NCBI GenBank assembly: GCA_902769705.1
Contig: CACXPX010000014.1
Coordinates: 464 to 64,463, forward strand
Length of the DNA stretch: 64,000 nt
Origin: an uncultured Prevotellaceae bacterium
GTDB taxonomy: Bacteria; Bacteroidota; Bacteroidia; Bacteroidales; Bacteroidaceae
Direction of reading: 5' to 3'
Shown here: positions 1 to 64,000 of the stretch, piece by piece
Numbering within the stretch: the stretch's first letter is position 1
Layout: each line of letters opens with the position of its first letter
Position numbers and translations under genes: made by a program
Notes under the pieces: generated by a model
Seen by the model: only the letters and a program-made list of their open reading frames with translations
The model's database searches: none
Told to the model about the DNA's origin: nothing

Positions 1-76
1 TAAAGGGGTAAGGTGTGAAAAAGGTAAAAGAGGTTCGAGAGAGGAGGATTGCCAAGCGCGCAGGCAAAAACACTTT

Positions 77-116
77 AACTATGAACTATGAACTATGAAT
101 TATGAACTCTGAACTA
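77..116. repeat. Heptamer tandem repeat (AACTATG)n, about 5.5 copies
   Basis: aactatg x3, aattatg, aactctg, aacta read directly. Confidence 0.9.
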
Positions 117-344
117 GTTTCGCTCCCCAACTCCCAGCCCCCCAACTCCTGAGAAGGAAATAGAGGATAAAGAGGGCTTCACCACCTGTCAAAAGCCACT
201 TATGAGGGCCTTAAAGGCCGCTTCTTGTGAAAGAAAAGACCCAGTATCCTTTCCCTCCGCCCCCCGAAGAGGGTACCGCGCGCCAGGCCTCTGAGTAGAG
301 AACCTGCGGCAAGACCAAGCGCTCTTTGAAACATCGAAAGACAA

Positions 345-377
345 TTTGTGGGGTTCTGCAAGCGCGGGCTAACTTTG
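345..377 (+). promoter_or_regulatory. Bacteroidetes sigma70-type promoter facing the 3' end of the atp operon
   Basis: TTTG (345-348), 21-nt spacer, TAACTTTG (370-377). Confidence 0.5.
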
Positions 378-432
378 CAACGTAAAAACAACTAAATCGG
401 CAACATAGGTCAACTGCTATGTCAATGGGCAC

Positions 433-497
433 AAAAAAAGGCTCACACCCCCGATGTGCCGCAAAGGAATGTCGGCGCACCTGGGGATGCAAGTCTT
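433..497 (-). terminator. Long-stem intrinsic terminator of the atp operon
   Basis: Imperfect inverted repeat 438-497 followed by a T7 run on the minus strand, 14 nt after the atpG stop. Confidence 0.75.
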
Positions 498-511
498 CCC
501 AGAAAACAGAT

Positions 512-1483
512 TTAGTTATTGACGCTGCCTCCAACGATGTCGAGCAGCTCGCTTGTGATGGCTTGCTGACGCGACTTGTTGTACTGCAGATTGAGTTCGC
601 GCAAGAGCTCATCAGCGTTGTCGGTGGCTGTCTGCATGGCTACCATGCGGGCGGCATGTTCCGAGGCGTTGCTGTCGAGCAGTGCAGTGTAGAGCATCAG
701 GTGTGCGAGCTTGGGGATGAGGTGGCTGAGCACGGTTTGCATGTCGGGCTCCACGATGAAGTTGTCGTTCAGAGGCTTCACGTTCTCCTGTTCGCGTTGG
801 GCATCGCGCTCGCGCTCGCGCCGCTTGAGGTATTCCTGAGCCTCTTTGGTGACGATGCTTGACGAGAGGTCGCGCTCTTTGTCGCGTGCCAGCTCGTCGC
901 TGATGTCGATGGGCAGGAATGTCTTGCGGGTGAGCACTTGTGAGCCTGCGCTCTTGAAGTGATGGTAGAACATTTCAACGCGGTCGATTTCTCCATCTAC
1001 AAACTTCTTCCCCAGTTCCATAGCTATCCGGATGCAGTCTTGCACGTTGGGCTTGTCGGCCAAGGCTGTGAAGTCGCCTGCTACGGGATATCCGAGCTTG
1101 GAGGCTTTTTCGGCCACTTTGCGCCCTATGGGATAGATTTCGATGTTGTCTTTTCCCAGGTGGGCGTATTCGTCCATAGCTTGCTGCATCATCTTGATGA
1201 CATTGGAGTTGAAACCTCCGCAGAGTGAGCTGTTGGAGCTGTAGACGATGAGTGCCACGCGCTTCACGGGCCGCTCCTGGCTGAAGACGGTGGAGGCGTC
1301 GGCTTCGCTGGCAAGGAACGTCTTGAGGATGTGCTCGAGCATGGTCTCGTAGGGGAGCATGTTCTCGATCATCTGCTGGGCGTGGTGCAGCTTGGACGAT
1401 GCCACCATCTTCATGGCACTCGTGATTTTACGGGTGCTGTTGACAGAAGCTATTCGGCCTTTGATTTCTTTCAGACTAGGCAT
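512..1483 (-). CDS. atpG: ATP synthase F1 gamma subunit
   Basis: N-term SLKEIKGRIASVNSTRKITSAMKMVA; SEHAARMVAMQTATDNA; RQQAITSELLDIVGG. Confidence 0.98.
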   Translation of the reverse strand: MPSLKEIKGRIASVNSTRKITSAMKMVASSKLHHAQQMIENMLPYETMLEHILKTFLASEADASTVFSQERPVKRVALIVYSSNSSLCGGFNSNVIKMMQQAMDEYAHLGKDNIEIYPIGRKVAEKASKLGYPVAGDFTALADKPNVQDCIRIAMELGKKFVDGEIDRVEMFYHHFKSAGSQVLTRKTFLPIDISDELARDKERDLSSSIVTKEAQEYLKRRERERDAQREQENVKPLNDNFIVEPDMQTVLSHLIPKLAHLMLYTALLDSNASEHAARMVAMQTATDNADELLRELNLQYNKSRQQAITSELLDIVGGSVNN

Positions 1484-1550
1484 AGTTTCATTTGACTATT
1501 TTACCATTTACTGTTTCACAACTGCCATCTGCACGAGGGCCTATAGGCAA

Positions 1551-1574
1551 AAATCGTGAAATCGTCAAATCGTC
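1551..1574. repeat. Octamer tandem repeat (AAATCGTS)x3 between atpA and atpG
   Basis: aaatcgtg aaatcgtc aaatcgtc. Confidence 0.7.
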
Positions 1575-1576
1575 AA

Positions 1577-3160
1577 TTAATTATATGTTCCTGCGATGTC
1601 TTCCATCACGGCCTCAATGGCTTTCGACGTATCGTCGTCGATTTTGCCGCTTCCCAGGGTCTCGATGATTTCGGGATGCGTGGTGCGCACTTTCTCGAGG
1701 AAGGCGTCCTGACACTCGCGAACCTTGTCGATGGGCACATTGCGCATGAGGCCGTGCACTCCGCAATAGAGGATGGCCACCTGCTCGCCTACGGGCATGG
1801 GGTTGTATTGAGGCTGGATGAGCAGCTGGTTGTTCTTGCGGCCTCGATCGAGTGTCATAGCTGTGACGGCGTCCATGTCGCTGGAGAACTTGGAGAATGC
1901 CTCGAGCTCACGATACTGCGCCTGGTCGATTTTCAGCGTTCCAGCCACTTTCTTCATCGACTTGATTTGTGCGGAGCCACCCACACGCGACACTGAGATA
2001 CCGACGTTGATGGCGGGTCGGAATCCTTGGTTGAAGAGGTCGCTCTCGAGGTAGATCTGTCCGTCGGTGATGGAGATGACATTCGTGGGGATGTAGGCCG
2101 ACACGTCGCCTGCCTGTGTCTCGATGATGGGCAGGGCTGTGAGCGAGCCACCTCCGCGCACATGTCCCTTCATGCACTCGGGCAGGTCGTTCATCTGTTC
2201 GGCCACTTCCTGCTGCTCGTTGATCTTGGCTGCACGCTCGAGCAGACGGGAGTGCAGATAGAACACGTCGCCAGGATAGGCTTCGCGGCCTGAAGGACGG
2301 CGCAGAATGAGCGACACCTCACGATAGGCCACAGCCTGCTTGGAAAGGTCGTCGTAGACCACGAGGGCGGCAAATCCACGGTCGCGGAAATATTCGCCGA
2401 TGGCTGCTCCTGCGAATGGTGCATAGTATTGCATGGCGGCTGGATCGGCAGCTGTTGCAGAGACGATGATGGTGTATGGCAGGGCACCATGCTCCTTCAG
2501 GTTCTGCACGAGAGCGGCAACTGTGGACGCTTTTTGGCCGATGGCCACATAGATACAATAGACAGGCTTTCCTGCCTCATAGAAACTCTTCTGGTTGATG
2601 ATGGTGTCAACGGCGATGGCAGTCTTACCCGTCTGACGGTCGCCGATAATGAGCTCACGCTGGCCGCGTCCGATAGGAATCATCGAGTCGACAGCTTTCA
2701 ATCCCGTCTGCAGGGGCTCTTTCACCGGCTGGCGATAGATCACGCCCGGGGCCTTGCGGTCGAGTGGCATCTCGAAAGCACCTGTGAGGTCGATGTCGCC
2801 CTTGCCGTCGATGGCTTGTCCGAGAGGGTTGATGACACGTCCCAGCATGTTGTCGTTCACTCGGATTGACGCAATGCGGTGGGTGCGCTTCACAACTTGC
2901 CCTTCCTTGATACCAGACGTGGAACCCAGCAGCACACAACCCACGTTGTCTTCCTCCAGGTTCATCACAATAGCCATCGTGCCGTTTTCGAACTCAAGCA
3001 ACTCGTTGGCCTCAGCATTGCGCAAACCATAGATGCGGGCCACACCGTCGCTCACCTGGAGCACAGTTCCCACCTCGTCGAACTTGGCGCTGTCGCTGAT
3101 GCCTTGCAATTGCTGGAGCAACACTGCTGACACTTCGCTTGGTTTTATTTTGTCTGACAT
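1577..3160 (-). CDS. atpA: ATP synthase F1 alpha subunit
   Basis: Walker [47 protein letters not shown]. Confidence 0.99.
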
Positions 3161-3240
3161 TGTTTTATTTTTTAATTGGGAATTAATGGGAGTTATCAGG
3201 AGGGTTAAGGAATCATTTTTCCGTTAACTTCCAAGCTGCC

Positions 3241-3278
3241 CTCCCCTCCCTACGGGGGAGGGGTCGGGGGAGAGGCTT
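3241..3278. repeat. REP-like palindromic element, intergenic copy
   Basis: CCCCTCCC/GGGAGGGG stem; 37/38 identical to the reverse complement of 18421-18458. Confidence 0.85.
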
Positions 3279-3302
3279 CCCTATTCACTCCATTATAATC
3301 AA

Positions 3303-3839
3303 TTATCTCTTTAGTTCCGTGAGAATGGAATTGAGTTTCGACTTGACACTCGCATCCATGCGATACGTATCGTACTCGAGGATGAAACCACCGATGATAT
3401 CAGGGTCTACCTCGGTTTGAAACTCAACGGTTCCCTGAGTCTTCGTCTCCACCATCTGCTTCATCTTCGCCTCGGTTTCGGGCGAAACGGCAGTGGCAGT
3501 GATAAGGCGTCCACGGGTGATGTTCTTCTGTTGACGGTAGAGCGTAACAAACGAATTGGCCATCAATTGCAAGGTGCTTTCCCTATCCTCGTCGAGCACC
3601 AGAAGCAGAAAGCGCTTGGTAAGCTCCGAGGGATTGCCTCCGCAAGCTGTCTCCAGCAGGCTCTGCTTTTGTTCTTTCACGAGCATGGGATTGTCAATGG
3701 TGAAGCGCAATTGCGGCACTTCGATGTAAGATGCCGCCAATGTTTGCATATCGGCATACACCTGCGACTCGATGTGCATGGCAACAGCACTTTTCAAAAG
3801 TGCCCTCGCGTATCTTACTGAAACCACACCTAAATCCAT
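3303..3839 (-). CDS. atpH: ATP synthase F1 delta subunit
   Basis: SVRYARALL start, VDPDIIGGFIL...DASVKSKL end, operon position. Confidence 0.95.
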   Translation of the reverse strand: MDLGVVSVRYARALLKSAVAMHIESQVYADMQTLAASYIEVPQLRFTIDNPMLVKEQKQSLLETACGGNPSELTKRFLLLVLDEDRESTLQLMANSFVTLYRQQKNITRGRLITATAVSPETEAKMKQMVETKTQGTVEFQTEVDPDIIGGFILEYDTYRMDASVKSKLNSILTELKR

Positions 3840-3869
3840 ATCACTCCTTGTTGTGCTTCTTCGTTATTG

Positions 3870-4379
3870 TCAATTCACGTTCTTCCTGTCACCAGTAACC
3901 TCATCCAGCAGCCGGTTGATCAAATCCATCTGCTTTTTGTCGTCGGAAAGATTCTCGCGCACCACCTTTTCGGCTATCAGCACGCTCAACTCGGCCACCT
4001 GTGCACGGATGTCGCGTATGGCGTTTTGCTTCTCCGCCTCTATCTCGGCCTTAGCCTCAGAGAGCAGACGCGCACCTTCCTCACGCGCTTTTCCTTGCGC
4101 CTTCTCTACGATGGCGTCTCGCGTCTCGGTAGCTTCTTTCAAGATCTGAGCTTGCTTTTCACGAGCCTCTTGCAGAATGGATTCACCTTCGCGTTGGATA
4201 TTGGCCAGTCGCTCGTTAGCCTCATGCGCCTTGCGCAAGCTCTCGTCGATGAAAGCCTTACGCTCGTTGGTCATGTTCACAATGACGGGGAATCCCCATT
4301 TCCAAAGGATGAACAAGACAACGAGGAACACAAGTCCCATCCAGAACAACAAACCACTATCAGGAATTAATAAATCCAT
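3870..4379 (-). CDS. atpF: ATP synthase Fo b subunit
   Basis: Single N-terminal TM (PDSGLLFWM) followed by a long charged coiled coil. Confidence 0.95.
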   Translation of the reverse strand: MDLLIPDSGLLFWMGLVFLVVLFILWKWGFPVIVNMTNERKAFIDESLRKAHEANERLANIQREGESILQEAREKQAQILKEATETRDAIVEKAQGKAREEGARLLSEAKAEIEAEKQNAIRDIRAQVAELSVLIAEKVVRENLSDDKKQMDLINRLLDEVTGDRKNVN

Positions 4380-4434
4380 ATACTATTGGTTAATGGTTTA
4401 AGATTCAACAGCTTGGAAACCAAGCCATTAAGAA

Positions 4435-4689
<255 letters not shown>

Positions 4690-4730
4690 TTAATTGTTTA
4701 TAATTTTTTTAATCTTCATTCTTTTTATGG

Positions 4731-5852
4731 TTAAGCCTCGTGGGCTTCATGCTCTTTCACATGAGCAAGCGAGAGGAATATTGCACTCAGCATGGTGAAC
4801 ACCAACGCCTGAATGAAACACACAAGAACCTCGAGGAGCATCATGAAGACACTCATCGCAACACTGACAAACGTCATCGAGACGCCAGCAAAGGCATTGA
4901 TGCCCCACATGATGAAAATGATGCAGGCAAACGAAAGGGCGATGGCGTGTCCGGCCATCATGTTTGCAAACAAACGAATCATCAATGCAAAGGGCTTGGT
5001 AAAGATACCAAAGAACTCTATGAACGGCATGATGGCTACAGGATAGGCCTTCAGCCAAGTGGGCACCTCGGGCCAGAAGATTTCCTTCCAATATTCCTTC
5101 GTTCCCGTGACATTCACCACGATGAACGTGCAGAGGGCAAGGAAGAACGTGCAGGCGATGTTTCCCGTCAGATTGCCTCCGAAAGGCGGGAATGGGATGA
5201 TACCCAGCACATTGGCCGTCAGGATGAAGAAGAAGCACGTGAGGAGATAGGGAGCGTATTTGGGCGCCTCGTCTCCAAGAATGCTCTTGATGACATCATT
5301 GTATATATACATGATGAACATGTGCATAAAGCCCGTGAAGCCTTTGGGGGCAGGATCGTCCACCTTGTGCTTCTTACACCAGCGTGCAGGAAGCAATACG
5401 CACAGCAGAAGGACAATGGCCACAACAAAAAGGAACACAACCGTCTTCGTGATAGACAAATCGAACGGACGTCGCTCGGTTCCATCGGGCATCAGCTCCA
5501 CAATCTTGTTCTCGTAAGGTCCGCTTGTGGCAATGCACAGATTGGTGCCCTCGGGGCCTTTCCGATAGACAGGAGCCGCTCCTTCAGCATGTGCCTCTCC
5601 CCCACCGTGATGACCCTCCTCGAAGTCGCTGGAACATCCGAAATACCAGCCGTTGGAGGTCTTCACGATAACAGGCAGATGGATGACAATGGGCTTGTCG
5701 CCTATGTTTGTCACATGCCACTCGTAAGAGTCTTTGATATGTCCCCACAAGATGCTCTTCACGTCGACTTGCGGCTTCTCTTCCTGCGCACTCATGGGGG
5801 CAGAAACAACAAGCAACAAGAGCAACAAGAGCAGATGTCTGAGATTTTTCAT
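4731..5852 (-). CDS. atpB: ATP synthase Fo a subunit with N-terminal signal-like extension
   Basis: KPFALMIRLFANMMAGH, FIQALVFTMLSAIF. Confidence 0.97.
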   Translation of the reverse strand: MKNLRHLLLLLLLLVVSAPMSAQEEKPQVDVKSILWGHIKDSYEWHVTNIGDKPIVIHLPVIVKTSNGWYFGCSSDFEEGHHGGGEAHAEGAAPVYRKGPEGTNLCIATSGPYENKIVELMPDGTERRPFDLSITKTVVFLFVVAIVLLLCVLLPARWCKKHKVDDPAPKGFTGFMHMFIMYIYNDVIKSILGDEAPKYAPYLLTCFFFILTANVLGIIPFPPFGGNLTGNIACTFFLALCTFIVVNVTGTKEYWKEIFWPEVPTWLKAYPVAIMPFIEFFGIFTKPFALMIRLFANMMAGHAIALSFACIIFIMWGINAFAGVSMTFVSVAMSVFMMLLEVLVCFIQALVFTMLSAIFLSLAHVKEHEAHEA

Positions 5853-5864
5853 ATCTGTCGTTTA

Positions 5865-6311
5865 TTATAGTTTATTACGCTTTTCAACTTTTGCAAAATA
5901 CACGCAATCCAACACCAGCAGAGCGATGTAGTATGCAAGAAAAATGAATGTGAACTTCAGCATCATGCCACGAATGGCGGGAGTTCCATCAACGTTTGTC
6001 GCTGAACGGTTCACGATGAAGTAAACCAACACCAACAATACGGCGGCCATCATCCGCAAGGCGGGAGCGGCAAGATAGAACTTCGTGAGCGAAGCAGGCG
6101 AACTCTTTGCAATCCCCTTCCAGGAAGCCTCGTAGGCAATGCTGGTGAGAAAAGAGAACGCAGCGCTGATGAGAATGGCATTAAGCACCGAAGAATTCCA
6201 ATAGGGAGAACCTCCGAGAAGCAGAAGCATCAACAACGTGAGCCCCGCTATTATCCACAAACTCAGTTTGTAGTATTTGTGCCCGATTGCATCTATCTCT
6301 TTTGCTTCCAT
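5865..6311 (-). CDS. Four-TM membrane protein in the atp operon (AtpI/AtpR-like position)
   Basis: Four hydrophobic segments; lies between atpC and atpB. Confidence 0.75.
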   Translation of the reverse strand: MEAKEIDAIGHKYYKLSLWIIAGLTLLMLLLLGGSPYWNSSVLNAILISAAFSFLTSIAYEASWKGIAKSSPASLTKFYLAAPALRMMAAVLLVLVYFIVNRSATNVDGTPAIRGMMLKFTFIFLAYYIALLVLDCVYFAKVEKRNKL

Positions 6312-6345
6312 TCGTTAAGCACTCTCAAGGCAACACAGCCCTAAC

Positions 6346-6606
6346 TTACTCGCCTTGCTCTTCTTTCACTTCCACACAAAGCGACACTTCATTCTTCTTC
6401 ACCGTCACGAATCCGCCCAGAATCATCAATTGGGCTTTTCCTTCGTGGGTGGCGTATTCCACTTTCCCCTTGTCGAGCAACGAGATGATGGGAGCATGGT
6501 CGTTCAGAATCTCGAACTGGCCGAGACTTCCTGGAACCAACACGCTTTCAACATCACCTTCAAACTCCACCTTTTCCGGAGAAACGATTTTAAGTTTCAA
6601 GCTCAT
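6346..6606 (-). CDS. atpC: ATP synthase F1 epsilon subunit, short form (beta-sandwich only)
   Basis: LKIVSPEKVEFEGDVESVLVPGSLGQFEILNDHAPIISLL; ends at 86 aa. Confidence 0.95.
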   Translation of the reverse strand: MSLKLKIVSPEKVEFEGDVESVLVPGSLGQFEILNDHAPIISLLDKGKVEYATHEGKAQLMILGGFVTVKKNEVSLCVEVKEEQGE

Positions 6607-6652
6607 AACTTCAGTTTTTTTCTTCCAGACTAAAACATCTGAAAATTAGAGA

Positions 6653-8188
<1,536 letters not shown>

Positions 8189-8229
8189 TTATTTAAAGTA
8201 GATATAATGAATTCCAAATATTCAGAAGG

Positions 8230-8261
8230 CAAAGATAATCAATTTTTTCATTACCGCCAAA
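8230..8261 (-). promoter_or_regulatory. Promoter of the atp operon
   Basis: Minus strand TTTG (8261-8258), 20-nt spacer, TATCTTTG (8237-8230). Confidence 0.8.
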
Positions 8262-8273
8262 CAATTCATGCAA

Positions 8274-10313
8274 TTATTTCACCTTCAGATTCACAACCAT
8301 CGTAGCGGTATATCTGTGTCCTCCAACCATATATTGGATGGCTTGACGGACCACATATGTTTTCCCGCGCACAAGCCGGCCGGGATATTGGCCTACATAG
8401 CATCCATATTGGTCGGGATAGAACTCGGCATATATGCGGGCGCTGGAATCATATCCGCAAACATTGCCGTCATTGTTGAACCAATGTCCATAGCAGGTGT
8501 TCGAACTGGTTGAGGTTGTTGTTCCTGTGGTTATCGCTCCATTGGCGCTGATACCCACAAATCGCGGGTTAGACGACGCTGTACGCCCCACGCTCTTCAT
8601 CTGTGCCGTGCTCAGTCCAAGTGCCTGGCTGACGGCAGCCATATCATATTGCACACGCACGCTGCTGTATGAATTGCTGCTATATTCCAGTTCGGCATTG
8701 ATGTATACGGTAGTGTCTTTACGCTGATAGTCAGAGGGATACTCAGCAAAGTCGCCATACATTCCCGTCCCTTCGAACTGCACCTCATAGGGCCATTGCT
8801 CGTCGTTGGAACTGTTGTCATCCCAAGGATGGCGCCAATATTCGGTTGGTGCTCCCATCACCACGAAGAAAACCTTCTGGCAATCTACGGGCACTTCCAA
8901 CTCGGCAGTTCCTTCCTTGTCGCGTCCCACAGGACCGTAGATGGTATTCCCATCCACCGTATAGGCCACAAATCCATATCGCCAACCAGCTTTGTCGACA
9001 TTGATAGCACGATAGCCCTTTTCGCCAGCAATCCCTTTGAAATGGGCCTTGAGCGAGGTTCCAGCCGAAACGGGATTCAGGTTGATGATGTTGTAGCCAT
9101 AGTTTTGCGGGCAATAAGCCGCATCCACACGCCATACGGAAGGTTGTTCCGAAATCTTTGTCAGATGGCTTTGATGTTGGCCTATGCGATGTTTGGCTGC
9201 CTCACGAACGCCATCGATGTCCCATGTGGCCATACGTGCGAAACCTTCATAGAACTCATCGTTTAGTTCCTCTTGCGACAGTTTGTTCAATCGCTTATAG
9301 GTCTGCACAGGATCTTCTGGCTTTATTGATTCACGCCACATGCGACCGATGAAATCCTTTCCGTGCTTCATGCACCAGTAGTCTTGCACGAAACAATTCT
9401 GATAGCGCCAATCCTCGTGCATCAAGTTCAAATGGCACAAAGGAAGATGACCTTCAAAATACTCGCCATCGGTGAATTGCCGTTCAGGATAGACTTTATA
9501 GGCTTGCCAATTGGCACAACTTTCCCACCATCCATTGCCTCCTGACGCATTTTCACCATAGCCGTAGTTGTAGCCGTGAGACTGTCCGAGGTCGGCAGAA
9601 ACAAGATATTGGAATGTGTGTCCCACCTCATGCGCCACAGTATGACCGCCGCGAGCATTCAAGGCATCAGGGTTCATGTGGCCTATACCGGTCTTGTTAT
9701 CCACGCCTGACGCATCAGCTCGCCATTCGGTTTGATATAACACATAGAGTTGAATCTTGTAAGTGTTTGTGGTTGACTTTCCCTTGATGAATCCCAACTC
9801 ATCCACATACACGCGCCAGATGTTTTCTGCCTGACGCAGAACAGTTGCCGGATTGAAGCGATAATTACTTGGGGCTTTGGTTGGGTCGTCTCCAAAACCT
9901 TTTTCCCAAAACACCACGAAATGCTCACTCTCCATACTACGTTGGAAACTCCATCGAGAAATGTTCGACAAATAATTGTTTCCACTGTAGGTACTGGGCT
10001 TCCAAAGGATTCTTCCCGGGTCTTTCAACACAATGCTACCCGGGAAATTGTCGCCACCCATGACGACCGATAACGACAAGTCCATGTGGCCATTGTCGAG
10101 CGAAGGGCTATAAAGCCTCAGCACAGGCGTGTCACTATTGTCGCCCAACCTGAACTCCAAACTCTCATACGACTTTACACTCAACACGCGATTGGGCTTA
10201 AAACGGTCGGTGTATTTCACCCAAATGGTGTCTTGCGCCGAGACGGAAGCCGCGATGGCAAACATGGCCAACAACAACAAGAGTGTTCTTCTCATATTAT
10301 TATCCTCCGTCAT
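8274..10313 (-). CDS. Secreted putative zinc metallopeptidase-like protein (DUF6055/DUF4859-like architecture); alternative start 10295
   Basis: Signal peptide MRRTLLLLLAMFAIAASVSA; HEVGH zinc motif with downstream WWWES-type Glu (GWWESCANW); family names from recall, not searched. Confidence 0.75.
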   Translation of the reverse strand: MTEDNNMRRTLLLLLAMFAIAASVSAQDTIWVKYTDRFKPNRVLSVKSYESLEFRLGDNSDTPVLRLYSPSLDNGHMDLSLSVVMGGDNFPGSIVLKDPGRILWKPSTYSGNNYLSNISRWSFQRSMESEHFVVFWEKGFGDDPTKAPSNYRFNPATVLRQAENIWRVYVDELGFIKGKSTTNTYKIQLYVLYQTEWRADASGVDNKTGIGHMNPDALNARGGHTVAHEVGHTFQYLVSADLGQSHGYNYGYGENASGGNGWWESCANWQAYKVYPERQFTDGEYFEGHLPLCHLNLMHEDWRYQNCFVQDYWCMKHGKDFIGRMWRESIKPEDPVQTYKRLNKLSQEELNDEFYEGFARMATWDIDGVREAAKHRIGQHQSHLTKISEQPSVWRVDAAYCPQNYGYNIINLNPVSAGTSLKAHFKGIAGEKGYRAINVDKAGWRYGFVAYTVDGNTIYGPVGRDKEGTAELEVPVDCQKVFFVVMGAPTEYWRHPWDDNSSNDEQWPYEVQFEGTGMYGDFAEYPSDYQRKDTTVYINAELEYSSNSYSSVRVQYDMAAVSQALGLSTAQMKSVGRTASSNPRFVGISANGAITTGTTTSTSSNTCYGHWFNNDGNVCGYDSSARIYAEFYPDQYGCYVGQYPGRLVRGKTYVVRQAIQYMVGGHRYTATMVVNLKVK

Positions 10314-10738
10314 TTCACCACTATCTTCTTGCCATTTACCACATATATGCCCTTCGGAAGCATTGAATGGTTCAACAAAAGACCATCCGAAGCATCCCGC
10401 ACACGTCTGCCTTGCAAGTCGAAAACACCTTCGGGTGTCTGCCTTTCATCGTTTGTCAACTGCACGTCTTCAATCCCGTCTACAATGCGTTTTTCAAACG
10501 TGATGGCTACCACATCGTCTGACGAGAATGCCTGTCCGTTCACTAAGATTTTGCGTTCGCCACGATTGATACTGGGGCCTATGAAATCAGCAGCATTGGA
10601 AAGCATTACCGATTCCACCGCCCCACTATTCATCTCAATATTAACGAACGTGGCGGTGACATCTTCCCCCCATGCACACACGGGAAAAGAAAACATCACC
10701 ACGCCCAATAAGGTTAACACCTTGCTTATATTTTTCAT
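10310..10738 (-). CDS. Small secreted protein with T9SS-type C-terminal sorting domain
   Basis: Signal peptide; C-term GVFDLQGRRV...LPKGIYVVNGKKIVVK; ATGA overlap with the next gene. Confidence 0.8.
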   Translation of the reverse strand: MKNISKVLTLLGVVMFSFPVCAWGEDVTATFVNIEMNSGAVESVMLSNAADFIGPSINRGERKILVNGQAFSSDDVVAITFEKRIVDGIEDVQLTNDERQTPEGVFDLQGRRVRDASDGLLLNHSMLPKGIYVVNGKKIVVK

Positions 10739-10810
10739 TAAGCCGTTTTTTATATACAGTTGAGTATTAACAGCTTATCCGATCAAAGAGATAAGCCTGT
10801 TGCACCGATA

Positions 10811-11788
10811 TCAGATGCTGAGTTCATCAAGAACCTTGATGAGTTTTCTATCGAATGGCTTGTCGCTTCGGATAGCCTCAGACAGCGGAACGTAAACCAC
10901 TTCGTTGTTTCTCACTCCCACCATCACATTGCGTTGTCCTTGAAGGATAGCCTCGATGGCACCCACACCTGTGCGAGAAGCCAGGATACGGTCGTGAGCT
11001 GTCGGACGTCCACCACGTTGCAGATGACCAAGGATAGACACCCGCACATCATATTCGGGGAACTCTTTCTTCACGCGGTCGGCATAATAGAGGGCACCAC
11101 ACTTGGGACTCTCGGATACGATGACAATACACGACTTCTTAGACTTGCGGATACCACGTTCCATGAAACGTGCCAACTGGTCGACGTCGGTGGAGTCTTC
11201 GGGAATGATGGCTGCTTCTGCTCCGCTGGCAATAGCCGAGTTCTGAGCAAGGAATCCCGCATCACGTCCCATCACCTCAACAAAGAAGATGCGCTCGTGG
11301 CTTTGTGCGGTGTCACGGATGCGGTCCACACAATCCATGATGGTGTTCATCGTGGTGTCATAGCCAATGGTGGAGTCGGTGCCATAGAGGTCGTTATCGA
11401 TGGTACCAGGCAAGCCAATGCAGCAGACGTCAAACTCACGGGCGAAATTCATGGCACCTGTCAGCGAGCCGTTTCCACCAATCACGATGAGTGCCTGCAT
11501 GTCGTGCTTCTGCATGTTTTCGTAAGCTTTCTTCATTCCCTCCATCGTCATGAACTCTTTCGAGCGTGCCGTCTTCAGGATGGTACCTCCCGACATGATA
11601 ATGCCACTCACATTCTCGGTGGTGAAATCCCTGATTTCTCCATTGATAAGGCCGTCGTAGCCACGATAGATTCCCTTGATGTTGAATCCGTTACAGATGC
11701 CTGCACGTGTAACGGCACGAATAGCTGCATTCATTCCCGGAGCATCACCTCCCGAGGTCAACACTCCTATCGTCTTTATCTTTGCCAT
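10811..11788 (-). CDS. pfkA: 6-phosphofructokinase
   Basis: [33 protein letters not shown]. Confidence 0.98.
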
Positions 11789-11857
11789 ATGTATTGAGTT
11801 TTAAGTTTTTTTGATTGAGTATCGAATTGATGAGTTTTTCTCTTTATTGCGAGTCTG

Positions 11858-13207
11858 TTACATGTTCATCACAAACATGGCGGCAAGTCCAATCAACATA
11901 CCCACGAGCGACTTCCATCCCACATTGCGGAAATACCACCCCACATGCATGCGTTCAAGCTTCATCAAGGCAATGCCACTAAGCGAACCCACACACAGGA
12001 TGTTGCCACCCACACCGGATGCAAAGGCTATAATCTTCCAGTAAATGCCGTTCAACTCCACATGGTCAGCCAACTCGAAGAAGGTAATAGCTGTGGCAAA
12101 ATTGTCCAACACGGCACTCACGCAGCCTGCCACAAGTCCCATCAGCCACGTATCCTTGATATACACACCACTCTGCTGCACGAACCAATCCACAACTCCC
12201 GTCTCTCGCACAACTCCCATCAGCAGCATCATGCCCATCACAAAGAACATCATCTGCAACACACCATATTGCATGGCACCGGGAACCTTCCGCCGCAAGA
12301 GCTGGTCGGAATTGTAAAGCCGATGGTTGAATATCTCGTTCACAATCCACAACACTGCCAACACGCAGAGTGCTCCAATGAAGGGACTGAGTTTTGTGAT
12401 GCTATGGAACGATGGAATGAACCACAAACCACCAATGCCAACAAAGAGCATCAGCAGACGTTGCCACACATTCAGGCGGGTGTCATCACCACGATAGGGC
12501 ATCCTGATCCACTCGGTGTCACAACGCTCGGGCAACAGACGTCCAATCCACCATGTGGGCAACAGCCACGCAATGAGACACGGAACGAGCAAGGTCATCG
12601 AGAAATTGGTGGCTGTCACCGATTCTTGCGTCCACAGAAGAAGTCCCGCAGGGTCGCCAATAACCGTCAACGCTCCACCACAGTTGGCGGCAATCACGAT
12701 GGCAGAGCCGTAAATCATGCGCTGCCTTCGGTTACCAATCACCTTGTGCATGATGGTGAGCATCATGACTGTTGTGGAAAGGTTATCAAGGTTGATGGAG
12801 ATGAGGAATGTCACCAACGCCATCATCCACAACATTCTGCGACTGTTGCGTGTCTTGAGCAGATGCATCACGAAATCAAAGCATCCATTGTTGGCCAGCA
12901 CTTCCACGATGGTCATGGTAGCCAGCAGGAAGGTCACAATCTCAGAAGCACGACCCACATACTTCAAGAAAACATTCTGTGCTATGAACTCTTTGACTGT
13001 TGCGCTGCTCGTTGCCGCTCCGTTCATATAGGCTGCATATTCGTCAGGATGGAACTGTGTGACATAGTCAGCACCATAGGCAATATACAATATCCACGCC
13101 AACGTTCCCGCAAAAACCGCCGTAGCAGCCTTGTTCACGTTTGTGACATTCTCTGTTGCAATCAACAGATAAGAAAAAAGCAGTATGGCAACAATTATCA
13201 AAGTCAT
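11858..13207 (-). CDS. nhaD: NhaD-family Na+/H+ antiporter
   Basis: About 12 TM; LDNLST, ANCGGALTVIGDP, SAVLDN, GGNILCVGS motifs. Confidence 0.85.
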   Translation of the reverse strand: MTLIIVAILLFSYLLIATENVTNVNKAATAVFAGTLAWILYIAYGADYVTQFHPDEYAAYMNGAATSSATVKEFIAQNVFLKYVGRASEIVTFLLATMTIVEVLANNGCFDFVMHLLKTRNSRRMLWMMALVTFLISINLDNLSTTVMMLTIMHKVIGNRRQRMIYGSAIVIAANCGGALTVIGDPAGLLLWTQESVTATNFSMTLLVPCLIAWLLPTWWIGRLLPERCDTEWIRMPYRGDDTRLNVWQRLLMLFVGIGGLWFIPSFHSITKLSPFIGALCVLAVLWIVNEIFNHRLYNSDQLLRRKVPGAMQYGVLQMMFFVMGMMLLMGVVRETGVVDWFVQQSGVYIKDTWLMGLVAGCVSAVLDNFATAITFFELADHVELNGIYWKIIAFASGVGGNILCVGSLSGIALMKLERMHVGWYFRNVGWKSLVGMLIGLAAMFVMNM

Positions 13208-13236
13208 AATCAGTCGAACGTTGTGGGTTTATTTCG

Positions 13237-13244
13237 CAAAATTA
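13237..13244 (-). promoter_or_regulatory. -7 box upstream of nhaD-pfkA
   Basis: TAATTTTG on the minus strand, 30 nt before the nhaD ATG. Confidence 0.6.
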
Positions 13245-13269
13245 CGAAATAATCTTTAAAAAACAACTT

Positions 13270-14256
13270 TCAAAAGCGATTTTTTATGCTTCGCAACGCA
13301 AAATACAATTCTTCTTGCCATCTGAAAAGCCTCCACGAGAAGCGAATGGGGCAATATCCGAACTTGTAACGATTGCGGAAGGTGAGTCTTTTCACCTCGA
13401 TATCGGCCCACGCCTTCTTGATTTCAGCCAACCCAGTGGCAGCATCCTCACGGCCCAACGCCCGTCGGTTGTTGAAATAGAACATATACAAGTCGATGAC
13501 ATTCAGCCAACGCACATTTTCATAAATGTCCAGAATGCGGTTGTCCACCCCCAACTCCACCAACTGGCTTTTCATGCTCTTGTTGGCCCGCAGATAATCA
13601 AACCTCCGCACACTCACCTGATGTGTGGTCGACCCATCATGCTGGCGATAGTGATAAACTCCGTCACAACGCCCAACTCCACGCGAGGAGAGATAATGCA
13701 GACGAGTGGTGTTGTCGTCACTATACGAACGTGAGCTGTCATCATAAGGAAAGCGTTGGTGGATGGATGTGCGGGTCATGTAGACACCATGAATCTTCCA
13801 CGTCAGCGAGGCTTCGAAAGCATCTGTACCCTTCATCGGGAAAGTGGTGTCCATCGGATAGTGACGGATGGCATTTCCTTGTTCGTCGGTGAATAGCACA
13901 TCAAACAACACACAATCCAACTCTTCGTTAGCACGGAAAACATCCATAGCTGATTGCAAGGCATCAGGTGAAAGCCAGTCGTCGCTGTCAAGAAAACAAG
14001 TGTATTCACCCTTAGCCCTTTCAAGAGCAATGTTACGTGCCCGTGCCTGACCTACATTCTCTTCTAAGGAGATGACCTCAAACCGTGAATCTGTTGCGGC
14101 ATAAGAGCGGAGTATGGACAAGGAGCCGTCGGTAGAAGCGTCGTCCACACAAATGGCTTGGAAGTCGTCAAAAGACTGTTCCTTCAACGAGTCCAGACAT
14201 TGATGCAGAAACTGTTCGGCATTATAGACAGCAATGAGAATTGTTACCGTTGCCAT
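13270..14256 (-). CDS. GT2 glycosyltransferase (probable start 14256, overlapping the flippase stop)
   Basis: MATVTILIAVYNAE, VDDASTD, FLDSDD. Confidence 0.92.
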   Translation of the reverse strand: MATVTILIAVYNAEQFLHQCLDSLKEQSFDDFQAICVDDASTDGSLSILRSYAATDSRFEVISLEENVGQARARNIALERAKGEYTCFLDSDDWLSPDALQSAMDVFRANEELDCVLFDVLFTDEQGNAIRHYPMDTTFPMKGTDAFEASLTWKIHGVYMTRTSIHQRFPYDDSSRSYSDDNTTRLHYLSSRGVGRCDGVYHYRQHDGSTTHQVSVRRFDYLRANKSMKSQLVELGVDNRILDIYENVRWLNVIDLYMFYFNNRRALGREDAATGLAEIKKAWADIEVKRLTFRNRYKFGYCPIRFSWRLFRWQEELYFALRSIKNRF

Positions 14257-15737
14257 CGCTCCCTCCATTTCTTTTTCAGCGAATCCCACAAACGGGCTTT
14301 CGTGTGGAGTACTTGCAACGATATGCACAGGCTCAACACAACAAGCAGCATTCCTGCCACCCAATACATCCAATTCACCTCCAGACAAGTGGCCAGATAG
14401 GCACCTGCCAGCAAAGGCAGATGCATGAGGGCATACTTGACCACAGTGCCCGACAACACATAATTATATTTATAGCGCATGTAGATGAGCACCATGCAGA
14501 GGTTCATCACACCTGCCACCACCAAGGCCACACCCGTTCCGGTGAGTCCCCACAGGCGGAAACAAGCTATCACCAAGCCCACCACCATGATGTCGTAGAG
14601 CGTCTCCATGAGCAGGAACGAACCTGAGTCACCCCTGGCAAGCGGCAGATACTCGATGGGAAGCGTGATGGCGCGGATAAACATGGCAAACACCAGCACC
14701 TGAGCCATTCCCACAACGCCCATGAAAGCCTTGCTGTAGAGCAGCGGCACAAGAATGGGAAGCCCCACCATGAACGCCATCAGCATGGGCGACAGCAACA
14801 GGATGGACACTTCTATCTGCTTGTTCACCGTCTCATTCAGACGCGCCCCTAGTTCGTTGACTGCCGAAAGGCGTGGGAAGTAGTCGGTTTCCATAGCCGA
14901 GAACACCAATCCACCATAGGTCATCGTCATCATGTATCCGGCGTTGAACATGCCCACAATATCCAGCGAACCGGCATTGTTCAGGTAGGAACGCACAATG
15001 AAGTCGACACCACTGCCGAAAATTCCTGCCACCACAAACGCCACACCCAGCTTCACCATGCTCACACCCTCGCCCAAGAGCGGACGGGCAAACGAGATGT
15101 GCAAGGGGAACTGGCGGTAAGAACAATAGATGGTGAGCAACATCTGCACCAAGGCGACGAAAAACAGTGAGGGGATGATGGCGCGCTCGCCCCACAGGTA
15201 AATCAGGGGAACGGTAATCACCAGCGAAGCCAGCATGTTGTAAACCGACAAGGCTGCCAAATGATGCAACTGGCGCACACCTTTCAGCACAGCCAGCTCT
15301 CCACCCGTAACAGCCATCAGGGCGATAATGGGCGAAAGCATGGCATAGTGGAGCGTGTGGTTTCCCCAGTCGAACGACCATCTGTCCAACCAAGGGCTCA
15401 GCAGCAGACACAGCAACATGCCCAGCAAAGCCGTGATGACACTCCACGAACGGATGAGCTTCACCGTGTGGTTGAGCCTTTCTTGGTCGCCATTCTCGTA
15501 AGCGTCCGAAATCTCACGCACAGCACTCACGGGCAATCCCAGATTGGTGGACTCGCTCACCAGCTTGATGGTGGAGTTGAACAAGGCCAAAAGTCCCATT
15601 CCCTCGGGGCCGAGCAACAGGGCAACAAACTTGGTGCGCACAATTCCCACCAAAATGTTGAGACCTTGCACGCCGCCAAAGAGTCCTGTATATTTCAGAA
15701 TATGCGAATAGCTATCCTGTCGCTCTTCTTTTTTCAT
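14244..15737 (-). CDS. wzx: Wzx-type oligosaccharide flippase
   Basis: About 13 TM; ALLLGPEGMGL, ETDYFPRLS; within a GT cluster. Confidence 0.88.
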   Translation of the reverse strand: MKKEERQDSYSHILKYTGLFGGVQGLNILVGIVRTKFVALLLGPEGMGLLALFNSTIKLVSESTNLGLPVSAVREISDAYENGDQERLNHTVKLIRSWSVITALLGMLLCLLLSPWLDRWSFDWGNHTLHYAMLSPIIALMAVTGGELAVLKGVRQLHHLAALSVYNMLASLVITVPLIYLWGERAIIPSLFFVALVQMLLTIYCSYRQFPLHISFARPLLGEGVSMVKLGVAFVVAGIFGSGVDFIVRSYLNNAGSLDIVGMFNAGYMMTMTYGGLVFSAMETDYFPRLSAVNELGARLNETVNKQIEVSILLLSPMLMAFMVGLPILVPLLYSKAFMGVVGMAQVLVFAMFIRAITLPIEYLPLARGDSGSFLLMETLYDIMVVGLVIACFRLWGLTGTGVALVVAGVMNLCMVLIYMRYKYNYVLSGTVVKYALMHLPLLAGAYLATCLEVNWMYWVAGMLLVVLSLCISLQVLHTKARLWDSLKKKWRERWQR

Positions 15738-15835
15738 GTCCGTTTATACAACGAAAAATATTTAATAATATTATAAAAAATGCTACTTAAATGTGTTTTC
15801 GTTCACGCCATACACGCGTTTTCGGTTTTTATTTC

Positions 15836-15843
15836 TATCTTTG
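15836..15843 (+). promoter_or_regulatory. -7 box 4 nt before the GT2 ATG (leaderless-like)
   Basis: TATCTTTG-ccgt-ATG. Confidence 0.65.
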
Positions 15844-15847
15844 CCGT

Positions 15848-16780
15848 ATGAAACTCTCGATTGTCATACCCGTCTATCGTGTGGAAAGGACTTTGGACCG
15901 GTGCGTGGAAAGCGTCATCAGCCAGTCTTTCCGCGACATTCAGGTCATCCTTGTCGATGACGGCTCACCTGACGACTGCCCTCAGATGTGCGACGAGTGG
16001 GCAGAGAGAGACCCGCGCATAGAGGTCATCCACAAAAGGAATGGCGGACTCAGCGATGCACGAAATTATGGCATCTACCAGGCAACAGGCGAGTACATCA
16101 CCTTTGTCGACAGCGATGACAATTTGTCCTACGACCATACACTCGCCCAGCTGATGGACCTCCTTGACCAACATCCCGAATACGACATCCTTGAATATCC
16201 CATCATCGAACACAAAGGGCACCTTACCAAGCAACGCCATCTGGGCTTCTCTTTTCGCGAATATAAGGATATGAGGACTTATTGGTACAAAACGAAAGCC
16301 TACCAGCACACCTACGCCTGCAACAAAATCTATCGCCGGCAACTGTTCGACAAGGTTTCGTTCCCCTACGGCCGCAAGTTCGAGGATGTCTTCACGTTGC
16401 CTCGGCTGTTGGAGCATTGCCACGTGGTGGCGACCACCCCCTATGGGCTCTACATCTATCGCTACAACCCGCAGGGAATCACCGAGTGTGCCGATGGGAA
16501 AGCGTTGTCAGATCTGCTCGACGCCCACCTCTCCATCCTCTCCAACGGAGGCCGGCTGCTGCCCATAGACTACGAATACTATGCCCACATTCTGAACATT
16601 GCGCTCGACGTGTATGAAGCCACAGGCTCTGTCCCCTCGTTGCCCATGCCACGCAAGCCTCTTGTCGACACCACCACAGATGGCAAAAACATCAAAATAC
16701 GACTGCTGGGCATCATCGGACTCAAGAACCTCTGCCGGCTGAACAAAGCACTTCATTCCCTCATGATATGGAGAAAATAA
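15848..16780 (+). CDS. GT2 glycosyltransferase
   Basis: MKLSIVIPVY, LVDDGSPD, NGGLSDARN, FVDSDD, FEDV. Confidence 0.93.
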   Translation: MKLSIVIPVYRVERTLDRCVESVISQSFRDIQVILVDDGSPDDCPQMCDEWAERDPRIEVIHKRNGGLSDARNYGIYQATGEYITFVDSDDNLSYDHTLAQLMDLLDQHPEYDILEYPIIEHKGHLTKQRHLGFSFREYKDMRTYWYKTKAYQHTYACNKIYRRQLFDKVSFPYGRKFEDVFTLPRLLEHCHVVATTPYGLYIYRYNPQGITECADGKALSDLLDAHLSILSNGGRLLPIDYEYYAHILNIALDVYEATGSVPSLPMPRKPLVDTTTDGKNIKIRLLGIIGLKNLCRLNKALHSLMIWRK

Positions 16781-17721
16781 GTTTCATCATCACCGCCTAC
16801 AACATTCAGCCCTCCATGCTGAAAGCGTGCATAGAGAGCGTGCTGGCCCTGAACCTCGACAACGAGCTGCGGGAAATCTTGCTCATCGACGATGGCAGCC
16901 ACAGCAGTCCCCTGCCCCATCTCGGTTCCCTGGCCGATGAGATTGTCTACATCCGCCAGCAAAACCAAGGCATCAGCGAGGCACGAAACACAGGACTAAG
17001 GGCGGCAACAGGACAATACATACAGTTCATCGATGGCGACGACCATCTGATGCCTGCCGCATACAAGCATTGCCTGGACATCGTGGGAAAACATTCGCCC
17101 GATGCCATCGCCTTCGAACTGACCACCAACGACAACGACTCACCATCCGACATCACAGCCACAGGGCCCACCGAAGGCTGCCAATATCTGCTGAAGAACA
17201 ATGTGCATGGCTCCATTTGCACCTACCTCTTCAAGAAGTCGGCAGCAGCCAACCTCACCTTCACCCGAGGCATCACCTATGGAGAAGATGAGGAGTTCAC
17301 CCCACAGCTGATTCTGCGGGCCGACACCCTCTACACCACCGACGCCAAGGCCTACTTCTATCGCCAGCACCCCTCGTCGGCCACACACCAGAAAGATGAG
17401 GAGAACATCAGGAAACGACTCGACGACAACCTGACAGTCATCCTGCATCTCAACAAAATCTCCGACACCCTGCCCACGGCTGAACGCGAAGCCCTGAAAC
17501 GCCGTGTTGCACAACTCACCATGGACTTCATCTACAACGCCATCACCATGACGCGAAACCCCGAGAAAGTGGAGCAATACATCGACCAACTCTATGCCGA
17601 AGGACTCTTCCCGTTGCCACAACGCGACTACACCAAGAAGTACAAATACTTCCGCATGATGACACAAACCAAAACAGGCAGAAAAATCCTCTGCCACACA
17701 CTTCCACGACTGAAAGGATGA
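16768..17721 (+). CDS. GT2 glycosyltransferase
   Basis: ISFIITAYN, LIDDGS, NQGISEARN, FIDGDD, GEDEEF. Confidence 0.93.
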   Translation: MEKISFIITAYNIQPSMLKACIESVLALNLDNELREILLIDDGSHSSPLPHLGSLADEIVYIRQQNQGISEARNTGLRAATGQYIQFIDGDDHLMPAAYKHCLDIVGKHSPDAIAFELTTNDNDSPSDITATGPTEGCQYLLKNNVHGSICTYLFKKSAAANLTFTRGITYGEDEEFTPQLILRADTLYTTDAKAYFYRQHPSSATHQKDEENIRKRLDDNLTVILHLNKISDTLPTAEREALKRRVAQLTMDFIYNAITMTRNPEKVEQYIDQLYAEGLFPLPQRDYTKKYKYFRMMTQTKTGRKILCHTLPRLKG

Positions 17722-17753
17722 AAAATGAAAAATGAAAAATGAAAGATGAACCA
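17719..17753. repeat. Heptamer tandem repeat (TGAAAAA)n starting at the GT2 stop codon
   Basis: tgaaaaa x3, tgaaaga, tgaacca. Confidence 0.85.
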
Positions 17754-17827
17754 ATGGTCGCTGGCCGCAGGAAACCAACGGTCGCTGTCGCGTAGCGGGG
17801 AAAGTATAAGCAAAGATTAATTGTCAA

Positions 17828-19024
17828 ATGAAAATATTGTTATTAGGCGAATACAGCAACGTGCATTGGACGCTCGCCGAAGGGCTCCGCAAGTTGGGAC
17901 ACCAGGTCACCGTGCTCTCCAATGGCGACTTCTGGAAAGACTACCCGCGCGACATCAACCTCGTGCGCACACCCGGCAAATGGGGTGGCATCCGCTACAT
18001 GGCTCGCCTCTACAGCCTTCTGCCCCGCCTGCGAGGCTACGATGTTGTGCAACTCATCAACCCCATGTTCCTCGAGATCAAGGCTGAGCGCATCTTCCCC
18101 ATCTACCGCTACCTGCGCCGCCACAACGGCAAGATGGTGATGGGAGGATTCGGCATGGACTACTATTGGGTGTCCACCTGCTGCAACGAAAAGCCTCTGC
18201 GATATAGCGACTTCAACATCGGCGACAAACTGCGCACCGACGAGGATGCACTACGTGAACGCCGCGATTGGCTGGGCACCAAGAAGGAAGAACTCAACCG
18301 CTTCATAGCCGAAGATTGCGATGCCATCGTCACAGGACTCTACGAATACCAGGTGTGCTACCAGCCCCACTTCCCTGAGAAAACCACGTTTATTCCGTAT
18401 CCGATAAAACTAGAGGAGAAAAGCCTCTCCCCCGCCCCCTCCCCCGTAGGGAGGGGAGATTCGAGCAACGAGGATTCTCAAGCTGCCAGCAAATCTCATT
18501 CCACACTCCACATTCCACATTCCACAACTTCCCCCTCGGGGGATAAGAGGGGGGCCCTTTCCCTCTTCATCGGCATCAACCGCTCTCGCTCTGTATACAA
18601 GGGTACCGACATCATGCTGCGAGCAGCACAAGCCATCAAAGCGCAATATCCCGACCGTGTGGACCTCCAGATAGCCGAGAGTGTTCCTTTCGCCCAATAC
18701 CAGCAGATGCTCAATGGAGCCGATGCCATCCTCGACCAGCTCTACAGCTACACGCCCTCCATGAACCCCCTGATGGCCATGTCGAAGGGCATCATCTGCA
18801 TCGGAGGTGGCGAGCCTGAGAACTACGAGATTCTGGGCGAGACCGAGCTGCGTCCCATCATCAACGTGCAACCCACCTACGAGAGTGTCTACCATGAACT
18901 CGAACAACTCGTCCTTCACCCCGAACGCATCCCTGAACTCAAACGACAAAGCATCGAGTACATCCGCCGCCACCACGAATACCTGAAAGTGGCGCGGCAA
19001 TACGAAAAAGTGTATAAGAGGTAA
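17828..19024 (+). CDS. GT-B fold (GT4-like) glycosyltransferase carrying an in-frame repeat-derived insertion
   Basis: MKILLLGEYSNVH, KGTDIM, DQLYSYTPSMNPLMAM; low-complexity insert KSLSPAPSPVGRG...SPSGDKRGA. Confidence 0.9.
   Translation: MKILLLGEYSNVHWTLAEGLRKLGHQVTVLSNGDFWKDYPRDINLVRTPGKWGGIRYMARLYSLLPRLRGYDVVQLINPMFLEIKAERIFPIYRYLRRHNGKMVMGGFGMDYYWVSTCCNEKPLRYSDFNIGDKLRTDEDALRERRDWLGTKKEELNRFIAEDCDAIVTGLYEYQVCYQPHFPEKTTFIPYPIKLEEKSLSPAPSPVGRGDSSNEDSQAASKSHSTLHIPHSTTSPSGDKRGALSLFIGINRSRSVYKGTDIMLRAAQAIKAQYPDRVDLQIAESVPFAQYQQMLNGADAILDQLYSYTPSMNPLMAMSKGIICIGGGEPENYEILGETELRPIINVQPTYESVYHELEQLVLHPERIPELKRQSIEYIRRHHEYLKVARQYEKVYKR
18421..18557. repeat. Composite repeat inside the CDS: REP copy, (CATTCCA)x4, second GC hairpin
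   Basis: 18421-18458 matches 3241-3278; heptamers 18497-18524; CCCCTC/GAGGGG hairpin within 18529-18557. Confidence 0.85.
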
Positions 19025-19032
19025 GAGGGGCT

Positions 19033-20241
19033 CTACGGCCACGAGTCGCTAAGCTTCTCGAACAACTCGGGCACATACACAGGATTGACATTCCTCATCC
19101 CCACTCTTACCATAATCAGGTTTTTGTACGGATTCACATAAAGCACCTGAGCACAGATGCCCACGGCATAGTAGCCGGGAGTCTCAGACTTGGCGCCCCC
19201 ATAGTTGCTGGAGTTATACCAATTGAAGTGATAGCCTTTGTTGCTCGAGTCGTATTCCGTTGACCGTCGTATCCAGTCCTCGCTCACAATGCGTTTCCCG
19301 TTCCACATGCCACGATTCAAATACAGGCGGCCTATCTTGGCAAGGTCCTTCATCGTGAGGGTCATTCCCCCGAAGGTGTGAGCCACCCCATGCCTGCGGC
19401 TGTCGACATTAATGAGTGCCGGCGACTCCATCTGCAGAGGCTTCCACACCTTCTCGCTCAGGTAATCGGCAAAGCGCTTGTTCGAAGCCCTTTCTATCAC
19501 CACGCCCAAAATCTGCGAAGTCATACTCTCGTAGCGATACTCCTTTCCCGGCTCACAACGGAATTTCAGCCCCCGTATCTGCCTCATCACGTTATGCCCG
19601 TAGTTCAGCTTGGCAATGGCCACTAGCCTGTTGAGACTCTTCAGACTCAGGTAATACGTGTCGTCGAAATCCAGTCCGCTTTGCATGTCCAGCAAATGCC
19701 GTATGGTGAGTTTCTGCCACATGGGGTCTTTCTTTTTCAGCTCCGGCAGATATTCCGTCACAGCATCATCAATGCTCCGTATATAGCCATCGTCGACAGC
19801 TATTCCACACATCAGAGAAGTGATGGACTTGGAAACGGAGAACACGGTCGCCAAGCGGTCTGAAGAGACATCGCCCCAATATTTCTCATAGACGATGCTG
19901 TCGTTTTCGATGATCAGCACGCCCTGGTTCCTGCAGGTTTTCAACGCCTCCGCGAGGGTGATGTTCCTGCAATAATCGCCCTGAGTGTAGAAGTGCAAAG
20001 TGTCAATCCAATCAGCCTTCTGCGTGGCCACAGGAAACTGGAACGTCTCGTTGCCGTTGGCAATGGCCACATGAGGGTGGCGCTCGAAACTATAGATGCC
20101 CGGTCCGTTCTTGCCGTCAGCCATATACCCCCTCACCACGGCACACGACACCGCGACCATGCTGAAAATCCCGATGGCAAGCACCCGAATGACACTCCTC
20201 ATTCCCTCGCTCACCTTGCTCTTGTTGATAGTTCTGTCCAT
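19033..20241 (-). CDS. Serine hydrolase, beta-lactamase/class C-like family, probable lipoprotein
   Basis: FSVSKS (SxxK), LTIRHLLDMQSG, YESMT, LAKIGRLYLNRG; lipobox VAVSC. Confidence 0.88.
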   Translation of the reverse strand: MDRTINKSKVSEGMRSVIRVLAIGIFSMVAVSCAVVRGYMADGKNGPGIYSFERHPHVAIANGNETFQFPVATQKADWIDTLHFYTQGDYCRNITLAEALKTCRNQGVLIIENDSIVYEKYWGDVSSDRLATVFSVSKSITSLMCGIAVDDGYIRSIDDAVTEYLPELKKKDPMWQKLTIRHLLDMQSGLDFDDTYYLSLKSLNRLVAIAKLNYGHNVMRQIRGLKFRCEPGKEYRYESMTSQILGVVIERASNKRFADYLSEKVWKPLQMESPALINVDSRRHGVAHTFGGMTLTMKDLAKIGRLYLNRGMWNGKRIVSEDWIRRSTEYDSSNKGYHFNWYNSSNYGGAKSETPGYYAVGICAQVLYVNPYKNLIMVRVGMRNVNPVYVPELFEKLSDSWP

Positions 20242-20311
20242 GTTAGTTAGAGAAATTGAACGCACGCATCGCCCTACCCTTTCCTGTTCACGATAGCGTG
20301 TCTAATTGGAT

Positions 20312-20319
20312 GCAAAGAT
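20312..20319 (-). promoter_or_regulatory. -7 box upstream of the serine hydrolase
   Basis: TATCTTTG on the minus strand. Confidence 0.6.
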
Positions 20320-20373
20320 AATGAAAATCTCGAAAACCGCCACCTCTTTTTCAGAAAAACTACAAACTGAAAC

Positions 20374-20412
20374 AAACGGCCACCAACTCTCCCGAGTCAG
20401 TGGCCCGTTTTT
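20374..20412. terminator. Bidirectional terminator after the restriction operon
   Basis: AAACGGCCAC/GTGGCCCGTTT stem with T-rich tails on both strands. Confidence 0.75.
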
Positions 20413-20442
20413 GTTGTTTGGGAGTTTATAAGGAGGTTAGTC

Positions 20443-21342
20443 CTACTCATTATTACCCAAGAAAGAAATACGCTTCAGGGGTAGCATATTCTTGTCTTCG
20501 TCAGACATCTTGTCGTAATACACCTGCCACATCTCGATGAACTCATCGCCATCAATCAGGCGGATGAATTTGTCACCACTCGATGCTGCATGTTTGGCAT
20601 CTGCCGAATAAGTGCCACTGGTGACAAACAATGCGATATCACCAGCCTTCAGCACACCAGACAAAGCACGAACCTCCGCTGCTCCAATAGCCGTGTCTGG
20701 CTTATGTTTCACCTGAACCTTGATACGCGGAGTTTGAGCACCCAACGGGTCTAAATAAGCAATAATATCTACACCACCATCCTTGCCTTTGGGAGCAACA
20801 AAAGGTGTGTGATATTTCATAGCTCTCAGCAAAGCTGCCACCATGTCTTGAAATTCGTATGGACTTTTCGAAACAATGAAGCTCTTGATGCCTTCGCGTG
20901 CATCAGACTCTAATAGGTCAAGATTCATTGAGTTATCCTTCTCGGCTGTCTCATCGTTAGGTTCCTTTCCAGGAGTCTCCTCCTTGGGGTTCAGCAACCG
21001 CCATTCATTGTAGGCAGCGTTGGCAATGTTCATCACCTCTTCAGGGGATTTCTTCAAAGCCTTTTCTCCTTCAGGTGTAATATACCAAGTGCCTTTTTTC
21101 TTAATGATGAACCCTGCCTTCTGATAATCAATGGAATAGAACTGGAAACTATTTGTCCAACGGATATACTGCATCTTTCCAGCCTTCTCGCGTTCCCAAT
21201 CTGTGAGTTTCACGTTTTCATTTACGAAGGGGTATAGTTCTTTGGCAGGCATACTGCCACCGCGACGACTCATTTCCGTCATCACCGCATACAACGTTTT
21301 CGTTGCACAGGCTTTTGTTCTGCTGAATTGTTCCTTTGCCAT
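20443..21342 (-). CDS. mrr: Mrr-like restriction endonuclease (N-terminal wHTH plus Mrr catalytic domain)
   Basis: SPYEFQDMVAALL, DGGVDIIAY, VQVKH, VTSGTYS, IRLIDG. Confidence 0.88.
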   Translation of the reverse strand: MAKEQFSRTKACATKTLYAVMTEMSRRGGSMPAKELYPFVNENVKLTDWEREKAGKMQYIRWTNSFQFYSIDYQKAGFIIKKKGTWYITPEGEKALKKSPEEVMNIANAAYNEWRLLNPKEETPGKEPNDETAEKDNSMNLDLLESDAREGIKSFIVSKSPYEFQDMVAALLRAMKYHTPFVAPKGKDGGVDIIAYLDPLGAQTPRIKVQVKHKPDTAIGAAEVRALSGVLKAGDIALFVTSGTYSADAKHAASSGDKFIRLIDGDEFIEMWQVYYDKMSDEDKNMLPLKRISFLGNNE

Positions 21343-21355
21343 ATCTTTTTGTTCT

Positions 21356-22543
21356 TTATCTGTTTCCTTTCGCCCTATTGTGCGTCTTGCAGAGCATCTG
21401 GCAGTTATCGATGTCCGTGCTGCCGCCCTTGCTCCAAGCCGTCACATGGTCTGCATCCATTTCGGTGAGTTTCCAAATGCGAGTGCGGTTGGCGTCGTGC
21501 CCTAATGCGCAATAAGGGCAGTTCGATTCGCCTTTCTTCTCAGCAACCTCTGTTTGCTGGGCATATACGGCTTTCTTGGTGGGTTCGTCGAAGACTCTCA
21601 CATTCAGCAATCGAGGCTCCTGACAATCGCCAAGCACATATTCATAGATGCCTTTCTTGTCCTTCACGAAGAAACTCTCATACAATTCGCGAACCTTGGC
21701 AGCGACAGCCGTTGGGTCGTAGGCCTTGTTGTGATATCGTTCGTAGAGTTCGCCCCAACGCAGTCCGCACATCTCCTTCTCGGGTACAAAGTCAAAGACC
21801 GACGTTATCCAGTCGATGACGGACGTGAAATAGGCCTTCATCTCTTGGATATTATCTTCATAGCGGTGTGCAGCCATATAGTTCTCAATAGACTTGTTGT
21901 CGCCCGTGTCCTTCGAAATCCAAGCAAGGGCTGTATGCAAATAGTCCTGACGCTTCACGTTGCCGGGAATGAAGAACCGCCACTTGTTGATGTTCGGGTT
22001 GTTCGAATTCGAGAACTCCTCCTTGGCTTTCGTCACAAAGGGGCCGCTATAAACCGAGTTCAGTATCTCCTGTGGGTTGAGCGGTATGCCCACGATGTTG
22101 ATGGTGCGGAACCAGTCTTTGATTTCCCTCTCCGTTCCCTCGCAGACGTAGATGAGCAGACGGGTATTCAGGAAACGCTCCTGCTCGTCTTTGTTCAGAG
22201 CCGTGAAATACCAAGGACGCCCGTCGGCATCAATCCAAGCAAACTTCTCGGTGATGAAACGTCCCAGCGAAGTGATGCGTTGCTGACCGTCGAGCACCTC
22301 ATAACGGTCTTCACCCACCTTCGAGAAATAAATCAGACCCAACGGATAGCCGTTGCGAACGGACTGAATCACGTCCATCTCCTTTTTTCCGCCATTCTCG
22401 GCATAGAGGTAATGGCGCTGATATTCGGGCTGAATGGTCAGTCGGCCTGAAAGACCATACAGCCCTTTGCCTTCGTATTCGTTATACTGGAAACCCTTGC
22501 AGATGTCGCCTATCGTCCAGTCGGTGATAAGAGTTGGTGTCAT
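21356..22543 (-). CDS. DUF262 (GmrS-like) plus C-terminal HNH endonuclease
   Basis: QPEYQR, DGQQR, F..IN..G..L; CPYC...DADH...GG...[14 protein letters not shown]. Confidence 0.9.
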
Positions 22544-22548
22544 ATCGG

Positions 22549-23688
22549 TTATTGTTTTTTGCGGATGAGAATGCGTGCGTATGGTTTCTGAGGTATTCCG
22601 TCCTCGTCAATATAATAGAGTTGACCGTCTCTTAGGCTCTTGTTCAATTTCTTTAGTTCGCGAGGATAAGGTTTCAGACCAAGTTCTTTCCCAGAATCTC
22701 CTTCTGCAAAACCTATCAATTCAAATTGCTCAGGACAGTATTTGTCAAGAAATGTAGTTGGAACTCCCATTGCGCCATCATAATCAGATGGAATTGAATC
22801 AACATAAGGAATATCAATAGCATCGTAATTCTCATATTGGATATATCCACGCTCACGGATTTTCTTTCGTTTACTATAGCGTAAATTGTCCTTCATAGTC
22901 ATTAAGTTGAGCGACTCATGACGTCGTCCATGTTCCATATTTGTAAACCAACAAGAATTTCCTAAACGTGTATAGTCACCAACATATCCCAGCTTTGCAG
23001 CCTTGGCCTTATCTTTGGGATCAACATCCGTTCCTTTGGGAACTGCGAATACCATGTCATTCATGAAACCAGTTGCACCAAGCCACAGCCGATTATCCTT
23101 TATGCAGGGGAAAATTTCTTTATATGTAATTGCATTTAGATTGCCTATTATCAATAGCGCTTTGTTTGCATTAAGACACCATGCTACAAACTCCCTAAAT
23201 AAACTGAACGGTGGGTTCGTCACTATGATATCCGCCTCGTCTCTTAACTTGCAGACCTCACGGCTTCGGAAGTCGCCATCGCCTTCAAGGTAGTGCCACT
23301 CCAGGTCATCAATGTCGATACGACCGTTTTGGTTGGTGTCGTGTGTCAGTTCGAATATCTTTCCTTTGATGCGCGTCTTGTCGGCATCGAACAGTGGGCT
23401 CTCGGTCTCGAACAGCGAGGGCTGGTAGTTCTTATACTTCTTGCTCTCCACGGCATACGACGTACTGATGAGCCGCTTCAGTCCAAGCCGCTCGAAGTTC
23501 TGCGCGAAGAACCGAGTGAAGTTGCTCCACTCCGGATCGTCGCACGGCAGCAGCACCGTCTTGTCGCGAAACGTGTCGGGATTGTATTCCAGATAGGCGT
23601 TCACCTCTTTCTGAATATCGGCATACTGCGTATAGAACTCATCGTTCTTCGCCGCCTTCGCTGCACCAAGGTTAGTATTGTTGGCCAT
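22549..23688 (-). CDS. Adenine-specific DNA methyltransferase, EcoRI family
   Basis: [32 protein letters not shown]. Confidence 0.92.
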
Positions 23689-23729
23689 ACTTGCAATTGA
23701 TAGTTAGTAACAATTGCACTCTACTATCA

Positions 23730-23993
23730 ATCACGCCACTGAACACAAAAAAGCGTGATGCACCTTTTGCGTTCAGCTATGAGGCAGCCTCGGATGGAAA
23801 CCCCAGTCGTCTTAACAAGTATGCACCACGCCGAAGCGTGTGCATCGCTAATATATAGACGACAAGGCACTCCATACGAGCGTCTTATCACATATTATTT
23901 CTGTGCGTTGTTATTTCCAATAAGTTTCCGAGGCTTTTGGCTGAACGCGAAATAATAGCGAATGCTTTCATTAGTCCGGATTTCTCCCCGAAC
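23730..23993 (-). ncRNA. Structured 5' leader (candidate attenuator) of the methyltransferase-nuclease operon
   Basis: Nested complementary segments, UUCG tetraloop hairpin, mutually exclusive 3' pairings; see findings. Confidence 0.65.
23888..23971 (-). CDS. 27-aa upstream leader peptide MKAFAIISRSAKSLGNLLEITTHRNNM
   Basis: First ATG after the TACCTTTG box; encodes the 5' strands of the leader stems. Confidence 0.5.
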   Translation of the reverse strand: MKAFAIISRSAKSLGNLLEITTHRNNM

Positions 23994-23999
23994 TGAGGG

Positions 24000-24007
24000 C
24001 AAAGGTA
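24000..24007 (-). promoter_or_regulatory. -7 box for the leader and restriction operon
   Basis: TACCTTTG on the minus strand. Confidence 0.65.
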
Positions 24008-24102
24008 TAAAAAACTTTGGAAAGTATGCTTCTTTTGGGTGAAAAACTTCAAATAAATAATGGCTCCAAAATAAAGAAAATAAGCTAACATGCTGTTCTG
24101 AG

Positions 24103-24338
24103 GAGTTTTTTTCGAGTTTTTCAATTGTCGTCTGATGAGCCGAAACGCCCTGTCAGACGGCTTTTCGCGAGGTTCCGTCGAGTTTTTTGCATAAAAAAGC
24201 CAAAAACTTTTATATTCTTTTCCTTCTTTATTTTTTTTTGAGAAAAAACACCCAAAAACTCGGTTCGGGTCACTTAAATCGTTGTGTAACAGATATTTAC
24301 GTACATTTAGAACTTCGGCAAAAACTCGGAAAAAACTC
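24103..24338. repeat. Symmetric element with 19-bp outer inverted repeats and four CGAGTTTTT boxes
   Basis: gagtttttttcgagttttt (24103-24121) versus aaaaactcggaaaaaactc (24320-24338). Confidence 0.6.
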
Positions 24339-24361
24339 TTTGCTGGTGGATGGAGTACGAC

Positions 24362-24410
24362 AAAAAAACAAAAGGCCACCGAACTCACATTACCGAGTCA
24401 GGTGGTCTTT
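24362..24410 (-). terminator. Terminator of the AAA ATPase gene
   Basis: AAAGGCCACC/GGTGGTCTTT stem, T run on the minus strand. Confidence 0.7.
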
Positions 24411-24426
24411 ACTTAGTCTGCTTTTG

Positions 24427-24514
24427 TCATTAGCCCCTAATGGGCGTGTCATTAGCCACTAATGGGCGTGTCATTAACCCCTAATGAGGAGGTCATTAAC
24501 CCCTAATGAGGAGA
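24427..24514. repeat. 22-bp period tandem array, 4 units
   Basis: tcattagcccctaatgggcgtg / tcattagccactaatgggcgtg / tcattaacccctaatgaggagg / tcattaacccctaatgaggaga. Confidence 0.92.
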
Positions 24515-24523
24515 CCCCTCTCG

Positions 24524-25891
24524 TTACAAAAACATTGTCATTAGGGCGGGAAACAGTGTTGTTTCACCATCCTTTTTGTAATCCTTAGTATATACAAGAT
24601 AGCGGTTGCTGATGCGCTCTGAGTATTTCTTGCAGAACTCATCCAACGATTTGTGCGTTTTATAACCAGATGACTTGACTTCCAGAGGCCAAAGCTTTGC
24701 ACCACGTGAAAGCAGGAAATCGACCTCGTAATTATGGTTAGAGGTTTCTGATGGCCATGTATGGTAGAACAGTTTATTACCAGTAGCCGTAAGCATTTGC
24801 GCAACGATGTTTTCATAAACATAGCCAAGATTTGCGGAGAGCTTGTCGGAAAGCAGTTTCTGGTAGATGACATTCTCCGTAATATCCTTATCCCAGAAAG
24901 CAAGAGTTACAAAAAGTCCCGTGTCACCGACATACATCTTATATTGGTTATAATCCGTATGCATAGGCATACCTACATGAGGGTCGTTTGCATGATGGGC
25001 GAAATTGACAGTCAGACTGTCCTCCAAATCCCTTAGTAGTTCGTCCATCGTGTGCTTATCTTCACTTCGTCCAAGTACACTTGTGACCTGATAACGTGAA
25101 GCATTCTTAGACAATTCTGAAGGTATTCCGCTAAACAAACGTGAAACTTTGCCTGACGGGTCTATTTTCAGGAAATCATCATAGTAGAGTTCTATTATCT
25201 CCCTCTTCACCGAATCAACAAGACTAAGATTATTGGTGTTAATATATTCATCGACAGCCTGAGGCATCCCTCCAACAAGCATATAGAGGCGGAAATCACG
25301 CATAGCTTTACGGAAGGATTGCTGAAGAGGATGTCCTTTCTCATAGAATTCATGAAGCAAGGGAATTGTCGCAGTGTCACCCATAGCCCATCGGAACTCT
25401 TCATAATCCATAGGGTACATGGTGAGTCGCGTTTCCTCACTGGGAATGACAATACCCTTAGTGTTTTTCTTGATGGAGAGCAGCGAACCCGTCTCGATAT
25501 AATCATATCGATGGTCTTTCACTAAATATTTGATGGCTTGACGTACGGCTGGGCATTTCTGTATTTCATCGAAGATGATAACAGAGTGGCGTTCTATCAA
25601 CCTTACATTATAAATGAACTGGAGTTGGGTGAAAAAGTAGTTGCGATCTGAAATATGGTCTACAGCCGCCCAAAGTTCATCGGGGGCATCAGCGAAATCC
25701 ACGACTATGTAACTCTCATATTCATTGCGTGCAAACTCCTCAGCAATAGTAGATTTACCCACACGCCTTGCTCCTTTGATGAGTAGGGCTGTCTTACCAT
25801 CCCGCTCTTGTTTCCATTTGAGCATCGCCTCGTAGATTTTGCGCTTGAAAACTTTTTTCTCTGATTCCATTTCGTATCTAATATGCTGCAT
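24524..25891 (-). CDS. AAA+ ATPase with DUF4143 domain (start 25891 or 25870)
   Basis: GARRVGKS, FDEIQ, ETGSLL, GGMPQAV, D.GL, EVDFLL...EVKS; visibly AT-richer than flanking housekeeping genes. Confidence 0.92.
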   Translation of the reverse strand: MQHIRYEMESEKKVFKRKIYEAMLKWKQERDGKTALLIKGARRVGKSTIAEEFARNEYESYIVVDFADAPDELWAAVDHISDRNYFFTQLQFIYNVRLIERHSVIIFDEIQKCPAVRQAIKYLVKDHRYDYIETGSLLSIKKNTKGIVIPSEETRLTMYPMDYEEFRWAMGDTATIPLLHEFYEKGHPLQQSFRKAMRDFRLYMLVGGMPQAVDEYINTNNLSLVDSVKREIIELYYDDFLKIDPSGKVSRLFSGIPSELSKNASRYQVTSVLGRSEDKHTMDELLRDLEDSLTVNFAHHANDPHVGMPMHTDYNQYKMYVGDTGLFVTLAFWDKDITENVIYQKLLSDKLSANLGYVYENIVAQMLTATGNKLFYHTWPSETSNHNYEVDFLLSRGAKLWPLEVKSSGYKTHKSLDEFCKKYSERISNRYLVYTKDYKKDGETTLFPALMTMFL

Positions 25892-25899
25892 AGTGAATG

Positions 25900-25998
25900 C
25901 AAAGATAAACGTTTTTGTTAGAATCCCCAAATTTATTTCCATAAAAATGTATGGAATCCCCAAATTTTACACGAAAGAACCGTTCAAAATCCCCAAAT
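25900..25998 (-). promoter_or_regulatory. Promoter with three AATCCCCAAAT boxes at 33-bp period
   Basis: TATCTTTG 25907-25900; TTTG 25931-25928 inside box 1; boxes start at 25922, 25955, 25988. Confidence 0.75.
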
Positions 25999-26037
25999 GT
26001 TTACCAAAAGTTTTATTATTTGGTTACAATCTATAAA

Positions 26038-26077
26038 CAAAAAGCCCCGCTATGCACTGGTGGCATAACGGGGTTTT
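26038..26077 (-). terminator. Terminator of the nuo operon
   Basis: CCCCGTTATGC/GCATAGCGGGG stem plus T run. Confidence 0.8.
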
Positions 26078-26111
26078 GGGGGTATCGCTAATCAACAGCT
26101 GAAAAGGAGCG

Positions 26112-27572
26112 TCAGGCTCCTGTGACGCTGCTGAGCCAGCCGTAGATGCAGGAGAAGACTCCGAAGGCTACGATGCCCAGGGTGCAGAGGGCGAGGGCCA
26201 GCTTGGTGGCACGGTCGCTCTGGAATGCGGGCAGAGGAGCGGTGGTCTTCTTGATGTACATCTCCTTGACGATGAGCAGATAGTAGTAGAGGCTGGGAAC
26301 GGTGTTCACCAATGCCACGAACACTACGAAGTAGGCCCAGAAGGAACCTTGCTCGGCTGCTGCCATGAAGACGAAGAACTTGGAGAACATGCCTGCGAAG
26401 GGCGGGATGCCTGCCAGAGAGAACAGGGCGAGTGTCATGAGGAATGACAGACGCGGGTTGGTCTGGTAGAATCCGGCATAGCTGTCGCGCTGGGTGGTGC
26501 CTCCGTTGTTGTGCTCAACGACTGAGATGACGCTGAAGACGGCGAGGTTGGCTGCCACATAGATGAGCGTGTAGAACATCAGGGCGGTGAGTCCCATGGC
26601 TGAGTTTCCAATCACGGCGAGCATGATGTAGCCGGCCTGTGAAATGGAGCTGAAGGCCATGAATCGCTTGAGTTCCTTCTGTCGCATGGCGAAGAGGTTA
26701 CCAATGGTGATGGTGAGCACGATGACGATGTAGAGCAATGTCTCCCAATACTCGACGATGGGGCTGAAGACCTTCATCAGGATGGTGCAGAGGGCGAAGG
26801 CTGCGGCTCCCTTGGAGATGACGCTGAGGTATCCCGTGACGGGTGTGGGCGCTCCCTGATAGGTGTCGGCTGTCCAGAAGTGGAAGGGCACGAGGGAGAG
26901 CTTGAAGCCAAGTCCTGCGAAGAAGAACACGAGTCCCACGATGAGGAACACGGGGGTGTAGTAGGCGGCGCTCACGAGGGCGCTCATCTTGGCGGCTGCA
27001 TCGTCGAAGTAGAGTGTTCCGCATGCGCCATAGACGAAGGAGATGCCATAGAGCATGATGGCCGAGGAGAAGGTGGCGGTGAGGATGTACTTGGCGCCAG
27101 CCTCGGCAGAGACTTTCTTCCACTTGTCCATTGCCACGAGGCACGCCATGGGCACTGAGGCCATTTCGAGCCCGAGGAAGAACATGAGGAAGTGGCCGGA
27201 GGACATCATGACATACATGCCGAGCAGCGTGGAGACGATGAGCATGTAGAACTCGCCCTCGTAGCGGCGGGCCACGGGAGTGTTCTCAATCCACGTCTGT
27301 GCCATGATGCAGACCACGAGCGAACCGCCCGTGAGGATGAGCTTCATGGCGTTGGCGGCTGCCGTTGAGACATAGATGCCGCCAAACACTTCAGCAGGTG
27401 CTGCCAGGGCACAGGGAATGAGCTGCAGGAGCAGCAGCGTGTGGGCGAGGCAACGCAAGATGGAGTGTTTCTTCTCGCTCTTGTTGAGCGCGAAGTCGGC
27501 AAAGAACAATATTATCAGAATAGCTACCAGCGTAGCTTCTGGAATCATCTGTAAGAATTGTGAATAGTTCAT
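26112..27572 (-). CDS. nuoN: NADH-quinone oxidoreductase subunit N
   Basis: GLEMAS, FKLSLVPFHFWTADTYQGAP, LSLAGIPPFAGMFSK-type motif. Confidence 0.97.
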   Translation of the reverse strand: MNYSQFLQMIPEATLVAILIILFFADFALNKSEKKHSILRCLAHTLLLLQLIPCALAAPAEVFGGIYVSTAAANAMKLILTGGSLVVCIMAQTWIENTPVARRYEGEFYMLIVSTLLGMYVMMSSGHFLMFFLGLEMASVPMACLVAMDKWKKVSAEAGAKYILTATFSSAIMLYGISFVYGACGTLYFDDAAAKMSALVSAAYYTPVFLIVGLVFFFAGLGFKLSLVPFHFWTADTYQGAPTPVTGYLSVISKGAAAFALCTILMKVFSPIVEYWETLLYIVIVLTITIGNLFAMRQKELKRFMAFSSISQAGYIMLAVIGNSAMGLTALMFYTLIYVAANLAVFSVISVVEHNNGGTTQRDSYAGFYQTNPRLSFLMTLALFSLAGIPPFAGMFSKFFVFMAAAEQGSFWAYFVVFVALVNTVPSLYYYLLIVKEMYIKKTTAPLPAFQSDRATKLALALCTLGIVAFGVFSCIYGWLSSVTGA

Positions 27573-27589
27573 ATCGATTCCTCCTCCTT

Positions 27590-29089
27590 TTAAATTGTGG
27601 CCATAGCCGGATTAACTACTGAAAGAATGGGCACCAGAGCATTGTCGATGATGGGCTTGAAGAAGAACGGAGTGAGTCCGAGGCCAGCCACACAGAAGAT
27701 GAGGCAGGCAACGGCTATACGCTCGTCCCAAGTGGCATCGGTGAGCAGCTCGTAGTGGGGGTCGGCAACCTTGCCCATCAGAATCTTACCGGCCACGCGC
27801 AGGATATAGACTGCTGTGACCACGATGGATGTGCAGGCAATGATGGTGCAGACACGATGGAAGGTGTCGGCATTCTGGAACGAACCCACGAAGATGGTCA
27901 TCTCAGCCGTGAAGCCCGAGAAACCGGGAAGTCCGAGGTTGGCCAAACCGGCGATGAGATAGCCTACGGCAAGGAAGGGCATAATCTTCATCAGTCCGCC
28001 CAACTTGCGCACGTCACGGGTGTGGGTGCGGCCATAAATCATACCGATGAGGGCAAAGAAGAGGGCCGTCATCAAACCGTGGGAGAGCATCTGCAGGATG
28101 GCACCCGAGCAAGAGGTCTGCGTCATCATCAGCAGGGCAAAGAGCACCAGGCCGCAGTGGCTGACTGATGAATAGGCGTTGATGTACTTCAGGTCGGTCT
28201 GCACACAAGCCGAGAGGGCTCCATAGACCACGCTGATGGTGGTGAGGATGAGGAATATCCATGCCAGCTCCTGAGCAGCCTCAGGCAACAGGTACATGGC
28301 CACACGGAAACAGCCATAGCCTCCGAGCTTCATCAGCACTCCGGCATGGAGCATTGACACGGCTGTGGGGGCTGAAGCATGACCGTCGGGAGACCATGTG
28401 TGGAACGGGAACATGGCACCAAGCACGCCGAAGCCGATGAAGATGAACGGGAAGAACACCTTCTGGATGGCAACGGGGATGTTGTGCATGGTGGCAATCT
28501 CCACCACATTCATCGTTGAGGCTCCTGAGAAGAAATAGATGCCCAGGATGCCAATGATGAGCAGGGCGGAACCTCCCATGAGCATCAGGGTGAGCTTCAT
28601 GGCAGAATACTCCTTGGCTCCACTACCCCACACGCCGATGAGCAGATACATGGGGATGAGGGCCACCTCGTAGAACATGAACATCGTGAAGAGGTCGATG
28701 GTGATGAAGAATCCGAACACACCCGTGGAAAGCAGCGTGAACCAAAGGAAATACTCCTTGGTGAGCGGCTTGAGCTGCCATGAGGCGAAGGTTCCGGTGA
28801 AGACGATGATGCTCGACAGAAGCAACATCACCACCGAGATGCCATCAACGCCCACAGCATAGGCGATGTTCAGAGGTTTGAACCAAGGTATGCTATCAGC
28901 AAGCAGCATCACATCGGTATTACCAGCTGCACGCTGCTGAACGAAATATACGGTCAGCCAAATGGACAGGGCCAGCAAGCACGATGCACCGGCCACCATC
29001 ACACCACGCACCTGATTGAGATTCTTCGAGAGCCAAAGGCCCAGAAGCATCAGGACGGGGATTACTACGAATAGACTTAATATATTCAT
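27590..29089 (-). CDS. nuoM: NADH-quinone oxidoreductase subunit M
   Basis: FYEVALIPMY, PFHTWSPDGHASAP, KLGGYG, LGLPGFSGF. Confidence 0.97.
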   Translation of the reverse strand: MNILSLFVVIPVLMLLGLWLSKNLNQVRGVMVAGASCLLALSIWLTVYFVQQRAAGNTDVMLLADSIPWFKPLNIAYAVGVDGISVVMLLLSSIIVFTGTFASWQLKPLTKEYFLWFTLLSTGVFGFFITIDLFTMFMFYEVALIPMYLLIGVWGSGAKEYSAMKLTLMLMGGSALLIIGILGIYFFSGASTMNVVEIATMHNIPVAIQKVFFPFIFIGFGVLGAMFPFHTWSPDGHASAPTAVSMLHAGVLMKLGGYGCFRVAMYLLPEAAQELAWIFLILTTISVVYGALSACVQTDLKYINAYSSVSHCGLVLFALLMMTQTSCSGAILQMLSHGLMTALFFALIGMIYGRTHTRDVRKLGGLMKIMPFLAVGYLIAGLANLGLPGFSGFTAEMTIFVGSFQNADTFHRVCTIIACTSIVVTAVYILRVAGKILMGKVADPHYELLTDATWDERIAVACLIFCVAGLGLTPFFFKPIIDNALVPILSVVNPAMATI

Positions 29090-29090
29090 T

Positions 29091-29130
29091 TCGTGATATC
29101 GTTATTACGTTATATCGTTATGTCGTTATT
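29091..29130. repeat. Octamer tandem repeat (TCGTTATN)x5 filling the nuoL-nuoM spacer
   Basis: tcgtgata tcgttatt acgttata tcgttatg tcgttatt. Confidence 0.8.
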
Positions 29131-31117
29131 ACAAGGCAAGTAAAACGAGCGTTAGTGCAACTGCTCCGGTGAGGAACCACACCACATACTGGCGAACGTC
29201 ACCACTCTGCCAAGGACGCAGAGACTCACCTGCCTCGTTGGTGCCCCATGCCATGAAGTTGAATGTGCCATCGATAACACGACGGTCGAACCAAGCAATG
29301 GGCATAGAGACGCAACGGAAGATGATTTTATGGGTGACAAACTGCCATATCTCGTCCTGATAGAAACGCTTGTAGGCAGCGCGCCAGAGGTTCGGGAATG
29401 TCTTGTAGAGACGGTCGGCAATGGGTTGCTTCTCGCCCTTGAAGATATAGGTGGCAAGGCAGATGCTCAAGATGGCGATGACAGTAGAAGTCAAAGCAAT
29501 CTGATGGTCGAAGTGGATGGTGTAGTCCTGACCGTTGGCCGACACGAACGAACCGAACGAACCTCCCCAGCCGAGGAATCCGCCCAGCGTGGTGTAGATA
29601 CCTACGCCGAGCGTGATGCAGCAAAGGATGATGAGAGGAACGGTCATGGTGAGCGGAGCCTCGTGCGGAGTGTGATGCTCGTGGGCCTCAACATTCTCGG
29701 TTCCCCAGAAGATGCCATAGTAAAGGCGGAACATGTAGAAGGCTGTCATGGCGGCAATGCCTGTCATAATCCAACCCACCACAGGGCTATACTGGAAGCA
29801 GGCGGTGATAATCTCATCCTTCGAGCTGAAGCCCGAGAAGAACGGAATGCCTGCAATGGCCAGACAAGAGATGAGGAATGTCCAATGGGTGACGGGCATG
29901 TACTTGCGCAGACCTCCCATCAGGGCCATCTCGTTGGAGTGGACAGCATGGATGATGCATCCGGCACAAAGGAACAAGCAAGCCTTGAACATGGCGTGGG
30001 TGAACAGATGGAACATACCAGCCATGTAACCCAACTGCATGTGGTTGTCGAGAACGGCTCCGTGGCCAGGCAAGCAAACACCCAGAGCCACCATCATGAA
30101 GGCAATCTGAGAGATGGTTGAGAAGGCCAGCACACGCTTGATATCGGTTTGGGCACAAGCCACAGCAGCGGCATAGAAAGCGGTAAACACGCCCACCCAC
30201 ACGATGACCGACATGGCCTGGGGCGCATATTCAATCCACAAGGGGAACATGCGGGCCACCTGGAACACACCAGCCACAACCATCGTGGCAGCATGGATGA
30301 GGGCAGAGACAGGCGTCGGGCCTTCCATGGCGTCGGGCAGCCAGATGTGCAACGGGAACATGGCACTCTTACCAGCTCCACCAATGAACATCAGCACCAA
30401 GGCTGTGGGCAGGATGAAGGAACCAGCGGCAACAGCCCGTGCAGCACTACCCTGGATGAAGGGAGTGGTTCCGGCACCCATCACGATGTCGGGCACAAAA
30501 GAGAAGCTGAACGAACGGGTGTAGTAGCCGAAGATGAGGATACCAATCAAGAAGAACATATCGGCGAAACGTGTCACGATGAATGCCTTCTTGGAAGCAG
30601 CCACAGCAGCACCCAGCGGATAGTAGAAGCCGATGAGCAGGTAGCTGCTCACACCCACGAGCTCCCAGAACATGTACATCTGGAAGATGTTGGTGGCCAA
30701 CACAAGTCCGAGCATTGACATCGAGAACAGGCTCAGGAACGCATAGTAGCGCTGGAAGCCCTTCTCGCCATGCATGTAGCCGAAGGAGTAGATGTGTACC
30801 ATGAGCGACACCGTGGAGATGACGATGAGCATCACCACAGAGATGGGGTCGAGCAAGATACCCATATCGAAATGCAGGTTGCCCAAAGGCAGCCATGTGA
30901 AGTTATAAGGCACAAAGGTCTGGAAGACTCCTTCAGCCGTACGCCCGTCGGTGAAGAAATACTGGAACGCAGTCAGATAGCTGATGAGCGTCACCAATCC
31001 GAGCGAGCATGTGCCAATGAGCCCTGCCGTCTTGTGCGACATCTTCATTCCCGCAAGTCCTAATACAACGAATGAGAGCAGGGGAAGAAGAAGTATCAAA
31101 AATGAATATTCGTACAT
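29129..31117 (-). CDS. nuoL: NADH-quinone oxidoreductase subunit L
   Basis: WELVGVSSYLLIGF, GKSAMFPLHIWLPDAMEGPTPVSALIHAATMV. Confidence 0.98.
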   Translation of the reverse strand: MYEYSFLILLLPLLSFVVLGLAGMKMSHKTAGLIGTCSLGLVTLISYLTAFQYFFTDGRTAEGVFQTFVPYNFTWLPLGNLHFDMGILLDPISVVMLIVISTVSLMVHIYSFGYMHGEKGFQRYYAFLSLFSMSMLGLVLATNIFQMYMFWELVGVSSYLLIGFYYPLGAAVAASKKAFIVTRFADMFFLIGILIFGYYTRSFSFSFVPDIVMGAGTTPFIQGSAARAVAAGSFILPTALVLMFIGGAGKSAMFPLHIWLPDAMEGPTPVSALIHAATMVVAGVFQVARMFPLWIEYAPQAMSVIVWVGVFTAFYAAAVACAQTDIKRVLAFSTISQIAFMMVALGVCLPGHGAVLDNHMQLGYMAGMFHLFTHAMFKACLFLCAGCIIHAVHSNEMALMGGLRKYMPVTHWTFLISCLAIAGIPFFSGFSSKDEIITACFQYSPVVGWIMTGIAAMTAFYMFRLYYGIFWGTENVEAHEHHTPHEAPLTMTVPLIILCCITLGVGIYTTLGGFLGWGGSFGSFVSANGQDYTIHFDHQIALTSTVIAILSICLATYIFKGEKQPIADRLYKTFPNLWRAAYKRFYQDEIWQFVTHKIIFRCVSMPIAWFDRRVIDGTFNFMAWGTNEAGESLRPWQSGDVRQYVVWFLTGAVALTLVLLAL

Positions 31118-31129
31118 AATCCTAATAAT

Positions 31130-31438
31130 TTACCATTTCATATTTTCAATACTGTTCACCTGATCACTCTTGAAGTTGCGGTAAACGTTGATGATGATAG
31201 CGATAGCAACGGCACTCTCGGCAGCACTCACACCGATGGAGAACAGGGTGAAGAAGAAGCCTTCGAGCTGGCCGGGGAAGAGGATGCGATTGAACACGGC
31301 AAAGTTGATGTCTACAGCGTTCAACACCAGTTCAACCGAGATGAGCATCGCAATGAGGTTGCGACGGGTCACAAAGCCAAAGAAGCCTATGAAGAACAAC
31401 AAGGCACTCAGCACGAAATAAAACTCAACAGGTATCAT
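31130..31438 (-). CDS. nuoK: NADH-quinone oxidoreductase subunit K
   Basis: RRNLIAMLISVELVLNA, AAESAVAIA. Confidence 0.97.
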   Translation of the reverse strand: MIPVEFYFVLSALLFFIGFFGFVTRRNLIAMLISVELVLNAVDINFAVFNRILFPGQLEGFFFTLFSIGVSAAESAVAIAIIINVYRNFKSDQVNSIENMKW

Positions 31439-31959
31439 TGCTTATCCTCCTTTCTTGCTATCATGATTCCACCGATGATGCAGGCCAACAGGAAGATGGA
31501 GATGAACTCGAAGGGGAGCACCCATCCATATTTGTCGGCACCAACCATGCCCTGTCCGATTTGTTCCATAGGAACCTCAACGCCTTCGGTCATAGTGGCC
31601 ATGCGGTCGAATAACTGGTTTTTGAAAAATACAATCATTACCGTTCCAAATCCGATGAGGGCTGCCAAAGCACCTGCGAGCACTCTCCCACCCTTCAGAT
31701 TCTCTTGCATGCCTTGAAGCGTGCGTTTCGAAACCAATTGGATGGCGAAGATATACATCATCGTGATACCTCCGGCATAGATGCTGATTTGGGCAGCACC
31801 AAGGAACGTATAGTCGAGCAGGAAATAGATACCTGCCACACCAAAGAGAACAAAGAGCAGGAAAGTGGCAGCTCTCATAATCCTCTTGGTTGTTACGCAC
31901 ATAATGGCCGAACCCAATATGATGACGGCCAAAATGCAAAACATTACTAATCTTGCCAT
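31435..31959 (-). CDS. nuoJ: NADH-quinone oxidoreductase subunit J
   Basis: QISIYAGGI, LPFEFISIFLLACIIG. Confidence 0.95.
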   Translation of the reverse strand: MARLVMFCILAVIILGSAIMCVTTKRIMRAATFLLFVLFGVAGIYFLLDYTFLGAAQISIYAGGITMMYIFAIQLVSKRTLQGMQENLKGGRVLAGALAALIGFGTVMIVFFKNQLFDRMATMTEGVEVPMEQIGQGMVGADKYGWVLPFEFISIFLLACIIGGIMIARKEDKQ

Positions 31960-31964
31960 ATCCT

Positions 31965-32498
31965 TTACTTTGTTTTGGTGTTAAACTTTCCGATAGTAAG
32001 GGGAGCGCCTCCATCGATGAGATTGGGAAGCGAACCACCCTCGTAAACCTCTTTGTCGAGGTGGAGCACTAATGAGTCGCGGTCGAATGTGGCATTCTCG
32101 AAATCATTAGTAAACTCGATGGCATCAAAGTTGCAAGCGTTCGTACAGAGTTGGCAGAACATGCAGTCGCCAAGGTCGTACTGATAATCGTCGAGCACTC
32201 TTTTCTTCTTGCCTGTTTCAGGGTCTTCGGCCATGTGAGACAGAATCTTGATGGTCCCATTAGGGCAAGATTTCTCACACAATGTACAAGCCGTGCACTT
32301 GTAGGTTCCGTCTTCATTGCGTTTGAAAACCAAACGGCCACGATGGCGGCTGGCTACATGCAGCGTTGTCTTGCGATTCTCGGGATATTGCTCTGTGGAC
32401 TTGGGGGTGAAATACTCCTTCAGAGTGACTTTCATACCCGTTGCCAACGTTTTCACGCCGTCCACGAGTTCGCCAAAATATGATTTGTTCTGTTCCAT
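31965..32498 (-). CDS. nuoI: NADH-quinone oxidoreductase subunit I
   Basis: Two 4Fe-4S motifs CTACTLCEKSCP and CMFCQLCTNAC. Confidence 0.96.
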   Translation of the reverse strand: MEQNKSYFGELVDGVKTLATGMKVTLKEYFTPKSTEQYPENRKTTLHVASRHRGRLVFKRNEDGTYKCTACTLCEKSCPNGTIKILSHMAEDPETGKKKRVLDDYQYDLGDCMFCQLCTNACNFDAIEFTNDFENATFDRDSLVLHLDKEVYEGGSLPNLIDGGAPLTIGKFNTKTK

Positions 32499-32513
32499 AT
32501 TTTCTATTATACC

Positions 32514-33602
32514 TTATTTAATATAAAGACCAAGTGCTACCACGACGGTCATCAGCACAAGGTTGATGAGCGACAGAGGCATCAAGTATTTCCACTCCAA
32601 CTTCAGGATCTGGTCGATACGCAAACGGGGGAATGTCCACTTCACCCACATCAGCAACCAGACTACTGCGAAAGCCTTACCCAAGAACCAGACAAAGCCG
32701 GGAATATAGTTCATCACGTTGTCGAACACCTCCACACCAATGTTCAATGGTGCCCAGCCGCCCAAGAAGATGGTGGTGGCAATACCAGAGATGATGAAAA
32801 GGTTGAGGAACTCAGCCAGATAGAAGAAACCGAAGCCCATACCAGAATACTCGGTATGGTGGCCGGCGGTCAGCTCACTCTCAGCCTCAGCCATGTCGAA
32901 CGGGCCACGGTTGGCCTCTGCATTACCGGCAATGAGGAACACGATGAAAGCGATGATGGCTGGGATGTGGCCCTTCACAATGAGCCAGCTCCACGGGCCG
33001 GTCTGATAGTCGACGATGGTGCTCACCTGCATCGAACCAATAAGGATAACTGCCGTAATGAGGCAAAGGCAGAGTGACATCTCATAGGAAATCATCTGAA
33101 CGGCAGCACGCATAGCCGAAACCACCGAATACTTGTTGTTGGAACCCCAACCAGCGAGGAACACACCCAGCACACCTATCGAAGAGATGGCGGTGATGAG
33201 GAACACACCTACGTTGAAATCGAGGATGCCCGCACCCTTGTTCCACGGCAGGAACGAGAAGGTTCCCACAGATGCAATGATGACAAGCAAAGGAGCCACG
33301 GCATAAAGGAACTTGTCGGCCTTGTCGACGAAGAAAATCTCTTTGATGAGCATCTTCACCACATCGGCAAACACTTGGAATATTCCCCAAGGACCTACAC
33401 GCATCGGGCCTAAACGGCACTGGAAATAGGCACAAACCTTGCGCTCCATGAAAATCAATGCGATGGCAAGCAGGGCATAAGCCGTCAGGATGATGACACC
33501 CACCACCACGCATTCAATAAGAATCGACCAGAAATCACCGAGACCCAAAGTGTTTCGGAGAAGACCGTCGAACCATTGTGTTACTATTGAAAAATCAAAC
33601 AT
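32514..33602 (-). CDS. nuoH: NADH-quinone oxidoreductase subunit H
   Basis: ERKVCAYFQCRLGP, ANRGPFDMAEAESEL, PRLRIDQ. Confidence 0.98.
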   Translation of the reverse strand: MFDFSIVTQWFDGLLRNTLGLGDFWSILIECVVVGVIILTAYALLAIALIFMERKVCAYFQCRLGPMRVGPWGIFQVFADVVKMLIKEIFFVDKADKFLYAVAPLLVIIASVGTFSFLPWNKGAGILDFNVGVFLITAISSIGVLGVFLAGWGSNNKYSVVSAMRAAVQMISYEMSLCLCLITAVILIGSMQVSTIVDYQTGPWSWLIVKGHIPAIIAFIVFLIAGNAEANRGPFDMAEAESELTAGHHTEYSGMGFGFFYLAEFLNLFIISGIATTIFLGGWAPLNIGVEVFDNVMNYIPGFVWFLGKAFAVVWLLMWVKWTFPRLRIDQILKLEWKYLMPLSLINLVLMTVVVALGLYIK

Positions 33603-33672
33603 AATATCAGTTCTTTAGTTTATTAGTCTCTGAGTTCTTTCTTAAAACTTACAAACTCATCAACTTATTAAC

Positions 33673-35286
33673 TTATCTGTCAATATCTGGAATCACCACA
33701 TCGATGGCAGCTGTTGTTGCCACAAGGTCGGCAATCTTCTGTCCACGAAGCATTGTGTCGAGAGCACCTATCAGCGTGAGACCCATCGGGCGCATCTTCA
33801 TACGATAAGGACTCTTGTCGCCCTTTGAATCGAGATAGACACCAAACTCGCCGCTGGCACCTTCCACAGAGAAATACCATTGTCCCTCAGGTACCTTGAT
33901 GATAGGCTTCTGCTTCACATAGAAGTCGCCCTCAGGAATACCCTTGTCGATGAGTTGCTCGATGATGTCGAGACTCTGATACATCTCCTGGATGTGAACA
34001 AGGTAGCGGTCCATAGAGTCACAACCTGTAAGCGTGATTTGCTTCCACTCCACCTCGCCATACTTATCATATGGATGGTTCTTGCGGACATCGTTCTTCC
34101 AACCGGCAGCACGTCCGGCAGGACCTGTCACACCAAAGTTGATGCAATCCTCAAGATTCATCGAACCAACCTTCTCCAAACGATTGTGCGTGATGACATT
34201 ATCGCCAAACACATCCATGTACTCCTGAATCATCGGACGCAGATAAGTACACAAATCCTTCACGTTCTTCTCAAAGTTAGGATCAACATCGTCCTGCAAG
34301 CCACCAATACGATAATAGTTCTGGATGAGGCGTCCACCTGTGGTCTCTTCCATGACATTGAGCACATGCTCACGGTCGCGCATGCAATAGAGGAATGCTG
34401 TCAGGGCACCAAGGTCCTGAGCGGTACATCCACAATAGAGCAAGTGGGAATCAAGACGCTGAAGTTCGTCCATGATGGTGCGGATAGTCTTGATACGGTC
34501 TGTCAGCTCAATACCCATAGCCTCCTCGATGACACCCACCAAAGCATGGCGGTGCATCATGGCTGAAAGGTAGTTCAGACGATCGGTCAGGGCGAGCGTT
34601 TGCGGGTAAGTCATACCTTCCCACATCTTCTCAATTCCACGATGAATATAACCCAGATGCGGATAGATACGCTTCACGGTCTCACCATCGAGTACCGTCT
34701 GCAGGCGGAGCACACCATGAGTAGAGGGGTGCTGCGGGCCAATGTTCACCACATAGGCATCATCAGCGAAGAGTGGATTCTGCTTGCATTGCAGACAGCC
34801 GTTCTTGTCGAAATAATATTCCAAACCATAATCGGGTTCCACATCATCTTCAAGCGTGTACTTGTCATCGGCTTTGAAATCCTTGCGCAAAGGATAGCCC
34901 TTGAAATCGCTACGCAAGAACAAACGACGCATATCAGGATGACCGATGAACACGATGCCCAAGAAGTCATAGACTTCGCGCTCCAACAAGTCAGCACTCT
35001 TCCACAAGTTGGAAACTGTGGGAATATAGGCTATCATCTGACCATCGGTGTCTCCTGTTCCATTCGAAGCCTGACCATCGCCACACACTTGAGTGCGAGC
35101 AATCATCTTCACAGAAGTGCGCTCATGGGTATCCGTATTCTCGAGAATGTAGATACAACCCAATCCTTCTTCGCCAAAATCTTCACCGATGATTGTCACC
35201 AGATAGTCAAAATGCTTCTGGTTCTTCAGGTTTGCCATTTCGGAGGCAAACTTATCGTAATCAAATACAAGATTATTCAGTTTCAT
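33673..35286 (-). CDS. nuoCD: Fused NADH-quinone oxidoreductase subunit C/D
   Basis: EREVYDFLGI..GHPDMRR (C); NIGPQHPSTHGVLRL, GYIHRGIEK, DIDR (D). Confidence 0.97.
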   Translation of the reverse strand: MKLNNLVFDYDKFASEMANLKNQKHFDYLVTIIGEDFGEEGLGCIYILENTDTHERTSVKMIARTQVCGDGQASNGTGDTDGQMIAYIPTVSNLWKSADLLEREVYDFLGIVFIGHPDMRRLFLRSDFKGYPLRKDFKADDKYTLEDDVEPDYGLEYYFDKNGCLQCKQNPLFADDAYVVNIGPQHPSTHGVLRLQTVLDGETVKRIYPHLGYIHRGIEKMWEGMTYPQTLALTDRLNYLSAMMHRHALVGVIEEAMGIELTDRIKTIRTIMDELQRLDSHLLYCGCTAQDLGALTAFLYCMRDREHVLNVMEETTGGRLIQNYYRIGGLQDDVDPNFEKNVKDLCTYLRPMIQEYMDVFGDNVITHNRLEKVGSMNLEDCINFGVTGPAGRAAGWKNDVRKNHPYDKYGEVEWKQITLTGCDSMDRYLVHIQEMYQSLDIIEQLIDKGIPEGDFYVKQKPIIKVPEGQWYFSVEGASGEFGVYLDSKGDKSPYRMKMRPMGLTLIGALDTMLRGQKIADLVATTAAIDVVIPDIDR

Positions 35287-35978
35287 TTGCTCTCCTCCTT
35301 CTCTGCTTTAAGTTCGTTCACAAACTCTTCAGGCACTTCTGTAACCACCATCGGCTTCTTGCCATAGATGAGTTCCTCGTTAGAGACACCGAGTTTGCGC
35401 TCTTCCTTGTTCTGCTTGTGGTTGATACCACCAAAGAACTTCTCAATCTTCACCTTGCGCTGCAACTGCATCATGCCATACATAATGGCTTCGGGACGCG
35501 GTGGACAACCAGGGATGAAGACATCAACAGGAACGATCTCCTCAATGCCCTTCACCACATGATAGCTCGACTTGAACGGTCCACCCGAGATGGCACATCC
35601 ACCAACAGCAATCACATACTTCGGCTCGGCCATCTCATCATAAAGACGTTTCAATGCAGGAGCCATCTTGTGAGTGATGGTACCAGCACACATGATGAGG
35701 TCGGCCTGACGGGGAGAGTTACGTGTCACCTCAAAGCCGAATCGGGCAAAGTCATATCGGGCACAGCCAACAGCCATGAACTCGATACCACAACACGATG
35801 TGGCAAAGGTGAGCGACCAAAGTGAGTTAGAACGGCCCCAGTTGATGGCCTGATCCAATGAACCCACTACAACATTCACACCACCTTCATGAAGCTCGTC
35901 AACGATTTTCTCTAAAGCGGCGTTATCCTTAAACTCGTCATAAGGAATACTTTTGATACGCGGTTTTCTTACTTCCAT
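35283..35978 (-). CDS. nuoB: NADH-quinone oxidoreductase subunit B
   Basis: TSCCGIE, SPRQAD, GGCAISGG, PGCPPRPE. Confidence 0.97.
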   Translation of the reverse strand: MEVRKPRIKSIPYDEFKDNAALEKIVDELHEGGVNVVVGSLDQAINWGRSNSLWSLTFATSCCGIEFMAVGCARYDFARFGFEVTRNSPRQADLIMCAGTITHKMAPALKRLYDEMAEPKYVIAVGGCAISGGPFKSSYHVVKGIEEIVPVDVFIPGCPPRPEAIMYGMMQLQRKVKIEKFFGGINHKQNKEERKLGVSNEELIYGKKPMVVTEVPEEFVNELKAEKEESK

Positions 35979-36319
35979 TCCAGCGCTCCTTTCCGCCAAG
36001 CATAAGCAAGGCCAAATACAAGTACCAGCAGGAAGAAGCCGATGCTGACGAGTGCCATCGGACCAAACTGCTTAACGACTACTGCCCACGGATAGAGGAA
36101 CACGGTCTCAATGTCGAACATCAGGAAAAGGATGGCGAAGAGATAGTAGCCAATGCTCACAGGCAACCACGAAGAGCCACGTGTGGGAATACCACTTTCA
36201 TAGGGTTCACCCTTTACCGGATTATACGAACGCGGACCGATGAGCTTGGCGATGACGTATGCAGCAACCACCAAGACAACAGCCGTCAGTAAAACGGTAA
36301 TTAACAAAGTGTAATTCAT
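35969..36319 (-). CDS. nuoA: NADH-quinone oxidoreductase subunit A
   Basis: PYESG, FLMFDIETVFLYPWA, WRKGALEWK. Confidence 0.97.
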   Translation of the reverse strand: MNYTLLITVLLTAVVLVVAAYVIAKLIGPRSYNPVKGEPYESGIPTRGSSWLPVSIGYYLFAILFLMFDIETVFLYPWAVVVKQFGPMALVSIGFFLLVLVFGLAYAWRKGALEWK

Positions 36320-36364
36320 AATAATTTATAACGTTATAATATTAAATACGCTTTTAAGTGAGTG

Positions 36365-36372
36365 CAAAGGTA
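36365..36372 (-). promoter_or_regulatory. -7 box of the nuo operon
   Basis: TACCTTTG, 45 nt before the nuoA ATG. Confidence 0.7.
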
Positions 36373-36426
36373 ATAATAATTTTGCGAATATTTCACATTA
36401 TTAATGGAAAAAAACAGTATAAATAC

Positions 36427-36455
36427 AAAAAAAGCGCGACTTAAAAGTCACGCTC
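36427..36455 (-). terminator. Terminator overlapping the epimerase stop codon
   Basis: AGCGTGACTT/AAGTCGCGCT stem plus T run. Confidence 0.75.
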
Positions 36456-37721
36456 TATGATTTCCAGACACATACGGCTGTTATGATATGGACATTTCCA
36501 AAAGCCCGCCTTGTCATCACATGTGTTCAAATCACCATTCGCATACCGGCTCCAATACCACTCTCCCCCATCCCAATCAATGAGGTTTTGCTTGATATAT
36601 TGCCAGCAATGGACAGCCTTTTGCAGAGCCTCATCATCACCAAAATACTGATAGATGTTCATAAAGCCCACAACAGTCTCGGCTTGCACCCACCAATGCA
36701 AATCATCATCCTTCTCACCTGTGTCAAGGTTTGCTTCATGAATCATCGAACCATCGGGGTTCAATCCCTTTTCCGAAGCTTTGGCTATCGAACTGACAAT
36801 AGGTTCCACACGCTTCAGCAAGTCAGTATCGCCCAACACCAATGCTGCCTCGTGTATCAGCCAAGAGCATTCAATATCGTGTCCGTAGCTTTCAAGATGT
36901 CCTTCACCACGTGTCCAATCCATTTCGAAGAACAAATCCAAATGATGAGTGCCTGGATTCAAAATCTTATGGGTGAAGATACCTATTAAATTACGCAATG
37001 CTGCTTCCACACGAACAAACAACTCACGCGGAACCGTAATATCCAAAGGTAACACGGCACCAATGGAAGGAACATAATTACACGAACTGGTTGCCTGAAA
37101 CTCCTTGAGACAACGGTAAAGGTTGGCATAGGGCTCGATGATGTGCAGATGCGTGTTCTGCGACTTGGGATAGTTGGCGTCAACCTCCGAGAGACGCATG
37201 TCGGCAATGGGTTGCCAATCGCGTGTCAAGGCCTCAATATAGCCGTTGTTCTCGCGGTCGAGGGCATGCTCTTCTATGCCATCAAAAAGTTGGAGCGCAA
37301 AATCAAGGGCCTCGCGGTCTCCTGTAGCACGCGCATACTCCGACAACCCATAAATAGCAAAGCCGATGGCATAGAACTGTTTCTTGGTATCCAGCGGATT
37401 CCCCATGTAGTCAAGACTCCAATAGACTCCGCCATACTCATAGTCAATAAAATGTTCTATAAAATAGTCTTTGGCACGTGTGGCAGCTTCAAGATACTCT
37501 TGTTTTCCCAACACGCGATATGCAGCCGAGAACGACCACATGATGCGAGCATTCAGAATGGCACCTTTCTCTGCCTCTGGATGCAACTGCCCATGACCGT
37601 CAATCCGACCATAAAAACCGCCGTTCTCATGGTCAATCATTTTTTCAAGCCAGAAACGCAAGATGTTGTTTTCCAATACATCCTGCATTTCCGACTTCAG
37701 TTTTTTCACAATATCGGTCAT
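36441..37721 (-). CDS. AGE-family epimerase (mannobiose/cellobiose 2-epimerase)
   Basis: GGFYGRIDG, KGAILNARIMW, NTHLHIIE, SYGHDIE, WWVQAE, WKCPYHNSR. Confidence 0.93.
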   Translation of the reverse strand: MTDIVKKLKSEMQDVLENNILRFWLEKMIDHENGGFYGRIDGHGQLHPEAEKGAILNARIMWSFSAAYRVLGKQEYLEAATRAKDYFIEHFIDYEYGGVYWSLDYMGNPLDTKKQFYAIGFAIYGLSEYARATGDREALDFALQLFDGIEEHALDRENNGYIEALTRDWQPIADMRLSEVDANYPKSQNTHLHIIEPYANLYRCLKEFQATSSCNYVPSIGAVLPLDITVPRELFVRVEAALRNLIGIFTHKILNPGTHHLDLFFEMDWTRGEGHLESYGHDIECSWLIHEAALVLGDTDLLKRVEPIVSSIAKASEKGLNPDGSMIHEANLDTGEKDDDLHWWVQAETVVGFMNIYQYFGDDEALQKAVHCWQYIKQNLIDWDGGEWYWSRYANGDLNTCDDKAGFWKCPYHNSRMCLEIIERDF

Positions 37722-39061
37722 TTCTTGATAGGATACTTATAGATGAGGAAAATCATGATCAAGGCAATGACGGCGGGGAATATTGAGAACAACGACCACA
37801 CCATTCCCTTGACAGATTCCAGGTCTGTGATGGTGATGACAGTCTCACCTGTTTCGGGATTGGTACCCGAAATGAAACCTGCCAAACCCAAGAATAAAGC
37901 TACAAGCGAACCAGAAATAGCTGTACCAAACTTCTGAGCCATCGTTCCCGATGAGAAAATAAGGCCTGTGGAGGACGTGCCGTTCTTTTCCGTAGCATAG
38001 TCAGCGACATCAGCATACATCGACCACAACAATGGCGAATAGAGGCCCACGCCTATAGAAGTGAGCACCACAACTGCCACCATCACCCAAATGTAGGCAG
38101 GGTCCATGGGAATGAAGAAGAAGGCAACAGAGAACACCACACAAATAAGGGCGGCAACGATAAATGCCTTGCGCTTCGAACCAATCCATTCTGTAAACTT
38201 CGGAGACACACCACCGAATATCATACAAGTGACCTCACCAAACGTCATGAACACCGTGTAGTTGATGATAAGACCACTAATCGTCACATCACCACCCAAG
38301 CAATAAGTAAGCAGATAGCCTGCCACCGCATAACGGAAGCCGTTGAAGAAGTTGGTGCAAATTCCAATAAGCGTCAGGTAAATCCAAGGTTTGTTCTTGA
38401 ACAGGTCAGCAAACGGGCGGAACGAGAACTTTTCAGCACGAACGGGCTTCAGACGTTCCTTGGTCAGCAAGCCACAAGCCAACGTCATGATTGCGGCAAG
38501 CACACCGAAACAAGCACCCAACACGGCATACTGATGGCTCTCGGAACCACCCACCATCTTCTGAAGATATGGGAACGACAACAGGGTAATGAACCCCATG
38601 GCATAAGCGCCCACCATTCGGAAACTGGAGAACTGGTTCTTCTCGTTGTCATCATCGGTCATCACGCCCAGCAACGAACCATAAGGCACATTCACCGCCG
38701 TATAGACAGCCATCATCAGCAAATAGAGTGAATATGCATAGATGCGCTTGCCCACAGGGCCAAAGTCGGGTGTGTAGAGCAACAGGGCGAAGATGAGTCC
38801 GAAAGGAACTGCACCAAGGATGAGCCAAGGGCGATAGGTTCCCCAACGACTTTGTGTACGGTCAGCCAAACTACCCATGAGCGGGTCGGTGACAACGTCA
38901 AACATGCGTGCTATCAACATCAGAGTGGCCGTATCGGCAACTGTAAGGCCAAACACATTGGTGAAAAACAACGGAAAGGCGATAGACATGATTTTCCACG
39001 TAATACCACCAGCAGCTGCATCTCCAAGTGCATAGCCGATTTTTTCTTTTAAACTTGCCAT
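37718..39061 (-). CDS. MFS glycoside-pentoside-hexuronide family sugar symporter
   Basis: GYALGD, DPLMGSLADRTQSRWG.YRPW, NVPYGSL. Confidence 0.93.
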   Translation of the reverse strand: MASLKEKIGYALGDAAAGGITWKIMSIAFPLFFTNVFGLTVADTATLMLIARMFDVVTDPLMGSLADRTQSRWGTYRPWLILGAVPFGLIFALLLYTPDFGPVGKRIYAYSLYLLMMAVYTAVNVPYGSLLGVMTDDDNEKNQFSSFRMVGAYAMGFITLLSFPYLQKMVGGSESHQYAVLGACFGVLAAIMTLACGLLTKERLKPVRAEKFSFRPFADLFKNKPWIYLTLIGICTNFFNGFRYAVAGYLLTYCLGGDVTISGLIINYTVFMTFGEVTCMIFGGVSPKFTEWIGSKRKAFIVAALICVVFSVAFFFIPMDPAYIWVMVAVVVLTSIGVGLYSPLLWSMYADVADYATEKNGTSSTGLIFSSGTMAQKFGTAISGSLVALFLGLAGFISGTNPETGETVITITDLESVKGMVWSLFSIFPAVIALIMIFLIYKYPIKK

Positions 39062-39080
39062 AATATTTACATTTTACAAT

Positions 39081-40250
39081 TTACAATTTCACTAATTTGT
39101 TTTTGGCGATGAGACGCTTGATGGTCTCCACGCTGGCAGCAGTATAGAGCCCGTCCTCAGGCGTATTCATGCAATAATCAATCAATCTGTCGATAGTAGA
39201 AGTCGCCACATGCATCCGAGTGTCGGCAGAAGCGTAATAGATGAACACACGCCCGTCTTCATCGGCTATCCAGCCATTGGCAAAAGCCACATTCATCACA
39301 TCGCCCAAGTATTCGCCACCTTCAGGCACAAGGAAGTATCCTCCAGGTTGGGCAATCACCTTCGTGGGGTCTTCCAGCGAGGTCATATACATATAAAGAA
39401 CATAGCGGAGGCCATCGGCTGTTGCACGAACACCATGAGCCAGATGCAGCCAGCCCTTGGGCGTCTTGATGGGATGAGGTCCCTCACCATTCTTCACTTC
39501 CGTGATGGTATGGTAATGGCGTGCGTTGATGATTTTCTCTTCCTTGATTTCGGCATGAGTGATATCATCCACCAAAGCCCAGCCGATGCCACCACCGCTA
39601 CCCGTGTCGATGAAACCATCCTGAGGACGGGTATAGAAGGCATACTTGCCATCCACAAATTCGGGATGAAGCACCACGTTGCGCTGTTGGCTCTTAGCCT
39701 TCAGGTCGGGCAGCCGTTCCCAAGTCTTCAAGTCCTTGGTACGGGCTATGCCAGCCGTAGCCGTGGCGGCACTCAGGTTTCCAGGTTGCGAATCATCATG
39801 GCGCTCAGCACAGAATACACCGTAAATCCATCCGTCTTCGTGCCGGGTGATGCGCATGTCATAGATGTTGGTGGCTGGAATCACATCATCAGGCATCGTA
39901 ATAGGCTCTTCCCAAAAGCGGAAATTGTCTATGCCATTCGGACTCTCTGCCACAGCAAAAAACGACTTGCGGTCGGCACCTTCCACACGCACCACCAACA
40001 CATATTTCCCATTCCATTTGATGGCTCCGCTATTGAGAGTGGCATTCATCATAATGCGCTGCATCAGAAAGGGATTGTCGTTTTCGTTAAAGTCATACTT
40101 CCACTCCAGCGGCGTGTGTTCGGCGGTCAATATGGGATACTCATATTTCTCATAGATGCCATTCCCCCACTCTATGGGTTCATTCTTGCGATTCAGCAGC
40201 GCCTCATGGTGCGCACGCAGGGCTGCCACTTTCTGTTCGAACTCAGTCAT
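39081..40250 (-). CDS. mgp: GH130 4-O-beta-D-mannosyl-D-glucose phosphorylase
   Basis: [41 protein letters not shown]. Confidence 0.92.
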
Positions 40251-40254
40251 ATCA

Positions 40255-41367
40255 TTATTTTATTTCATTCAGGAATAAGGTATTCTCTTTATCGTACATC
40301 TCCTTGAAATAAGGTGCATCGGGCTTTGCGGGCGAGGGGCCGAACCACTCTTCCTTGTAGTTGCGCCACACGAGGAAGTAACTGATGGGATATTTGTCGA
40401 GCACAGGTGTCAGTGTCGATGTCCACCACGTCGGATCGGTGAGGTTCTTCAATCCGCACTCCGTCAGGGCGGCAATCTTGCCACGCTTCTCAGCAAACTT
40501 CGTCAGCATGTCGAGGTTGGCATCCAACTGCGCCACAAAGTCCTCCTTCGTGCCCCACTGGTAACCGTCGATGCCTACCAACGAGATACGGTCATCACCA
40601 GGATAACGCTCCAAGTATTTCTCTTCCGTCAGATTGGCAGCCATACCGGGCGAATAGGCCCAAAGCAGGTTGTCAAATCCGTCGGCAGTGAGTTTGTCCT
40701 GTAACAGGTTCCACAGAGCCTTATAATCTTCAGCCGTACAGAGTTTCTCACCCCACCAGAACCAAGAACCCGAGTTCTCGTGCCAGGGACGGAAGATGAT
40801 GGGAATCTTCTTTCCGTCGTCGGTCTTCAGGGTGGCGAGGAAATCCGAAACACGGTCCATCCATACCTTGAACAACTCTGCGTTCTGCCCGTCTGGCAAT
40901 ATGCTGTGTACGACGGTCGTATCCGACACGTCCCAGGCAGAACCCTCGGGGAATTTCTGAGCCCCCCTGCCACCATCAGGAGCCGTTGTAGCGGGGTTAC
41001 GCGGATGCCAGCTGATGGTCACGATACCCCCACGCAGATGGTGCTTGATGATCTCTTCGGTCATACGGGTGAAAGGCACACTGTCGAGATTCTTTTCGTC
41101 GTTCATCTCGATACCGCCGAGTTCAAAGCCCATCACGGCGGGCCAGTCGCCGCAGACATTCAGTACATCACTGCTGTCAGTCTGGTATTCCCAAGTGAGA
41201 CCATAGAACGGATCATCCTGATGACCGAACATATAACCCTTCTGGCGTAAAGTATCCAGACGCTCAAATAACTGCTGAGCCTGCGTCTTCTCCGGCTCTG
41301 TCTGCTTCTGTGTCGAGCATGCAACCACTGCCAAGGCAACGATTGCCATTACAAGAAACTTCTTCAT
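40255..41367 (-). CDS. GH26 beta-mannanase, lipoprotein
   Basis: Lipobox VVAC; FGHQDD, FRPWHE (acid/base), ALTECG (nucleophile). Confidence 0.93.
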
Positions 41368-41368
41368 A

Positions 41369-42658
41369 CTATCTTAATTTCATTTGTTTCAACAGCCATT
41401 CTTCCCATTCATCCCATTGTTCCTGATACCAGAAATGGGCGGTCATTTGGTAAGGGCTCAGCACTTTCGGACCAGACACTATATTATAGGTGGCATAAGC
41501 AGTGGTGGGCGGCACCACGTCGTCGTTGTATCCAAACGAGAACCACCCATTTTGCTTATCTGTTATCTGGCGGGCAAAATTCACGCCGTCATAATAGCGC
41601 GATGTCTCAATCTGCTTCTCCTGCCCCTTGCCTTTGTTCCAATAGAAATAATGAGGCCATCCGCAAGCCACGCCTTTCAAAGAAGCCGTGTGGTCGCAAA
41701 GGGCTGAATGCACAGCGCCATAGAAGGTGATTCGTTTGTCGAGGCCGGCTGTGGCAAGAGTGAGGAATCCCCCCTGACTGCTACCCGTCACACCCATCTC
41801 TTTCCCGTTCCAAGGCGTGTATTGCTCGATATAGTCAAGGGCTCGAATGCAACCCAGCACCACGCGTTTGTAATAGCTCTTGTCACGATTGTCCATCCCG
41901 AACTCCCAATATCCGTTGAGCGCACCATTGTGCAAGTCATCATACACGCCCTGCTCCATCGTTACAGGTATGCCATGAATGCCGATTTCAAGCGTGATAG
42001 CGCCTTGTGAAGCCGTATAGACATCACCACCATAAGGGCGCACACCAGCACCAGGCACACGCAACAAAGCGGGATAGCGCCCTTCCTTGACTGGCACACA
42101 AAGAATGCCATACGTGCGGCTGTTCCAACGTGTGTTCTGGAACGAAACCTCATAAACGTTCACATCCTTCGTGCAACGCTCAGGCAACAGCCGTTTGGTG
42201 GGATTCAAATCGGTGAAACGGGCTTCTTTGATGGCATTCTGCCAATAATCCATGAAGTCGGCTGGCATGATGGTTGTAGGTTGAAGTTTCTCGGGTGAGA
42301 ACGCAGCCGTACACATTCCCTTGTATTCCTTTCCTCCCACATGAGCGGTCACAGCCAACCTGTAGAAACCGGGAGTCTTCATCGAGGCTGTCCATTTCAT
42401 CGTTCCGTCTTTCAGCACCATACCCTCCTTCTTCACATCGGGGTACATCTCGGGACCAGCCTCGTAATCCACTCTCACATCATCAATCAAAGTACCCGAA
42501 CGCAAGACGTTGACTGTGAACACGGCCTTCTCACCCACCTTGTAGTTCCAATCCTTGTGATTGGGTTGCACGGTCACCACGATGTTATTACCACGAATCT
42601 GAGCCTGCACCTGGAGAAGTACAGCAAGAAAAGAAAGAAGGAAAAGCGTTTTCTTCAT
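41369..42658 (-). CDS. CE7-family acetyl esterase (acetylxylan/acetylmannan esterase)
   Basis: Signal peptide; PGAGVR, GSSQGG, YYDGVNFA, D.V.PP, H near the C-terminus. Confidence 0.88.
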   Translation of the reverse strand: MKKTLFLLSFLAVLLQVQAQIRGNNIVVTVQPNHKDWNYKVGEKAVFTVNVLRSGTLIDDVRVDYEAGPEMYPDVKKEGMVLKDGTMKWTASMKTPGFYRLAVTAHVGGKEYKGMCTAAFSPEKLQPTTIMPADFMDYWQNAIKEARFTDLNPTKRLLPERCTKDVNVYEVSFQNTRWNSRTYGILCVPVKEGRYPALLRVPGAGVRPYGGDVYTASQGAITLEIGIHGIPVTMEQGVYDDLHNGALNGYWEFGMDNRDKSYYKRVVLGCIRALDYIEQYTPWNGKEMGVTGSSQGGFLTLATAGLDKRITFYGAVHSALCDHTASLKGVACGWPHYFYWNKGKGQEKQIETSRYYDGVNFARQITDKQNGWFSFGYNDDVVPPTTAYATYNIVSGPKVLSPYQMTAHFWYQEQWDEWEEWLLKQMKLR

Positions 42659-42714
42659 TGTCAGCTAAGAGGGTTTTGATATTAAACGATTGTTGGTAGT
42701 CGATTAAGACTTTG

Positions 42715-42722
42715 CAAAGATA
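42715..42722 (-). promoter_or_regulatory. -7 box of the leftward mannan operon
   Basis: TATCTTTG. Confidence 0.7.
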
Positions 42723-42925
42723 TAACTTATTTTTCAAAAACAACAATACTTTTTTGACCAATATCAACACTTTATCTGCTATTTCTTTGACAATGGCACT
42801 TACAACACCCTCTTTTTCTGCAATAGTTGCACTATAAATCCTTCCAATTCAACCTTTTCTATACGCGTACATTTTATAATTGAAAACTATCAGCAGAAAA
42901 GTCTTATTGACTTTCTTTGAGCATG

Positions 42926-43030
42926 TCACATGTGGCATCTGAGGGTGTCACTTATATCGTCTGACCCGCTCACATGTGGCATCTAAGCCCCTCACATGTG
43001 GCATCTGAGGACGTCATTTGTGGCCTTTGA
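42926..43030. repeat. 22-bp period tandem array, 5 units, core TCACATGTGGCATCTGA
   Basis: Units start at 42926, 42948, 42970, 42992, 43014. Confidence 0.88.
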
Positions 43031-43163
43031 CAAAGCCAAATGCCCTTCTTTAGGAAACCCCAAGGCACCCGTTGCCATCCAACCAATAAAACAAGGAAAT
43101 AAAAAAGGCAAAATAGTACAAGTATTCAACAAAAAAATATTATATTATTTACATTTTTATATA

Positions 43164-43171
43164 TAACTTTG
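43164..43171 (+). promoter_or_regulatory. -7 box of the susC operon
   Basis: TAACTTTG in AT-rich context. Confidence 0.7.
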
Positions 43172-43381
43172 CAGCGGATAATGAAACACATGTCCATCAA
43201 CCTAAGATAACTAAGTATAATACGTAACATAAAAACCTACTACATTATGAGCAAAAACAATTCGCCCTAACTTTAGGATCTTCGCGATTTCAAACGGATT
43301 ACGAAAGATCATCCAACAAAAGAGAGAACAAACCTAAGCACTATACTACAGTAGTGCCATTAACCAAAACAACAAAAATGT

Positions 43382-46300
43382 ATGAATCCTAAACACTGTA
43401 AAGTAACATTGCTTGCAGGGATATGCTCGCTTGTCATGCTGAGCTATTCGCCTGAGACATACGCTGCCAGCGGCGAGAACATGCCTATGGCCGTACAGCA
43501 AGCTAAGAAAATCACAGGTACCGTTTCGGACGCTATGGGGCCGATTGTTGGTGCCACAGTCAAAGTGAAGGGCACTCAGAACGCCACCGTCACCGACATG
43601 GACGGAAACTTCACGCTCAACGCCCCACAGGGCGCAACCCTCGAAATCTCTTATATCGGCTATGTCACACTCAACATGAAAGTGGGTGCTCAGTCGAATT
43701 ATCGAATTGAACTTAAAGAAGACAACAACGACTTGCAAGAGGTTGTTGTGGTGGGATACGGTACGATGAAGAAGAGTGACCTCTCTGGTGCTTCTGCCTC
43801 CATCGGCGAGCAAACGCTGAAAGGTTCAGTCATCACCTCTCTCGACCAGTCGCTTCAAGGTCACGCCACGGGTGTGACAGCCGTCACCACATCTGGTGCT
43901 CCTGGCTCATCATCATCGATTCGTGTTCGTGGTATCGGTTCTATCAACGCCAATCAGGAACCTCTCTACGTCATCGATGGTGTAATTGTTCAGTCGGGCG
44001 GTCAGTCGGGTGCTGATTATGGTCTTGGCGACCGTTTGGGTAATGGTAAGGTTTCGACCATCTCCCCGTTGTCAACGCTGAACCCCAGCGACATCGTTTC
44101 TATGGAGATTCTGAAGGACGCCTCCGCTACCGCCATTTATGGTGCCCAGGGCGCCAACGGTGTGGTGCTCATCACCACCAAGCGCGGTAAAGCTGGCGAG
44201 GCAAAGTTCAGCTACGATGGTACGCTTTCAATAAACCGACAGATGAAGCGACTCGACATGATGAATCTGCGCGAGTATGCCGAATATTATAAAGACTTTG
44301 TAGACAACGGATGGATTGTTGCCAGTCAGGCTAACACCAACTACTCTGACCCCTCCATCCTCGGCAAGGGTACAAACTGGCAGGACGCCGTGTTCCAAAC
44401 AGCACTTCAGCACTCGCATCAGGTGAGCGCCCAGGGCGGTACTGATAAGGTTCAGTACTTCGTGTCAGGCAACTACATGAACCAAGAAGGAACCATCATC
44501 GGTTCTGAGTTCACACGTTACTCTGTACGTGCCAACTTGGACGCCCAGCTGAAATCGTGGTTGAAACTCGGTATGTCGACCACCTTCTCCACTACCAACG
44601 ATGACCTGAAGAAGGCTGATGGTACCGAGGGTATCATCACCTATTCTTTGACTACCCTACCCGACATCCCCATCTATGATGTTTTCGGCAGCTACTACGC
44701 TGAGGCTCGTCAGGGCTATACCAACCCCAACCCCGTGGCATTAGCCAACATGAACCAGTACACCCTGGAGCGCCGCAAACTGACGGGTAACATTTTCGCC
44801 GAGGTGACGCCCATCAAGAACTTGGTGTGGCACGCTGAGTTGGGTTACGACATCAGCGACAGCAACGCCGAGACATGGGAGCCTTCCGTTGATTTGGGTG
44901 GTTGGCAAAAGCCCGGCAACCAAGACCACTGGCAGAGCAACAACAACAAGTTCTGGCAACTGAAGAACTACCTGACCTACACCGGCAACATCGGCAAGCA
45001 CAACTTCACCGCTATGCTTGGTCAAGAATGCTGGGAGTCGCAATGGAAATACCAAGGCATCACAGGCCAGAACCTGCCTCGCAACGACGTGCAGAACCCG
45101 AACCTCGTGGAGAAGGCCGACAAGGACTACAGCTCTGGTTTCGGAAGTGCTTCGATGGCTTCGTTCTTCACGCGCGAAACCTATAACTATGACAACCGCT
45201 ACTATGGCACTTACACCTACCGTTATGACGGTTCATCCAACTTCGGTCCGAAGAACCGCTGGGCAGGTTTCCATTCTCTGGCTGCCAGCTGGCGATTCTC
45301 GAACGAAGAGTTCGTCAAGCAGTTTGCAGAGGGTTGGCTCAGCAATGGTAAACTTCGCGTAGGCTGGGGACAAACTGGTAATGCCAACATCGGTGGATAC
45401 AAATGGGGTGTCGCCCTTGGCGTGATGCCTTCAGCCCTCGGACAGTCTTACCGCCCAAGCGGTCTGCCTAACGAAGCCATCCAATGGGAGACACAAGAGC
45501 AGATTGACTTAGGTCTCGACCTCGGTTTCTTCAACAACCGCCTGAACTTGATTATCGACTGGTATAAGAAGGAATCAAAAGACATGCTCATGCTGATGCA
45601 GTTGCCTTCTTATCTGGGTACACAGGGTAATGGCTCATCAGCCCTCAGCGCTCCCTATGGCAACTACGGCACAATGCGCAACACCGGTTTGGAAATTGAA
45701 TTGAAGGCCACACCAGTGTTGACGAAGGACTTCTCATGGGACACCGACCTTCAGTTCTCGTTCAACAAGAACAAGCTGGTGGCTCTGCAGGGCACCACAT
45801 CTGCCGCCATCATCGGCTATGGCCAATGGAGCGACGTGGTGGCAGTCTCGTCAGTAGGCCGTCCGATGTACGACTTCTACGGATATGAGGTGGAAGGTGT
45901 CTACACCAGCTTCGACGATATCCTGAACTCGCCCGTCAACACCCTCTATGCACAGTCGGCCGTACAGGCAGAAGACGGCACATGGCAACACGTTACTGAC
46001 CCCACAAAGTACAGCAAGAACAACACCGTCTGGCCTGGGGACCTGAAATTCAAGGATGTCAACGGCGACGGCATCATCGACGAGAGCGATAAGACCACTA
46101 TCGGCTCGCCACTGCCCAAATTCACATTTGGTTTCACCAACACATTCACCTATAAAGGCTTCGACCTGAGCATCTTCATCAACGGTTCGTATGGAAACAA
46201 GGTGATGAACTACACCTCTATCCCCCTGACCTCGATGACGAGCACATGGAACAACCAAATACAGGAGAAGATTGCTGACCGTGCACAGTTGGCTCCCATC

Positions 46301-46696
46301 GATGCCAACAAGGTTTATGCTGACGGAAGCGCCTGGTACAACGACATCACCAACGTGCATGTCACTAATCCCGGCACACAGACGCCACGCGTGGCTCTGG
46401 GCAACGGCTACAACCAGAACATTTCGAGCCGCTATATCGAAGACGGAAGCTATATCCGCCTGAAGAACATCTCTCTGGGTTACACCTTCCCAAAGAGCAT
46501 CACGAACAAACTCTACTTGGAGAACCTGCGCGTCTATTGCAACCTGCAGAACGTGCTGACCATTACAGGATATGATGGATATGATCCTGAGATTGGTGCC
46601 TCCACCACAGATGCCCACGGCTATGTGTTCGGTTTGGATAACGGCCGCTATCCCTCGCCCTTTACTTGCACCTTTGGCTTAAACATTTCATTCTAA
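43382..46696 (+). CDS. susC: SusC-like TonB-dependent transporter
   Basis: TDMDGNF, EVVVVGYG, PLYVIDG, KDASATAIYGAQGANGVVLITTK, C-terminal F. Confidence 0.97.
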   Translation: MNPKHCKVTLLAGICSLVMLSYSPETYAASGENMPMAVQQAKKITGTVSDAMGPIVGATVKVKGTQNATVTDMDGNFTLNAPQGATLEISYIGYVTLNMKVGAQSNYRIELKEDNNDLQEVVVVGYGTMKKSDLSGASASIGEQTLKGSVITSLDQSLQGHATGVTAVTTSGAPGSSSSIRVRGIGSINANQEPLYVIDGVIVQSGGQSGADYGLGDRLGNGKVSTISPLSTLNPSDIVSMEILKDASATAIYGAQGANGVVLITTKRGKAGEAKFSYDGTLSINRQMKRLDMMNLREYAEYYKDFVDNGWIVASQANTNYSDPSILGKGTNWQDAVFQTALQHSHQVSAQGGTDKVQYFVSGNYMNQEGTIIGSEFTRYSVRANLDAQLKSWLKLGMSTTFSTTNDDLKKADGTEGIITYSLTTLPDIPIYDVFGSYYAEARQGYTNPNPVALANMNQYTLERRKLTGNIFAEVTPIKNLVWHAELGYDISDSNAETWEPSVDLGGWQKPGNQDHWQSNNNKFWQLKNYLTYTGNIGKHNFTAMLGQECWESQWKYQGITGQNLPRNDVQNPNLVEKADKDYSSGFGSASMASFFTRETYNYDNRYYGTYTYRYDGSSNFGPKNRWAGFHSLAASWRFSNEEFVKQFAEGWLSNGKLRVGWGQTGNANIGGYKWGVALGVMPSALGQSYRPSGLPNEAIQWETQEQIDLGLDLGFFNNRLNLIIDWYKKESKDMLMLMQLPSYLGTQGNGSSALSAPYGNYGTMRNTGLEIELKATPVLTKDFSWDTDLQFSFNKNKLVALQGTTSAAIIGYGQWSDVVAVSSVGRPMYDFYGYEVEGVYTSFDDILNSPVNTLYAQSAVQAEDGTWQHVTDPTKYSKNNTVWPGDLKFKDVNGDGIIDESDKTTIGSPLPKFTFGFTNTFTYKGFDLSIFINGSYGNKVMNYTSIPLTSMTSTWNNQIQEKIADRAQLAPIDANKVYADGSAWYNDITNVHVTNPGTQTPRVALGNGYNQNISSRYIEDGSYIRLKNISLGYTFPKSITNKLYLENLRVYCNLQNVLTITGYDGYDPEIGASTTDAHGYVFGLDNGRYPSPFTCTFGLNISF

Positions 46697-46715
46697 CATA
46701 AAGGAGACAATTATT

Positions 46716-48458
46716 ATGAAAACAAATAAGATAAAAGTATTCCTTACTGCCGCTCTTGTGGGTTTGAGTCTGACGTCGTGTGAGGACTTCCTCGACCGTC
46801 CCACAGAAGACGGATACGTCGCAGGCGGCTACTACAAGACCGACGCAGAATGCATAGCAGCCGTCGACTACCTGTACAATTCGCCTTGGTATGACTTCCA
46901 GCGCGGTTTCTTCGCCTTCGATGTCATGGCTGGCAACATCTACTTGTCAGATGGCGGCGACTATACGGGATTCCTGCGTTTCGGACTGACATCCAACAAC
47001 CAGCATATCCGCAACATGTCTTACTCGCTGTGGGCTGTCAACGGTCACTCCAACGTCGTGCGCCACTATATTGAAAATGGCGGTGCCTCAGAGGCTGTGA
47101 AGAACCAGACCATGGGCGAATGCCTGTTGTGGAAGGCTATGGCTTATTTCTATCTGGTGCGCACGTTTGGCGATGTGCCCATCGTACACGATAACGCCAG
47201 CATGATAGAAGCCGGCACCTATAACGACCAACCAAAAGTGCAGAAGGCAGATGTCTACGAGTATATCGTCATGACTTTGGAGAAGGCCATCGAGCTGTTG
47301 CCCGAACAATGCGCCAAGGGACGCCTTGACAAATATTGCGCCAAGGGTCTGCTGGCCAAGGTCTATCTGACAAAGGCCGGCGTGAACGGACAACTCAACC
47401 AGGCTGACCTTCAGAAGGCCGCTGAGTTGGCAAAGGACGTGATAGACAACAGCGGACGTTCGTTGGAGAAAAACTATGCTGACTGCTTCACCCTTGAAGG
47501 CAACAATTCGCCTGAGAACATGATTGCATGGCGCTGGGTGGTCAGCTCGCAATGGACCTCACAGAACTCTTTCCAGTCCGACCTCGGCATGACGGGTATG
47601 GACGAATATGGCGACTGCTGGGGCGAATGGAGTGGTCCGTCGGTTGACCTTCAGGATGCTTTTGGCTTCAACGTGCTTGACGACCCTGCCACACGTCCCG
47701 ACGTAGACACCCGTCGCAAGGCCACAATGATGACCGTTGGCGACGTCGTTCCCTATCTGTGGCGTGACCATGGCGGTTTCGACTACATGCGTTTCGAATT
47801 CGACAAGAGTTACAACCCCGCTGCATGGGGAGAGCATCGTTCGCCCACAGGTTGCAACATAGTGAAGTATATGTATGGAAACAACGCCGACCACGTGACC
47901 GCTCTCGGTACATCCGCAGCACGCATGGCCAGCTCGCTCTGCACCCCGATTCTCCGATTGGCCGATGTATATCTGGTGTTTGCCGAGGCCAAGGTGCTGC
48001 TGGGACAAGGCAATGACGCCGATGCACTTAGGGCTTACAACGCCGTTCATCAGCGTGCCATTCCCAATGCTGCTGCCGAAACGTCACTCACTTTTGACAA
48101 GGTATGGAAAGAGCGCCGTCTGGAGTTGGCTTGCGAGGGCGACCGTTGGTACGACTTCGTACGCCTGTCATACTACAACCCCGACCGCGCCATCAACGAG
48201 CTGAAGAGCCAGCGTCGCAACCAATATTGGAACCTTGGCCCGATGTTCAAGAACTACTATGAGACCGGTCAATGGCAACTGGTGAACAAAGACGATGATG
48301 GCAACGACCAAACGGCCATGTACGACGACCAGACTGCTGCCCCCAACGTTACTATCAACAGCTTTACCGTTCCCTTCCCCATGGAAGACCTCACCTTCAA
48401 CCCGCATCTGAAGGAAGACGCCGTCCACGTGGATGTACGTGCTACTTACCAGTATTAA
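46716..48458 (+). CDS. susD: SusD/RagB-like lipoprotein
   Basis: Lipobox LTSC-EDFLD; FGDVPI, RLADVYLVFAEA, ERRLELACEGDRWYD. Confidence 0.96.
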   Translation: MKTNKIKVFLTAALVGLSLTSCEDFLDRPTEDGYVAGGYYKTDAECIAAVDYLYNSPWYDFQRGFFAFDVMAGNIYLSDGGDYTGFLRFGLTSNNQHIRNMSYSLWAVNGHSNVVRHYIENGGASEAVKNQTMGECLLWKAMAYFYLVRTFGDVPIVHDNASMIEAGTYNDQPKVQKADVYEYIVMTLEKAIELLPEQCAKGRLDKYCAKGLLAKVYLTKAGVNGQLNQADLQKAAELAKDVIDNSGRSLEKNYADCFTLEGNNSPENMIAWRWVVSSQWTSQNSFQSDLGMTGMDEYGDCWGEWSGPSVDLQDAFGFNVLDDPATRPDVDTRRKATMMTVGDVVPYLWRDHGGFDYMRFEFDKSYNPAAWGEHRSPTGCNIVKYMYGNNADHVTALGTSAARMASSLCTPILRLADVYLVFAEAKVLLGQGNDADALRAYNAVHQRAIPNAAAETSLTFDKVWKERRLELACEGDRWYDFVRLSYYNPDRAINELKSQRRNQYWNLGPMFKNYYETGQWQLVNKDDDGNDQTAMYDDQTAAPNVTINSFTVPFPMEDLTFNPHLKEDAVHVDVRATYQY

Positions 48459-48482
48459 CAAACATATACATTACTATATATT

Positions 48483-49742
48483 ATGAAAAGATTATTCAAC
48501 AGTCTGCTCATGCTCTCGGCCTTAGCTGCATCCTTGGCTTTCACCGCCTGCGAGGACGAGCCAGACAAATATGAGATCAGCGGGGGAACACCAACCATCC
48601 GCTACATACGTCCCGTGAATATTGAAAGTGCCGACTCCATCTTGACCGGCGCTTACATGGACAACAGCATCTGCATCGTGGGAGAGAACCTGCGTAGCAT
48701 CACAAAGATGTTCTTCAACGACCAGGAAGCTAAGCTCATTCCGAGCCTGATGACAGACCACACCATGATTGTAACCGTCCCCGGACAAATCCCCGACGTG
48801 GTGTACAACAAGATTTTCATGGTGAACAACTCCAACGACACGACCACTTACGATTTCAAGGTGCTCGTACCTGGACCCAACATCAACAACATGAGCAACG
48901 AGTGGGCAAAAGCCGGAGAGCAGGCCACCATCTATGGCAACTACTTCGTAGACGACCCCAACACTCCGCTCACGCTGACCATCAACGGCAGGAAGGTGAA
49001 TATTGACGACTTCACGATTAGCACTATCACGTTCACCGTGCCCGAAGGACTAAGCGAAGGTCCGATTGAAATCTCATCTGTCTATGGCAAGAAGAAAGCC
49101 CGCTTCAACTATCGCGACACACGTGGCATGCTGTTCGATGACTGGGATAACGGCTGGCCCGACGACTATGCCAACGGTCAGTTCAAGCACGGATGGCACG
49201 GCGCAAGAATCTCCAACGACGAATACTCCCTCGACGGCTACTACCTGCTGCTGGGTGACGTTGACTTCACCGACGGTGCTTGGGATGATTCAAACCTCTG
49301 CTTTGAATACTGGCCGGAAGCCACCGACCGTCTGTCAGACCGCGTCAGCTTTGCAAACTTCGCCAATATGGCCTTGAAGTTCGAGGTGAACATCCCGTCA
49401 AGCAATCCCTGGACCAACCTCTCCATGCAGTGTATCTTCACTGGCGACGCACAGGTGACAAATGCTACAGCCAACAACACTTTCTTCCATGATGTGGACT
49501 ATCCTCGTGGACTGTGGACTCCTTGGTACCAGACCGGTTCCTACGACACCGGCGGCAAATGGGTGACCGTCACCCTGCCTCTCTCCACCTTCAAGTATCT
49601 GGAGGACGGAACGCCGGCAGGCACCCCGCTTACTGCTGAGAACTTCACCGGTTTGACGCTCTTCATCTGGAATGGTGTGCAGAACGGCACCACCTGCCAT
49701 CCAATCATCCGTATCGACAACATCCGTGCGGTAGAGTTATAA
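48483..49742 (+). CDS. Surface glycan-binding lipoprotein (IPT/TIG domains plus C-terminal binding domain)
   Basis: Lipobox FTAC-EDE; I.GENL and IYGNYF IPT-like motifs; Trp-rich C-terminus; position after susD. Confidence 0.82.
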   Translation: MKRLFNSLLMLSALAASLAFTACEDEPDKYEISGGTPTIRYIRPVNIESADSILTGAYMDNSICIVGENLRSITKMFFNDQEAKLIPSLMTDHTMIVTVPGQIPDVVYNKIFMVNNSNDTTTYDFKVLVPGPNINNMSNEWAKAGEQATIYGNYFVDDPNTPLTLTINGRKVNIDDFTISTITFTVPEGLSEGPIEISSVYGKKKARFNYRDTRGMLFDDWDNGWPDDYANGQFKHGWHGARISNDEYSLDGYYLLLGDVDFTDGAWDDSNLCFEYWPEATDRLSDRVSFANFANMALKFEVNIPSSNPWTNLSMQCIFTGDAQVTNATANNTFFHDVDYPRGLWTPWYQTGSYDTGGKWVTVTLPLSTFKYLEDGTPAGTPLTAENFTGLTLFIWNGVQNGTTCHPIIRIDNIRAVEL

Positions 49743-49763
49743 AACATCTAAACACTTAAGACA

Positions 49764-51617
49764 ATGAAACTATATCATAAAATATCAGCATTGGCCATGG
49801 CTGCTTTGGTAGTTGCGACTGGATTCACCAGTTGTAGCGAGGATGACCTCGACACCAACCAGTACAACAAAAGCGGCGTGAACATCCTTGGTTTCGGTCC
49901 CATGCCAATCACACGTGGCGAAACCATGCGCGTGACAGGCACAAAATTGAACAAAGTGAGAGAGGTGCTTTTCCCCGAAGGCAATCAGAAACTCGCACCA
50001 GCCACCACCTTCATTAAGGGTGATTTCACGGTCCAGAACTCCGAGGAGATGACCGTGACGATTCCCGACCTGTGCGTTCCTGGCAAGCTTCGTTTGCTGA
50101 CCGATAGTGGCGACACCATCGTATCTGCCTCCAACATCACCTTCACCGAGGAGATAAAAGTTACTTCCTTCTCCCCCACTTCCATTCATCCGGGAGACAT
50201 CCTGACCATCAAGGGAGAATATGTATGGAACATCGGCCAAATGGTCTTCTTCGACCATGTGGCTGTTAACGCCGAAGACTTCATCCGCAACACCCGCAAC
50301 GAGATTCAGGTGCGTGTGCCGATGGAAGCCAAGAGCGGAGAGTTGGTTTATAACGACGGTTCTGACGGAGCCGAGAACATTGTGATTGGCAATCTCAACG
50401 TAGATGCAGCCAAGGCAACGGGTGTATCGAATGCCAATCCCGAGTTCAACGAGACCATCACCATCACAGGTGAGAACCTCGACCTTGTCACCGGCATCGA
50501 CTTCCCCGCCGTGGCAGAAGTTCCCTTCACCATCGTCAATGGCAATTCCATTCAGGTGACAGTTCCCGCCAACACCGTTTCTGGTACCGTAACCTTACAC
50601 ACGGCTTCCGGACTGACCACATCGGTTGACATCACCGTGCCTCTGGCAAGCGTAAGCAGTACCGACCCCGTCGACGATGTGAAGGTTGGACAAACCATCA
50701 CCATCAAGGGTGAGAAGCTCGACCGCATCACCCAGCTCAAGCTTCCCGGAATCAGCGAACCGCTTGAAAAGGGACAATTCACCCAGAGCGCCACACAAAT
50801 CACCTTCGTCGTTCCCAAGGACATGGGCGATGGCAAGGTGACGCTCATCCAGCATGAGAACTGGAGCGTAGAGTCTGGCAAAATCACCATGCATAGCGAC
50901 CTGCCCGAACAGGCTATCTGGAGCGGCGAGTTTGTCTGCTCTGGTTGGAATGGCAACCAGGATTTGGCATGGGGTAACTTCGACTGGACAACCATCGAGG
51001 CTGGCACCAAGGTGATGTTCTACTTTAAGAAGAACAATCCCGGGCAATGGGGTTGTATCAGCTTGCGCCACGGCAAGGATTGGGGCAATCTGCCCGCTCC
51101 GATACCCGGACAGTATGACCTCGACGAAGACGGAGGTGTGCTGAGCGTAGTCTTCCCGCAGAACGTGCTCGACGACATCATCGCCAACAACGGACTGGTT
51201 ATCACGGGCGACAACTACACCCTGACCAAGGTGGCTGTGCCACTTCCTGTCACCGAGGTGACGATTTGGCAAGGCAACGAAGACTTGAGCGACGGCCACC
51301 AGCCCTTCATCGGTAGCGACGGTGGCGCAGAGTTTGCAACCAACAACGTCCACGCCGGACAGGTGGTGAAGTTCTATTTCACCACACCAAGCGACGCATG
51401 GTGGTTCCAGGTGTTCGAAGGTCATTGGGGACCCATGTATGGCGAATGGAAGGGCGAGAATCCCGATGACGCTGCACAAGTGGCTGCCGAAGGATGCATC
51501 AAACTGAAGCTCACCCAAGAGATGATTGACGCCGCACTTACACAAGGCTGGTGGGGAGGCATCTTCGTGGTGCAAGGTTCCGTGACGCTGACCAAGGTTA
51601 CCGTAGCCGATGCATAA
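49764..51617 (+). CDS. Surface glycan-binding lipoprotein with repeated IPT/TIG domains
   Basis: Lipobox FTSC-SEDD; repeated ITIxGENL/GEKL motifs; two Trp-rich C-terminal modules. Confidence 0.82.
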   Translation: MKLYHKISALAMAALVVATGFTSCSEDDLDTNQYNKSGVNILGFGPMPITRGETMRVTGTKLNKVREVLFPEGNQKLAPATTFIKGDFTVQNSEEMTVTIPDLCVPGKLRLLTDSGDTIVSASNITFTEEIKVTSFSPTSIHPGDILTIKGEYVWNIGQMVFFDHVAVNAEDFIRNTRNEIQVRVPMEAKSGELVYNDGSDGAENIVIGNLNVDAAKATGVSNANPEFNETITITGENLDLVTGIDFPAVAEVPFTIVNGNSIQVTVPANTVSGTVTLHTASGLTTSVDITVPLASVSSTDPVDDVKVGQTITIKGEKLDRITQLKLPGISEPLEKGQFTQSATQITFVVPKDMGDGKVTLIQHENWSVESGKITMHSDLPEQAIWSGEFVCSGWNGNQDLAWGNFDWTTIEAGTKVMFYFKKNNPGQWGCISLRHGKDWGNLPAPIPGQYDLDEDGGVLSVVFPQNVLDDIIANNGLVITGDNYTLTKVAVPLPVTEVTIWQGNEDLSDGHQPFIGSDGGAEFATNNVHAGQVVKFYFTTPSDAWWFQVFEGHWGPMYGEWKGENPDDAAQVAAEGCIKLKLTQEMIDAALTQGWWGGIFVVQGSVTLTKVTVADA

Positions 51618-51644
51618 GCGAGACCTTTGTTAGCACTAACCATC

Positions 51645-51678
51645 AAGAGCGCTCCTCCCCACCGAGGGGCGCTCTTTT
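51645..51678 (+). terminator. Internal terminator of the PUL
   Basis: GAGCGC.CCTC/GAGGGGCGCTC stem plus TTTT. Confidence 0.7.
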
Positions 51679-51730
51679 CCCCATTCTTATATCTTTTCAA
51701 ACAACACCCTACGACTACATATCAATAAAA

Positions 51731-53191
51731 ATGAAAAAACTCTACTCATTAGCTTTGTCCATCACGATGCTCATCGGACTGGTGGCGGGAATGACATCCT
51801 GTGGCGACGACGATGAGAATGAAGACCCCGTCGAGCCGAAGATAACCATCAGCTTGCGTTCGTGTAGCATCAGCGAAGGAACCGAATACAACGCCACCGA
51901 CTTGAAGGAAGTCACCCTTTCCTACAATAACGTGGTGACCGTCAGCCCGTCGGCAAACATCACGCTTAACGGTACGAAGTGCACGGCCAAGTCGGGCAGC
52001 ACAACCGCCATGGACGTGGTCATCAACTTGCCGGCGTTGGAAGATGGCACAAGCTACAAACTTGACATTCCAGCCGGAAGCATCGTCAGCAAGACCGACC
52101 CCACCGTTTCGGCACCAGCCCTTCAGGTGAACTTCACCACCAAAGCAAAAGCCTCGGTCAACATTCCCGCCCAACCCATCACTGCATCCACCGAAGCGGC
52201 CAAGAAACTATACACCTTTTTCCGCAACAACTATGGGAAGAAAGTGGTTTCGAGCGTCATGGCCGACGTGAATTGGAACACCAGAATAGCCGAGAAGGTG
52301 AAGACTCTCACGGGCAAGTATCCCGCCATGAACTGTTTCGACTTCATACATGTCTATGTGCCCAACCAAGGCAACAATGGATGGATTGACTATACCGATA
52401 TCAAACCCGTGCGCGAGTGGGCAGAGGCAGATGGAATCGTTCAGCTGATGTGGCACTTCAACGTTCCCCTGAGCGAAACCACAGAGGTGAAAACCAATGG
52501 CTCTGGCGTCACCTGCACACCCTCGGAGACCACCTTCAAGGCTGCTAACGCGCTGAAGGAAGGCACGTGGGAGTACAAGTGGTTCTATCAGGAGATGGAC
52601 AAGGTCATAGACGTGGTGCTGAAGCTACAGGATGCCGGCATCGCCGCTACCTGGCGCCCATTCCATGAGGCAGCCGGCAACGCCACCCTTCGTTCGGGCG
52701 AGCCTTGGGGCAAAGCATGGTTCTGGTGGGGTTACGATGGAGCCGGTACGTTCAAGCAGCTCTGGACCGCCATGTACGACTACTTCCATCAGAAAGGCGT
52801 GAACAACCTTATCTGGATATGGACCACACAAAACTATAACGGCAGTTCCACGACCTATGCACAAGACACCGACTGGTATCCTGGTGACCGCTATTGCGAC
52901 ATGGTGGCCCGCGACCTCTATGGTTGCAATGCCGACGTCAACGCTCAGGAATTCGACGAAATACAAGCCCGATACCCCACGAAGATGGTTGTCTTGGGCG
53001 AATGCGGGAAAAGTGGTGCCAACGAGCCGGGGCTCATCGGCGACTGCTGGGCAAAAGGCGCACGCTGGGGCCATTTCATGGTTTGGTATCAAGGCGGACA
53101 AGGCAGCACCGACAGCATGTGTGGCGACGCTTGGTGGAAAGATGCCATGCAAAGTGATGTAGTCCTCACGCGCGACGAAGTAACTTTCTGA
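51731..53191 (+). CDS. GH26 mannanase with N-terminal Ig-like domain, surface lipoprotein
   Basis: Lipobox MTSC-GDDDENED; WRPFHEAAGN, WFWWG, VLGECG. Confidence 0.92.
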   Translation: MKKLYSLALSITMLIGLVAGMTSCGDDDENEDPVEPKITISLRSCSISEGTEYNATDLKEVTLSYNNVVTVSPSANITLNGTKCTAKSGSTTAMDVVINLPALEDGTSYKLDIPAGSIVSKTDPTVSAPALQVNFTTKAKASVNIPAQPITASTEAAKKLYTFFRNNYGKKVVSSVMADVNWNTRIAEKVKTLTGKYPAMNCFDFIHVYVPNQGNNGWIDYTDIKPVREWAEADGIVQLMWHFNVPLSETTEVKTNGSGVTCTPSETTFKAANALKEGTWEYKWFYQEMDKVIDVVLKLQDAGIAATWRPFHEAAGNATLRSGEPWGKAWFWWGYDGAGTFKQLWTAMYDYFHQKGVNNLIWIWTTQNYNGSSTTYAQDTDWYPGDRYCDMVARDLYGCNADVNAQEFDEIQARYPTKMVVLGECGKSGANEPGLIGDCWAKGARWGHFMVWYQGGQGSTDSMCGDAWWKDAMQSDVVLTRDEVTF

Positions 53192-53223
53192 AGTTATTTT
53201 TTGGCCGTTTCTTCCTTTTTGTG

Positions 53224-53231
53224 TATCTTTG
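53224..53231 (+). promoter_or_regulatory. -7 box before the third GH26
   Basis: TATCTTTG. Confidence 0.65.
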
Positions 53232-53267
53232 CACGCACAACCTAAGGACTACATATTACTAACGAAC

Positions 53268-54449
53268 ATGAAGAAACTAAGCTTTATTGCGTGGCTCACC
53301 ATGAAGGCCATCTGTACATGCGCCTTTTGTATCACACCACTGGTTTCGTGCAACACGAAGAACGCCAACACATTTGCCGATTCCGGCCGTACACAACCCA
53401 CCGAGAACCTGCTGGCCAACCTGAAGGCATTGGGCGACTCCGTAGGCTACATGTTCGGTCATCACGACGACGTGCTCTACGGCATCGGATGGGTGGGCGA
53501 CTCCGCCCGTAGCGACGTGAAGAGCGTCTGTGGCGACTACCCTGCCCTGCTCTCCTTCGACCTCGGACACCTGGAGCTGGGCGACACCGTCAGCCTCGAT
53601 GGCGTGTCGTTCAACCGCATGCGCGAAGAAATCGTACGCCACTTCGAACGTGGGGGCATGGTCACTCTTTCGTGGCATCTCAACAACCCGCTCACAGGCG
53701 GCACGGCATGGATAAACGACAGCACAGGCGAACGCCAACTCAACACCGTTGAAGCCGTGCTCGAGGGGGGAAAGCAGCACGAGAGGTTCCTCACGTGGCT
53801 CGACCGCGTAGCCGACTTCCTTAACTCGCTCCAAACTGCCGACGGCGTGCGCGTTCCCGTGCTCTTCCGCCCTTGGCACGAACACACCGGGTCGTGGTTC
53901 TGGTGGGGACAGGAGCTCTGCTCAGCCGAACAATACAAGGCGCTCTGGAAACTCACCGTAGACAGACTCAAAGAGCAAGGTGTGGTGAACGCCCTCTACG
54001 CCTATTCGCCCGGAACCGAGAACGGAGGCAACCCGCAGAAATACATGGAGCGCTATCCGGGTGACAACATCATCGACCTGCTTGGGCTCGACTGCTATTG
54101 CTTCGCTCCATCGGGCGATGCCGATGCCGTAGCCAAATATGCACAAATGCTCGACACCCAACTGGGCATGGTCTGCAAGCTGGCAAAACAACACTCTAAA
54201 GCCGTAGCTCTGACCGAGACAGGATACGAAGGCATCAAGACCACCAAATGGTGGACCCACACTTTGATGCCCGTGCTCGACAAGCATCCCATCAGCTACG
54301 TCCTTGTGTGGCGTAATGCCCACGACAAGCCTGGCCACTTCTTTGCGCCCTACCCCGGCCACTCATCGGCCCCTGACTTCGTGGAGTTCTACAACCATCC
54401 GAAGTCCCTCTTCCTCCACAATGTGAACGGCCTCTATCAAGAGAAATAA
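53268..54449 (+). CDS. GH26 beta-mannanase, lipoprotein (paralog of 40255-41367)
   Basis: LVSC; FGHHDD, FRPWHEHTGSWFWWG, ALTETG. Confidence 0.93.
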   Translation: MKKLSFIAWLTMKAICTCAFCITPLVSCNTKNANTFADSGRTQPTENLLANLKALGDSVGYMFGHHDDVLYGIGWVGDSARSDVKSVCGDYPALLSFDLGHLELGDTVSLDGVSFNRMREEIVRHFERGGMVTLSWHLNNPLTGGTAWINDSTGERQLNTVEAVLEGGKQHERFLTWLDRVADFLNSLQTADGVRVPVLFRPWHEHTGSWFWWGQELCSAEQYKALWKLTVDRLKEQGVVNALYAYSPGTENGGNPQKYMERYPGDNIIDLLGLDCYCFAPSGDADAVAKYAQMLDTQLGMVCKLAKQHSKAVALTETGYEGIKTTKWWTHTLMPVLDKHPISYVLVWRNAHDKPGHFFAPYPGHSSAPDFVEFYNHPKSLFLHNVNGLYQEK

Positions 54450-54482
54450 CTCCCCTTACCCCCTAGGGAACTGAACAAACAA

Positions 54483-54528
54483 ATCCGCACCATCCCGAAT
54501 GCCGTCGAGTTGGTGCGGATATTTTATT
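54483..54528 (+). terminator. Terminator at the PUL end
   Basis: ATCCGCACCA/TGGTGCGGAT stem plus ATTTTATT. Confidence 0.7.
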
Positions 54529-54529
54529 A

Positions 54530-54612
54530 TCACATATGGCATCTGAGGCGCTTAGGTGATACACCTGAGGGGCTTACATGCCACACCTGACAGGCTCAGA
54601 AGGGGCAAGTGA
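54530..54612. repeat. 22-bp period tandem array, 4 units, same core family as 42926
   Basis: tcacatatggcatctga / ttaggtgatacacctga / ttacatgccacacctga / tcagaaggggcaagtga. Confidence 0.8.
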
Positions 54613-54654
54613 CAAAAATTCTGGGAAAAAGAACTTTATGTCTGAAATTTTTAT

Positions 54655-54662
54655 TATATTTG
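54655..54662 (+). promoter_or_regulatory. -7 box before the lipoprotein gene
   Basis: TATATTTG. Confidence 0.6.
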
Positions 54663-54693
54663 CAACAGCTATTTAACCATTAAGCATTTTAAG

Positions 54694-56163
54694 ATGAAGA
54701 AACTGTTGATTTTCGCCATTGGTGCCATTGTGCTGATGGCTGGTTGTAAGAACTCGGGGCCGGGGAATACCACGAGCCCGGAGGGTGCTGACTCTATAAC
54801 GGCGGGCGACAGCACCCAGGTAGCCGTGAACGACACCACTCCCATGCCCGTATTCCTGTGCTATTTTGACAAAGAGCACATGCAGGTGCCCTTCTGGAGT
54901 GAATTTGAAGAACCTCAGAAAGGTGGCGACGACGACGAATCGTTCGAAGGATACCATCAGGCGTGGAAACTGCAAACCGACTTCCGCCGCCGTGCCACGC
55001 TCTACACTAAGCTGCTTGTGGGCCCAGAGACAATGGTGGATGTAAAATATGTGGACGACCTGTTGAAGAATCCCGACGGCGGTGATGCCAGCCTCGGTGT
55101 CATCCATAGCCGCGCAAGCATTCCCACCCAGGGTGCACGATATGCCTTCGCCAATCCTAAAGACGAGATGGAGAAGCAGGACGGAAGCTTCTATCTGCTG
55201 GTGACCGAGAGCTATCTGAAGAGCCGCAAGCAGTTGGAATGCAAATACGACAATCAGGAGAAGGCGTTCCCGACATCGGTGGTGCAACAGCTGGAGAAGC
55301 AATACGACATGAAAGCGAGCCGCTCGCTGATGTACACTCACATCGCCGACCGCTATACCTATGGCATCGTGCAGTTCAAGCCCAAGAACAAGAGTGTGTG
55401 GGCCGTGGAGGTGGTGACCGACGGCGACAAGGTATACTCCTTCCCCGTGAAGGGCTGGTATGATTCGGACACCAGCTTCGGATGGAACGTTGACGACGAA
55501 GGCGAATACAACATCAGCTACATCGATGCCGCCTTCGAAGGTCCCAACGGACTGGAGCTCTGCTACACGCGCGGATGTGTGGAGAGCATGAGCGTGGGCA
55601 TGCTGCTCTTGCGCGACGGCAAGCTCATCAGACAGCAGTATGCTGTTTTCCAAGCCAACATCCCCGACGAGATGACGCCCCTGTGGAAGACCTATGCCAA
55701 GCAGATGCAGAAGCTCTATGTGGAGCAAGATCCTCATGAGAACAAGGACTATGAGCTGACCCAATTTTTTGCCGCTGACCTCGACGGCGACGGATACGAC
55801 GAGTATTGGGTGCGCGACAAGGACGAGAAGCATGGTGCGCTCTTCACCTGCAAGAAGGGAAAGATAGAACTCATCGGCGTGGAGGACGGACAGCGTCAGG
55901 CTCAGCTGCACAAGATGAAGAACGGCAACGGTTTTGTAAGCATATCTGGTCCGGCAGGCGGTCCTTCCTACTATTACGAAATCTATGAGCTACACGACAG
56001 CCACGTGGTGCACAGATTCCATGCCCTTCAAGTCTATGGAGAAATGGACGATTGCACGATGGACGGCAAGCCCTACAATAAAGAGAAAGGTGACGCATAC
56101 CTGAAGGCGCTGCCCAAAGAAAGTGACTACTACATTTATTTCCAGGGTATCGGAGAAGATTGA
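54694..56163 (+). CDS. Hypothetical lipoprotein
   Basis: Lipobox LMAGC, Ser/Thr/Asp linker; DLDGDGYDE loop; host-like codon usage. Confidence 0.8.
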   Translation: MKKLLIFAIGAIVLMAGCKNSGPGNTTSPEGADSITAGDSTQVAVNDTTPMPVFLCYFDKEHMQVPFWSEFEEPQKGGDDDESFEGYHQAWKLQTDFRRRATLYTKLLVGPETMVDVKYVDDLLKNPDGGDASLGVIHSRASIPTQGARYAFANPKDEMEKQDGSFYLLVTESYLKSRKQLECKYDNQEKAFPTSVVQQLEKQYDMKASRSLMYTHIADRYTYGIVQFKPKNKSVWAVEVVTDGDKVYSFPVKGWYDSDTSFGWNVDDEGEYNISYIDAAFEGPNGLELCYTRGCVESMSVGMLLLRDGKLIRQQYAVFQANIPDEMTPLWKTYAKQMQKLYVEQDPHENKDYELTQFFAADLDGDGYDEYWVRDKDEKHGALFTCKKGKIELIGVEDGQRQAQLHKMKNGNGFVSISGPAGGPSYYYEIYELHDSHVVHRFHALQVYGEMDDCTMDGKPYNKEKGDAYLKALPKESDYYIYFQGIGED

Positions 56164-56181
56164 CAAATATTCTTTTTTATC

Positions 56182-56223
56182 GTCAAGTTACTATGTTAGC
56201 GCTTGCAAGCATAGTAACTTGAC
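56182..56223. repeat. Perfect 14-bp inverted repeat
   Basis: GTCAAGTTACTATG / CATAGTAACTTGAC with a 14-nt loop. Confidence 0.85.
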
Positions 56224-56319
56224 CATATTTCTAACCACGTAGCCACTAACAAAATTGCGATTGATGGCAATTAAATTTGAAATCTTCTGAAAACATTCGT
56301 TGATTTCGCAATTAATCAT

Positions 56320-56327
56320 TAACTTTG
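56320..56327 (+). promoter_or_regulatory. -7 box of uvrA
   Basis: TAACTTTG, 24 nt before the ATG. Confidence 0.65.
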
Positions 56328-56351
56328 TAGCTTAATACGAAACCAACAGCT

Positions 56352-59171
56352 ATGAGCGAATATATAGAAGTGAAAGGTGCTCGGGTGAACAACCTGAAGA
56401 ACGTGAACGTGAAGATTCCGCGCAACGAGTTTGTTGTTGTGGCTGGCGTATCGGGGTCGGGCAAGTCGTCGCTGGCCTTTGACACGCTCTATGCCGAGGG
56501 ACAACGCCGTTACGTGGAGTCGCTTTCTTCTTATGCGCGCCAGTTCCTGGGTCGCCTGAGCAAACCCGAATGCGACTTCATCAAGGGTCTGCCACCTGCC
56601 ATTGCCATCGAGCAGAAGACCATCGCGCGCAACCCACGCTCCACGGTGGGCACGTCGACAGAGATTTACGAGTATATGCGACTGCTCTTCGCACGCATCG
56701 GCAAGACCTATTCGCCCATTTCCGGACAGGAGGTGAAAAAACACTCCACAGACGATATCGTGAAGTGCGTAGGACAATTCTCCACCGGCACGCGTTTCGT
56801 GGTTCTGGCGCCCTTGCACGTGGTAGAGGGACGCACGCTTCAGCAACAACTCGAGACGGAAATCAAGCAAGGCTATTCGCGCCTGTGGATGAACGGCGAG
56901 GCCATTAAGATTGAAGACTATCTGAACGACAACTTAGCATCTAATCAAACAGCTCAAAGTCCTGACCTTTGGTTGCTCATCGACCGCATGTCGGTTGACA
57001 ACAGCAAAGACTCCATTTCGCGCCTGATAGACTCTGCCGAGACCGCCATGTATGAAGGCAACGGCATGTGCCGCCTGGAGTTCCCTCCGTCGGGCATCGC
57101 ATACGACTTTTCCACACGCTTCGAAGCCGACGGCATCACCTTCGAAGAACCCAACGACAACATGTTCTCGTTCAACTCGCCTTTGGGCGCTTGTCCCGAG
57201 TGTGAGGGTTTCGGACGCGTGATTGGCATCGACGAGCGGATGGTGGTTCCCAACTCCACGCTGAGCGTCTACGACGGATGCGTGCAATGCTGGCACGGCG
57301 AGAAGATGGGCATGTGGAAAGACGAGTTCTGCCGGCGCGCCGCGAAGGACAACTTCCCCATTTTCAAGCCCTACTACGAGCTCTCGCTTCAAGAGAAGGA
57401 CATGCTGTGGCACGGTCTGCCCTCCGAACGTCATCGCGACATTCACGACCAAGTGAGCATAGATGCCTTCTTCCAGATGGTGAGGGAGAACCAATACAAG
57501 ATTCAATACCGTGTGATGCTGAGCAGATATCGCGGTAAGACCACCTGTCCCACTTGTCACGGAACACGTCTGAAGAAGGAGGCCACATGGGTGACCGTGG
57601 GTGGAAAAAGCATCACCGACTTGGTGGAGATGCCGGTGGTGAATCTGCATGAATGGTTCACCAACCTGCAACTCGACGAACACGATGCCGAGATAGCGAA
57701 ACGCCTATTAGTTGAAATCAAGAACCGACTGCAATTCCTTGTGGATGTGGGACTTGGATACTTGACATTAAACCGTCAGTCGAACACGCTGAGCGGTGGG
57801 GAAAGCCAACGCATCAACCTCACAACATCGTTGGGAAGCTCGCTCGTGGGCTCGCTCTACATCCTCGACGAGCCGAGTATAGGCCTCCACAGCCGTGACA
57901 CGGGCCGCCTGATTCATGTGCTGAAAGAGTTGCAATCGTTGGGCAACACGGTCATCGTTGTGGAGCACGACGAAGAAATCATGCGGGCAGCCGACTACCT
58001 GATTGACGTGGGCCCCGATGCCGGACGTTTGGGTGGCGAGATTGTCTTTGAAGGCGACGAGTCAACCATCAACAAGGCCACCGTGGAGGCTTATCCGCGG
58101 TCGTACACCGTGAAATATCTGACGGGAACAGAAACCATCGACGTGCCCTCGTCGCGCCGTCCGTGGAACATGTATATCGAACTGAAAGGGTGCCGCATGA
58201 ACAACCTGAAGGGCATCGACGTGCGTTTCCCGTTGAATGTGTTCAGCGTGGTCACGGGTGTGAGCGGCTCGGGTAAGTCATCGCTGGTGAAGGGTATCCT
58301 CTACCCTGCCATGAAACGCCATCTGGACGAGGTGGCCGACGCTCCGGGCGAATACATCGCGCTGGAAGGCGACTGGCAACAGGTGAAGCATGTGGAGTTT
58401 GTAGACCAGAACCCCATCGGAAAGAGCACGCGCTCGAACCCTGCCACATACGTGAAAGCCTACGACGCCATCCGCCAGCTCTTTGCCGAGCAGGCACTCT
58501 CGAAGCAGATGGGATTCTCGCCCCAATACTTCTCGTTCAACGCCGACGGAGGACGATGCGAGGAATGCAAGGGCGCAGGCGTGATCACGGTGGAGATGCA
58601 ATTCATGGCCGACCTGGAACTGGAGTGCGAGGCCTGCCACGGGCAACGTTTCAAGCGCGACATCCTCGACGTGAAATACAACGGCAAGAACATCAACGAC
58701 GTGCTGAATATGACCGTCTCGGAAGCCATCGAGTTCTTTGGCGAGGGCGGACAAAAGCAGATTGTCGACAAGCTGAAGCCTCTGGAAGACGTGGGATTGG
58801 GCTACATCAAGATGGGACAGAGTTCGTCGACGCTCTCGGGTGGTGAGAACCAACGCGTGAAGTTGGCCTATTTCATCGGACTGGAACGCCAAGACCCCAC
58901 CCTCTTCATTTTCGACGAACCCACCACAGGTCTTCATTTCCACGACATCAAACGCCTGCTGGCTGCCTTCTCAGCCCTCATCGAGCGAGGACACAGCGTG
59001 ATTGTCATCGAGCACAACCTGGACGTTATCAAGTGTGCCGACCACATCATCGACCTTGGCCCAGAGGGTGGCAATCATGGCGGAAACATCGTTTGTACGG
59101 GAACGCCCGAGGAGGTGGCCCAATGCAAGGAAAGCCTCACGGGAAAATACCTGAAAGAGAAACTGACGTGA
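56352..59171 (+). CDS. uvrA: Excinuclease ABC subunit A
   Basis: Two Walker A (GVSGSGKS), LSGGE signatures, zinc fingers CPECEG, CPTCHG, CEECKG. Confidence 0.97.
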
Positions 59172-59172
59172 C

Positions 59173-60072
59173 ATGATGAAAAGCCTTTCAATACTCATCC
59201 CGACGTTTAACGACGTGTGCCTCGAGTTGGCAAGCCAGCTCAGCACACAAGCCGTCGCCATCAATGAATTGGAATACGAGATTCTGGTGGCCGACGACGG
59301 TTCTACGGACGCGGATGTGGTGAAGGCCAATTCTGCCATCGACGCCCTACTCCGTTGCCGCTACATACGCAGGGAAGAGAATGTGGGGCGTTCGGCCATT
59401 CGCAACTTTTTGGCACAAACAGCGCAATACGAAAGGCTGCTGTTCGTTGATGGCGACATGAAGATGACGAGAGCTGACTTTGTGAGGAAGTACGTCGAAA
59501 CCGAAGGACCTTTGCTCTATGGAGGATACGTCGTGGAAGGCAATGAAGCACAGTTGAAGGACAACCTGAGATTCATCTACGAAAAGAAGTCTGAAGCCGA
59601 CCACACGGCTGAAAAGCGCCAGCTGAAACCCTACGCTGACTTCCACACGTCGAACTTCCTTATCGAGCGCGATTTGTATCTTCAGCATCCGTTGGACACA
59701 CGCTTCAGACACTATGGATACGAAGACGTGCTGTTGGGAAAAGAACTCAAAAAAGCAGGCGTTCCCATCCGTCACATCGACAATCCACTGGCCTTTGCCA
59801 CGTTCGAAGACAACCGCCATTTCGTGGAGAAGACCGAGGAAGGAATCCGCACGCTGGTTACGTTCAAAGAGGACTTGGAAGGCTATTCGCGCCTGTTGGC
59901 TCTTGCGGAGAAACTGAAGCATATGGGAGTCAGCGGAATCGTTCGTGCCGTATATAACAAAAGAAGCGACAAATGGCGCAACAACCTTTGCGGAAGCCAT
60001 CCGTCGCTCAGTCTTTTCAAATGGTATAAACTGGGTTATCTGCTCCAACAGCTTGCGGAAAGGCAAGCATAA
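59173..60072 (+). CDS. GT2 glycosyltransferase
   Basis: LSILIPTFN, VADDGS, NVGRSAIRN, FVDGD, YGYEDV. Confidence 0.92.
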   Translation: MMKSLSILIPTFNDVCLELASQLSTQAVAINELEYEILVADDGSTDADVVKANSAIDALLRCRYIRREENVGRSAIRNFLAQTAQYERLLFVDGDMKMTRADFVRKYVETEGPLLYGGYVVEGNEAQLKDNLRFIYEKKSEADHTAEKRQLKPYADFHTSNFLIERDLYLQHPLDTRFRHYGYEDVLLGKELKKAGVPIRHIDNPLAFATFEDNRHFVEKTEEGIRTLVTFKEDLEGYSRLLALAEKLKHMGVSGIVRAVYNKRSDKWRNNLCGSHPSLSLFKWYKLGYLLQQLAERQA

Positions 60073-60075
60073 GCA

Positions 60076-60879
60076 TCATTCCAATTCGTAAACGCCGGAA
60101 GGCGTCTTGCGCTTCAAGACGTCGAGTTCGAAATCCTTACCGGCAATAAGGCCATAACTCCTTAATATCTGCTCCACCGACTTGCGTGCCAGCTCAGGAT
60201 GATTGTTCTCCTCGCTCAGGTGGCACAACCATACATGCTTCAACCGCGTGGTGGCATTCTCGGCAATAGCCTTGGCGCACTCCTCGTTGGCCAGATGCCC
60301 CTCAGGACTCTTGATGCGGTCTTTCAAATGAGCGGGATAAGGCCCGGCTTTCAACATCTCGGCATCATAATTGGCCTCCAGCACCAGATAGTCGCACTCG
60401 CCAATCATCTGCTTCATCTCGTCGGTCACATGCCCCACATCTGTCATGATGCAAAACACAATCCCGTCGTAACAAATGCGGTAGCCCACGTTGTCGGTAC
60501 TGTCGTGAGGCACGTGGAACGGAGTAATCTCGAAATCGTCGAGTTGGAAAGTCCTGCCCACTTCAATGATTTTCACACACGAGGGCTGGATTTTGTGGCG
60601 CACACAATAATTCTTGCTTATCCCCACATGCACCTTGTGTGTGGAATAAACAGGCAAGTTGTAATCTCTACTGACGCTTCCCACCGATTTCACGTGGTCG
60701 GCATGGTCGTGTGTGACAAGTATGTTCTTTACCGATGACAGCGACAAACCATATTCGCGGAAATACTTCTTCAACATGCGCGTTCCTATGCCCACATCTA
60801 TGATGAACCCTCCGTTATCGTTGTAGATGAAATAGCAATTCCCGCTACTGCCGCTGCCGAATGATATAAATTTCAGCAT
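60076..60879 (-). CDS. MBL-fold metallo-hydrolase (YycJ/WalJ-like)
   Basis: SGSSGNC, THDHADH, HDST, TDVG, LEANYD, HLSEENN. Confidence 0.92.
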   Translation of the reverse strand: MLKFISFGSGSSGNCYFIYNDNGGFIIDVGIGTRMLKKYFREYGLSLSSVKNILVTHDHADHVKSVGSVSRDYNLPVYSTHKVHVGISKNYCVRHKIQPSCVKIIEVGRTFQLDDFEITPFHVPHDSTDNVGYRICYDGIVFCIMTDVGHVTDEMKQMIGECDYLVLEANYDAEMLKAGPYPAHLKDRIKSPEGHLANEECAKAIAENATTRLKHVWLCHLSEENNHPELARKSVEQILRSYGLIAGKDFELDVLKRKTPSGVYELE

Positions 60880-60897
60880 TTTGGTTGTTATTTTGCA

Positions 60898-60946
60898 CAA
60901 AAGTAAACAAAAGGCTTGAATTAACCAAAGTTTTTGCCTACCTTTG
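60898..60946. promoter_or_regulatory. Divergent -7 boxes
   Basis: TACTTTTG (minus, 60905-60898) and TACCTTTG (plus, 60939-60946). Confidence 0.65.
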
Positions 60947-60967
60947 TCCAAATTTAATGATTTTAAT

Positions 60968-61435
60968 ATGAAATTTAATATTAGAATAGCGATTTTCAAC
61001 ACACTCCTCGTGTTGGCGGGTATTGTGGTATCGGCTTGCAACAAACAAAAAGAAGGCCCCGAGACGACGCTTGAGGAGCGTGTGGACTCGTTTGCCAACG
61101 CCTACTTCAACTGGCAATTCTTCAAAGCCATCAATCACGTGACACCTGAGTCGGAGAAATGGATGAGGTACGCTGCCAGCCAGGTGCACCCTGCCGACTT
61201 GAAGCTCATCAACGAGCAAGAGATGAAGGCAAGTGTGGAGATTGACGACATCGAACTCACCAACGACACATCGGCAAAGGTGAAAATCAGCGTGTCCAAC
61301 TACATGCGCATGGACACCATAGGGAATGCGGGAAGAATGATTGACGAGGCAAAATTCATCCTGTATGCCCGATACAGAACAGACAAGAAGAAGTGGATGA
61401 TTCACCTGACCGACCTTCCACGACACGAAAAATGA
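60968..61435 (+). CDS. Hypothetical lipoprotein
   Basis: Lipobox VSAC; follows a -7 box. Confidence 0.75.
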   Translation: MKFNIRIAIFNTLLVLAGIVVSACNKQKEGPETTLEERVDSFANAYFNWQFFKAINHVTPESEKWMRYAASQVHPADLKLINEQEMKASVEIDDIELTNDTSAKVKISVSNYMRMDTIGNAGRMIDEAKFILYARYRTDKKKWMIHLTDLPRHEK

Positions 61436-61525
61436 CACACCGGCATGAATTTTTTGCCCTGATGTCTTGCTTGTTTGATTCTTTTGAATTATATTTGCAC
61501 CATATTTAACAAGCAATACCAAGAA

Positions 61526-61966
61526 ATGAAAGCAACCGAACAAACCACCCAGCAGATTGAACGCGCCATCAGAAAGATAGCACAGAAATATCCCGCCAAC
61601 GAAGAAACGTCTGTGCTCACCGACATCCATCTGAGAGTGACGCAGGAAAGTGGCGAAATGGTGGCATTCGACGATGACGAGAACGAAATCAACCGTTGCG
61701 TGATTGAGCAATGGATTGACAACAAAGACGAGAACTTCTATGAGGATGTCACGGAAATCTTGCGCAACTCGCTCAAGAACCTTCACGACATCGTGGACAA
61801 CATGGGCATCATGAAGCCTTATGGATTCGTGTTGGAAGACGACGACACAGAGACCATTGCCGAGCTCTATCTTGCCGACGACGACACCGTCATCATCGGT
61901 GGCGACTTGATGGAGAACCTGGACGAAGACCTCGACTCATTCCTCGACAACCTGCTGAAGGATTAG
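61526..61966 (+). CDS. Acidic hypothetical protein
   Basis: Host-like codon usage; TATATTTG box at 61490-61497. Confidence 0.8.
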   Translation: MKATEQTTQQIERAIRKIAQKYPANEETSVLTDIHLRVTQESGEMVAFDDDENEINRCVIEQWIDNKDENFYEDVTEILRNSLKNLHDIVDNMGIMKPYGFVLEDDDTETIAELYLADDDTVIIGGDLMENLDEDLDSFLDNLLKD

Positions 61967-62002
61967 CAAGGGCGTGCATCAAGCACACTCCCCTTACACC
62001 AT

Positions 62003-62045
62003 AAAAAATGCAAGAAGAGCAGTTTGCCTTTCTTGCATTTCTTTT
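62003..62045. terminator. Bidirectional terminator between convergent genes
   Basis: AAATGCAAGAA/TTCTTGCATTT stem with A and T runs. Confidence 0.8.
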
Positions 62046-62074
62046 TATCCCCTTTCATCATACATTCGAGTTTC

Positions 62075-63592
62075 CTAAAGCTTCACTTTCTGCTTGACGG
62101 CCTTGCTCTCGTTGCTCATTCTGTCGAGTGCCGTGACCACATAAGTGTAGGGCGTCTTGCCGTTCTCGTAGGGCAGCTTGTATTGCGTCTGAGTGGTGAT
62201 GGCCACAATCTTCGAAGAATTGCCAATGTCCACACGCTCGCCTGGAGCAAAACGATAGACCACATAGCGCACCACCTCGTCGCTCCACTTGTTGCCTGCC
62301 GGCTGCTTCCACATCAGCCAATAGCCATCAGGGCCCCATTGGTCGCGAACAGACAAAGGTTTCTTGGGCGACGAGCCGTCGATGAACGGCATCTGGGGAG
62401 GCAACGCTGGCGACTTCCAATACGACTTGCGGAGCACCGTTCCGTAGTTGCCCACGTTGTCGGCAACGGCTTTCGAATACCACAACACCGTTCCCTTCAC
62501 GTTCCGCATCTGCGAATGTAACTTGAATTTCGCGGGCATCTGGTTCACCTTCGGATTCTTCAGGTCGGCAAACTTCACCGTGCGCTCCACGTCTTCGCCA
62601 ATATAGAGATGACGCTTCCCAGCATGCTTGTCCCACCAGTTGATGAGCGTCTGGTAGTCGGCGGCCTTGTTGCCAATCTCCCAATAGATCTGTGGCACAC
62701 AATAGTCAATCCAACCATTGTTCACCCACATCAGCACGTCGGCATAGAGGTCGTCATAGTTCTGCGTTCCATTGGTCTCGCTTCCCACCTCGGGGGCGCT
62801 CTTCTTGTTGCGGTAGATGCCAAACGGCGACACACCGAACTTCACCCAAGGCTTCACCTTCTTGATGCGCTCGCCCATCTGCTTGATGAACATGTTCACG
62901 TTGTCGCGGCGCCAGTCGCCCTTGTTCTTGAATCCGTTGCTGTGGGCGGCAAACTCCTTGTCGTCGGGAATCTGGAGGCCAGCTACGGGATAAGGATAGA
63001 AATAGTCATCGATATGAATTCCGTCGACATCATAGCGGCGCACGATATCCTCAACCACCTGGCAGATATAATCGCGATTGGCGTCGATGCCTGGATTCAG
63101 GATGCGCAAGCCGTCGTACATAAACACGCGCTCGGGATGGGTCACGGCAATATGATTGTTGGCAAAAACCGTTGTGCCCTTGGTGCTGGCACGATAGGGA
63201 TTGAGCCAAGCGTGCAACTCCATTCCGCGCTGGTGGCATTGCTTCACCATCCACTCCAACGGGTCCCAATAAGGCGACGGAGCCTGACCCTGCACACCTG
63301 TCAGGAAACGGCTCCACGGCTCGATTTTGCTGGCGTAGAGCGCGTCACACTCGGGGCGCACCTGGAAGATGATGGCATTCACACCATCCTTCTGCAACTC
63401 GTCGAGCTGGCGGATGAGTTCCTGCTGCATCCCAGCAGTACCCTTCCCCTGGAACTGTCCGTTCACACATTGAATCCACGCCCCACGAAACTCGCGCTTC
63501 GAAGAAGAGTCGGCAATGTTGTCGGGACCTTTCGAAGCACACGCTGCAAGCAGGACTGTCAGCACTAATGCAAAAAGCGATTTCAGTTTCAT
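62075..63592 (-). CDS. Glycosyl hydrolase-like 10 (DUF187/GHL10) lipoprotein with C-terminal FnIII-like domain
   Basis: LAAC; EFRGAWI, FQVRP, HAWLNPYR, HIDDYFYPY, GVSPFGI, PQIYW. Confidence 0.92.
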   Translation of the reverse strand: MKLKSLFALVLTVLLAACASKGPDNIADSSSKREFRGAWIQCVNGQFQGKGTAGMQQELIRQLDELQKDGVNAIIFQVRPECDALYASKIEPWSRFLTGVQGQAPSPYWDPLEWMVKQCHQRGMELHAWLNPYRASTKGTTVFANNHIAVTHPERVFMYDGLRILNPGIDANRDYICQVVEDIVRRYDVDGIHIDDYFYPYPVAGLQIPDDKEFAAHSNGFKNKGDWRRDNVNMFIKQMGERIKKVKPWVKFGVSPFGIYRNKKSAPEVGSETNGTQNYDDLYADVLMWVNNGWIDYCVPQIYWEIGNKAADYQTLINWWDKHAGKRHLYIGEDVERTVKFADLKNPKVNQMPAKFKLHSQMRNVKGTVLWYSKAVADNVGNYGTVLRKSYWKSPALPPQMPFIDGSSPKKPLSVRDQWGPDGYWLMWKQPAGNKWSDEVVRYVVYRFAPGERVDIGNSSKIVAITTQTQYKLPYENGKTPYTYVVTALDRMSNESKAVKQKVKL

Positions 63593-63621
63593 ATCTCTTT
63601 GTGATGGTTTACAGTAGAATT

Positions 63622-63726
63622 AAAAAAGGGAATCTGTCTCACGACACATTCCCCTCCAATACTTACTAAAACTAAATTAACCACTAAAAAAACTAATCTT
63701 ATTTAAAGTTACTATGTTTCTATTTC
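63622..63726 (-). ncRNA. Candidate sRNA of about 105 nt, or terminating leader of the GHL10 gene
   Basis: TATCTTTG box 63739-63732; TTAGT-rich body; GGGAATGTGTC-GTGA-GACAGATTCCC hairpin plus T6. Confidence 0.6.
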
Positions 63727-63841
63727 AATTGCAAAGATAAGGAAAATAATCAATACATGCAAGAGTTTTGACTTTTTTTTATTGCAGATACTTGCATATT
63801 TTTGTAATTTTCACACATCTGTGGCAAAATGGAACACTTTA

Positions 63842-64000
63842 TTAGAATTTATAACCAATTGTGAACAACAGCTGATGGCGCTTGTTGCTGACGTTGACAG
63901 CGTCGCACACATTGTCCTCGCTCTTGTCGTTGTTGTCGAAATAGTTCATGAACGGAGAGAACTCACCATTCGTGGAGCTGTACTGGTAGGCTACGTCGAG
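63842..64000 (-). CDS. 3' end of an outer-membrane beta-barrel protein (FadL/OmpP1-like), truncated by the window edge
   Basis: Hand translation LDVAYQYSSTNGEFSPF...RHQLLFTIGYKF-stop; terminal Y-x-F beta-signal. Confidence 0.75.
   Translation of the reverse strand, partial: LDVAYQYSSTNGEFSPFMNYFDNNDKSEDNVCDAVNVSNKRHQLLFTIGYKF

Follow-up and report, generated by a model that had tools for sequence, protein, structure and literature searches.

How does DNA that mostly lies between genes come to be read as protein within a conserved enzyme, and is the resulting segment tolerated by the enzyme, recruited by it or used to switch it on and off? The question is raised by a glycosyltransferase gene in a stretch of 64,000 nucleotides (the window; positions 464-64463 of contig C14) from an uncultured Prevotellaceae bacterium, whose genome assembly amounts to 3.6 Mb in 72 contigs, with 49% GC and 99.4% completeness. 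Between the two domains of this enzyme, the reading frame runs through GC-rich hairpins and a 7-nt tandem array. This insert is probably a composite of lineage-specific dispersed repeats, lodged in a poorly constrained linker of the glycosyltransferase and tolerated there as selfish DNA in the manner of the Rickettsia palindromic elements (RPEs).

Anatomy of the cassette and its position in the glycosyltransferase

The host gene encodes a protein of 398 aa, whose matches to the Pfam families Glyco_transf_4 and Glyco_trans_1_2 are weak and fall under the gathering thresholds. Foldseek relates its model to PimA, MshA, BshA, PglA and WaaG, which are GT4 enzymes of the GT-B fold (probability 1.00, best E-value 6.5e-12). 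According to this modelling, the protein is a GT-B, GT4-like glycosyltransferase, with two Rossmann-like domains and a C-terminal helix crossing back. The family is kept in at least 596 Prevotellaceae species genomes, and the near-identical proteins in databases are named Prevotella and come from ruminant and gut samples. On the 5' side of the gene lie a divergent gene for a Wzx-type flippase and three GT2 genes, one of which runs on the minus strand and two on the plus strand, while a gene for a beta-lactamase-fold protein follows on the 3' side, on the opposite strand. The gene is part of a small polysaccharide locus, formed by the Wzx-like flippase, three GT2 genes and the glycosyltransferase itself. 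The features referred to below are the following:

3241-3278, minus strand: the 38-nt hairpin repeat as it occurs in the atpH-atpA intergenic region
17722-17827, plus strand: intergenic insertion of 106 nt between the upstream GT2 gene and the glycosyltransferase gene (TRF, allele comparison)
17828-19024, plus strand: coding sequence of the predicted GT-B (GT4-like) glycosyltransferase, 398 aa, host of the insert (ORF, Pfam, AlphaFold2, Foldseek)
18412-18420, plus strand: what is left of an array of AGAGAGG heptamers, CTAGAGGAG (allele comparison)
18421-18458, plus strand: GC-rich hairpin repeat of 38 nt (the 'REP-like' left arm), read as SLSPAPSPVGRGD
18459-18496, plus strand: spacer of 38 nt, read as SSNEDSQAASKS
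18497-18526, plus strand: heptamer array, CATTCCA x4.3, read as HSTLHIPHST (TRF, 91% matches)
18532-18558, plus strand: second GC hairpin (right arm), CCCCCTCGGGGG + ATAAGAGGGGGGCCC, read as SPSGDKRGA

An earlier, sequence-only reading of this DNA had described a repeat cassette translated in frame inside the glycosyltransferase, composed of a copy of the atpH-atpA repeat, four CATTCCA heptamers and a second GC hairpin, and had regarded it as an insert at the junction between the two GT-B domains. All these elements were found as first reported, with codons 198-243 reading KSLSPAPSPVGRGDSSNEDSQAASKSHSTLHIPHSTTSPSGDKRGA. The left arm matches, in reverse complement, the copy located between atpH (OSCP, 3303-3839) and atpA (1577-3160) at 37 of the 38 positions (97%), and its 20-nt core, CCCTCCCCCGTAGGGAGGGG, is found at two places in the window and in none of 100 shuffles. 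It comprises an 8-bp stem (CCCCTCCC/GGGAGGGG) with the loop CCGTA, and contains an internal GTAG at the junction of the loop and the 3' arm. The array is made of the units CATTCCA, CACTCCA, CATTCCA and CATTCCA, and the second hairpin, CCCCCTCGGGGG, occupies 18532-18543 and has ATAAGAGGGGGG after it. The two arms of the window allele are alike in architecture only; in two other alleles, L030 and L031, the arms, together with their loops, read as each other's reverse complement. For the spacer, a BLAST search of the genome returned no second copy, only 13-nt chance matches. Part of it, GAGGATTCT, is common to the L030 allele, and at its 3' end stands AAATCTC, similar to the inner flank conserved in other CATTCCA arrays (TATTCTC or ATATCTC). 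The AGAGAGG remnant that precedes the left arm is grown to about four units in the alleles P0126, L022 and L029. The tryptic peptides encoded by the insert are SLSPAPSPVGR, GDSSNEDSQAASK and SHSTLHIPHSTTSPSGDK.

The status of the segment as an insert is borne out by the comparison with orthologs. When the linker is measured from the PxPI motif to the LFIGIN strand in 80 species-level Prevotellaceae loci, 79 of them measurable, it spans 52 aa in the window allele and 15-19 aa in 61 of the 79 other species. In 15 genomes of the same genus, residues 1-195 and approximately 243-397 are matched within one open frame, separated by a gap of mostly 14-16 residues. The position at the inter-domain junction is likewise supported by the AlphaFold2 model (76-sequence alignment as input, pTM of 0.84), in which residues 200-240 lie between the N-domain and the C-terminal Rossmann domain and are the only ones with a pLDDT below 50. 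Immediately after this low-confidence stretch, a strand spanning 244-250 opens the C-terminal Rossmann domain, together with the motif (F)IGINRxRSxYKG. The insert region is therefore predicted to be disordered. Long linkers found in other species are made of other units, as in L083 (AAATTCA x4 plus a GC hairpin), L107 (AAATTCA) and L048 (CCTCAGC x4), and they have arisen independently, from other heptamers and hairpins.

Dispersed copies of the modules

The cassette had been proposed to consist of repeats that are otherwise mostly intergenic, and all three of its modules do have further copies in the genome. The hairpin core is present in 15 copies with at most two mismatches, several of them inside ORFs, and the CATTCCA unit class forms 17 arrays in the 3.6-Mb genome. 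The 18-mer of the right arm, CGGGGGATAAGAGGGGGG, is found identical at three other loci and near-identical at three more. Other CATTCCA arrays carry the conserved inner flank GCTATTCTC-ATTCCAC... and are often organized as inverted pairs; on contig C38, one array is followed by a similar GC hairpin. Beyond this genome the modules become scarce. The triple CATTCCA unit gives 26 matches in its own genome and a single one in 40 relatives, and the hairpin core is abundant solely in its own genome and in one other genome of the same genus. Since the CATTCCA unit is essentially confined to its own genome among the 41 tested, the insert is recent, and the same distribution marks the repeat families of the cassette as young.

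The glycosyltransferase is not the only gene whose reading frame runs through these repeats. The same holds for five or more further enzymes of this genome whose identity is confirmed by Pfam. In a GH89 alpha-N-acetylglucosaminidase (NAGLU, contig C23), they come after the TIM barrel (118-443) and ahead of the C-terminal domain (494-787). A search of the proteome for cassette-type peptides, a check that had been advised together with the first description, recovered LSPIPSPVGRGD...SPTGGGLEEA in this enzyme, in which the left-arm hairpin is read in the same frame as in the glycosyltransferase. The remaining Pfam-confirmed cases are an RluA synthase, with the cassette directly before the catalytic domain, a cardiolipin synthase, with the repeats between its PLD domains, a GltD-like oxidoreductase and an SF1 helicase. 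From the reading of translated ORFs, in-frame copies can be added for an ABC-F ATPase, GH92 and GH3 enzymes, and primase-like genes on contigs C31 and C39, with three arrays plus a hairpin. Peptides of the SPxxGGxxEGA type occur in about 12 other long ORFs.

Arrays of 7-nt units are a general feature of this genome, where TRF detects 528 arrays with a period of 7 nt, compared with 119 for period 6, 334 for period 8 and 288 for period 22. Among the 281 heptamer arrays that score at least 40, 62 fall within long frames, meaning frames that stay open for 60 codons or more to either side; the corresponding figures are one in 287 for the 22-nt arrays and 65% for random segments of 31 nt. The modal size of the heptamer arrays is approximately 4.3-4.4 copies (30-32 nt) genome-wide, both inside and outside ORFs. 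A preference of in-ORF arrays for 3n+1 copies was considered as a signature of frame maintenance and rejected, because about four copies is the modal number in and out of ORFs alike.

Regarding how the modules spread, their distribution suggests MITE-like mobility or gene conversion among copies, because the unit families are lineage-specific, the flanks of the arrays are conserved and the arms occur as inverted pairs. From this distribution we infer that they have the status of selfish mobile elements. By eye, no target-site duplication is recognisable at the glycosyltransferase junction. A search for Y1/RAYT transposases (PF01797) found none in the 99.4%-complete genome, while the control genomes were positive, and the filing of the hairpin under REP/RAYT was rejected for this reason. 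In other respects the hairpin resembles REP and REPIN elements, which are imperfect GC-rich palindromes of 20-40 nt with a GTAG, mostly extragenic and often located just 3' of genes, with occasional intragenic copies as seen here (PMC3733652). Apart from the transposase, it differs from them in that its GTAG is internal rather than terminal and in that its copies number tens and not hundreds.

A close functional parallel is offered by the RPEs (Ogata et al. 2000, summarised in PMC10969869), which enter unrelated enzymes without breaking the frame and are read as extra peptide; their citation as a precedent for repeats that create protein segments was fair. As with the RPEs, a family of palindromic repeats has copies both between genes (atpH-atpA) and in ORFs (the glycosyltransferase, the GH89 enzyme and the primase-like genes on C31 and C39), in frame and at positions compatible with the fold. 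The likeness is one of functional class and not of sequence family, and homology is not to be expected, Rickettsia belonging to a different phylum. An RPE is a single unit of 100-150 bp, whereas the modules described here measure about 30-40 nt, are combinable and occur together with 7-nt arrays; in addition, they show strong within-species turnover at one site and approximately 15 copies per hairpin family.

The heptamer arrays, in turn, are reminiscent of the heptameric long simple-sequence repeats of bacteria and of the STRR-type heptamer arrays of cyanobacteria (reviewed in PMC4692102), being likewise over-represented, divided into many unit families, mainly intergenic and variable between close relatives. 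In contrast to those systems, about one fifth of the arrays here are in ORFs, their modal size is around 4.4 units, their flanks are conserved and they often form inverted pairs. Borg tandem repeats are also fast evolving and add disordered segments without breaking reading frames, although all the units of their in-ORF repeats are divisible by three, while the unit here is of 7 nt and only steps of three units are frame-neutral (PMC9879509). A modular repeat system of the same order, Bacteroidales, is the BrickBuilt MITE of Porphyromonas gingivalis, which carries a 22-nt minisatellite (PMC4596501); the 288 period-22 arrays of the present genome are, in contrast to the heptamers, nearly absent from ORFs, and there is none in the glycosyltransferase insert. 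A full-text literature search found no description of such inserts for Prevotellaceae.

Variation of the linker among alleles

Within the species, the glycosyltransferase proteins are 85-100% identical overall and their differences are almost confined to the linker, which is the most variable part of the gene. One natural allele, P0008, encodes 365 aa. The alleles compared at the DNA level are listed here, with flank identity expressed in nucleotides against the window allele, first for the N-domain flank and then for the C-domain flank:

Window-type allele: linker of 156-159 nt
L021: flanks 97.6% (N) and 96.6% (C) identical, linker of 54 nt
L029: flanks 96% and 96% identical, linker of 210 nt
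L030: flanks 95% and 95% identical, linker of 99 nt
L022, L031 and L023: more distant flanks, linkers of 87, 102 and 117 nt, respectively

Four different linkers (54, 99, 156 and 210 nt) thus occur among alleles whose flanks are at least 95% identical. The lengths are all divisible by three, and hairpin or heptamer modules make up every one of these linkers. The L021 linker, which is 99 nt (33 codons) shorter than that of the window, contains one CATTCCA and the right hairpin, without the left one. In L029, (AGAGAGG)x4 is followed, after about 120 nt, by (CCTCTCT)x4. The right-arm module type closes the linker in L021, L024, L030 and L031. This allelic series captures, within one species, non-coding repeats turning into protein sequence, with hairpin and 7-nt modules rewriting the tether of a glycosyltransferase while its catalytic domains remain 95-100% identical.

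Such a series bears directly on the proposal, made when the cassette was first described, that intergenic repeats were being domesticated as a protein linker. In this scenario, the repeat peptide would have been recruited as a tether that tunes domain closure, as a motif for partner binding or for the GRGD that it encodes. It would fit the open frame kept in every full-length allele, the independent expansion of the junction in several species and the reading of the left arm in the same frame in the glycosyltransferase and the GH89 enzyme. The claim is not supported by the alleles themselves: L021, 97-98% identical in its flanks, does without the insert, and others carry unrelated repeat modules in its place. 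Among 18 full-length cassette alleles, moreover, 10 of the 47 positions of the insert are polymorphic, against 12 of the 339 elsewhere in the protein (odds ratio of 7.4, p = 6e-5), so that its residues vary about six times more often. The GRGD is lost in related alleles, being replaced by VERGE in P0016, and linkers of 15-19 aa suffice in the 61 species mentioned above. Raised polymorphism, disorder in the predicted structure and the occurrence of alleles that lack the insert all speak against a domesticated peptide, and this explanation is considered improbable. The pattern argues that selection keeps the frame open but does not preserve the peptide sequence.

A role at the level of RNA or DNA would also leave the peptide incidental, with the hairpins acting in cis as a pause for co-translational folding, as an mRNA-stability element or as an internal terminator. 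Three local GC stems exist in the segment, intergenic copies lie 3' of genes such as atpH, and REP-type hairpins located after genes are thought to act on RNA (PMC3733652). Nevertheless, the fold of 18405-18575 is no better than that of shuffled sequences (z = -1.56), a scan for promoters and terminators gave no coding-strand site within the insert, and other alleles replace the hairpins by purine-rich heptamers or lose them. An Rfam scan of 17600-19100, with E-values up to 1, matched no family. The probability assigned to this alternative is very small.

The evidence is better accommodated by the tolerated composite. The GC-rich left arm, the spacer, the 7-nt array and the GC-rich right arm would together have become lodged where the two Rossmann domains meet in a conserved enzyme of GT4 type, and there they would be translated as some 33-37 extra, disordered residues. 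Tolerance would follow from the two domains needing only a flexible tether, and the insert would be near-neutral, with selection acting on the open frame and not on the peptide. The repeats would keep changing by insertion, by deletion, by replacement with other copies and by gain or loss of heptamers, and frameshifted null alleles of the glycosyltransferase would be an occasional by-product of this turnover. A point against near-neutrality is that the same junction has been occupied repeatedly in many lineages, and hence a longer or variable tether could be useful. In practical terms, Prevotella is a dominant genus of the rumen and the gut, and annotation pipelines, ortholog alignments and strain typing will encounter inserts of this kind in many of its genes.

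Heptamer copy number and phase variation

Simple-sequence contingency loci are well known in glycosyltransferases of surface glycans, such as Neisseria lgt, Haemophilus lic2A and lgtC, and the poly-G tracts of Campylobacter. The tracts known to mediate phase switching are perfect and much longer than the one considered here. The CATTCCA tract had been put forward as a slipped-strand switch that would turn a surface-glycan glycosyltransferase on and off within the population. The likeness lies in a tract whose unit, of 7 nt, is not a multiple of three, within a glycosyltransferase ORF of a polysaccharide locus, and in one natural frameshift allele that differs by a single unit. In this allele, L113 (protein P0132, 280 aa), a clean 7-nt deletion removes exactly one heptamer relative to the four-unit alleles and frameshifts an otherwise intact gene. 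Each of the 42 remaining differences between L113 and L024 is a substitution, and an intact C-domain persists in the shifted frame. L113 is a genuine loss of one unit in an independent lineage, hard to ascribe to assembly with k=141. It represents a concrete natural case of a one-heptamer loss that knocks out a glycan gene, and makes the choice between junk and switch testable.

Intact alleles, for their part, vary solely by in-frame steps, with one CATTCCA in L021 against four, and about one AGAGAGG against four in P0126 (+7 aa). Two further alleles with other linker types are disrupted at the linker, P0147 with P0148 being one and P0149 the other. A selected on/off role would also fit these two and L113, yet the two disruptions arise from non-heptamer indels. 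Overall, the repeats make the linker junction a mutational hot spot, at which null alleles exist.

Several observations weigh against a dedicated switch. The tract is mid-gene, very short and imperfect, with only four units, 91% matches and no more than two identical units adjacent, and thus too short and uneven for frequent slippage. There is almost no spread in copy number: of the 38 contigs with the cassette, 37 fit four CATTCCA units and only L113 has three, and all 19 distinct full-length cassette proteins read SHSTxHxPHST, which corresponds to four units. The copy number of around 4.3 is simply the modal size of heptamer arrays genome-wide, and housekeeping genes without a reason to switch carry the same arrays. 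For these reasons, a contingency locus is judged unlikely, and the frameshift alleles are more readily seen as by-products of repeat turnover in a tolerated insert. A broader version is also rather doubtful, namely that the heptamer tract is a genuine but slow mutational switch and that the modules, colonising coding linkers in Prevotella and spreading without a recognised transposase, generate contingency loci and disordered linkers throughout the genus. If this were true, ordinary genes, here a surface-polysaccharide glycosyltransferase, would gain a heritable and reversible on/off state, of which the three-unit L113 would be an instance.

Two other approaches to variant alleles were followed. 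When metagenome contigs from JGI were scanned with a pattern for the cassette that let the number of heptamers vary, there were no matches. A search for truncated alleles with the N-terminal half of the protein was set aside, because the short representatives were artefacts of contig ends or adapters and clusters at 90% identity hide truncations.

Repeat modules have also entered the space in front of the gene. In related alleles, the stop codon of the upstream GT2 gene and the start codon of the glycosyltransferase overlap (ATGA), whereas in the window they are separated by the 106-nt insertion, within which TRF identifies an ATGAAAA x4.7 array (17718-17750) accompanied by a ACCAAYGGTCGCTG module. 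The ACCAACGGTCGCTG module of the same insertion is also found 3' of a heptamer array on contig C4.

Heptamer arrays in the genome

Tandem Repeats Finder (TRF) analysis of the whole genome (G000) showed that arrays of period 7 (528) and of period 22 (288) are strongly over-represented relative to neighbouring periods. Regardless of location, the heptamer arrays are most often 30-32 nt long, or about 4.4 units, and they belong to many unit families, the most frequent of which is AATTGAC (38 arrays). Arrays of the CATTCCA family also occur as inverted pairs of the form (TGGAATG)n-GAGAATAGC ... GCTATTCTC-(ATTCCAC)n, enclosing 50-450 nt, at the following positions of G000 contigs:

C35:60045-60204, inverted CATTCCA array pair
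C38:5744-5852, inverted CATTCCA array pair
C29:9440-9958, inverted CATTCCA array pair
C8:95614-95690, inverted CATTCCA array pair

These pairs are hairpin or MITE-like structures, with the heptamer arrays as stems. Coding sequences carry such repeats as well: a primase-like ORF of 810 aa (C31:13045-15480) contains three distinct in-frame arrays (AATTGAC, AAATGAA and TCAAAGT), together with a reversed copy of the 38-nt hairpin (ETPLPTGEGQGE), and copy numbers differ in its paralog on contig C39.

Repeats at the borders of the glycosyltransferase gene

In the related alleles L022, L030 and L031, the stop codon of the upstream GT2 gene overlaps the start of the glycosyltransferase (GT) gene in an ATGA. 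In the window allele, the two genes are kept apart by a 106-nt insert (region 17718-17827), through which this overlap is lost and several tiny upstream ORFs are created. The insert starts with an (ATGAAAA)x4.7 array, whose unit is identical to the native GT start, ATGAAAA, followed by a ACCAAYGGTCGCTG module that likewise follows a heptamer array on contig C4.

An unusual arrangement is seen in bases 1-260 of L115 (ENA contig, allele P0142), where the GT 3' end (…YEKVYER stop) lies at the contig start and abuts an (AGAGAGG) array, followed by a linker of the type found in allele P0009 and a second C-terminal domain. The purine repeat resembles the AAGAGGTAAGAGG end of the GT gene itself, and the arrangement reflects either duplication or recombination via this repeat, or an assembly chimera.

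The hairpin-encoded peptide and the surrounding loci

In the GT reading frame, the hairpin encodes GRGDS (18446-18460), a classic integrin-binding motif, and the hairpin copy in the GH89 gene (alpha-N-acetylglucosaminidase) encodes GRGDL. Since related GT alleles lack GRGD and present VERGE instead, the motif is taken as a coincidence of GGGAGGGGAGAT.

The GT locus is adjoined by:

20443-21342, minus strand, Mrr-type restriction endonuclease gene (Mrr_N and Mrr_cat)

This GT family of Prevotellaceae is also represented by L041, L061 and L088, three loci from bins labelled Lachnospiraceae or Akkermansia muciniphila that are probably mis-binned contigs.

Follow-up and report, generated by a model that had tools for sequence, protein, structure and literature searches.

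The minus-strand segment 24007-23689 of a 64,000-nucleotide stretch of DNA from an uncultured Prevotellaceae bacterium (GCA_902769705.1 CACXPX010000014.1:464-64463; hereafter the window) appears, with a probability of roughly 70%, to comprise the promoter and a ~290-nt cis-acting leader of a Type II restriction-modification (RM) operon, and to belong to a large family of Bacteroidales RNA switches. The cis-regulatory RNA switch is taken to be real and probably new, and it is not driven by translation of an upstream open reading frame (uORF). On comparative evidence the leader RNA is judged to form a covarying multi-helix sensor domain, P1-P7, which probably includes a pseudoknot between the loop of P4 and the strand 5' of P1. 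All coordinates are those of the window.

The genomic setting is that of a defense cassette. An AAA_14/DUF4143 ATPase gene (25963-24524, minus strand) is followed by an 835-bp spacer and then by four genes:

22549..23688, minus strand: EcoRI-family N6-adenine DNA methyltransferase (MTase), 379 aa, operon gene 1 (PF13651, 9.7e-123; PADLOC MTase_II, 6e-87)
21356..22543, minus strand: DUF262/GmrSD_N plus HNH protein, 395 aa, putative Type II restriction endonuclease (Pfam; PADLOC REase_II, 5.3e-81)
20443..21342, minus strand: Mrr-like nuclease, third gene after the spacer
minus strand, fourth gene after the spacer: beta-lactamase-family gene

The contig comes from a bovine-rumen metagenome. The block at ~19-26 kb has a G+C content of 40-50% as against ~55% in its flanks. 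The PF13651 MTase, whose ATG is at 23688 on the minus strand, stands directly before the DUF262 plus HNH gene, and the two together form a putative Type II RM system; PADLOC, whose MTase_II and REase_II models are REBASE-derived, calls a Type II MTase and a Type II REase at the locus, in agreement with a first-pass annotation of this DNA that had placed a structured 5' leader before an RM operon. Depletion of GATC is seen, which is only a hint as to the recognition site of the RM system.

Contigs from unrelated rumen and gut metagenome samples pile up on 23918-23991. The family was sampled with an exact 21-mer (23955-23935), a procedure that inflates the apparent conservation of that segment, and the 21-mer is matched in more than 119 species-representative Bacteroidales genomes, the carriers being nearly all Prevotellaceae, Muribaculaceae, Bacteroidaceae or other Bacteroidales. 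An nhmmer profile made from the alignment identifies 104 full-length copies in the collected loci; the sole match within the window is 23968-23695 (E = 4e-79). In 84 of the 99 copies with sufficient flank, an EcoRI-family MTase ORF begins ~255-285 nt past the 21-mer; the leader precedes an EcoRI-family MTase in 75 loci, and the DUF262-HNH partner, of a single family, is found in 58 loci. The leader ends 0-8 nt before the start codon in essentially all copies, even where the downstream gene is of another family, and complete leaders are also found before N6_N4 MTases (L054, L056, L029), before an HSDR_N protein (L047, L083) and before an 822-aa protein lacking an assigned family (L019), so that at least four unrelated families of RM first genes follow the leader at a fixed distance. 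The genes flanking the M-R pair are unrelated among loci. The varied RM genes, the unrelated flanks and the fixed promoter thus define the leader as a modular promoter-leader unit. It is not strictly essential, since one genome (L055) retains intact M and R genes while most of its leader is deleted internally; the bulge between P2 and P3 is a shared breakpoint of several truncations and one insertion.

As the first-pass annotation had supposed, the leader corresponds to no named Rfam family: Rfam 15 (4227 families) at the gathering threshold gave zero matches for the window and 18 other loci, and permissive scans of three leaders gave only noise, the best being L13_leader, which scored 21.8 and 17.9 bits where the threshold is 44. 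A tRNA/tmRNA search of the region found none, and DNA similarity searches found no match among annotated plasmids or among IMG/VR viral contigs. No description of the leader was found in the searchable literature, and the word "riboswitch" is absent from the RM-regulation reviews searched for that term. It thus appears that a leader family widespread in gut and rumen Bacteroidales has gone undescribed.

The 5' end of the unit is organized in the same way throughout the family:

24000..24007, minus strand: Bacteroidota-type -7 promoter box TACCTTTG (TAnnTTTG), found in 102/114 copies
23974..23993, minus strand: H0, 5' terminal hairpin GUUCGG(GGAGAAAU)CCGGAC, a hairpin in every member
23949..23965, minus strand: invariant 5' single strand GCAUUCGCUAUUAUUUC, from the alignment

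TAnnTTTG occurs no more than 110 nt upstream of the core in 89% of the copies versus 4% of random windows of the same loci, and in the aligned copies the box is always directly 5' of the first hairpin; transcription would accordingly be expected to start a few nucleotides downstream of TACCTTTG. The sequence of H0 varies among members, with at least two types that differ by subfamily. The leader core is present in rumen metatranscriptome assemblies and also in gut metatranscriptomes, and gut RNA contigs, which are assembled and carry neither direction nor ends, extend without interruption from the leader to the MTase ORF in a Segatella copri copy.

The 312-nt leader before the MTase ATG folds at -115.7 kcal/mol versus -83.2 +/- 5.4 for dinucleotide shuffles (z = -6.06). 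The AT-rich spacer holds six perfect 9-nt inverted repeats, and repeats of this kind are not rare there; a single sequence is therefore not decisive, and the reality of the leader structure rests on comparative evidence. RNAalifold, explicit pair counts and a blind mutual-information scan, applied to an alignment of 58 non-redundant leaders (A1), concur on the following helices:

23940..23948, minus strand: P1 5' strand GCGUUCAGC, invariant in A1, with compensation in two metagenome lineages
23769..23777, minus strand: P1 3' strand GCUGAACGC, which doubles as the 5' strand of helix B (23776-23765)
23927..23935, minus strand: P2 5' strand AGCCUCGGA, with its 3' strand at 23794-23786; three covarying positions
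23913..23919, minus strand: P3 5' strand UGGAAAU, partner 23801-23795; covariation
23889..23905, minus strand: P4 hairpin CACA(GAAAUAAUA)UGUG, its loop (23901-23893) being the 3' partner of pseudoknot PK; pair counts
23864..23886, minus strand: P5 hairpin AAGACGC...GUGCCUU; RNAalifold
23806..23863, minus strand: P6, GUCGUCU (23863-23857) with AGACGAC (23812-23806), enclosing P7; 7/7 pairs covary
23845-23836 with 23831-23821, minus strand: P7, AUGCACACGC with GCGUGGUGCAU, inside P6; four covarying pairs

In A1, 92.9% of the P1-P7 cells are paired, as against 29-39% when the partners are slid, and double-change cells number 210 versus 74 +/- 9 in shuffles. Double compensatory changes at the three covarying positions of P2 are found in 16, 16 and 10 of the 58 sequences, P3 changes from A-U to G-C in 15 sequences, and P5 (RNAalifold columns 194-203/212-219) shows double changes in 6-14 sequences. 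P1 is invariant in A1, its 5' strand having been set by the search pattern, and metagenomes were scanned for this helix with a pattern that admits only altered copies, GCGUVCAGC. Three contigs from two independent lineages were obtained, and in both lineages GCGUCCAGC is accompanied by a compensating GCUGGACGC, a 3' variant with a base rate of 5/58 in A1; compensation had been predicted beforehand and was then encountered in both of the lineages recovered. Frequent G-U pairing is confined to the sense strand, which is therefore the folding strand.

Two further contacts may involve the single strand 5' of P1, although the 5' side of both was partly fixed by the search pattern. Its segment UAUUAUUUC (23957-23949) could pair with the complementary loop of P4, GAAAUAAUA, and this candidate pseudoknot (PK) is 97.8% pairable, with pairing kept by all 39 one-sided changes (38 A-to-G changes in the P4 loop opposite U, and one A-to-G change on the 5' side opposite a loop U), which suggests a pseudoknot, though short of proof. 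The overlapping GCUAUUA (23959-23953) is complementary to UGAUAGU in hairpin D, and this helix E is 99.8% pairable and invariant. A helix O, which would join 5' GCAUUCGCUA to the 5' flank of P7, was considered as a possibility only; it is 93.8% pairable, essentially invariant, and broken at one position in 17 sequences.

Downstream of P6 the leader contains strands that compete for the sensor domain and for each other up to the start codon:

23747..23763, minus strand: segment r, GUGCAUCACGC (23763-23753), followed directly by the sole U-tract (23752-23747); covariation of helix T
23780..23805, minus strand: helix X, UGGGG (23805-23801) with CCUCA (23784-23780); covariation
23730..23750, minus strand: 3' strand of helix B, UUUUGUGUUCAG (23750-23739), and 3' strand of hairpin C, GCGUGAU (23736-23730)
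23695..23732, minus strand: hairpin D, GAUUGAUAGU with ACUAUCAAUU, abutting the start codon; nearly invariant in 58 members

Segment r can pair either with the 3' strand of P7 (23831-23821), as helix T, or with 23736-23730, as hairpin C. T and X, which both lie outside the P1-P7 model, were exposed by the blind mutual-information scan. T has 12 bp and is 96% paired, with 22 double-change cells versus 6.9 +/- 2.0 in shuffles, none of 500 of which reached as high a count. Since T has one strand in common with P7 and one with hairpin C, it excludes both; P7 and the competing T both covary, and two mutually exclusive folds are therefore under selection. X, whose arms enclose exactly the P3 (23801-23795) and P2 (23794-23786) 3' strands, is 96.5% paired, with 11 double-change cells versus 1.9 +/- 1.2 in shuffles. 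A single nucleotide lies between P2 and the 3' arm of X, so that X belongs either to the alternative fold or to a state with a sharp kink at P2/P3. X might also make a tertiary contact within the folded state and have no share in the alternative one.

The remaining pairings vary little. Helix B is 85% pairable in A1 with covariation not above that of shuffles, and apparent compensations, noted by eye, occur in few members (L008/L060, L033, L065). Hairpin C varies mostly by wobble, and 14 sequences leave its sole double-change pair (350/395) unpaired. Hairpin D (GAUUGAUAGU/ACUAUCAAUC) stands 0-8 nt from the AUG and has its basal GAU in common with hairpin C. B, C, D and E, being almost invariant, are neither backed nor refuted by covariation.

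Fold-state energies and accessibilities are nearest-neighbor predictions that ignore pseudoknots, and on these terms the alternatives are closely matched. The window copy gives -115.8 kcal/mol for P1 with C, -119.3 for B and -101.4 for X with T; the family median difference between the P1 plus C fold and the B fold is 1.6 kcal/mol, and the X plus T fold is near parity across the family while less stable in the window. The mean predicted unpaired probability at positions -15 to -1 is 0.43 with C enforced versus 0.24 under the B or T fold (p ~5e-8, n = 40), the corresponding values for the window copy being 0.34 and 0.07. The G+C-rich T helix ends at 23753 and is adjoined by U6 (23752-23747), an arrangement that is conserved in the family and resembles an intrinsic terminator. 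The span of ~57 nt between its arms, including helix X, is nevertheless atypical of an intrinsic terminator, and a terminator scan gave no call. Also against a switch driven by T, the hairpin P7 is local and would be expected to form before T.

A working model can be proposed from these pairings. When the sensor domain is folded, T would be blocked and transcription would read through; segment r would then be free to form hairpin C, which by shortening D would leave the initiation region open and the operon ON. With the sensor domain left unlocked, T and X together with U6 would form a terminator-like or sequestering structure, or alternatively, after read-through, helix B might displace P1. 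In either alternative fold (T-X, or B) the full-length hairpin D would be predicted to form and the operon to be OFF. The ON/OFF polarity of this model derives from the nearest-neighbor predictions above.

Comparison with relatives that lack the leader bears on its role. Outside Bacteroidales the same M-R pair occurs in several phyla, on Enterococcus, Moraxella and Rhodococcus plasmids (MTase 51-61%, REase 55-59% identity), and on a Bifidobacterium plasmid the MTase is matched (54.5% identity); a profile search found the leader absent from these homologous plasmid loci of all four genera. On a Phocaeicola massiliensis plasmid (L124), where the MTase is 61% identical, a TATACCTTTG box is followed by a 67-aa HTH_3 ORF (5.6e-11) and then by the MTase, and this ORF, which is like a C protein, thus lies exactly in the slot of the leader. 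Loci with the leader have no conserved extra ORF, and their spacer ORFs are without Pfam match, which fits the first-pass suggestion of an operon regulated "without a C protein", there being no conserved third gene. The slot swap among relatives, though circumstantial, is pointed evidence for the leader as regulator of the operon, and by analogy the leader may functionally take the place of the C proteins of other RM systems.

What the sensor domain would respond to is a separate question from its existence. The leader serves unrelated RM genes, so autoregulation by one specific MTase is unlikely, and a general signal, either a metabolite such as SAM/SAH or a host factor, is more plausible. 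That the trigger is a small-molecule ligand, making the leader a true riboswitch, is a serious possibility at somewhat less than even odds; SAM/SAH, as a cue to methylation capacity, is an attractive but speculative candidate. A trans-acting protein or RNA ranks next after a ligand and is rather doubtful. In its fullest form the riboswitch reading is held tentatively: the leader would be the first riboswitch class for RM operons, with a ~230-nt pseudoknotted metabolite aptamer (sensing, e.g., SAM/SAH potential or an infection- or damage-related nucleotide) that acts by antitermination and by unmasking of the start codon, and it would be a swappable RNA counterpart of C proteins. Features expected of a riboswitch are found in the covarying 5' UTR domain, in its consistent association with RM genes, and in an expression platform that overlaps the sensor domain, T using P7 and B using the 3' strand of P1.

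The same cis leader could instead respond to a host RNA-binding protein, an autogenous RM protein or a small RNA, or could be a triggerless kinetic timer or thermometer that damps expression in a new host. This reading, which we consider unlikely, draws on the strict sequence conservation of the loops and of both arms of hairpin D, as is typical of protein-binding sites, on the C-protein gene in the same slot of the Phocaeicola cassette, and on the general need of RM systems for delayed or limited expression on establishment (reviewed in PMC3874152). The four or more unrelated first-gene families argue against autoregulation by one MTase, however, the cassette has no conserved gene for a candidate protein, and the size of the domain and the number of its conserved junction nucleotides recall ligand-binding RNAs.

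It is much less probable that the RNA is a stand-alone noncoding RNA acting in trans with the RM proteins, as an RNA antitoxin, nuclease inhibitor or scaffold, its position reflecting mere co-transcription. The ratio of depth over the core to depth over the MTase 5' coding region is 20-30 fold in RNA contigs versus 2-7 fold in DNA runs and could reflect a stable, abundant leader fragment, although contig depth is an unreliable measure of expression and is confounded by sequence conservation; the U-tract past T could likewise mark a 3' end. Such a role is opposed by the last hairpin, which in essentially all copies and across gene families keeps to within 0-8 nt of the start codon, and by the RNA contigs that span the boundary between leader and ORF.

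Still less credit can be given to the mechanism put forward in the first-pass annotation, in which ribosome transit or stalling over the 5' strands of P1 and P2, during translation of a 27-codon uORF, flips the fold in the manner of erm- or trp-type attenuators. The elements from which it was built are all in place on the minus strand: TACCTTTG at 24007-24000; an ORF of 27 codons with its ATG at 23971 and its stop at 23890-23888; the long-range pairs GCGTTCAGC (23948-23940) with GCTGAACGC (23777-23769) and AGCCTCGGA (23935-23927) with TCCGAGGCT (23794-23786); GTCGTCT (23863-23857) with AGACGAC (23812-23806); the ATGCA-CACGC-TTCG-GCGTG-G-TGCAT hairpin (23845-23821); and, as strings, the alternative pairing of CTGAACGCAAAA (23776-23765) with TTTTGTGTTCAG (23750-23739) and the third hairpin, ATCACGC (23759-23753) with GCGTGAT (23736-23730). 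Both long-range helices are real, P2 by its three covarying pairs and P1 by its passing of the prediction test, all seven pairs of GTCGTCT/AGACGAC (P6) covary, and covariation among homologous leaders, by which the annotation proposed to be judged, is present in the 58 leaders of A1. Its view that the folds are mutually exclusive is upheld, P1 with the hairpin and B being nearly isoenergetic in the window and across the family, but the best-backed competitor is T, which it missed, and B shows no covariation beyond that of shuffles.

The coupling to a uORF did not withstand comparison among homologs. The ATG of the window copy does open a 27-codon frame across the 5' strands of P1 and P2, and alternative folds of the kind used by leader-peptide attenuators do exist, P7/T and C/T sharing strands and C/D sharing GAU. 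An ATG is found at the homologous position in only 3/84 copies, however, and any in-frame upstream ATG in 9/84; the first in-frame stop in the 84 copies is scattered 0-82 codons away, and indels of 1-4 nt, not multiples of three, fall inside the supposed uORF. Neither start codon, frame nor stop position is thus conserved over the 84 copies, and the nucleotides are instead conserved at every codon position and covary as RNA helices. By this comparison the uORF of the window copy is incidental and is not part of the leader family. A mechanical 166-aa ORF (23888-24388), which has no Pfam match, ends in these 27 codons, in the same frame.

Least credible is a DNA-level element, either a folded single-strand or recombination site that moves RM cassettes or an invertible or single-stranded DNA promoter: the cassette does lie in unrelated genomic contexts with the same leader before different RM genes, and its truncations and insertion do share the P2/P3-bulge breakpoint, but no recombinase gene is conserved nearby, a non-exhaustive search saw no matching site at the 3' end of the cassette, the promoter box falls beyond the folded structure and shows the conservation of a duplex sequence, and the region is transcribed and makes heavy use of G-U wobbles. 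An invertible promoter between the arms of the P1 inverted repeat was rejected, the promoter being outside the repeats and four metagenomes showing no strand-switch joints, as was a single-stranded "leading-region" promoter of a conjugative element, the flanks being unrelated chromosomal and defense genes and the duplex promoter being conserved. A pair of CAATTG sites by the start codon, considered as a methylation-sensitive operator, is peculiar to the copy in the window, and CAATTG shows no depletion.

RM systems are toxic where the nuclease outruns the methylase; C proteins, autoregulation by the methylase, promoter methylation and antisense RNAs are the safeguards known. A leader with two selected folds would add RNA-switch control to immunity genes, in carriers that belong to the dominant bacterial order in the microbiomes of the human gut and the rumen. 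Should the leader bind a metabolite, expression of defense would be linked to physiology, and the family would constitute a new class of orphan riboswitch, for which more than 100 natural variants are already at hand. RM systems are also the main barrier to the transformation of Prevotella and Segatella, and the leader could give a handle for tuning or silencing RM in the genetics of these organisms.

The leader shares most with riboswitches that have terminator/antiterminator or RBS-sequestering platforms (SAM, lysine, cobalamin). Like these it is a long 5' UTR element with a covarying multi-helix domain and conserved junction nucleotides, its closing P1 and its internal P7 each overlap an alternative helix, and a U-tract follows the alternative helix and a hairpin lies close to the start. 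It differs from them in that it controls an RM operon where they control metabolic or transport genes, in the long range of T, which encloses ~57 nt, and in matching none of the 4227 Rfam families; as a riboswitch it is only putative. C-protein control (C.PvuII, C.Esp1396I, C.Kpn2I; PMC3874152, PMC2691842, PMC6237814) occupies the same slot immediately upstream of the RM genes and has the same presumed purpose of gating a potentially lethal M/R pair, by means of a DNA-binding protein at C-boxes where the leader would employ a cis RNA structure; since M precedes R in one operon, the leader alone cannot delay R relative to M. The ermC/ermB leader-peptide attenuators (PMC5118997) likewise have mutually exclusive hairpins, and one of these covers the site at which translation of a methyltransferase gene starts, whereas the present leader is ~3x longer, has a complex covarying domain and contains no conserved leader ORF. 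Antisense-RNA and promoter-methylation control of EcoRI, Eco29kI and CfrBI (PMC3874152) is similarly RNA-level or cis-encoded and operates without a C protein; the leader differs in being a sense-strand 5' UTR structure in which no antisense promoter or recognition-site logic is conserved. Finally, in its size, complexity, spread within one lineage, discovery by conservation and want of an assigned biochemical function the leader resembles the raiA, HEARO, ROOL, GOLLD and OLE RNAs, from which it is set apart by its strict cis position at the start codon and by its explicit covarying alternative fold.

The restriction-modification (RM) pair, an EcoRI-family MTase gene (M) and a DUF262/HNH REase gene (R), is housed in a defence island at 19033-25963 of the window, with a GC content below that of its flanks. 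The borders of this island, the neighbours of the RM pair within it and two elements of the spacer that lies 5' of the leader promoter are as follows:

26112-29089, NADH dehydrogenase (nuo-like) genes, one border of the island
16768-19024, glycosyltransferase genes, the other border
24524-25963, AAA_14/DUF4143 ATPase, RM-pair neighbour (PADLOC PDC-S01)
20443-21342, Mrr-like nuclease, RM-pair neighbour (PDC-S02 / type IV)
24103-24121 and 24320-24338, inverted repeat in the spacer (19 nt, 95% identity)
24270-24250, minus strand, terminator-like site in the spacer

The spacer itself (24010-24523) is 500 bp of AT-rich DNA with long A/T runs; neither these runs, nor the 19-nt inverted repeat, nor the terminator-like site of the window is conserved in the other loci. 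Six loci (L010, L016, L020, L044, L069 and L074) have the Bacteroidales-type leader and promoter on contigs placed in non-Bacteroidales MAGs, labelled Clostridium, Dysosmobacter, Lachnospiraceae, Faecalibacterium or Bifidobacteriaceae, labels that likely reflect mis-binned island or mobile DNA rather than the true host range.

At its 5' end the leader varies. The terminal hairpin (window 23974-23993 and the homologous positions of A1, the alignment of 58 non-redundant leaders) occurs in at least two sequence types unrelated to each other, one with the loop GGGGAGAAAUCC and the other consisting of GGAUUUGGC...GCCAUUUCC followed by GACAUCGUUGGUAAA, and the spacing from promoter to conserved core varies with hairpin type from 40 to 75 nt. 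At the other end, within and past the loop of hairpin D and directly 5' of the MTase ATG, two inverted octamers containing CAATTG (window 23692-23718) are peculiar to the window copy of the leader:

23718-23711, octamer 1, TGCAATTG
23699-23692, octamer 2, CAATTGCA

The window is not depleted of CAATTG (12 sites).

Several loci carry deleted, broken or interrupted leaders. L055 shows a natural internal deletion of ~190 nt, spanning the stretch between the P4 loop and hairpin D's 3' arm, about 60-110 nt past the match to the 21-mer core string (2515-2535, minus strand), which fuses the leader remnant straight to the MTase start with the M and R genes intact; this locus is a ready-made leaderless variant, unless the deletion is an assembly artefact, which is possible. 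A 54-nt hairpin insertion in L016 and the leader truncations of L042 and L099 all have their breakpoints or ends in or near the P2-P3 bulge (profile positions about 56-74), which may be a rearrangement hotspot or a structurally tolerant site. L043 (IS) has a DDE transposase gene 3' of the leader.

Resemblance to the Rfam L13_leader, found at the same place in two leaders (window 23908-23959 and L022:4838-4889), reaches 21.8 bits and 17.9 bits, both short of the gathering score (44), and is probably a chance likeness of a local hairpin.

The tetranucleotide GATC is strongly depleted in the window (1-64000; 270 expected vs 37 observed, ratio 0.14), and its ratio is 0.30 when all cassette-bearing loci (L002-L120) are pooled; CTAG is likewise scarce (ratio 0.07). 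The GATC depletion is a hint that GATC-specific restriction, perhaps from the RM family of the window operon, has acted over a long time.

In L124, from the Phocaeicola massiliensis plasmid OY725995.1, the slot held by the RNA leader in other Bacteroidales, 5' of a 61%-identical MTase, is occupied by an HTH_3 (C-protein-like) ORF of 67 aa (L124:1287-1490). This locus is a natural exchange of putative regulators, protein versus RNA, in the same slot.

Follow-up and report, generated by a model that had tools for sequence, protein, structure and literature searches.

Modular intergenic repeats composed of tandem units are already known from BrickBuilt and from REP/BIME sequences, the closest known counterparts of the repeats treated here. 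In BrickBuilt, a minisatellite-containing MITE of Porphyromonas gingivalis (Klein et al. 2015, PMC4596501), direct repeats of 23 nt follow one another without spacers between a leader and a tail; it has about 19 intergenic copies, some of which are armless. The 22-bp repeat family described here was set side by side with it by description, the BrickBuilt unit being published as a logo figure (PMC4596501). The two resemble each other in several respects: (i) both occur in Bacteroidales and are built of short tandem units, 23 nt long in BrickBuilt and 22 in the present family, which show dyad symmetry and a mixture of conserved and variable positions, (ii) BrickBuilt repeats lie between a non-repetitive leader and tail, and related loci of the present family have arms of about 110 and 195 bp, (iii) one arm or both can be missing from BrickBuilt copies, and none is detectable around the three arrays A1, A2 and A3 studied here, (iv) there are tens of copies per genome, only intergenic and in all gene orientations, and (v) unit number differs between strains and an Rfam match is absent. 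They differ in period, which is 23 nt in BrickBuilt and strictly 22 here, and in the likeness of units within an element, which is 89-100% in BrickBuilt, whereas here most inner positions can differ. In addition, the IS5-type TIR GAGACCTTTGCA/TGCAAAGGTCTC of BrickBuilt is not found within 500 bp of the arrays examined, the ends here being TTGTCAA/TTGACAA, and BrickBuilt is confined to P. gingivalis and P. gulae, whereas the 22-bp family extends over many Prevotellaceae and other Bacteroidales.

REP/BIME sequences of Proteobacteria, which are bound by the host proteins gyrase and IHF, are likewise short imperfect extragenic palindromes present in tens to hundreds of copies and in regularly spaced clusters, with a short invariant tag, a stem that differs between lineages and few copies in divergent promoter regions. 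The defining mark of REPs is a tetranucleotide, GTAG or CGTC, that is conserved at one palindrome end (PMC3733652); the 22-bp units, which end in TCA/TGA, have no such tag. Moreover, REP/BIME repeats alternate in orientation and have variable linkers, whereas the present units follow one another head to tail strictly every 22 bp, measure only 17 bp with a centre of 1-3 nt, and carry no strand-specific signature. No RAYT (Y1 transposase) is encoded in the 64-kb window or recurs near the arrays. The Neisseria dRS3 repeats are 20 bp long, with conserved inverted ends ATTCCC...GGGAAT around a variable centre; they are intergenic, form mosaic arrays with NIMEs, flank longer RS units and serve as phage or IS110-type integration targets. 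As far as this general background goes, the dRS3/NIME likeness lies in the conserved inverted terminal bases around a variable centre, the dispersed intergenic location and the mosaic arrays, while the termini, length and phylum are different, contiguous 22-bp arrays are absent there, and no link to an integration target was seen here. The sequence-only reading of this DNA had put the arrays forward as its best candidate for an undescribed genome-wide system; that the kind is undescribed is not supported in view of these precedents and of the related copies found in leader-array-tail elements, and the 22-bp family is apparently a variant, so far undescribed, of a familiar type of dispersed repeat.

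Arrays and neighbouring repeats in the window

The window, i.e. the whole 64-kb stretch of DNA that was analysed, contains the following features.

24427-24514, no strand given: array A1, four units at a 22-bp period
42904-43035, plus strand: array A2, a degenerate unit at 42904 and then five good units starting at 42926
54530-54617, plus strand: array A3, four units
24537-24553: GTCATTAGGGCGGGAAA, possibly a further unit in decay, one 22-bp unit gap out of register with A1; a weak call, read from the sequence
24103-24338: 236-bp unit with 19-nt inverted repeats at its bounds, in the region from which 66-bp phasing had been claimed
25922/25955/25988: three direct repeats ATCCCCAAAT(T/G)T, in the region of 33-bp phasing

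The three arrays lie at the places first given for them. The 17-bp T(C/T)A-N11-T(G/A)(A/G) core followed by a 5-bp spacer, repeated strictly every 22 bp as originally described, is indeed present in all three, and the spacers are GC-rich as stated (A+T 0.27-0.59 at unit positions 18-22). Chains of at least two TYA-N11-TRR units at lag 22 occur in the window solely at A1, A2 and A3, which are also the only lag-22 signals in an unbiased lag-autocorrelation scan; first-order Markov shuffles of the window gave 0.19 chains of at least two units and zero of at least three, and 0.00 matches to the 4-unit pattern are expected from 100 dinucleotide shuffles. The 33- and 66-bp phasing is real but is not part of the 22-bp family, the TCA-N11-TGA frame being absent from both regions. 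The idea of a family defined by geometry rather than sequence is borne out across genomes and was overstated inside the window, where A2 and A3 have a near-identical unit in common (TCACAT(G/A)TGGCATCTGAGG) and the units are drawn from a limited, lineage-specific vocabulary. No leader or tail arms were detectable around A1, A2 and A3.

A1 is composed of TCATTAG-CCC-CTAATGG GCGTG (twice, once with CCA) and TCATTAA-CCC-CTAATGA GGAGG/GGAGA, each core being a 7+3+7 near-palindrome, and TTTTG stands directly before it (TRF: period 22, 3.8 copies, 90% matches). It is flanked by the stop codon of an AAA_14/DUF4143 ATPase gene (24524, minus strand) and by a hairpin and T-run (about 24360-24407) that was read by eye and at which the terminator scan made no call; by its position between the two, A1 should therefore sit in the 3' UTR of the ATPase gene. 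The possible decayed unit overlaps the final codons of the ATPase ORF (repeat family D8, TCATTAGGGCGG). A longer version of A1 is present on one X6 contig, and in related strains the word depth of A1-type units is about 2-3x that of the flanks.

A2 begins with a degenerate unit TTATTGACTTTCTTTGA, continues with TCACATGTGGCATCTGA (three copies, one ending TAA), TCACTTATATCGTCTGA and TCATTTGTGGCCTTTGA, and closes with TGA followed by CAAAG (TRF: period 22, 4.9 copies, 68% matches). It occupies the divergent region between an AXE-GH26-GH130-MFS-epimerase operon (minus) and a susC/D operon (plus), where the susC promoter and the 5' end of its mRNA follow 130-290 bp downstream of the array; a -7 box TAACTTTG (43164-43171) lies between A2 and the nearby RNA contig starts (43187-43209). 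Its word depth is 5-15x that of the flanks, and all 6 units are retained at 97.7% identity in the ortholog L097.

A3 lies in the same orientation as A2, on the other side of one PUL operon, where the PUL's last GH26 gene is its neighbour on one side and a gene for a 489-aa protein without Pfam match on the other. Its units are, in order, TCACATATGGCATCTGA GGCGC, TTAGGTGATACACCTGA GGGGC, TTACATGCCACACCTGA CAGGC and TCAGAAGGGGCAAGTGA CAAAA, the first two matching units 1-2 of composite family C. In four strains its word depth is 10-14x that of the flanks, and neither unit gain nor unit loss was found at the orthologous site; the ortholog L108 differs from A3 by 1 change in 88 bp.

Copy number, taxonomic spread and composite elements

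A geometry-only pattern scan of 596 Gb returned at least 92 loci against about 2 expected by chance. Among 80 listed matches, 52 are from Prevotella/Prevotellaceae and 11 from other Bacteroidales, proportions that are indicative only, and the matches outside Bacteroidota are simple single-unit tandem repeats. The units of A1-A3 are 3-15x over-represented in metagenomes holding this rumen Prevotella, and the extra array-word depth comes from other contigs at host-genome depth. Copies per genome (depth excess 3-15x, and one MAG with at least 13 loci among the matches listed) are in line with the about 10-20 of a BrickBuilt-like family. Individual units, and complete arrays of several units, are found again at many loci, in several species. 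The check for excess, on which the claim of one genome-wide, genus-wide family depended, thus gave a clear excess, and A1-A3 are real members of a repeat family that is scattered between the genes of Prevotella and of gut bacteria related to it. No further arrays were found in about 700 kb searched, i.e. arrays are sparse.

Independent minisatellites would be a different origin: replication slippage would have built each array from a 22-bp seed at its own locus, and the arrays would have the TCA...TGA frame in common through coincidence or ascertainment. A1, a simple 90%-identical tandem repeat, would fit this, as would the single-unit repeats outside Bacteroidota and the fact that arrays were chosen by motif in both the first reading and the follow-up. 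However, most inner positions differ within one array while the frame is kept, the matches centre on one bacterial family, and a TTG...CAA bracket is about 17-20 fold enriched (TTG before 17 of 67 arrays, CAA after 20 of 67, about 1 expected each). The recurrence of units and arrays at many loci largely refutes this origin, which we consider very improbable.

Many of the related copies elsewhere sit centrally in leader-array-tail elements, which are conserved and measure about 400 bp. The arms of these elements (about 110 and 195 bp) are conserved across loci and species with motifs at fixed offsets, and the outer ends of the elements carry the same motif inverted, TTGTCAA/TTGACAA. A1-A3 are tied to these composite elements by shared units and frame alone. 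In family C, units 1 and 3 stay constant (N11 identity 0.90 and 0.80), while units 2, 4 and 5 (0.39-0.46) are more variable than the adjacent spacers (0.48-0.65).

Arrays are retained in L097, L108 and strains X2-X6, and five species at about 80% protein identity have no array upstream of their orthologous AXE genes; the time scale on which arrays are gained is thus that of species. Among close strains, arrays show 4 changes in 220 positions against 36 in 751 for adjacent intergenic DNA (Fisher p=0.054, a trend), which could reflect host-level constraint. Neither a mobilising enzyme nor a target-site duplication was found, nor any empty-site/filled-site pair whose boundaries are exact, so that mobility is something we infer.

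Genomic context, transcription and DNA symmetry

The arrays examined are all intergenic (40 co-directional, 6 divergent and 11 convergent contexts, divergent regions being depleted), and their orientation relative to genes is arbitrary. No protein family recurs beside them, and the association with susC is not beyond chance. A promoter- or terminator-linked regulatory system is not supported, given the occurrence in every intergenic context, the depletion of divergent regions, the lack of a gene-family link and the absence of arrays from the orthologous site in species at about 80% protein identity. If the arrays affect the adjacent mannan PUL or defence island at all, this is probably incidental.

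Described machinery could also be invoked, namely Rep iterons, Tn7/Mu-type transposase sites, a degenerate CRISPR or UG27-type retroelement ncRNA arrays. Indeed, 4-7 direct units at a 22-bp period are typical of iteron origins and of TnsB-binding sites. Furthermore, the UG27 arrays of Bacteroidota phages combine conserved structure with variable sequence (10.64898/2026.09.22.753630). However, no cas, RT, Rep, tns or other transposase gene (Y1 included) is present in the window or recurs beside the arrays examined. As claimed from the outset, the arrays are not CRISPR: in CRISPR arrays, repeats of 23-48 bp alternate with unique spacers of like length, next to a leader and usually cas genes, whereas here long unique spacers are absent, no cas genes lie in the window, and one complete period takes up just 22 bp, 5 bp of it spacer. 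Plasmid-type iterons, near-identical direct repeats beside a rep gene and an AT-rich unwinding element, are rejected on units that differ within arrays, on the lack of rep in the window or near arrays and on tens of copies per chromosome; Tn7/Mu-type ends, whose 22-bp transposase-binding sites are inverted at the two ends and flank tnsB/MuA-type genes, on the direct, not inverted, arrangement of A2 and A3 around an ordinary PUL, with no transposase genes; and UG27 arrays on their units of 135-167 nt, which are transcribed and accompanied in prophages by an RT and two accessory genes, as against 22-nt units with no RT nearby and, for A2 and A3, no RNA contigs. It is hardly credible that any of these accounts for the arrays.

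Transcribed hairpin repeats could act as RNA, either as a REP-like block to 3'-end exonucleases or terminator, or in the manner of small RNAs or a protein sponge. Several observations would suit this: palindromes of the 7+3+7 or 8+1+8 type are frequent among the units and differ in a compensatory way from lineage to lineage, A1 has a stop codon on one side and the hairpin and T-run read by eye on the other, and A3 on the plus strand folds better than shuffles (z=-3.1). Against this, A2 and A3 had no RNA contigs in eight metatranscriptome runs in which the flanking genes were covered (low-depth contigs, better for presence than absence), the composite element L098 was not found in true metatranscriptomes, and A2 lies upstream of the susC mRNA 5' end. 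Rfam gave no match, gene-relative orientation is arbitrary, and single-strand DNA folding is mostly unremarkable (z-scores -0.6 to -3.1), with no dominant structure. Inner pairs are Watson-Crick in 46-62% of units, i.e. only about half, against 26-35% in shuffles, and the mismatches comprise 145 G.T and 147 A.C, with per-array skew not significant (p=0.058), so neither strand is favoured. Action as RNA is, on these data, quite unlikely.

Over 282 unique units, TCA/TGA is conserved at 92-100% and positions 4-14 are near-uniform; the ends extend to TGTCA/TGACA. Units of one array keep the frame while most inner positions can differ, and asymmetric cores share one orientation within most arrays, the units being head to tail at 22 bp. 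Half-site 8-mers common to left and right positions number 61 (null mean 37, maximum 48). Since no strand bias is seen and 8-nt half-sites are reused on both sides, the unit looks like a double-strand, dyad-symmetric DNA feature.

Such a feature would also suit host cis-elements, i.e. phased binding platforms for a conserved dimeric nucleoid-associated or regulatory protein, kept by selection and not selfish, with 4-6 dimers per DNA face acting as insulators, domain boundaries, gyrase-type topological sites or upstream regulatory arrays. In favour of these are the invariant TCA/TGA with fixed spacing over two helical turns, the dyad half-sites in both orientations, the alternation of AT-rich and GC-rich segments at about 11 bp, a modestly raised predicted curvature (arrays 0.942, flanks 0.957, shuffles 0.974), the conservation trend among close strains and the bracketing of one PUL operon by A2 and A3; E. 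coli BIME-2 clusters, moreover, are gyrase-binding sites. However, related species have no arrays at the orthologous sites, there is no gene-class or above-chance susC association, few arrays lie in divergent promoter regions and none further were found in about 700 kb. No curvature is predicted for A2 (0.973) and A3 (0.993), six specified bases per unit are scant information for a specific protein, and no candidate protein was found. Host cis-elements are possible, though rather unlikely.

Preferred reading and significance

On balance, with moderate confidence, we take A1-A3 to be 'naked' (armless) copies of a non-coding, DNA-level family of dispersed repeats that occurs in Prevotellaceae and some other Bacteroidales. 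Its building brick is 22 bp long: a 17-bp dyad of two inverted 8-nt TCA+5 half-sites with one central base, and a 5-bp GC-rich spacer. An array has 4-8 bricks placed head to tail, typically with TTG before the first and CAA after the last, and the inner bases are drawn from lineage-specific vocabularies reused in either orientation within an invariant frame. The family may spread and be homogenised as a non-autonomous element through copying, gene conversion or inter-locus recombination, with whole cores swapped at the invariant TCA/TGA boundaries and unit number altered by slippage or unequal exchange. What keeps the frame constant would be a conserved protein, acting in trans, that reads the TCA/TGA (TGTCA/TGACA) half-sites as pairs in double-stranded DNA; this putative reader may be an enzyme that mobilises or processes the repeats, or else a DNA-binding protein of the host that they have co-opted. 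The dyad half-sites, the lack of strand-biased wobble, the invariant TCA/TGA and the lack of RNA contigs over A2 and A3 are compatible with recognition by a putative dimeric DNA-binding protein.

A purely selfish element does not obviously fit the family-wide survival of TCA/TGA and of the 22-bp period through full turnover of the inner bases, and it leaves the alternation of constant and hypervariable units in family C unexplained. It is conceivable, if improbable, that a conserved Prevotellaceae-wide protein reads TCA-N11-TGA dyads at 22-bp phase and that constant anchor units alternate with cassette-like units, their 11-bp cores being swapped among a lineage-specific set of words, forming a DNA-level recognition or record-keeping array.

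The non-coding DNA of Prevotella and relatives is almost unstudied, though these bacteria are dominant in the rumen and in many human guts. Contigs end inside arrays, so the family breaks short-read assemblies; the arrays may help to flag mis-binned contigs in MAGs and could serve as a strain-typing marker. If the family is only a selfish repeat, this still accounts for the arrays and extends BrickBuilt-type elements well beyond Porphyromonas. A constant frame around inner bases that turn over across a bacterial family points to a trans-acting factor, and identifying this putative factor would give a new mobilisation enzyme or chromosome-architecture protein in Bacteroidales. Should a conserved reader with swapped cores prove true, the arrays would be addressable and actively diversified, without a described counterpart, and not a passive selfish repeat.

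Arrays of the window and their chromosomal setting

The sequence-only reading had claimed three intergenic arrays with a period of 22 bp, in which each unit consists of a 17-bp TYA-N11-TRR core and a 5-bp spacer. Cut in this register, the three arrays (A1, A2 and A3) read as follows:

Arrays of 22-bp units in the window (core, then spacer)
A1, 24427-24514: TCATTAGCCCCTAATGG GCGTG / TCATTAGCCACTAATGG GCGTG / TCATTAACCCCTAATGA GGAGG / TCATTAACCCCTAATGA GGAGA
A2, 42904-43035: one degenerate unit, then TCACATGTGGCATCTGA GGGTG / TCACTTATATCGTCTGA CCCGC / TCACATGTGGCATCTAA GCCCC / TCACATGTGGCATCTGA GGACG / TCATTTGTGGCCTTTGA CAAAG
A3, 54530-54617: TCACATATGGCATCTGA GGCGC / TTAGGTGATACACCTGA GGGGC / TTACATGCCACACCTGA CAGGC / TCAGAAGGGGCAAGTGA CAAAA

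The claim is confirmed by the register cut and by three further analyses. Indeed (i) Tandem Repeats Finder gives a period of 22 at A1, A2 and A3 alike, (ii) chains of at least two TYA-N11-TRR units at lag 22 occur in the window at A1-A3 only, against 0.19 chains of at least two units and none of at least three in Markov shuffles of the window, and the four-unit pattern does not occur in 100 dinucleotide shuffles, and (iii) A1-A3 are the only lag-22 signals of the window in a motif-free autocorrelation scan. Solitary bracketed units (TGTCA-N11-TGACA) show no enrichment (4 observed, 3.5 expected). The 66-bp and 33-bp phasing that had been associated with the arrays does exist but is unrelated to them. 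The former is due to a 236-bp unit outside the 22-bp family (24103-24338), with 19-nt terminal inverted repeats (GAGTTTTTTTCGAGTTTTT / AAAAACTCGGAAAAAACTC, 95% complementary) and internal CAAAAACTCGG copies 66 bp apart, which looks like a small MITE; the latter consists of three direct ATCCCCAAAT(T/G)T copies with an exact 33-bp spacing (at 25922, 25955 and 25988, span to 25999). These copies lie immediately upstream of the minus-strand AAA_14/DUF4143 ATPase gene and could serve as an operator or as upstream promoter repeats.

The window comes from the core chromosome of an uncultured Prevotella of the rumen: its DNA occurs in bovine and sheep gut metagenomes, and the closest proteins carry the name Prevotella sp. 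Among its genes are those for ATP synthase, PFK and glycosyltransferases, the nuo operon, uvrA and a mannan polysaccharide utilization locus (PUL). No cas, RT, Rep, integrase, transposase or tRNA gene was found in the window. Plasmid iterons, suggested at first by the 22-bp period, were rejected because the window is core chromosome and contains no rep gene. A2 is located in the divergent region between an AXE-GH26-GH130-MFS-epimerase operon and a susC/D-SGBP-GH26-GH26 operon, and A3 directly after the last GH26 gene. For a 489-aa protein encoded further on (54694-56163), which lacks a Pfam domain, hundreds of homologues exist at 42-95% identity, all of them in Prevotella-type metagenome contigs; the gene neighbourhood of this protein is not conserved beyond ~95% identity. 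A1 lies directly after the ATPase gene, beside a strain-variable island of defence type (20443-25963) with the following genes:

Mrr nuclease, 20443-21342
GmrSD_N+HNH nuclease, 21356-22543
EcoRI-like adenine methylase, 22549-23688
AAA_14/DUF4143 ATPase, 24524-25963, minus strand

Three related strains (X2, X4 and X6) lack the ATPase flank, which makes the island variable at strain level. Terminator hairpins were seen by eye beside A1 and A3, yet a terminator scan called neither. Upstream of the methylase gene, a non-coding segment (23600-24010) is covered by rumen metagenome contigs at 50-500x the depth of the host genome, with peaks at 23723-23804 and 23887-24010 and numerous joints skipping ~23650-23940. 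The segment includes a hairpin of the C(UUCG)G type and matches nothing in Rfam, plasmids or phages; it could belong to a very widespread mobile element or represent a conserved RNA or leader not described so far.

Distribution and anatomy of the 22-bp family

In contigs of related strains, word depth over the arrays exceeds that of their immediate flanks 5-15x at A2, 10-14x at A3 and 2-3x at A1. This excess comes from other contigs at host-genome depth, whose loose ends carry further units (e.g. TCACTTGTGGCTTCTGA). A geometry scan of one genome per bacterial or archaeal species (596 Gb) for TCA-N11-TRR-N5, two TYA-N11-TRR-N5 units and then TYA-N11-TGA matched at least 92 loci, where about 2 are expected by chance; the excess elsewhere in the genus on which the proposed family depended is thus clear. 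Among 80 matches listed, 52 belong to Prevotella/Prevotellaceae and 11 to other Bacteroidales (Phocaeicola oris, Mediterranea, Ca. Bacteroides spp. and unnamed MAGs), and those from other phyla are mainly simple tandem repeats of a single unit. A1-A3 are therefore members of a dispersed, genus-wide family. At least 13 loci were matched in a single MAG, RGIG7546; a search with a relaxed detector across ~700 kb of Prevotellaceae sequence surrounding matched loci added no array, which points to tens rather than hundreds of arrays per genome. In one Prevotella contig of this MAG (L002), a tmRNA gene (RF00023, 76 bits) and a composite array element lie ~840 bp apart (segments 1-208 and 1051-1177). 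Genes for tmRNA are common integration sites. Three loci (L014, L021 and L077) of a MAG labelled Paratractidigestivibacter sp. have Prevotella-type arrays and conserved flanks, and over 400 bp the flanks of L014 share 84-86% identity with a Prevotella contig (L030). Mis-binning of Prevotella contigs into an actinobacterial MAG is the probable explanation.

In 282 unique Bacteroidota units, positions 1-3 are TCA and positions 15-17 TGA in 92-100%, and base use is near uniform at positions 4-14. The spacer usually starts with CA and ends with G, which extends the half-site to TGTCA/TGACA, and arrays are preceded by TTG in 17 of 67 cases and followed by CAA in 20 of 67 (about 1 expected each). 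Inner positions pair by complementarity in 46-62% of units (26-35% in shuffles), and perfect palindromes with very different stems are numerous (e.g. TCAGAAAGGCTTTCTGA, TCAGAGATGGTCTCTGA, TCATTCCATTGGAATGA, TCACAGTACTACTGTGA). The 8-nt half-sites form a small vocabulary per lineage and can be used on either side: 61 are common to left and right positions (null mean 37, maximum 48), and in 90 of 307 cases the left half of one unit recurs, reverse-complemented, as the right half of a different unit of its array. Mismatches of the G.T and A.C types occur in nearly equal numbers (145:147), and the skew per array is not significant (p=0.058). Taken together, these features indicate a symmetric property of double-stranded DNA and not a one-strand structure.

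Two other explanations of the frame were rejected. A six-frame stop-codon barrier (TYA and TRR being stops on both strands, with 22 mod 3 = 1) does not agree with the use of TGA in >90% of units, although the search pattern also accepted TAA, TAG and TGG for most units; what the units prefer is a sequence and not just any stop. Intrinsic (static) curvature, predicted with wedge parameters, has only a weak average effect (0.942 in arrays against 0.957 in flanks), A2 and A3 being straight.

Elsewhere, numerous arrays form composite elements with conserved flanks, or arms, one ~110 bp and the other ~195 bp long, which recur at several loci per genome and across species. Three composite families share one motif order: TTTACAAA(A/TT), ~20 nt on CAATCTAGA(G/A)A, ~50 nt on the array, then a palindrome (AATTCTCTAGAGAATT) in one family or a hairpin in another, then TTTTTCGCG, and TTGTCA/TTGACAA at the outer end. 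These motifs are almost confined to the sides of arrays, at fixed offsets (e.g. -113 and -85). In one of these families (family C), both outer ends carry inverted TTGTCAA/TTGACAA, the motif that also brackets the arrays themselves. Its units 1 and 3 are constant (N11 identity 0.90 and 0.80), and its units 2, 4 and 5 are hypervariable, with an N11 identity of 0.39-0.46 against 0.48-0.65 for the adjacent spacers. Since the cores vary more than the spacers beside them, whole cores would have been replaced and not slowly mutated. No arms are detectable around A1-A3; units 1-2 of A3 match units 1-2 of family C, and A2 uses words of this family too.

Transcription, gene context and turnover

A known RNA family was rejected, as Rfam scans returned nothing relevant at the gathering threshold (window and 12 related loci) or with permissive settings around A1. 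The susC operon is represented by RNA contigs in four metatranscriptomes; these start at 43187-43209, just after a -7 box of the canonical Bacteroidota type (TAACTTTG, 43164-43171), implying a susC 5' UTR of ~175-195 nt, and A2 ends 130 bp upstream of this box. No RNA contig covers A2 there, and none covers A3 in four runs in which contigs over GH26 extend to 54468 and those over the following gene begin at 54686; low-depth assembled contigs of this kind show presence better than absence. The units being multi-copy, stable array transcripts of any locus should appear on A2 or A3, and none did. A composite element of a rumen contig (L098) is likewise absent from true metatranscriptomes, and a transcribed element was rejected on these grounds. 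By position, A1 would lie within the 3' UTR of the ATPase gene, the RNA comparison having covered A2 and A3. Single-strand folding gives z-scores of -0.6 to -3.1 without a dominant structure; with these weak scores and no G.T/A.C strand bias, a single-strand hairpin function was also rejected. As far as the data go, the arrays are not RNA.

All arrays examined among related loci are intergenic, in co-directional (40), divergent (6) and convergent (11) contexts, and divergent regions are under-used relative to 50:25:25 (p=0.006, from crude ORF calls). The orientation of asymmetric units has no fixed relation to adjacent genes, and no recurrent protein family, transposase included, was found near arrays. 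A susC gene is near ~3 of 60 arrays, which is the chance level, and no array is present upstream of the AXE gene in five Prevotella species whose AXE protein is ~80% identical. PUL/susC regulatory sites were rejected for the last two reasons, and no regulatory role of the arrays is indicated.

In close relatives, arrays are kept at orthologous loci with unchanged unit number. The ortholog of A2 (L097) is 97.7% identical over the array and 97.6%, 90.6% and 97.7% over flanking segments, that of A3 (L108) has 1 change in 88 bp, and strains X2-X6 show no indel at A2 or A3. The 90.6% segment, from A2 to the susC promoter (43036-43163), is a local hypervariable patch beside neighbours at 97.6-97.7%. 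Pooled changes (4/220 bp in arrays, 36/751 bp in adjacent intergenic DNA, p=0.054) show a borderline trend towards stronger conservation of the arrays, which is not proof of constraint. One contig of X6 has a longer A1-type array. Kept in close relatives and absent at ~80% identity, the arrays are acquired on a species-level time scale and thereafter fairly stable.

Comparison with known systems and nature of the family

CRISPR, which the sequence-only reading had ruled out as well, plasmid iterons and Tn7-type ends are excluded on their defining features, and the recently described UG27 ncRNA arrays on unit size and context. The closest described element is BrickBuilt of Porphyromonas gingivalis, which combines a leader, a run of tandem 23-nt units and a tail in ~19 intergenic copies, some of them armless, with unit numbers that differ between strains (PMC4596501). 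The Prevotella family works like BrickBuilt but departs from two of its defining features, the period (22 against 23) and the IS5-type terminal repeats, none of which was found around Prevotella arrays; the degree of unit variation within one array differs too. REP/BIME clusters are a second analogue, whose GTAG/CGTC tag and alternating orientation are absent from the Prevotella arrays. No description of the Prevotella family was found in the literature searched, most subscription journals lying outside the search, so this absence is not proof.

The family is most likely a dispersed, non-autonomous, DNA-level repeat built from 22-bp dyad bricks, of which A1-A3 would be three armless copies. 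Its copies may have spread and been homogenised by copying and recombination between loci, cores being exchanged at the invariant TCA/TGA boundaries, and the frame would owe its preservation to a conserved protein that recognises paired TCA/TGA half-sites in duplex DNA. Binding of such a putative protein to the arrays is plausible. It may be a mobilising enzyme or an architectural protein of the host; the latter is the main rival reading, and a less likely one. For a dispersed repeat of dyad bricks, the point of note is a frame held across a whole bacterial family while its content turns over completely, with constant units alternating with cassette-like units and the frame recognised by a putative factor.
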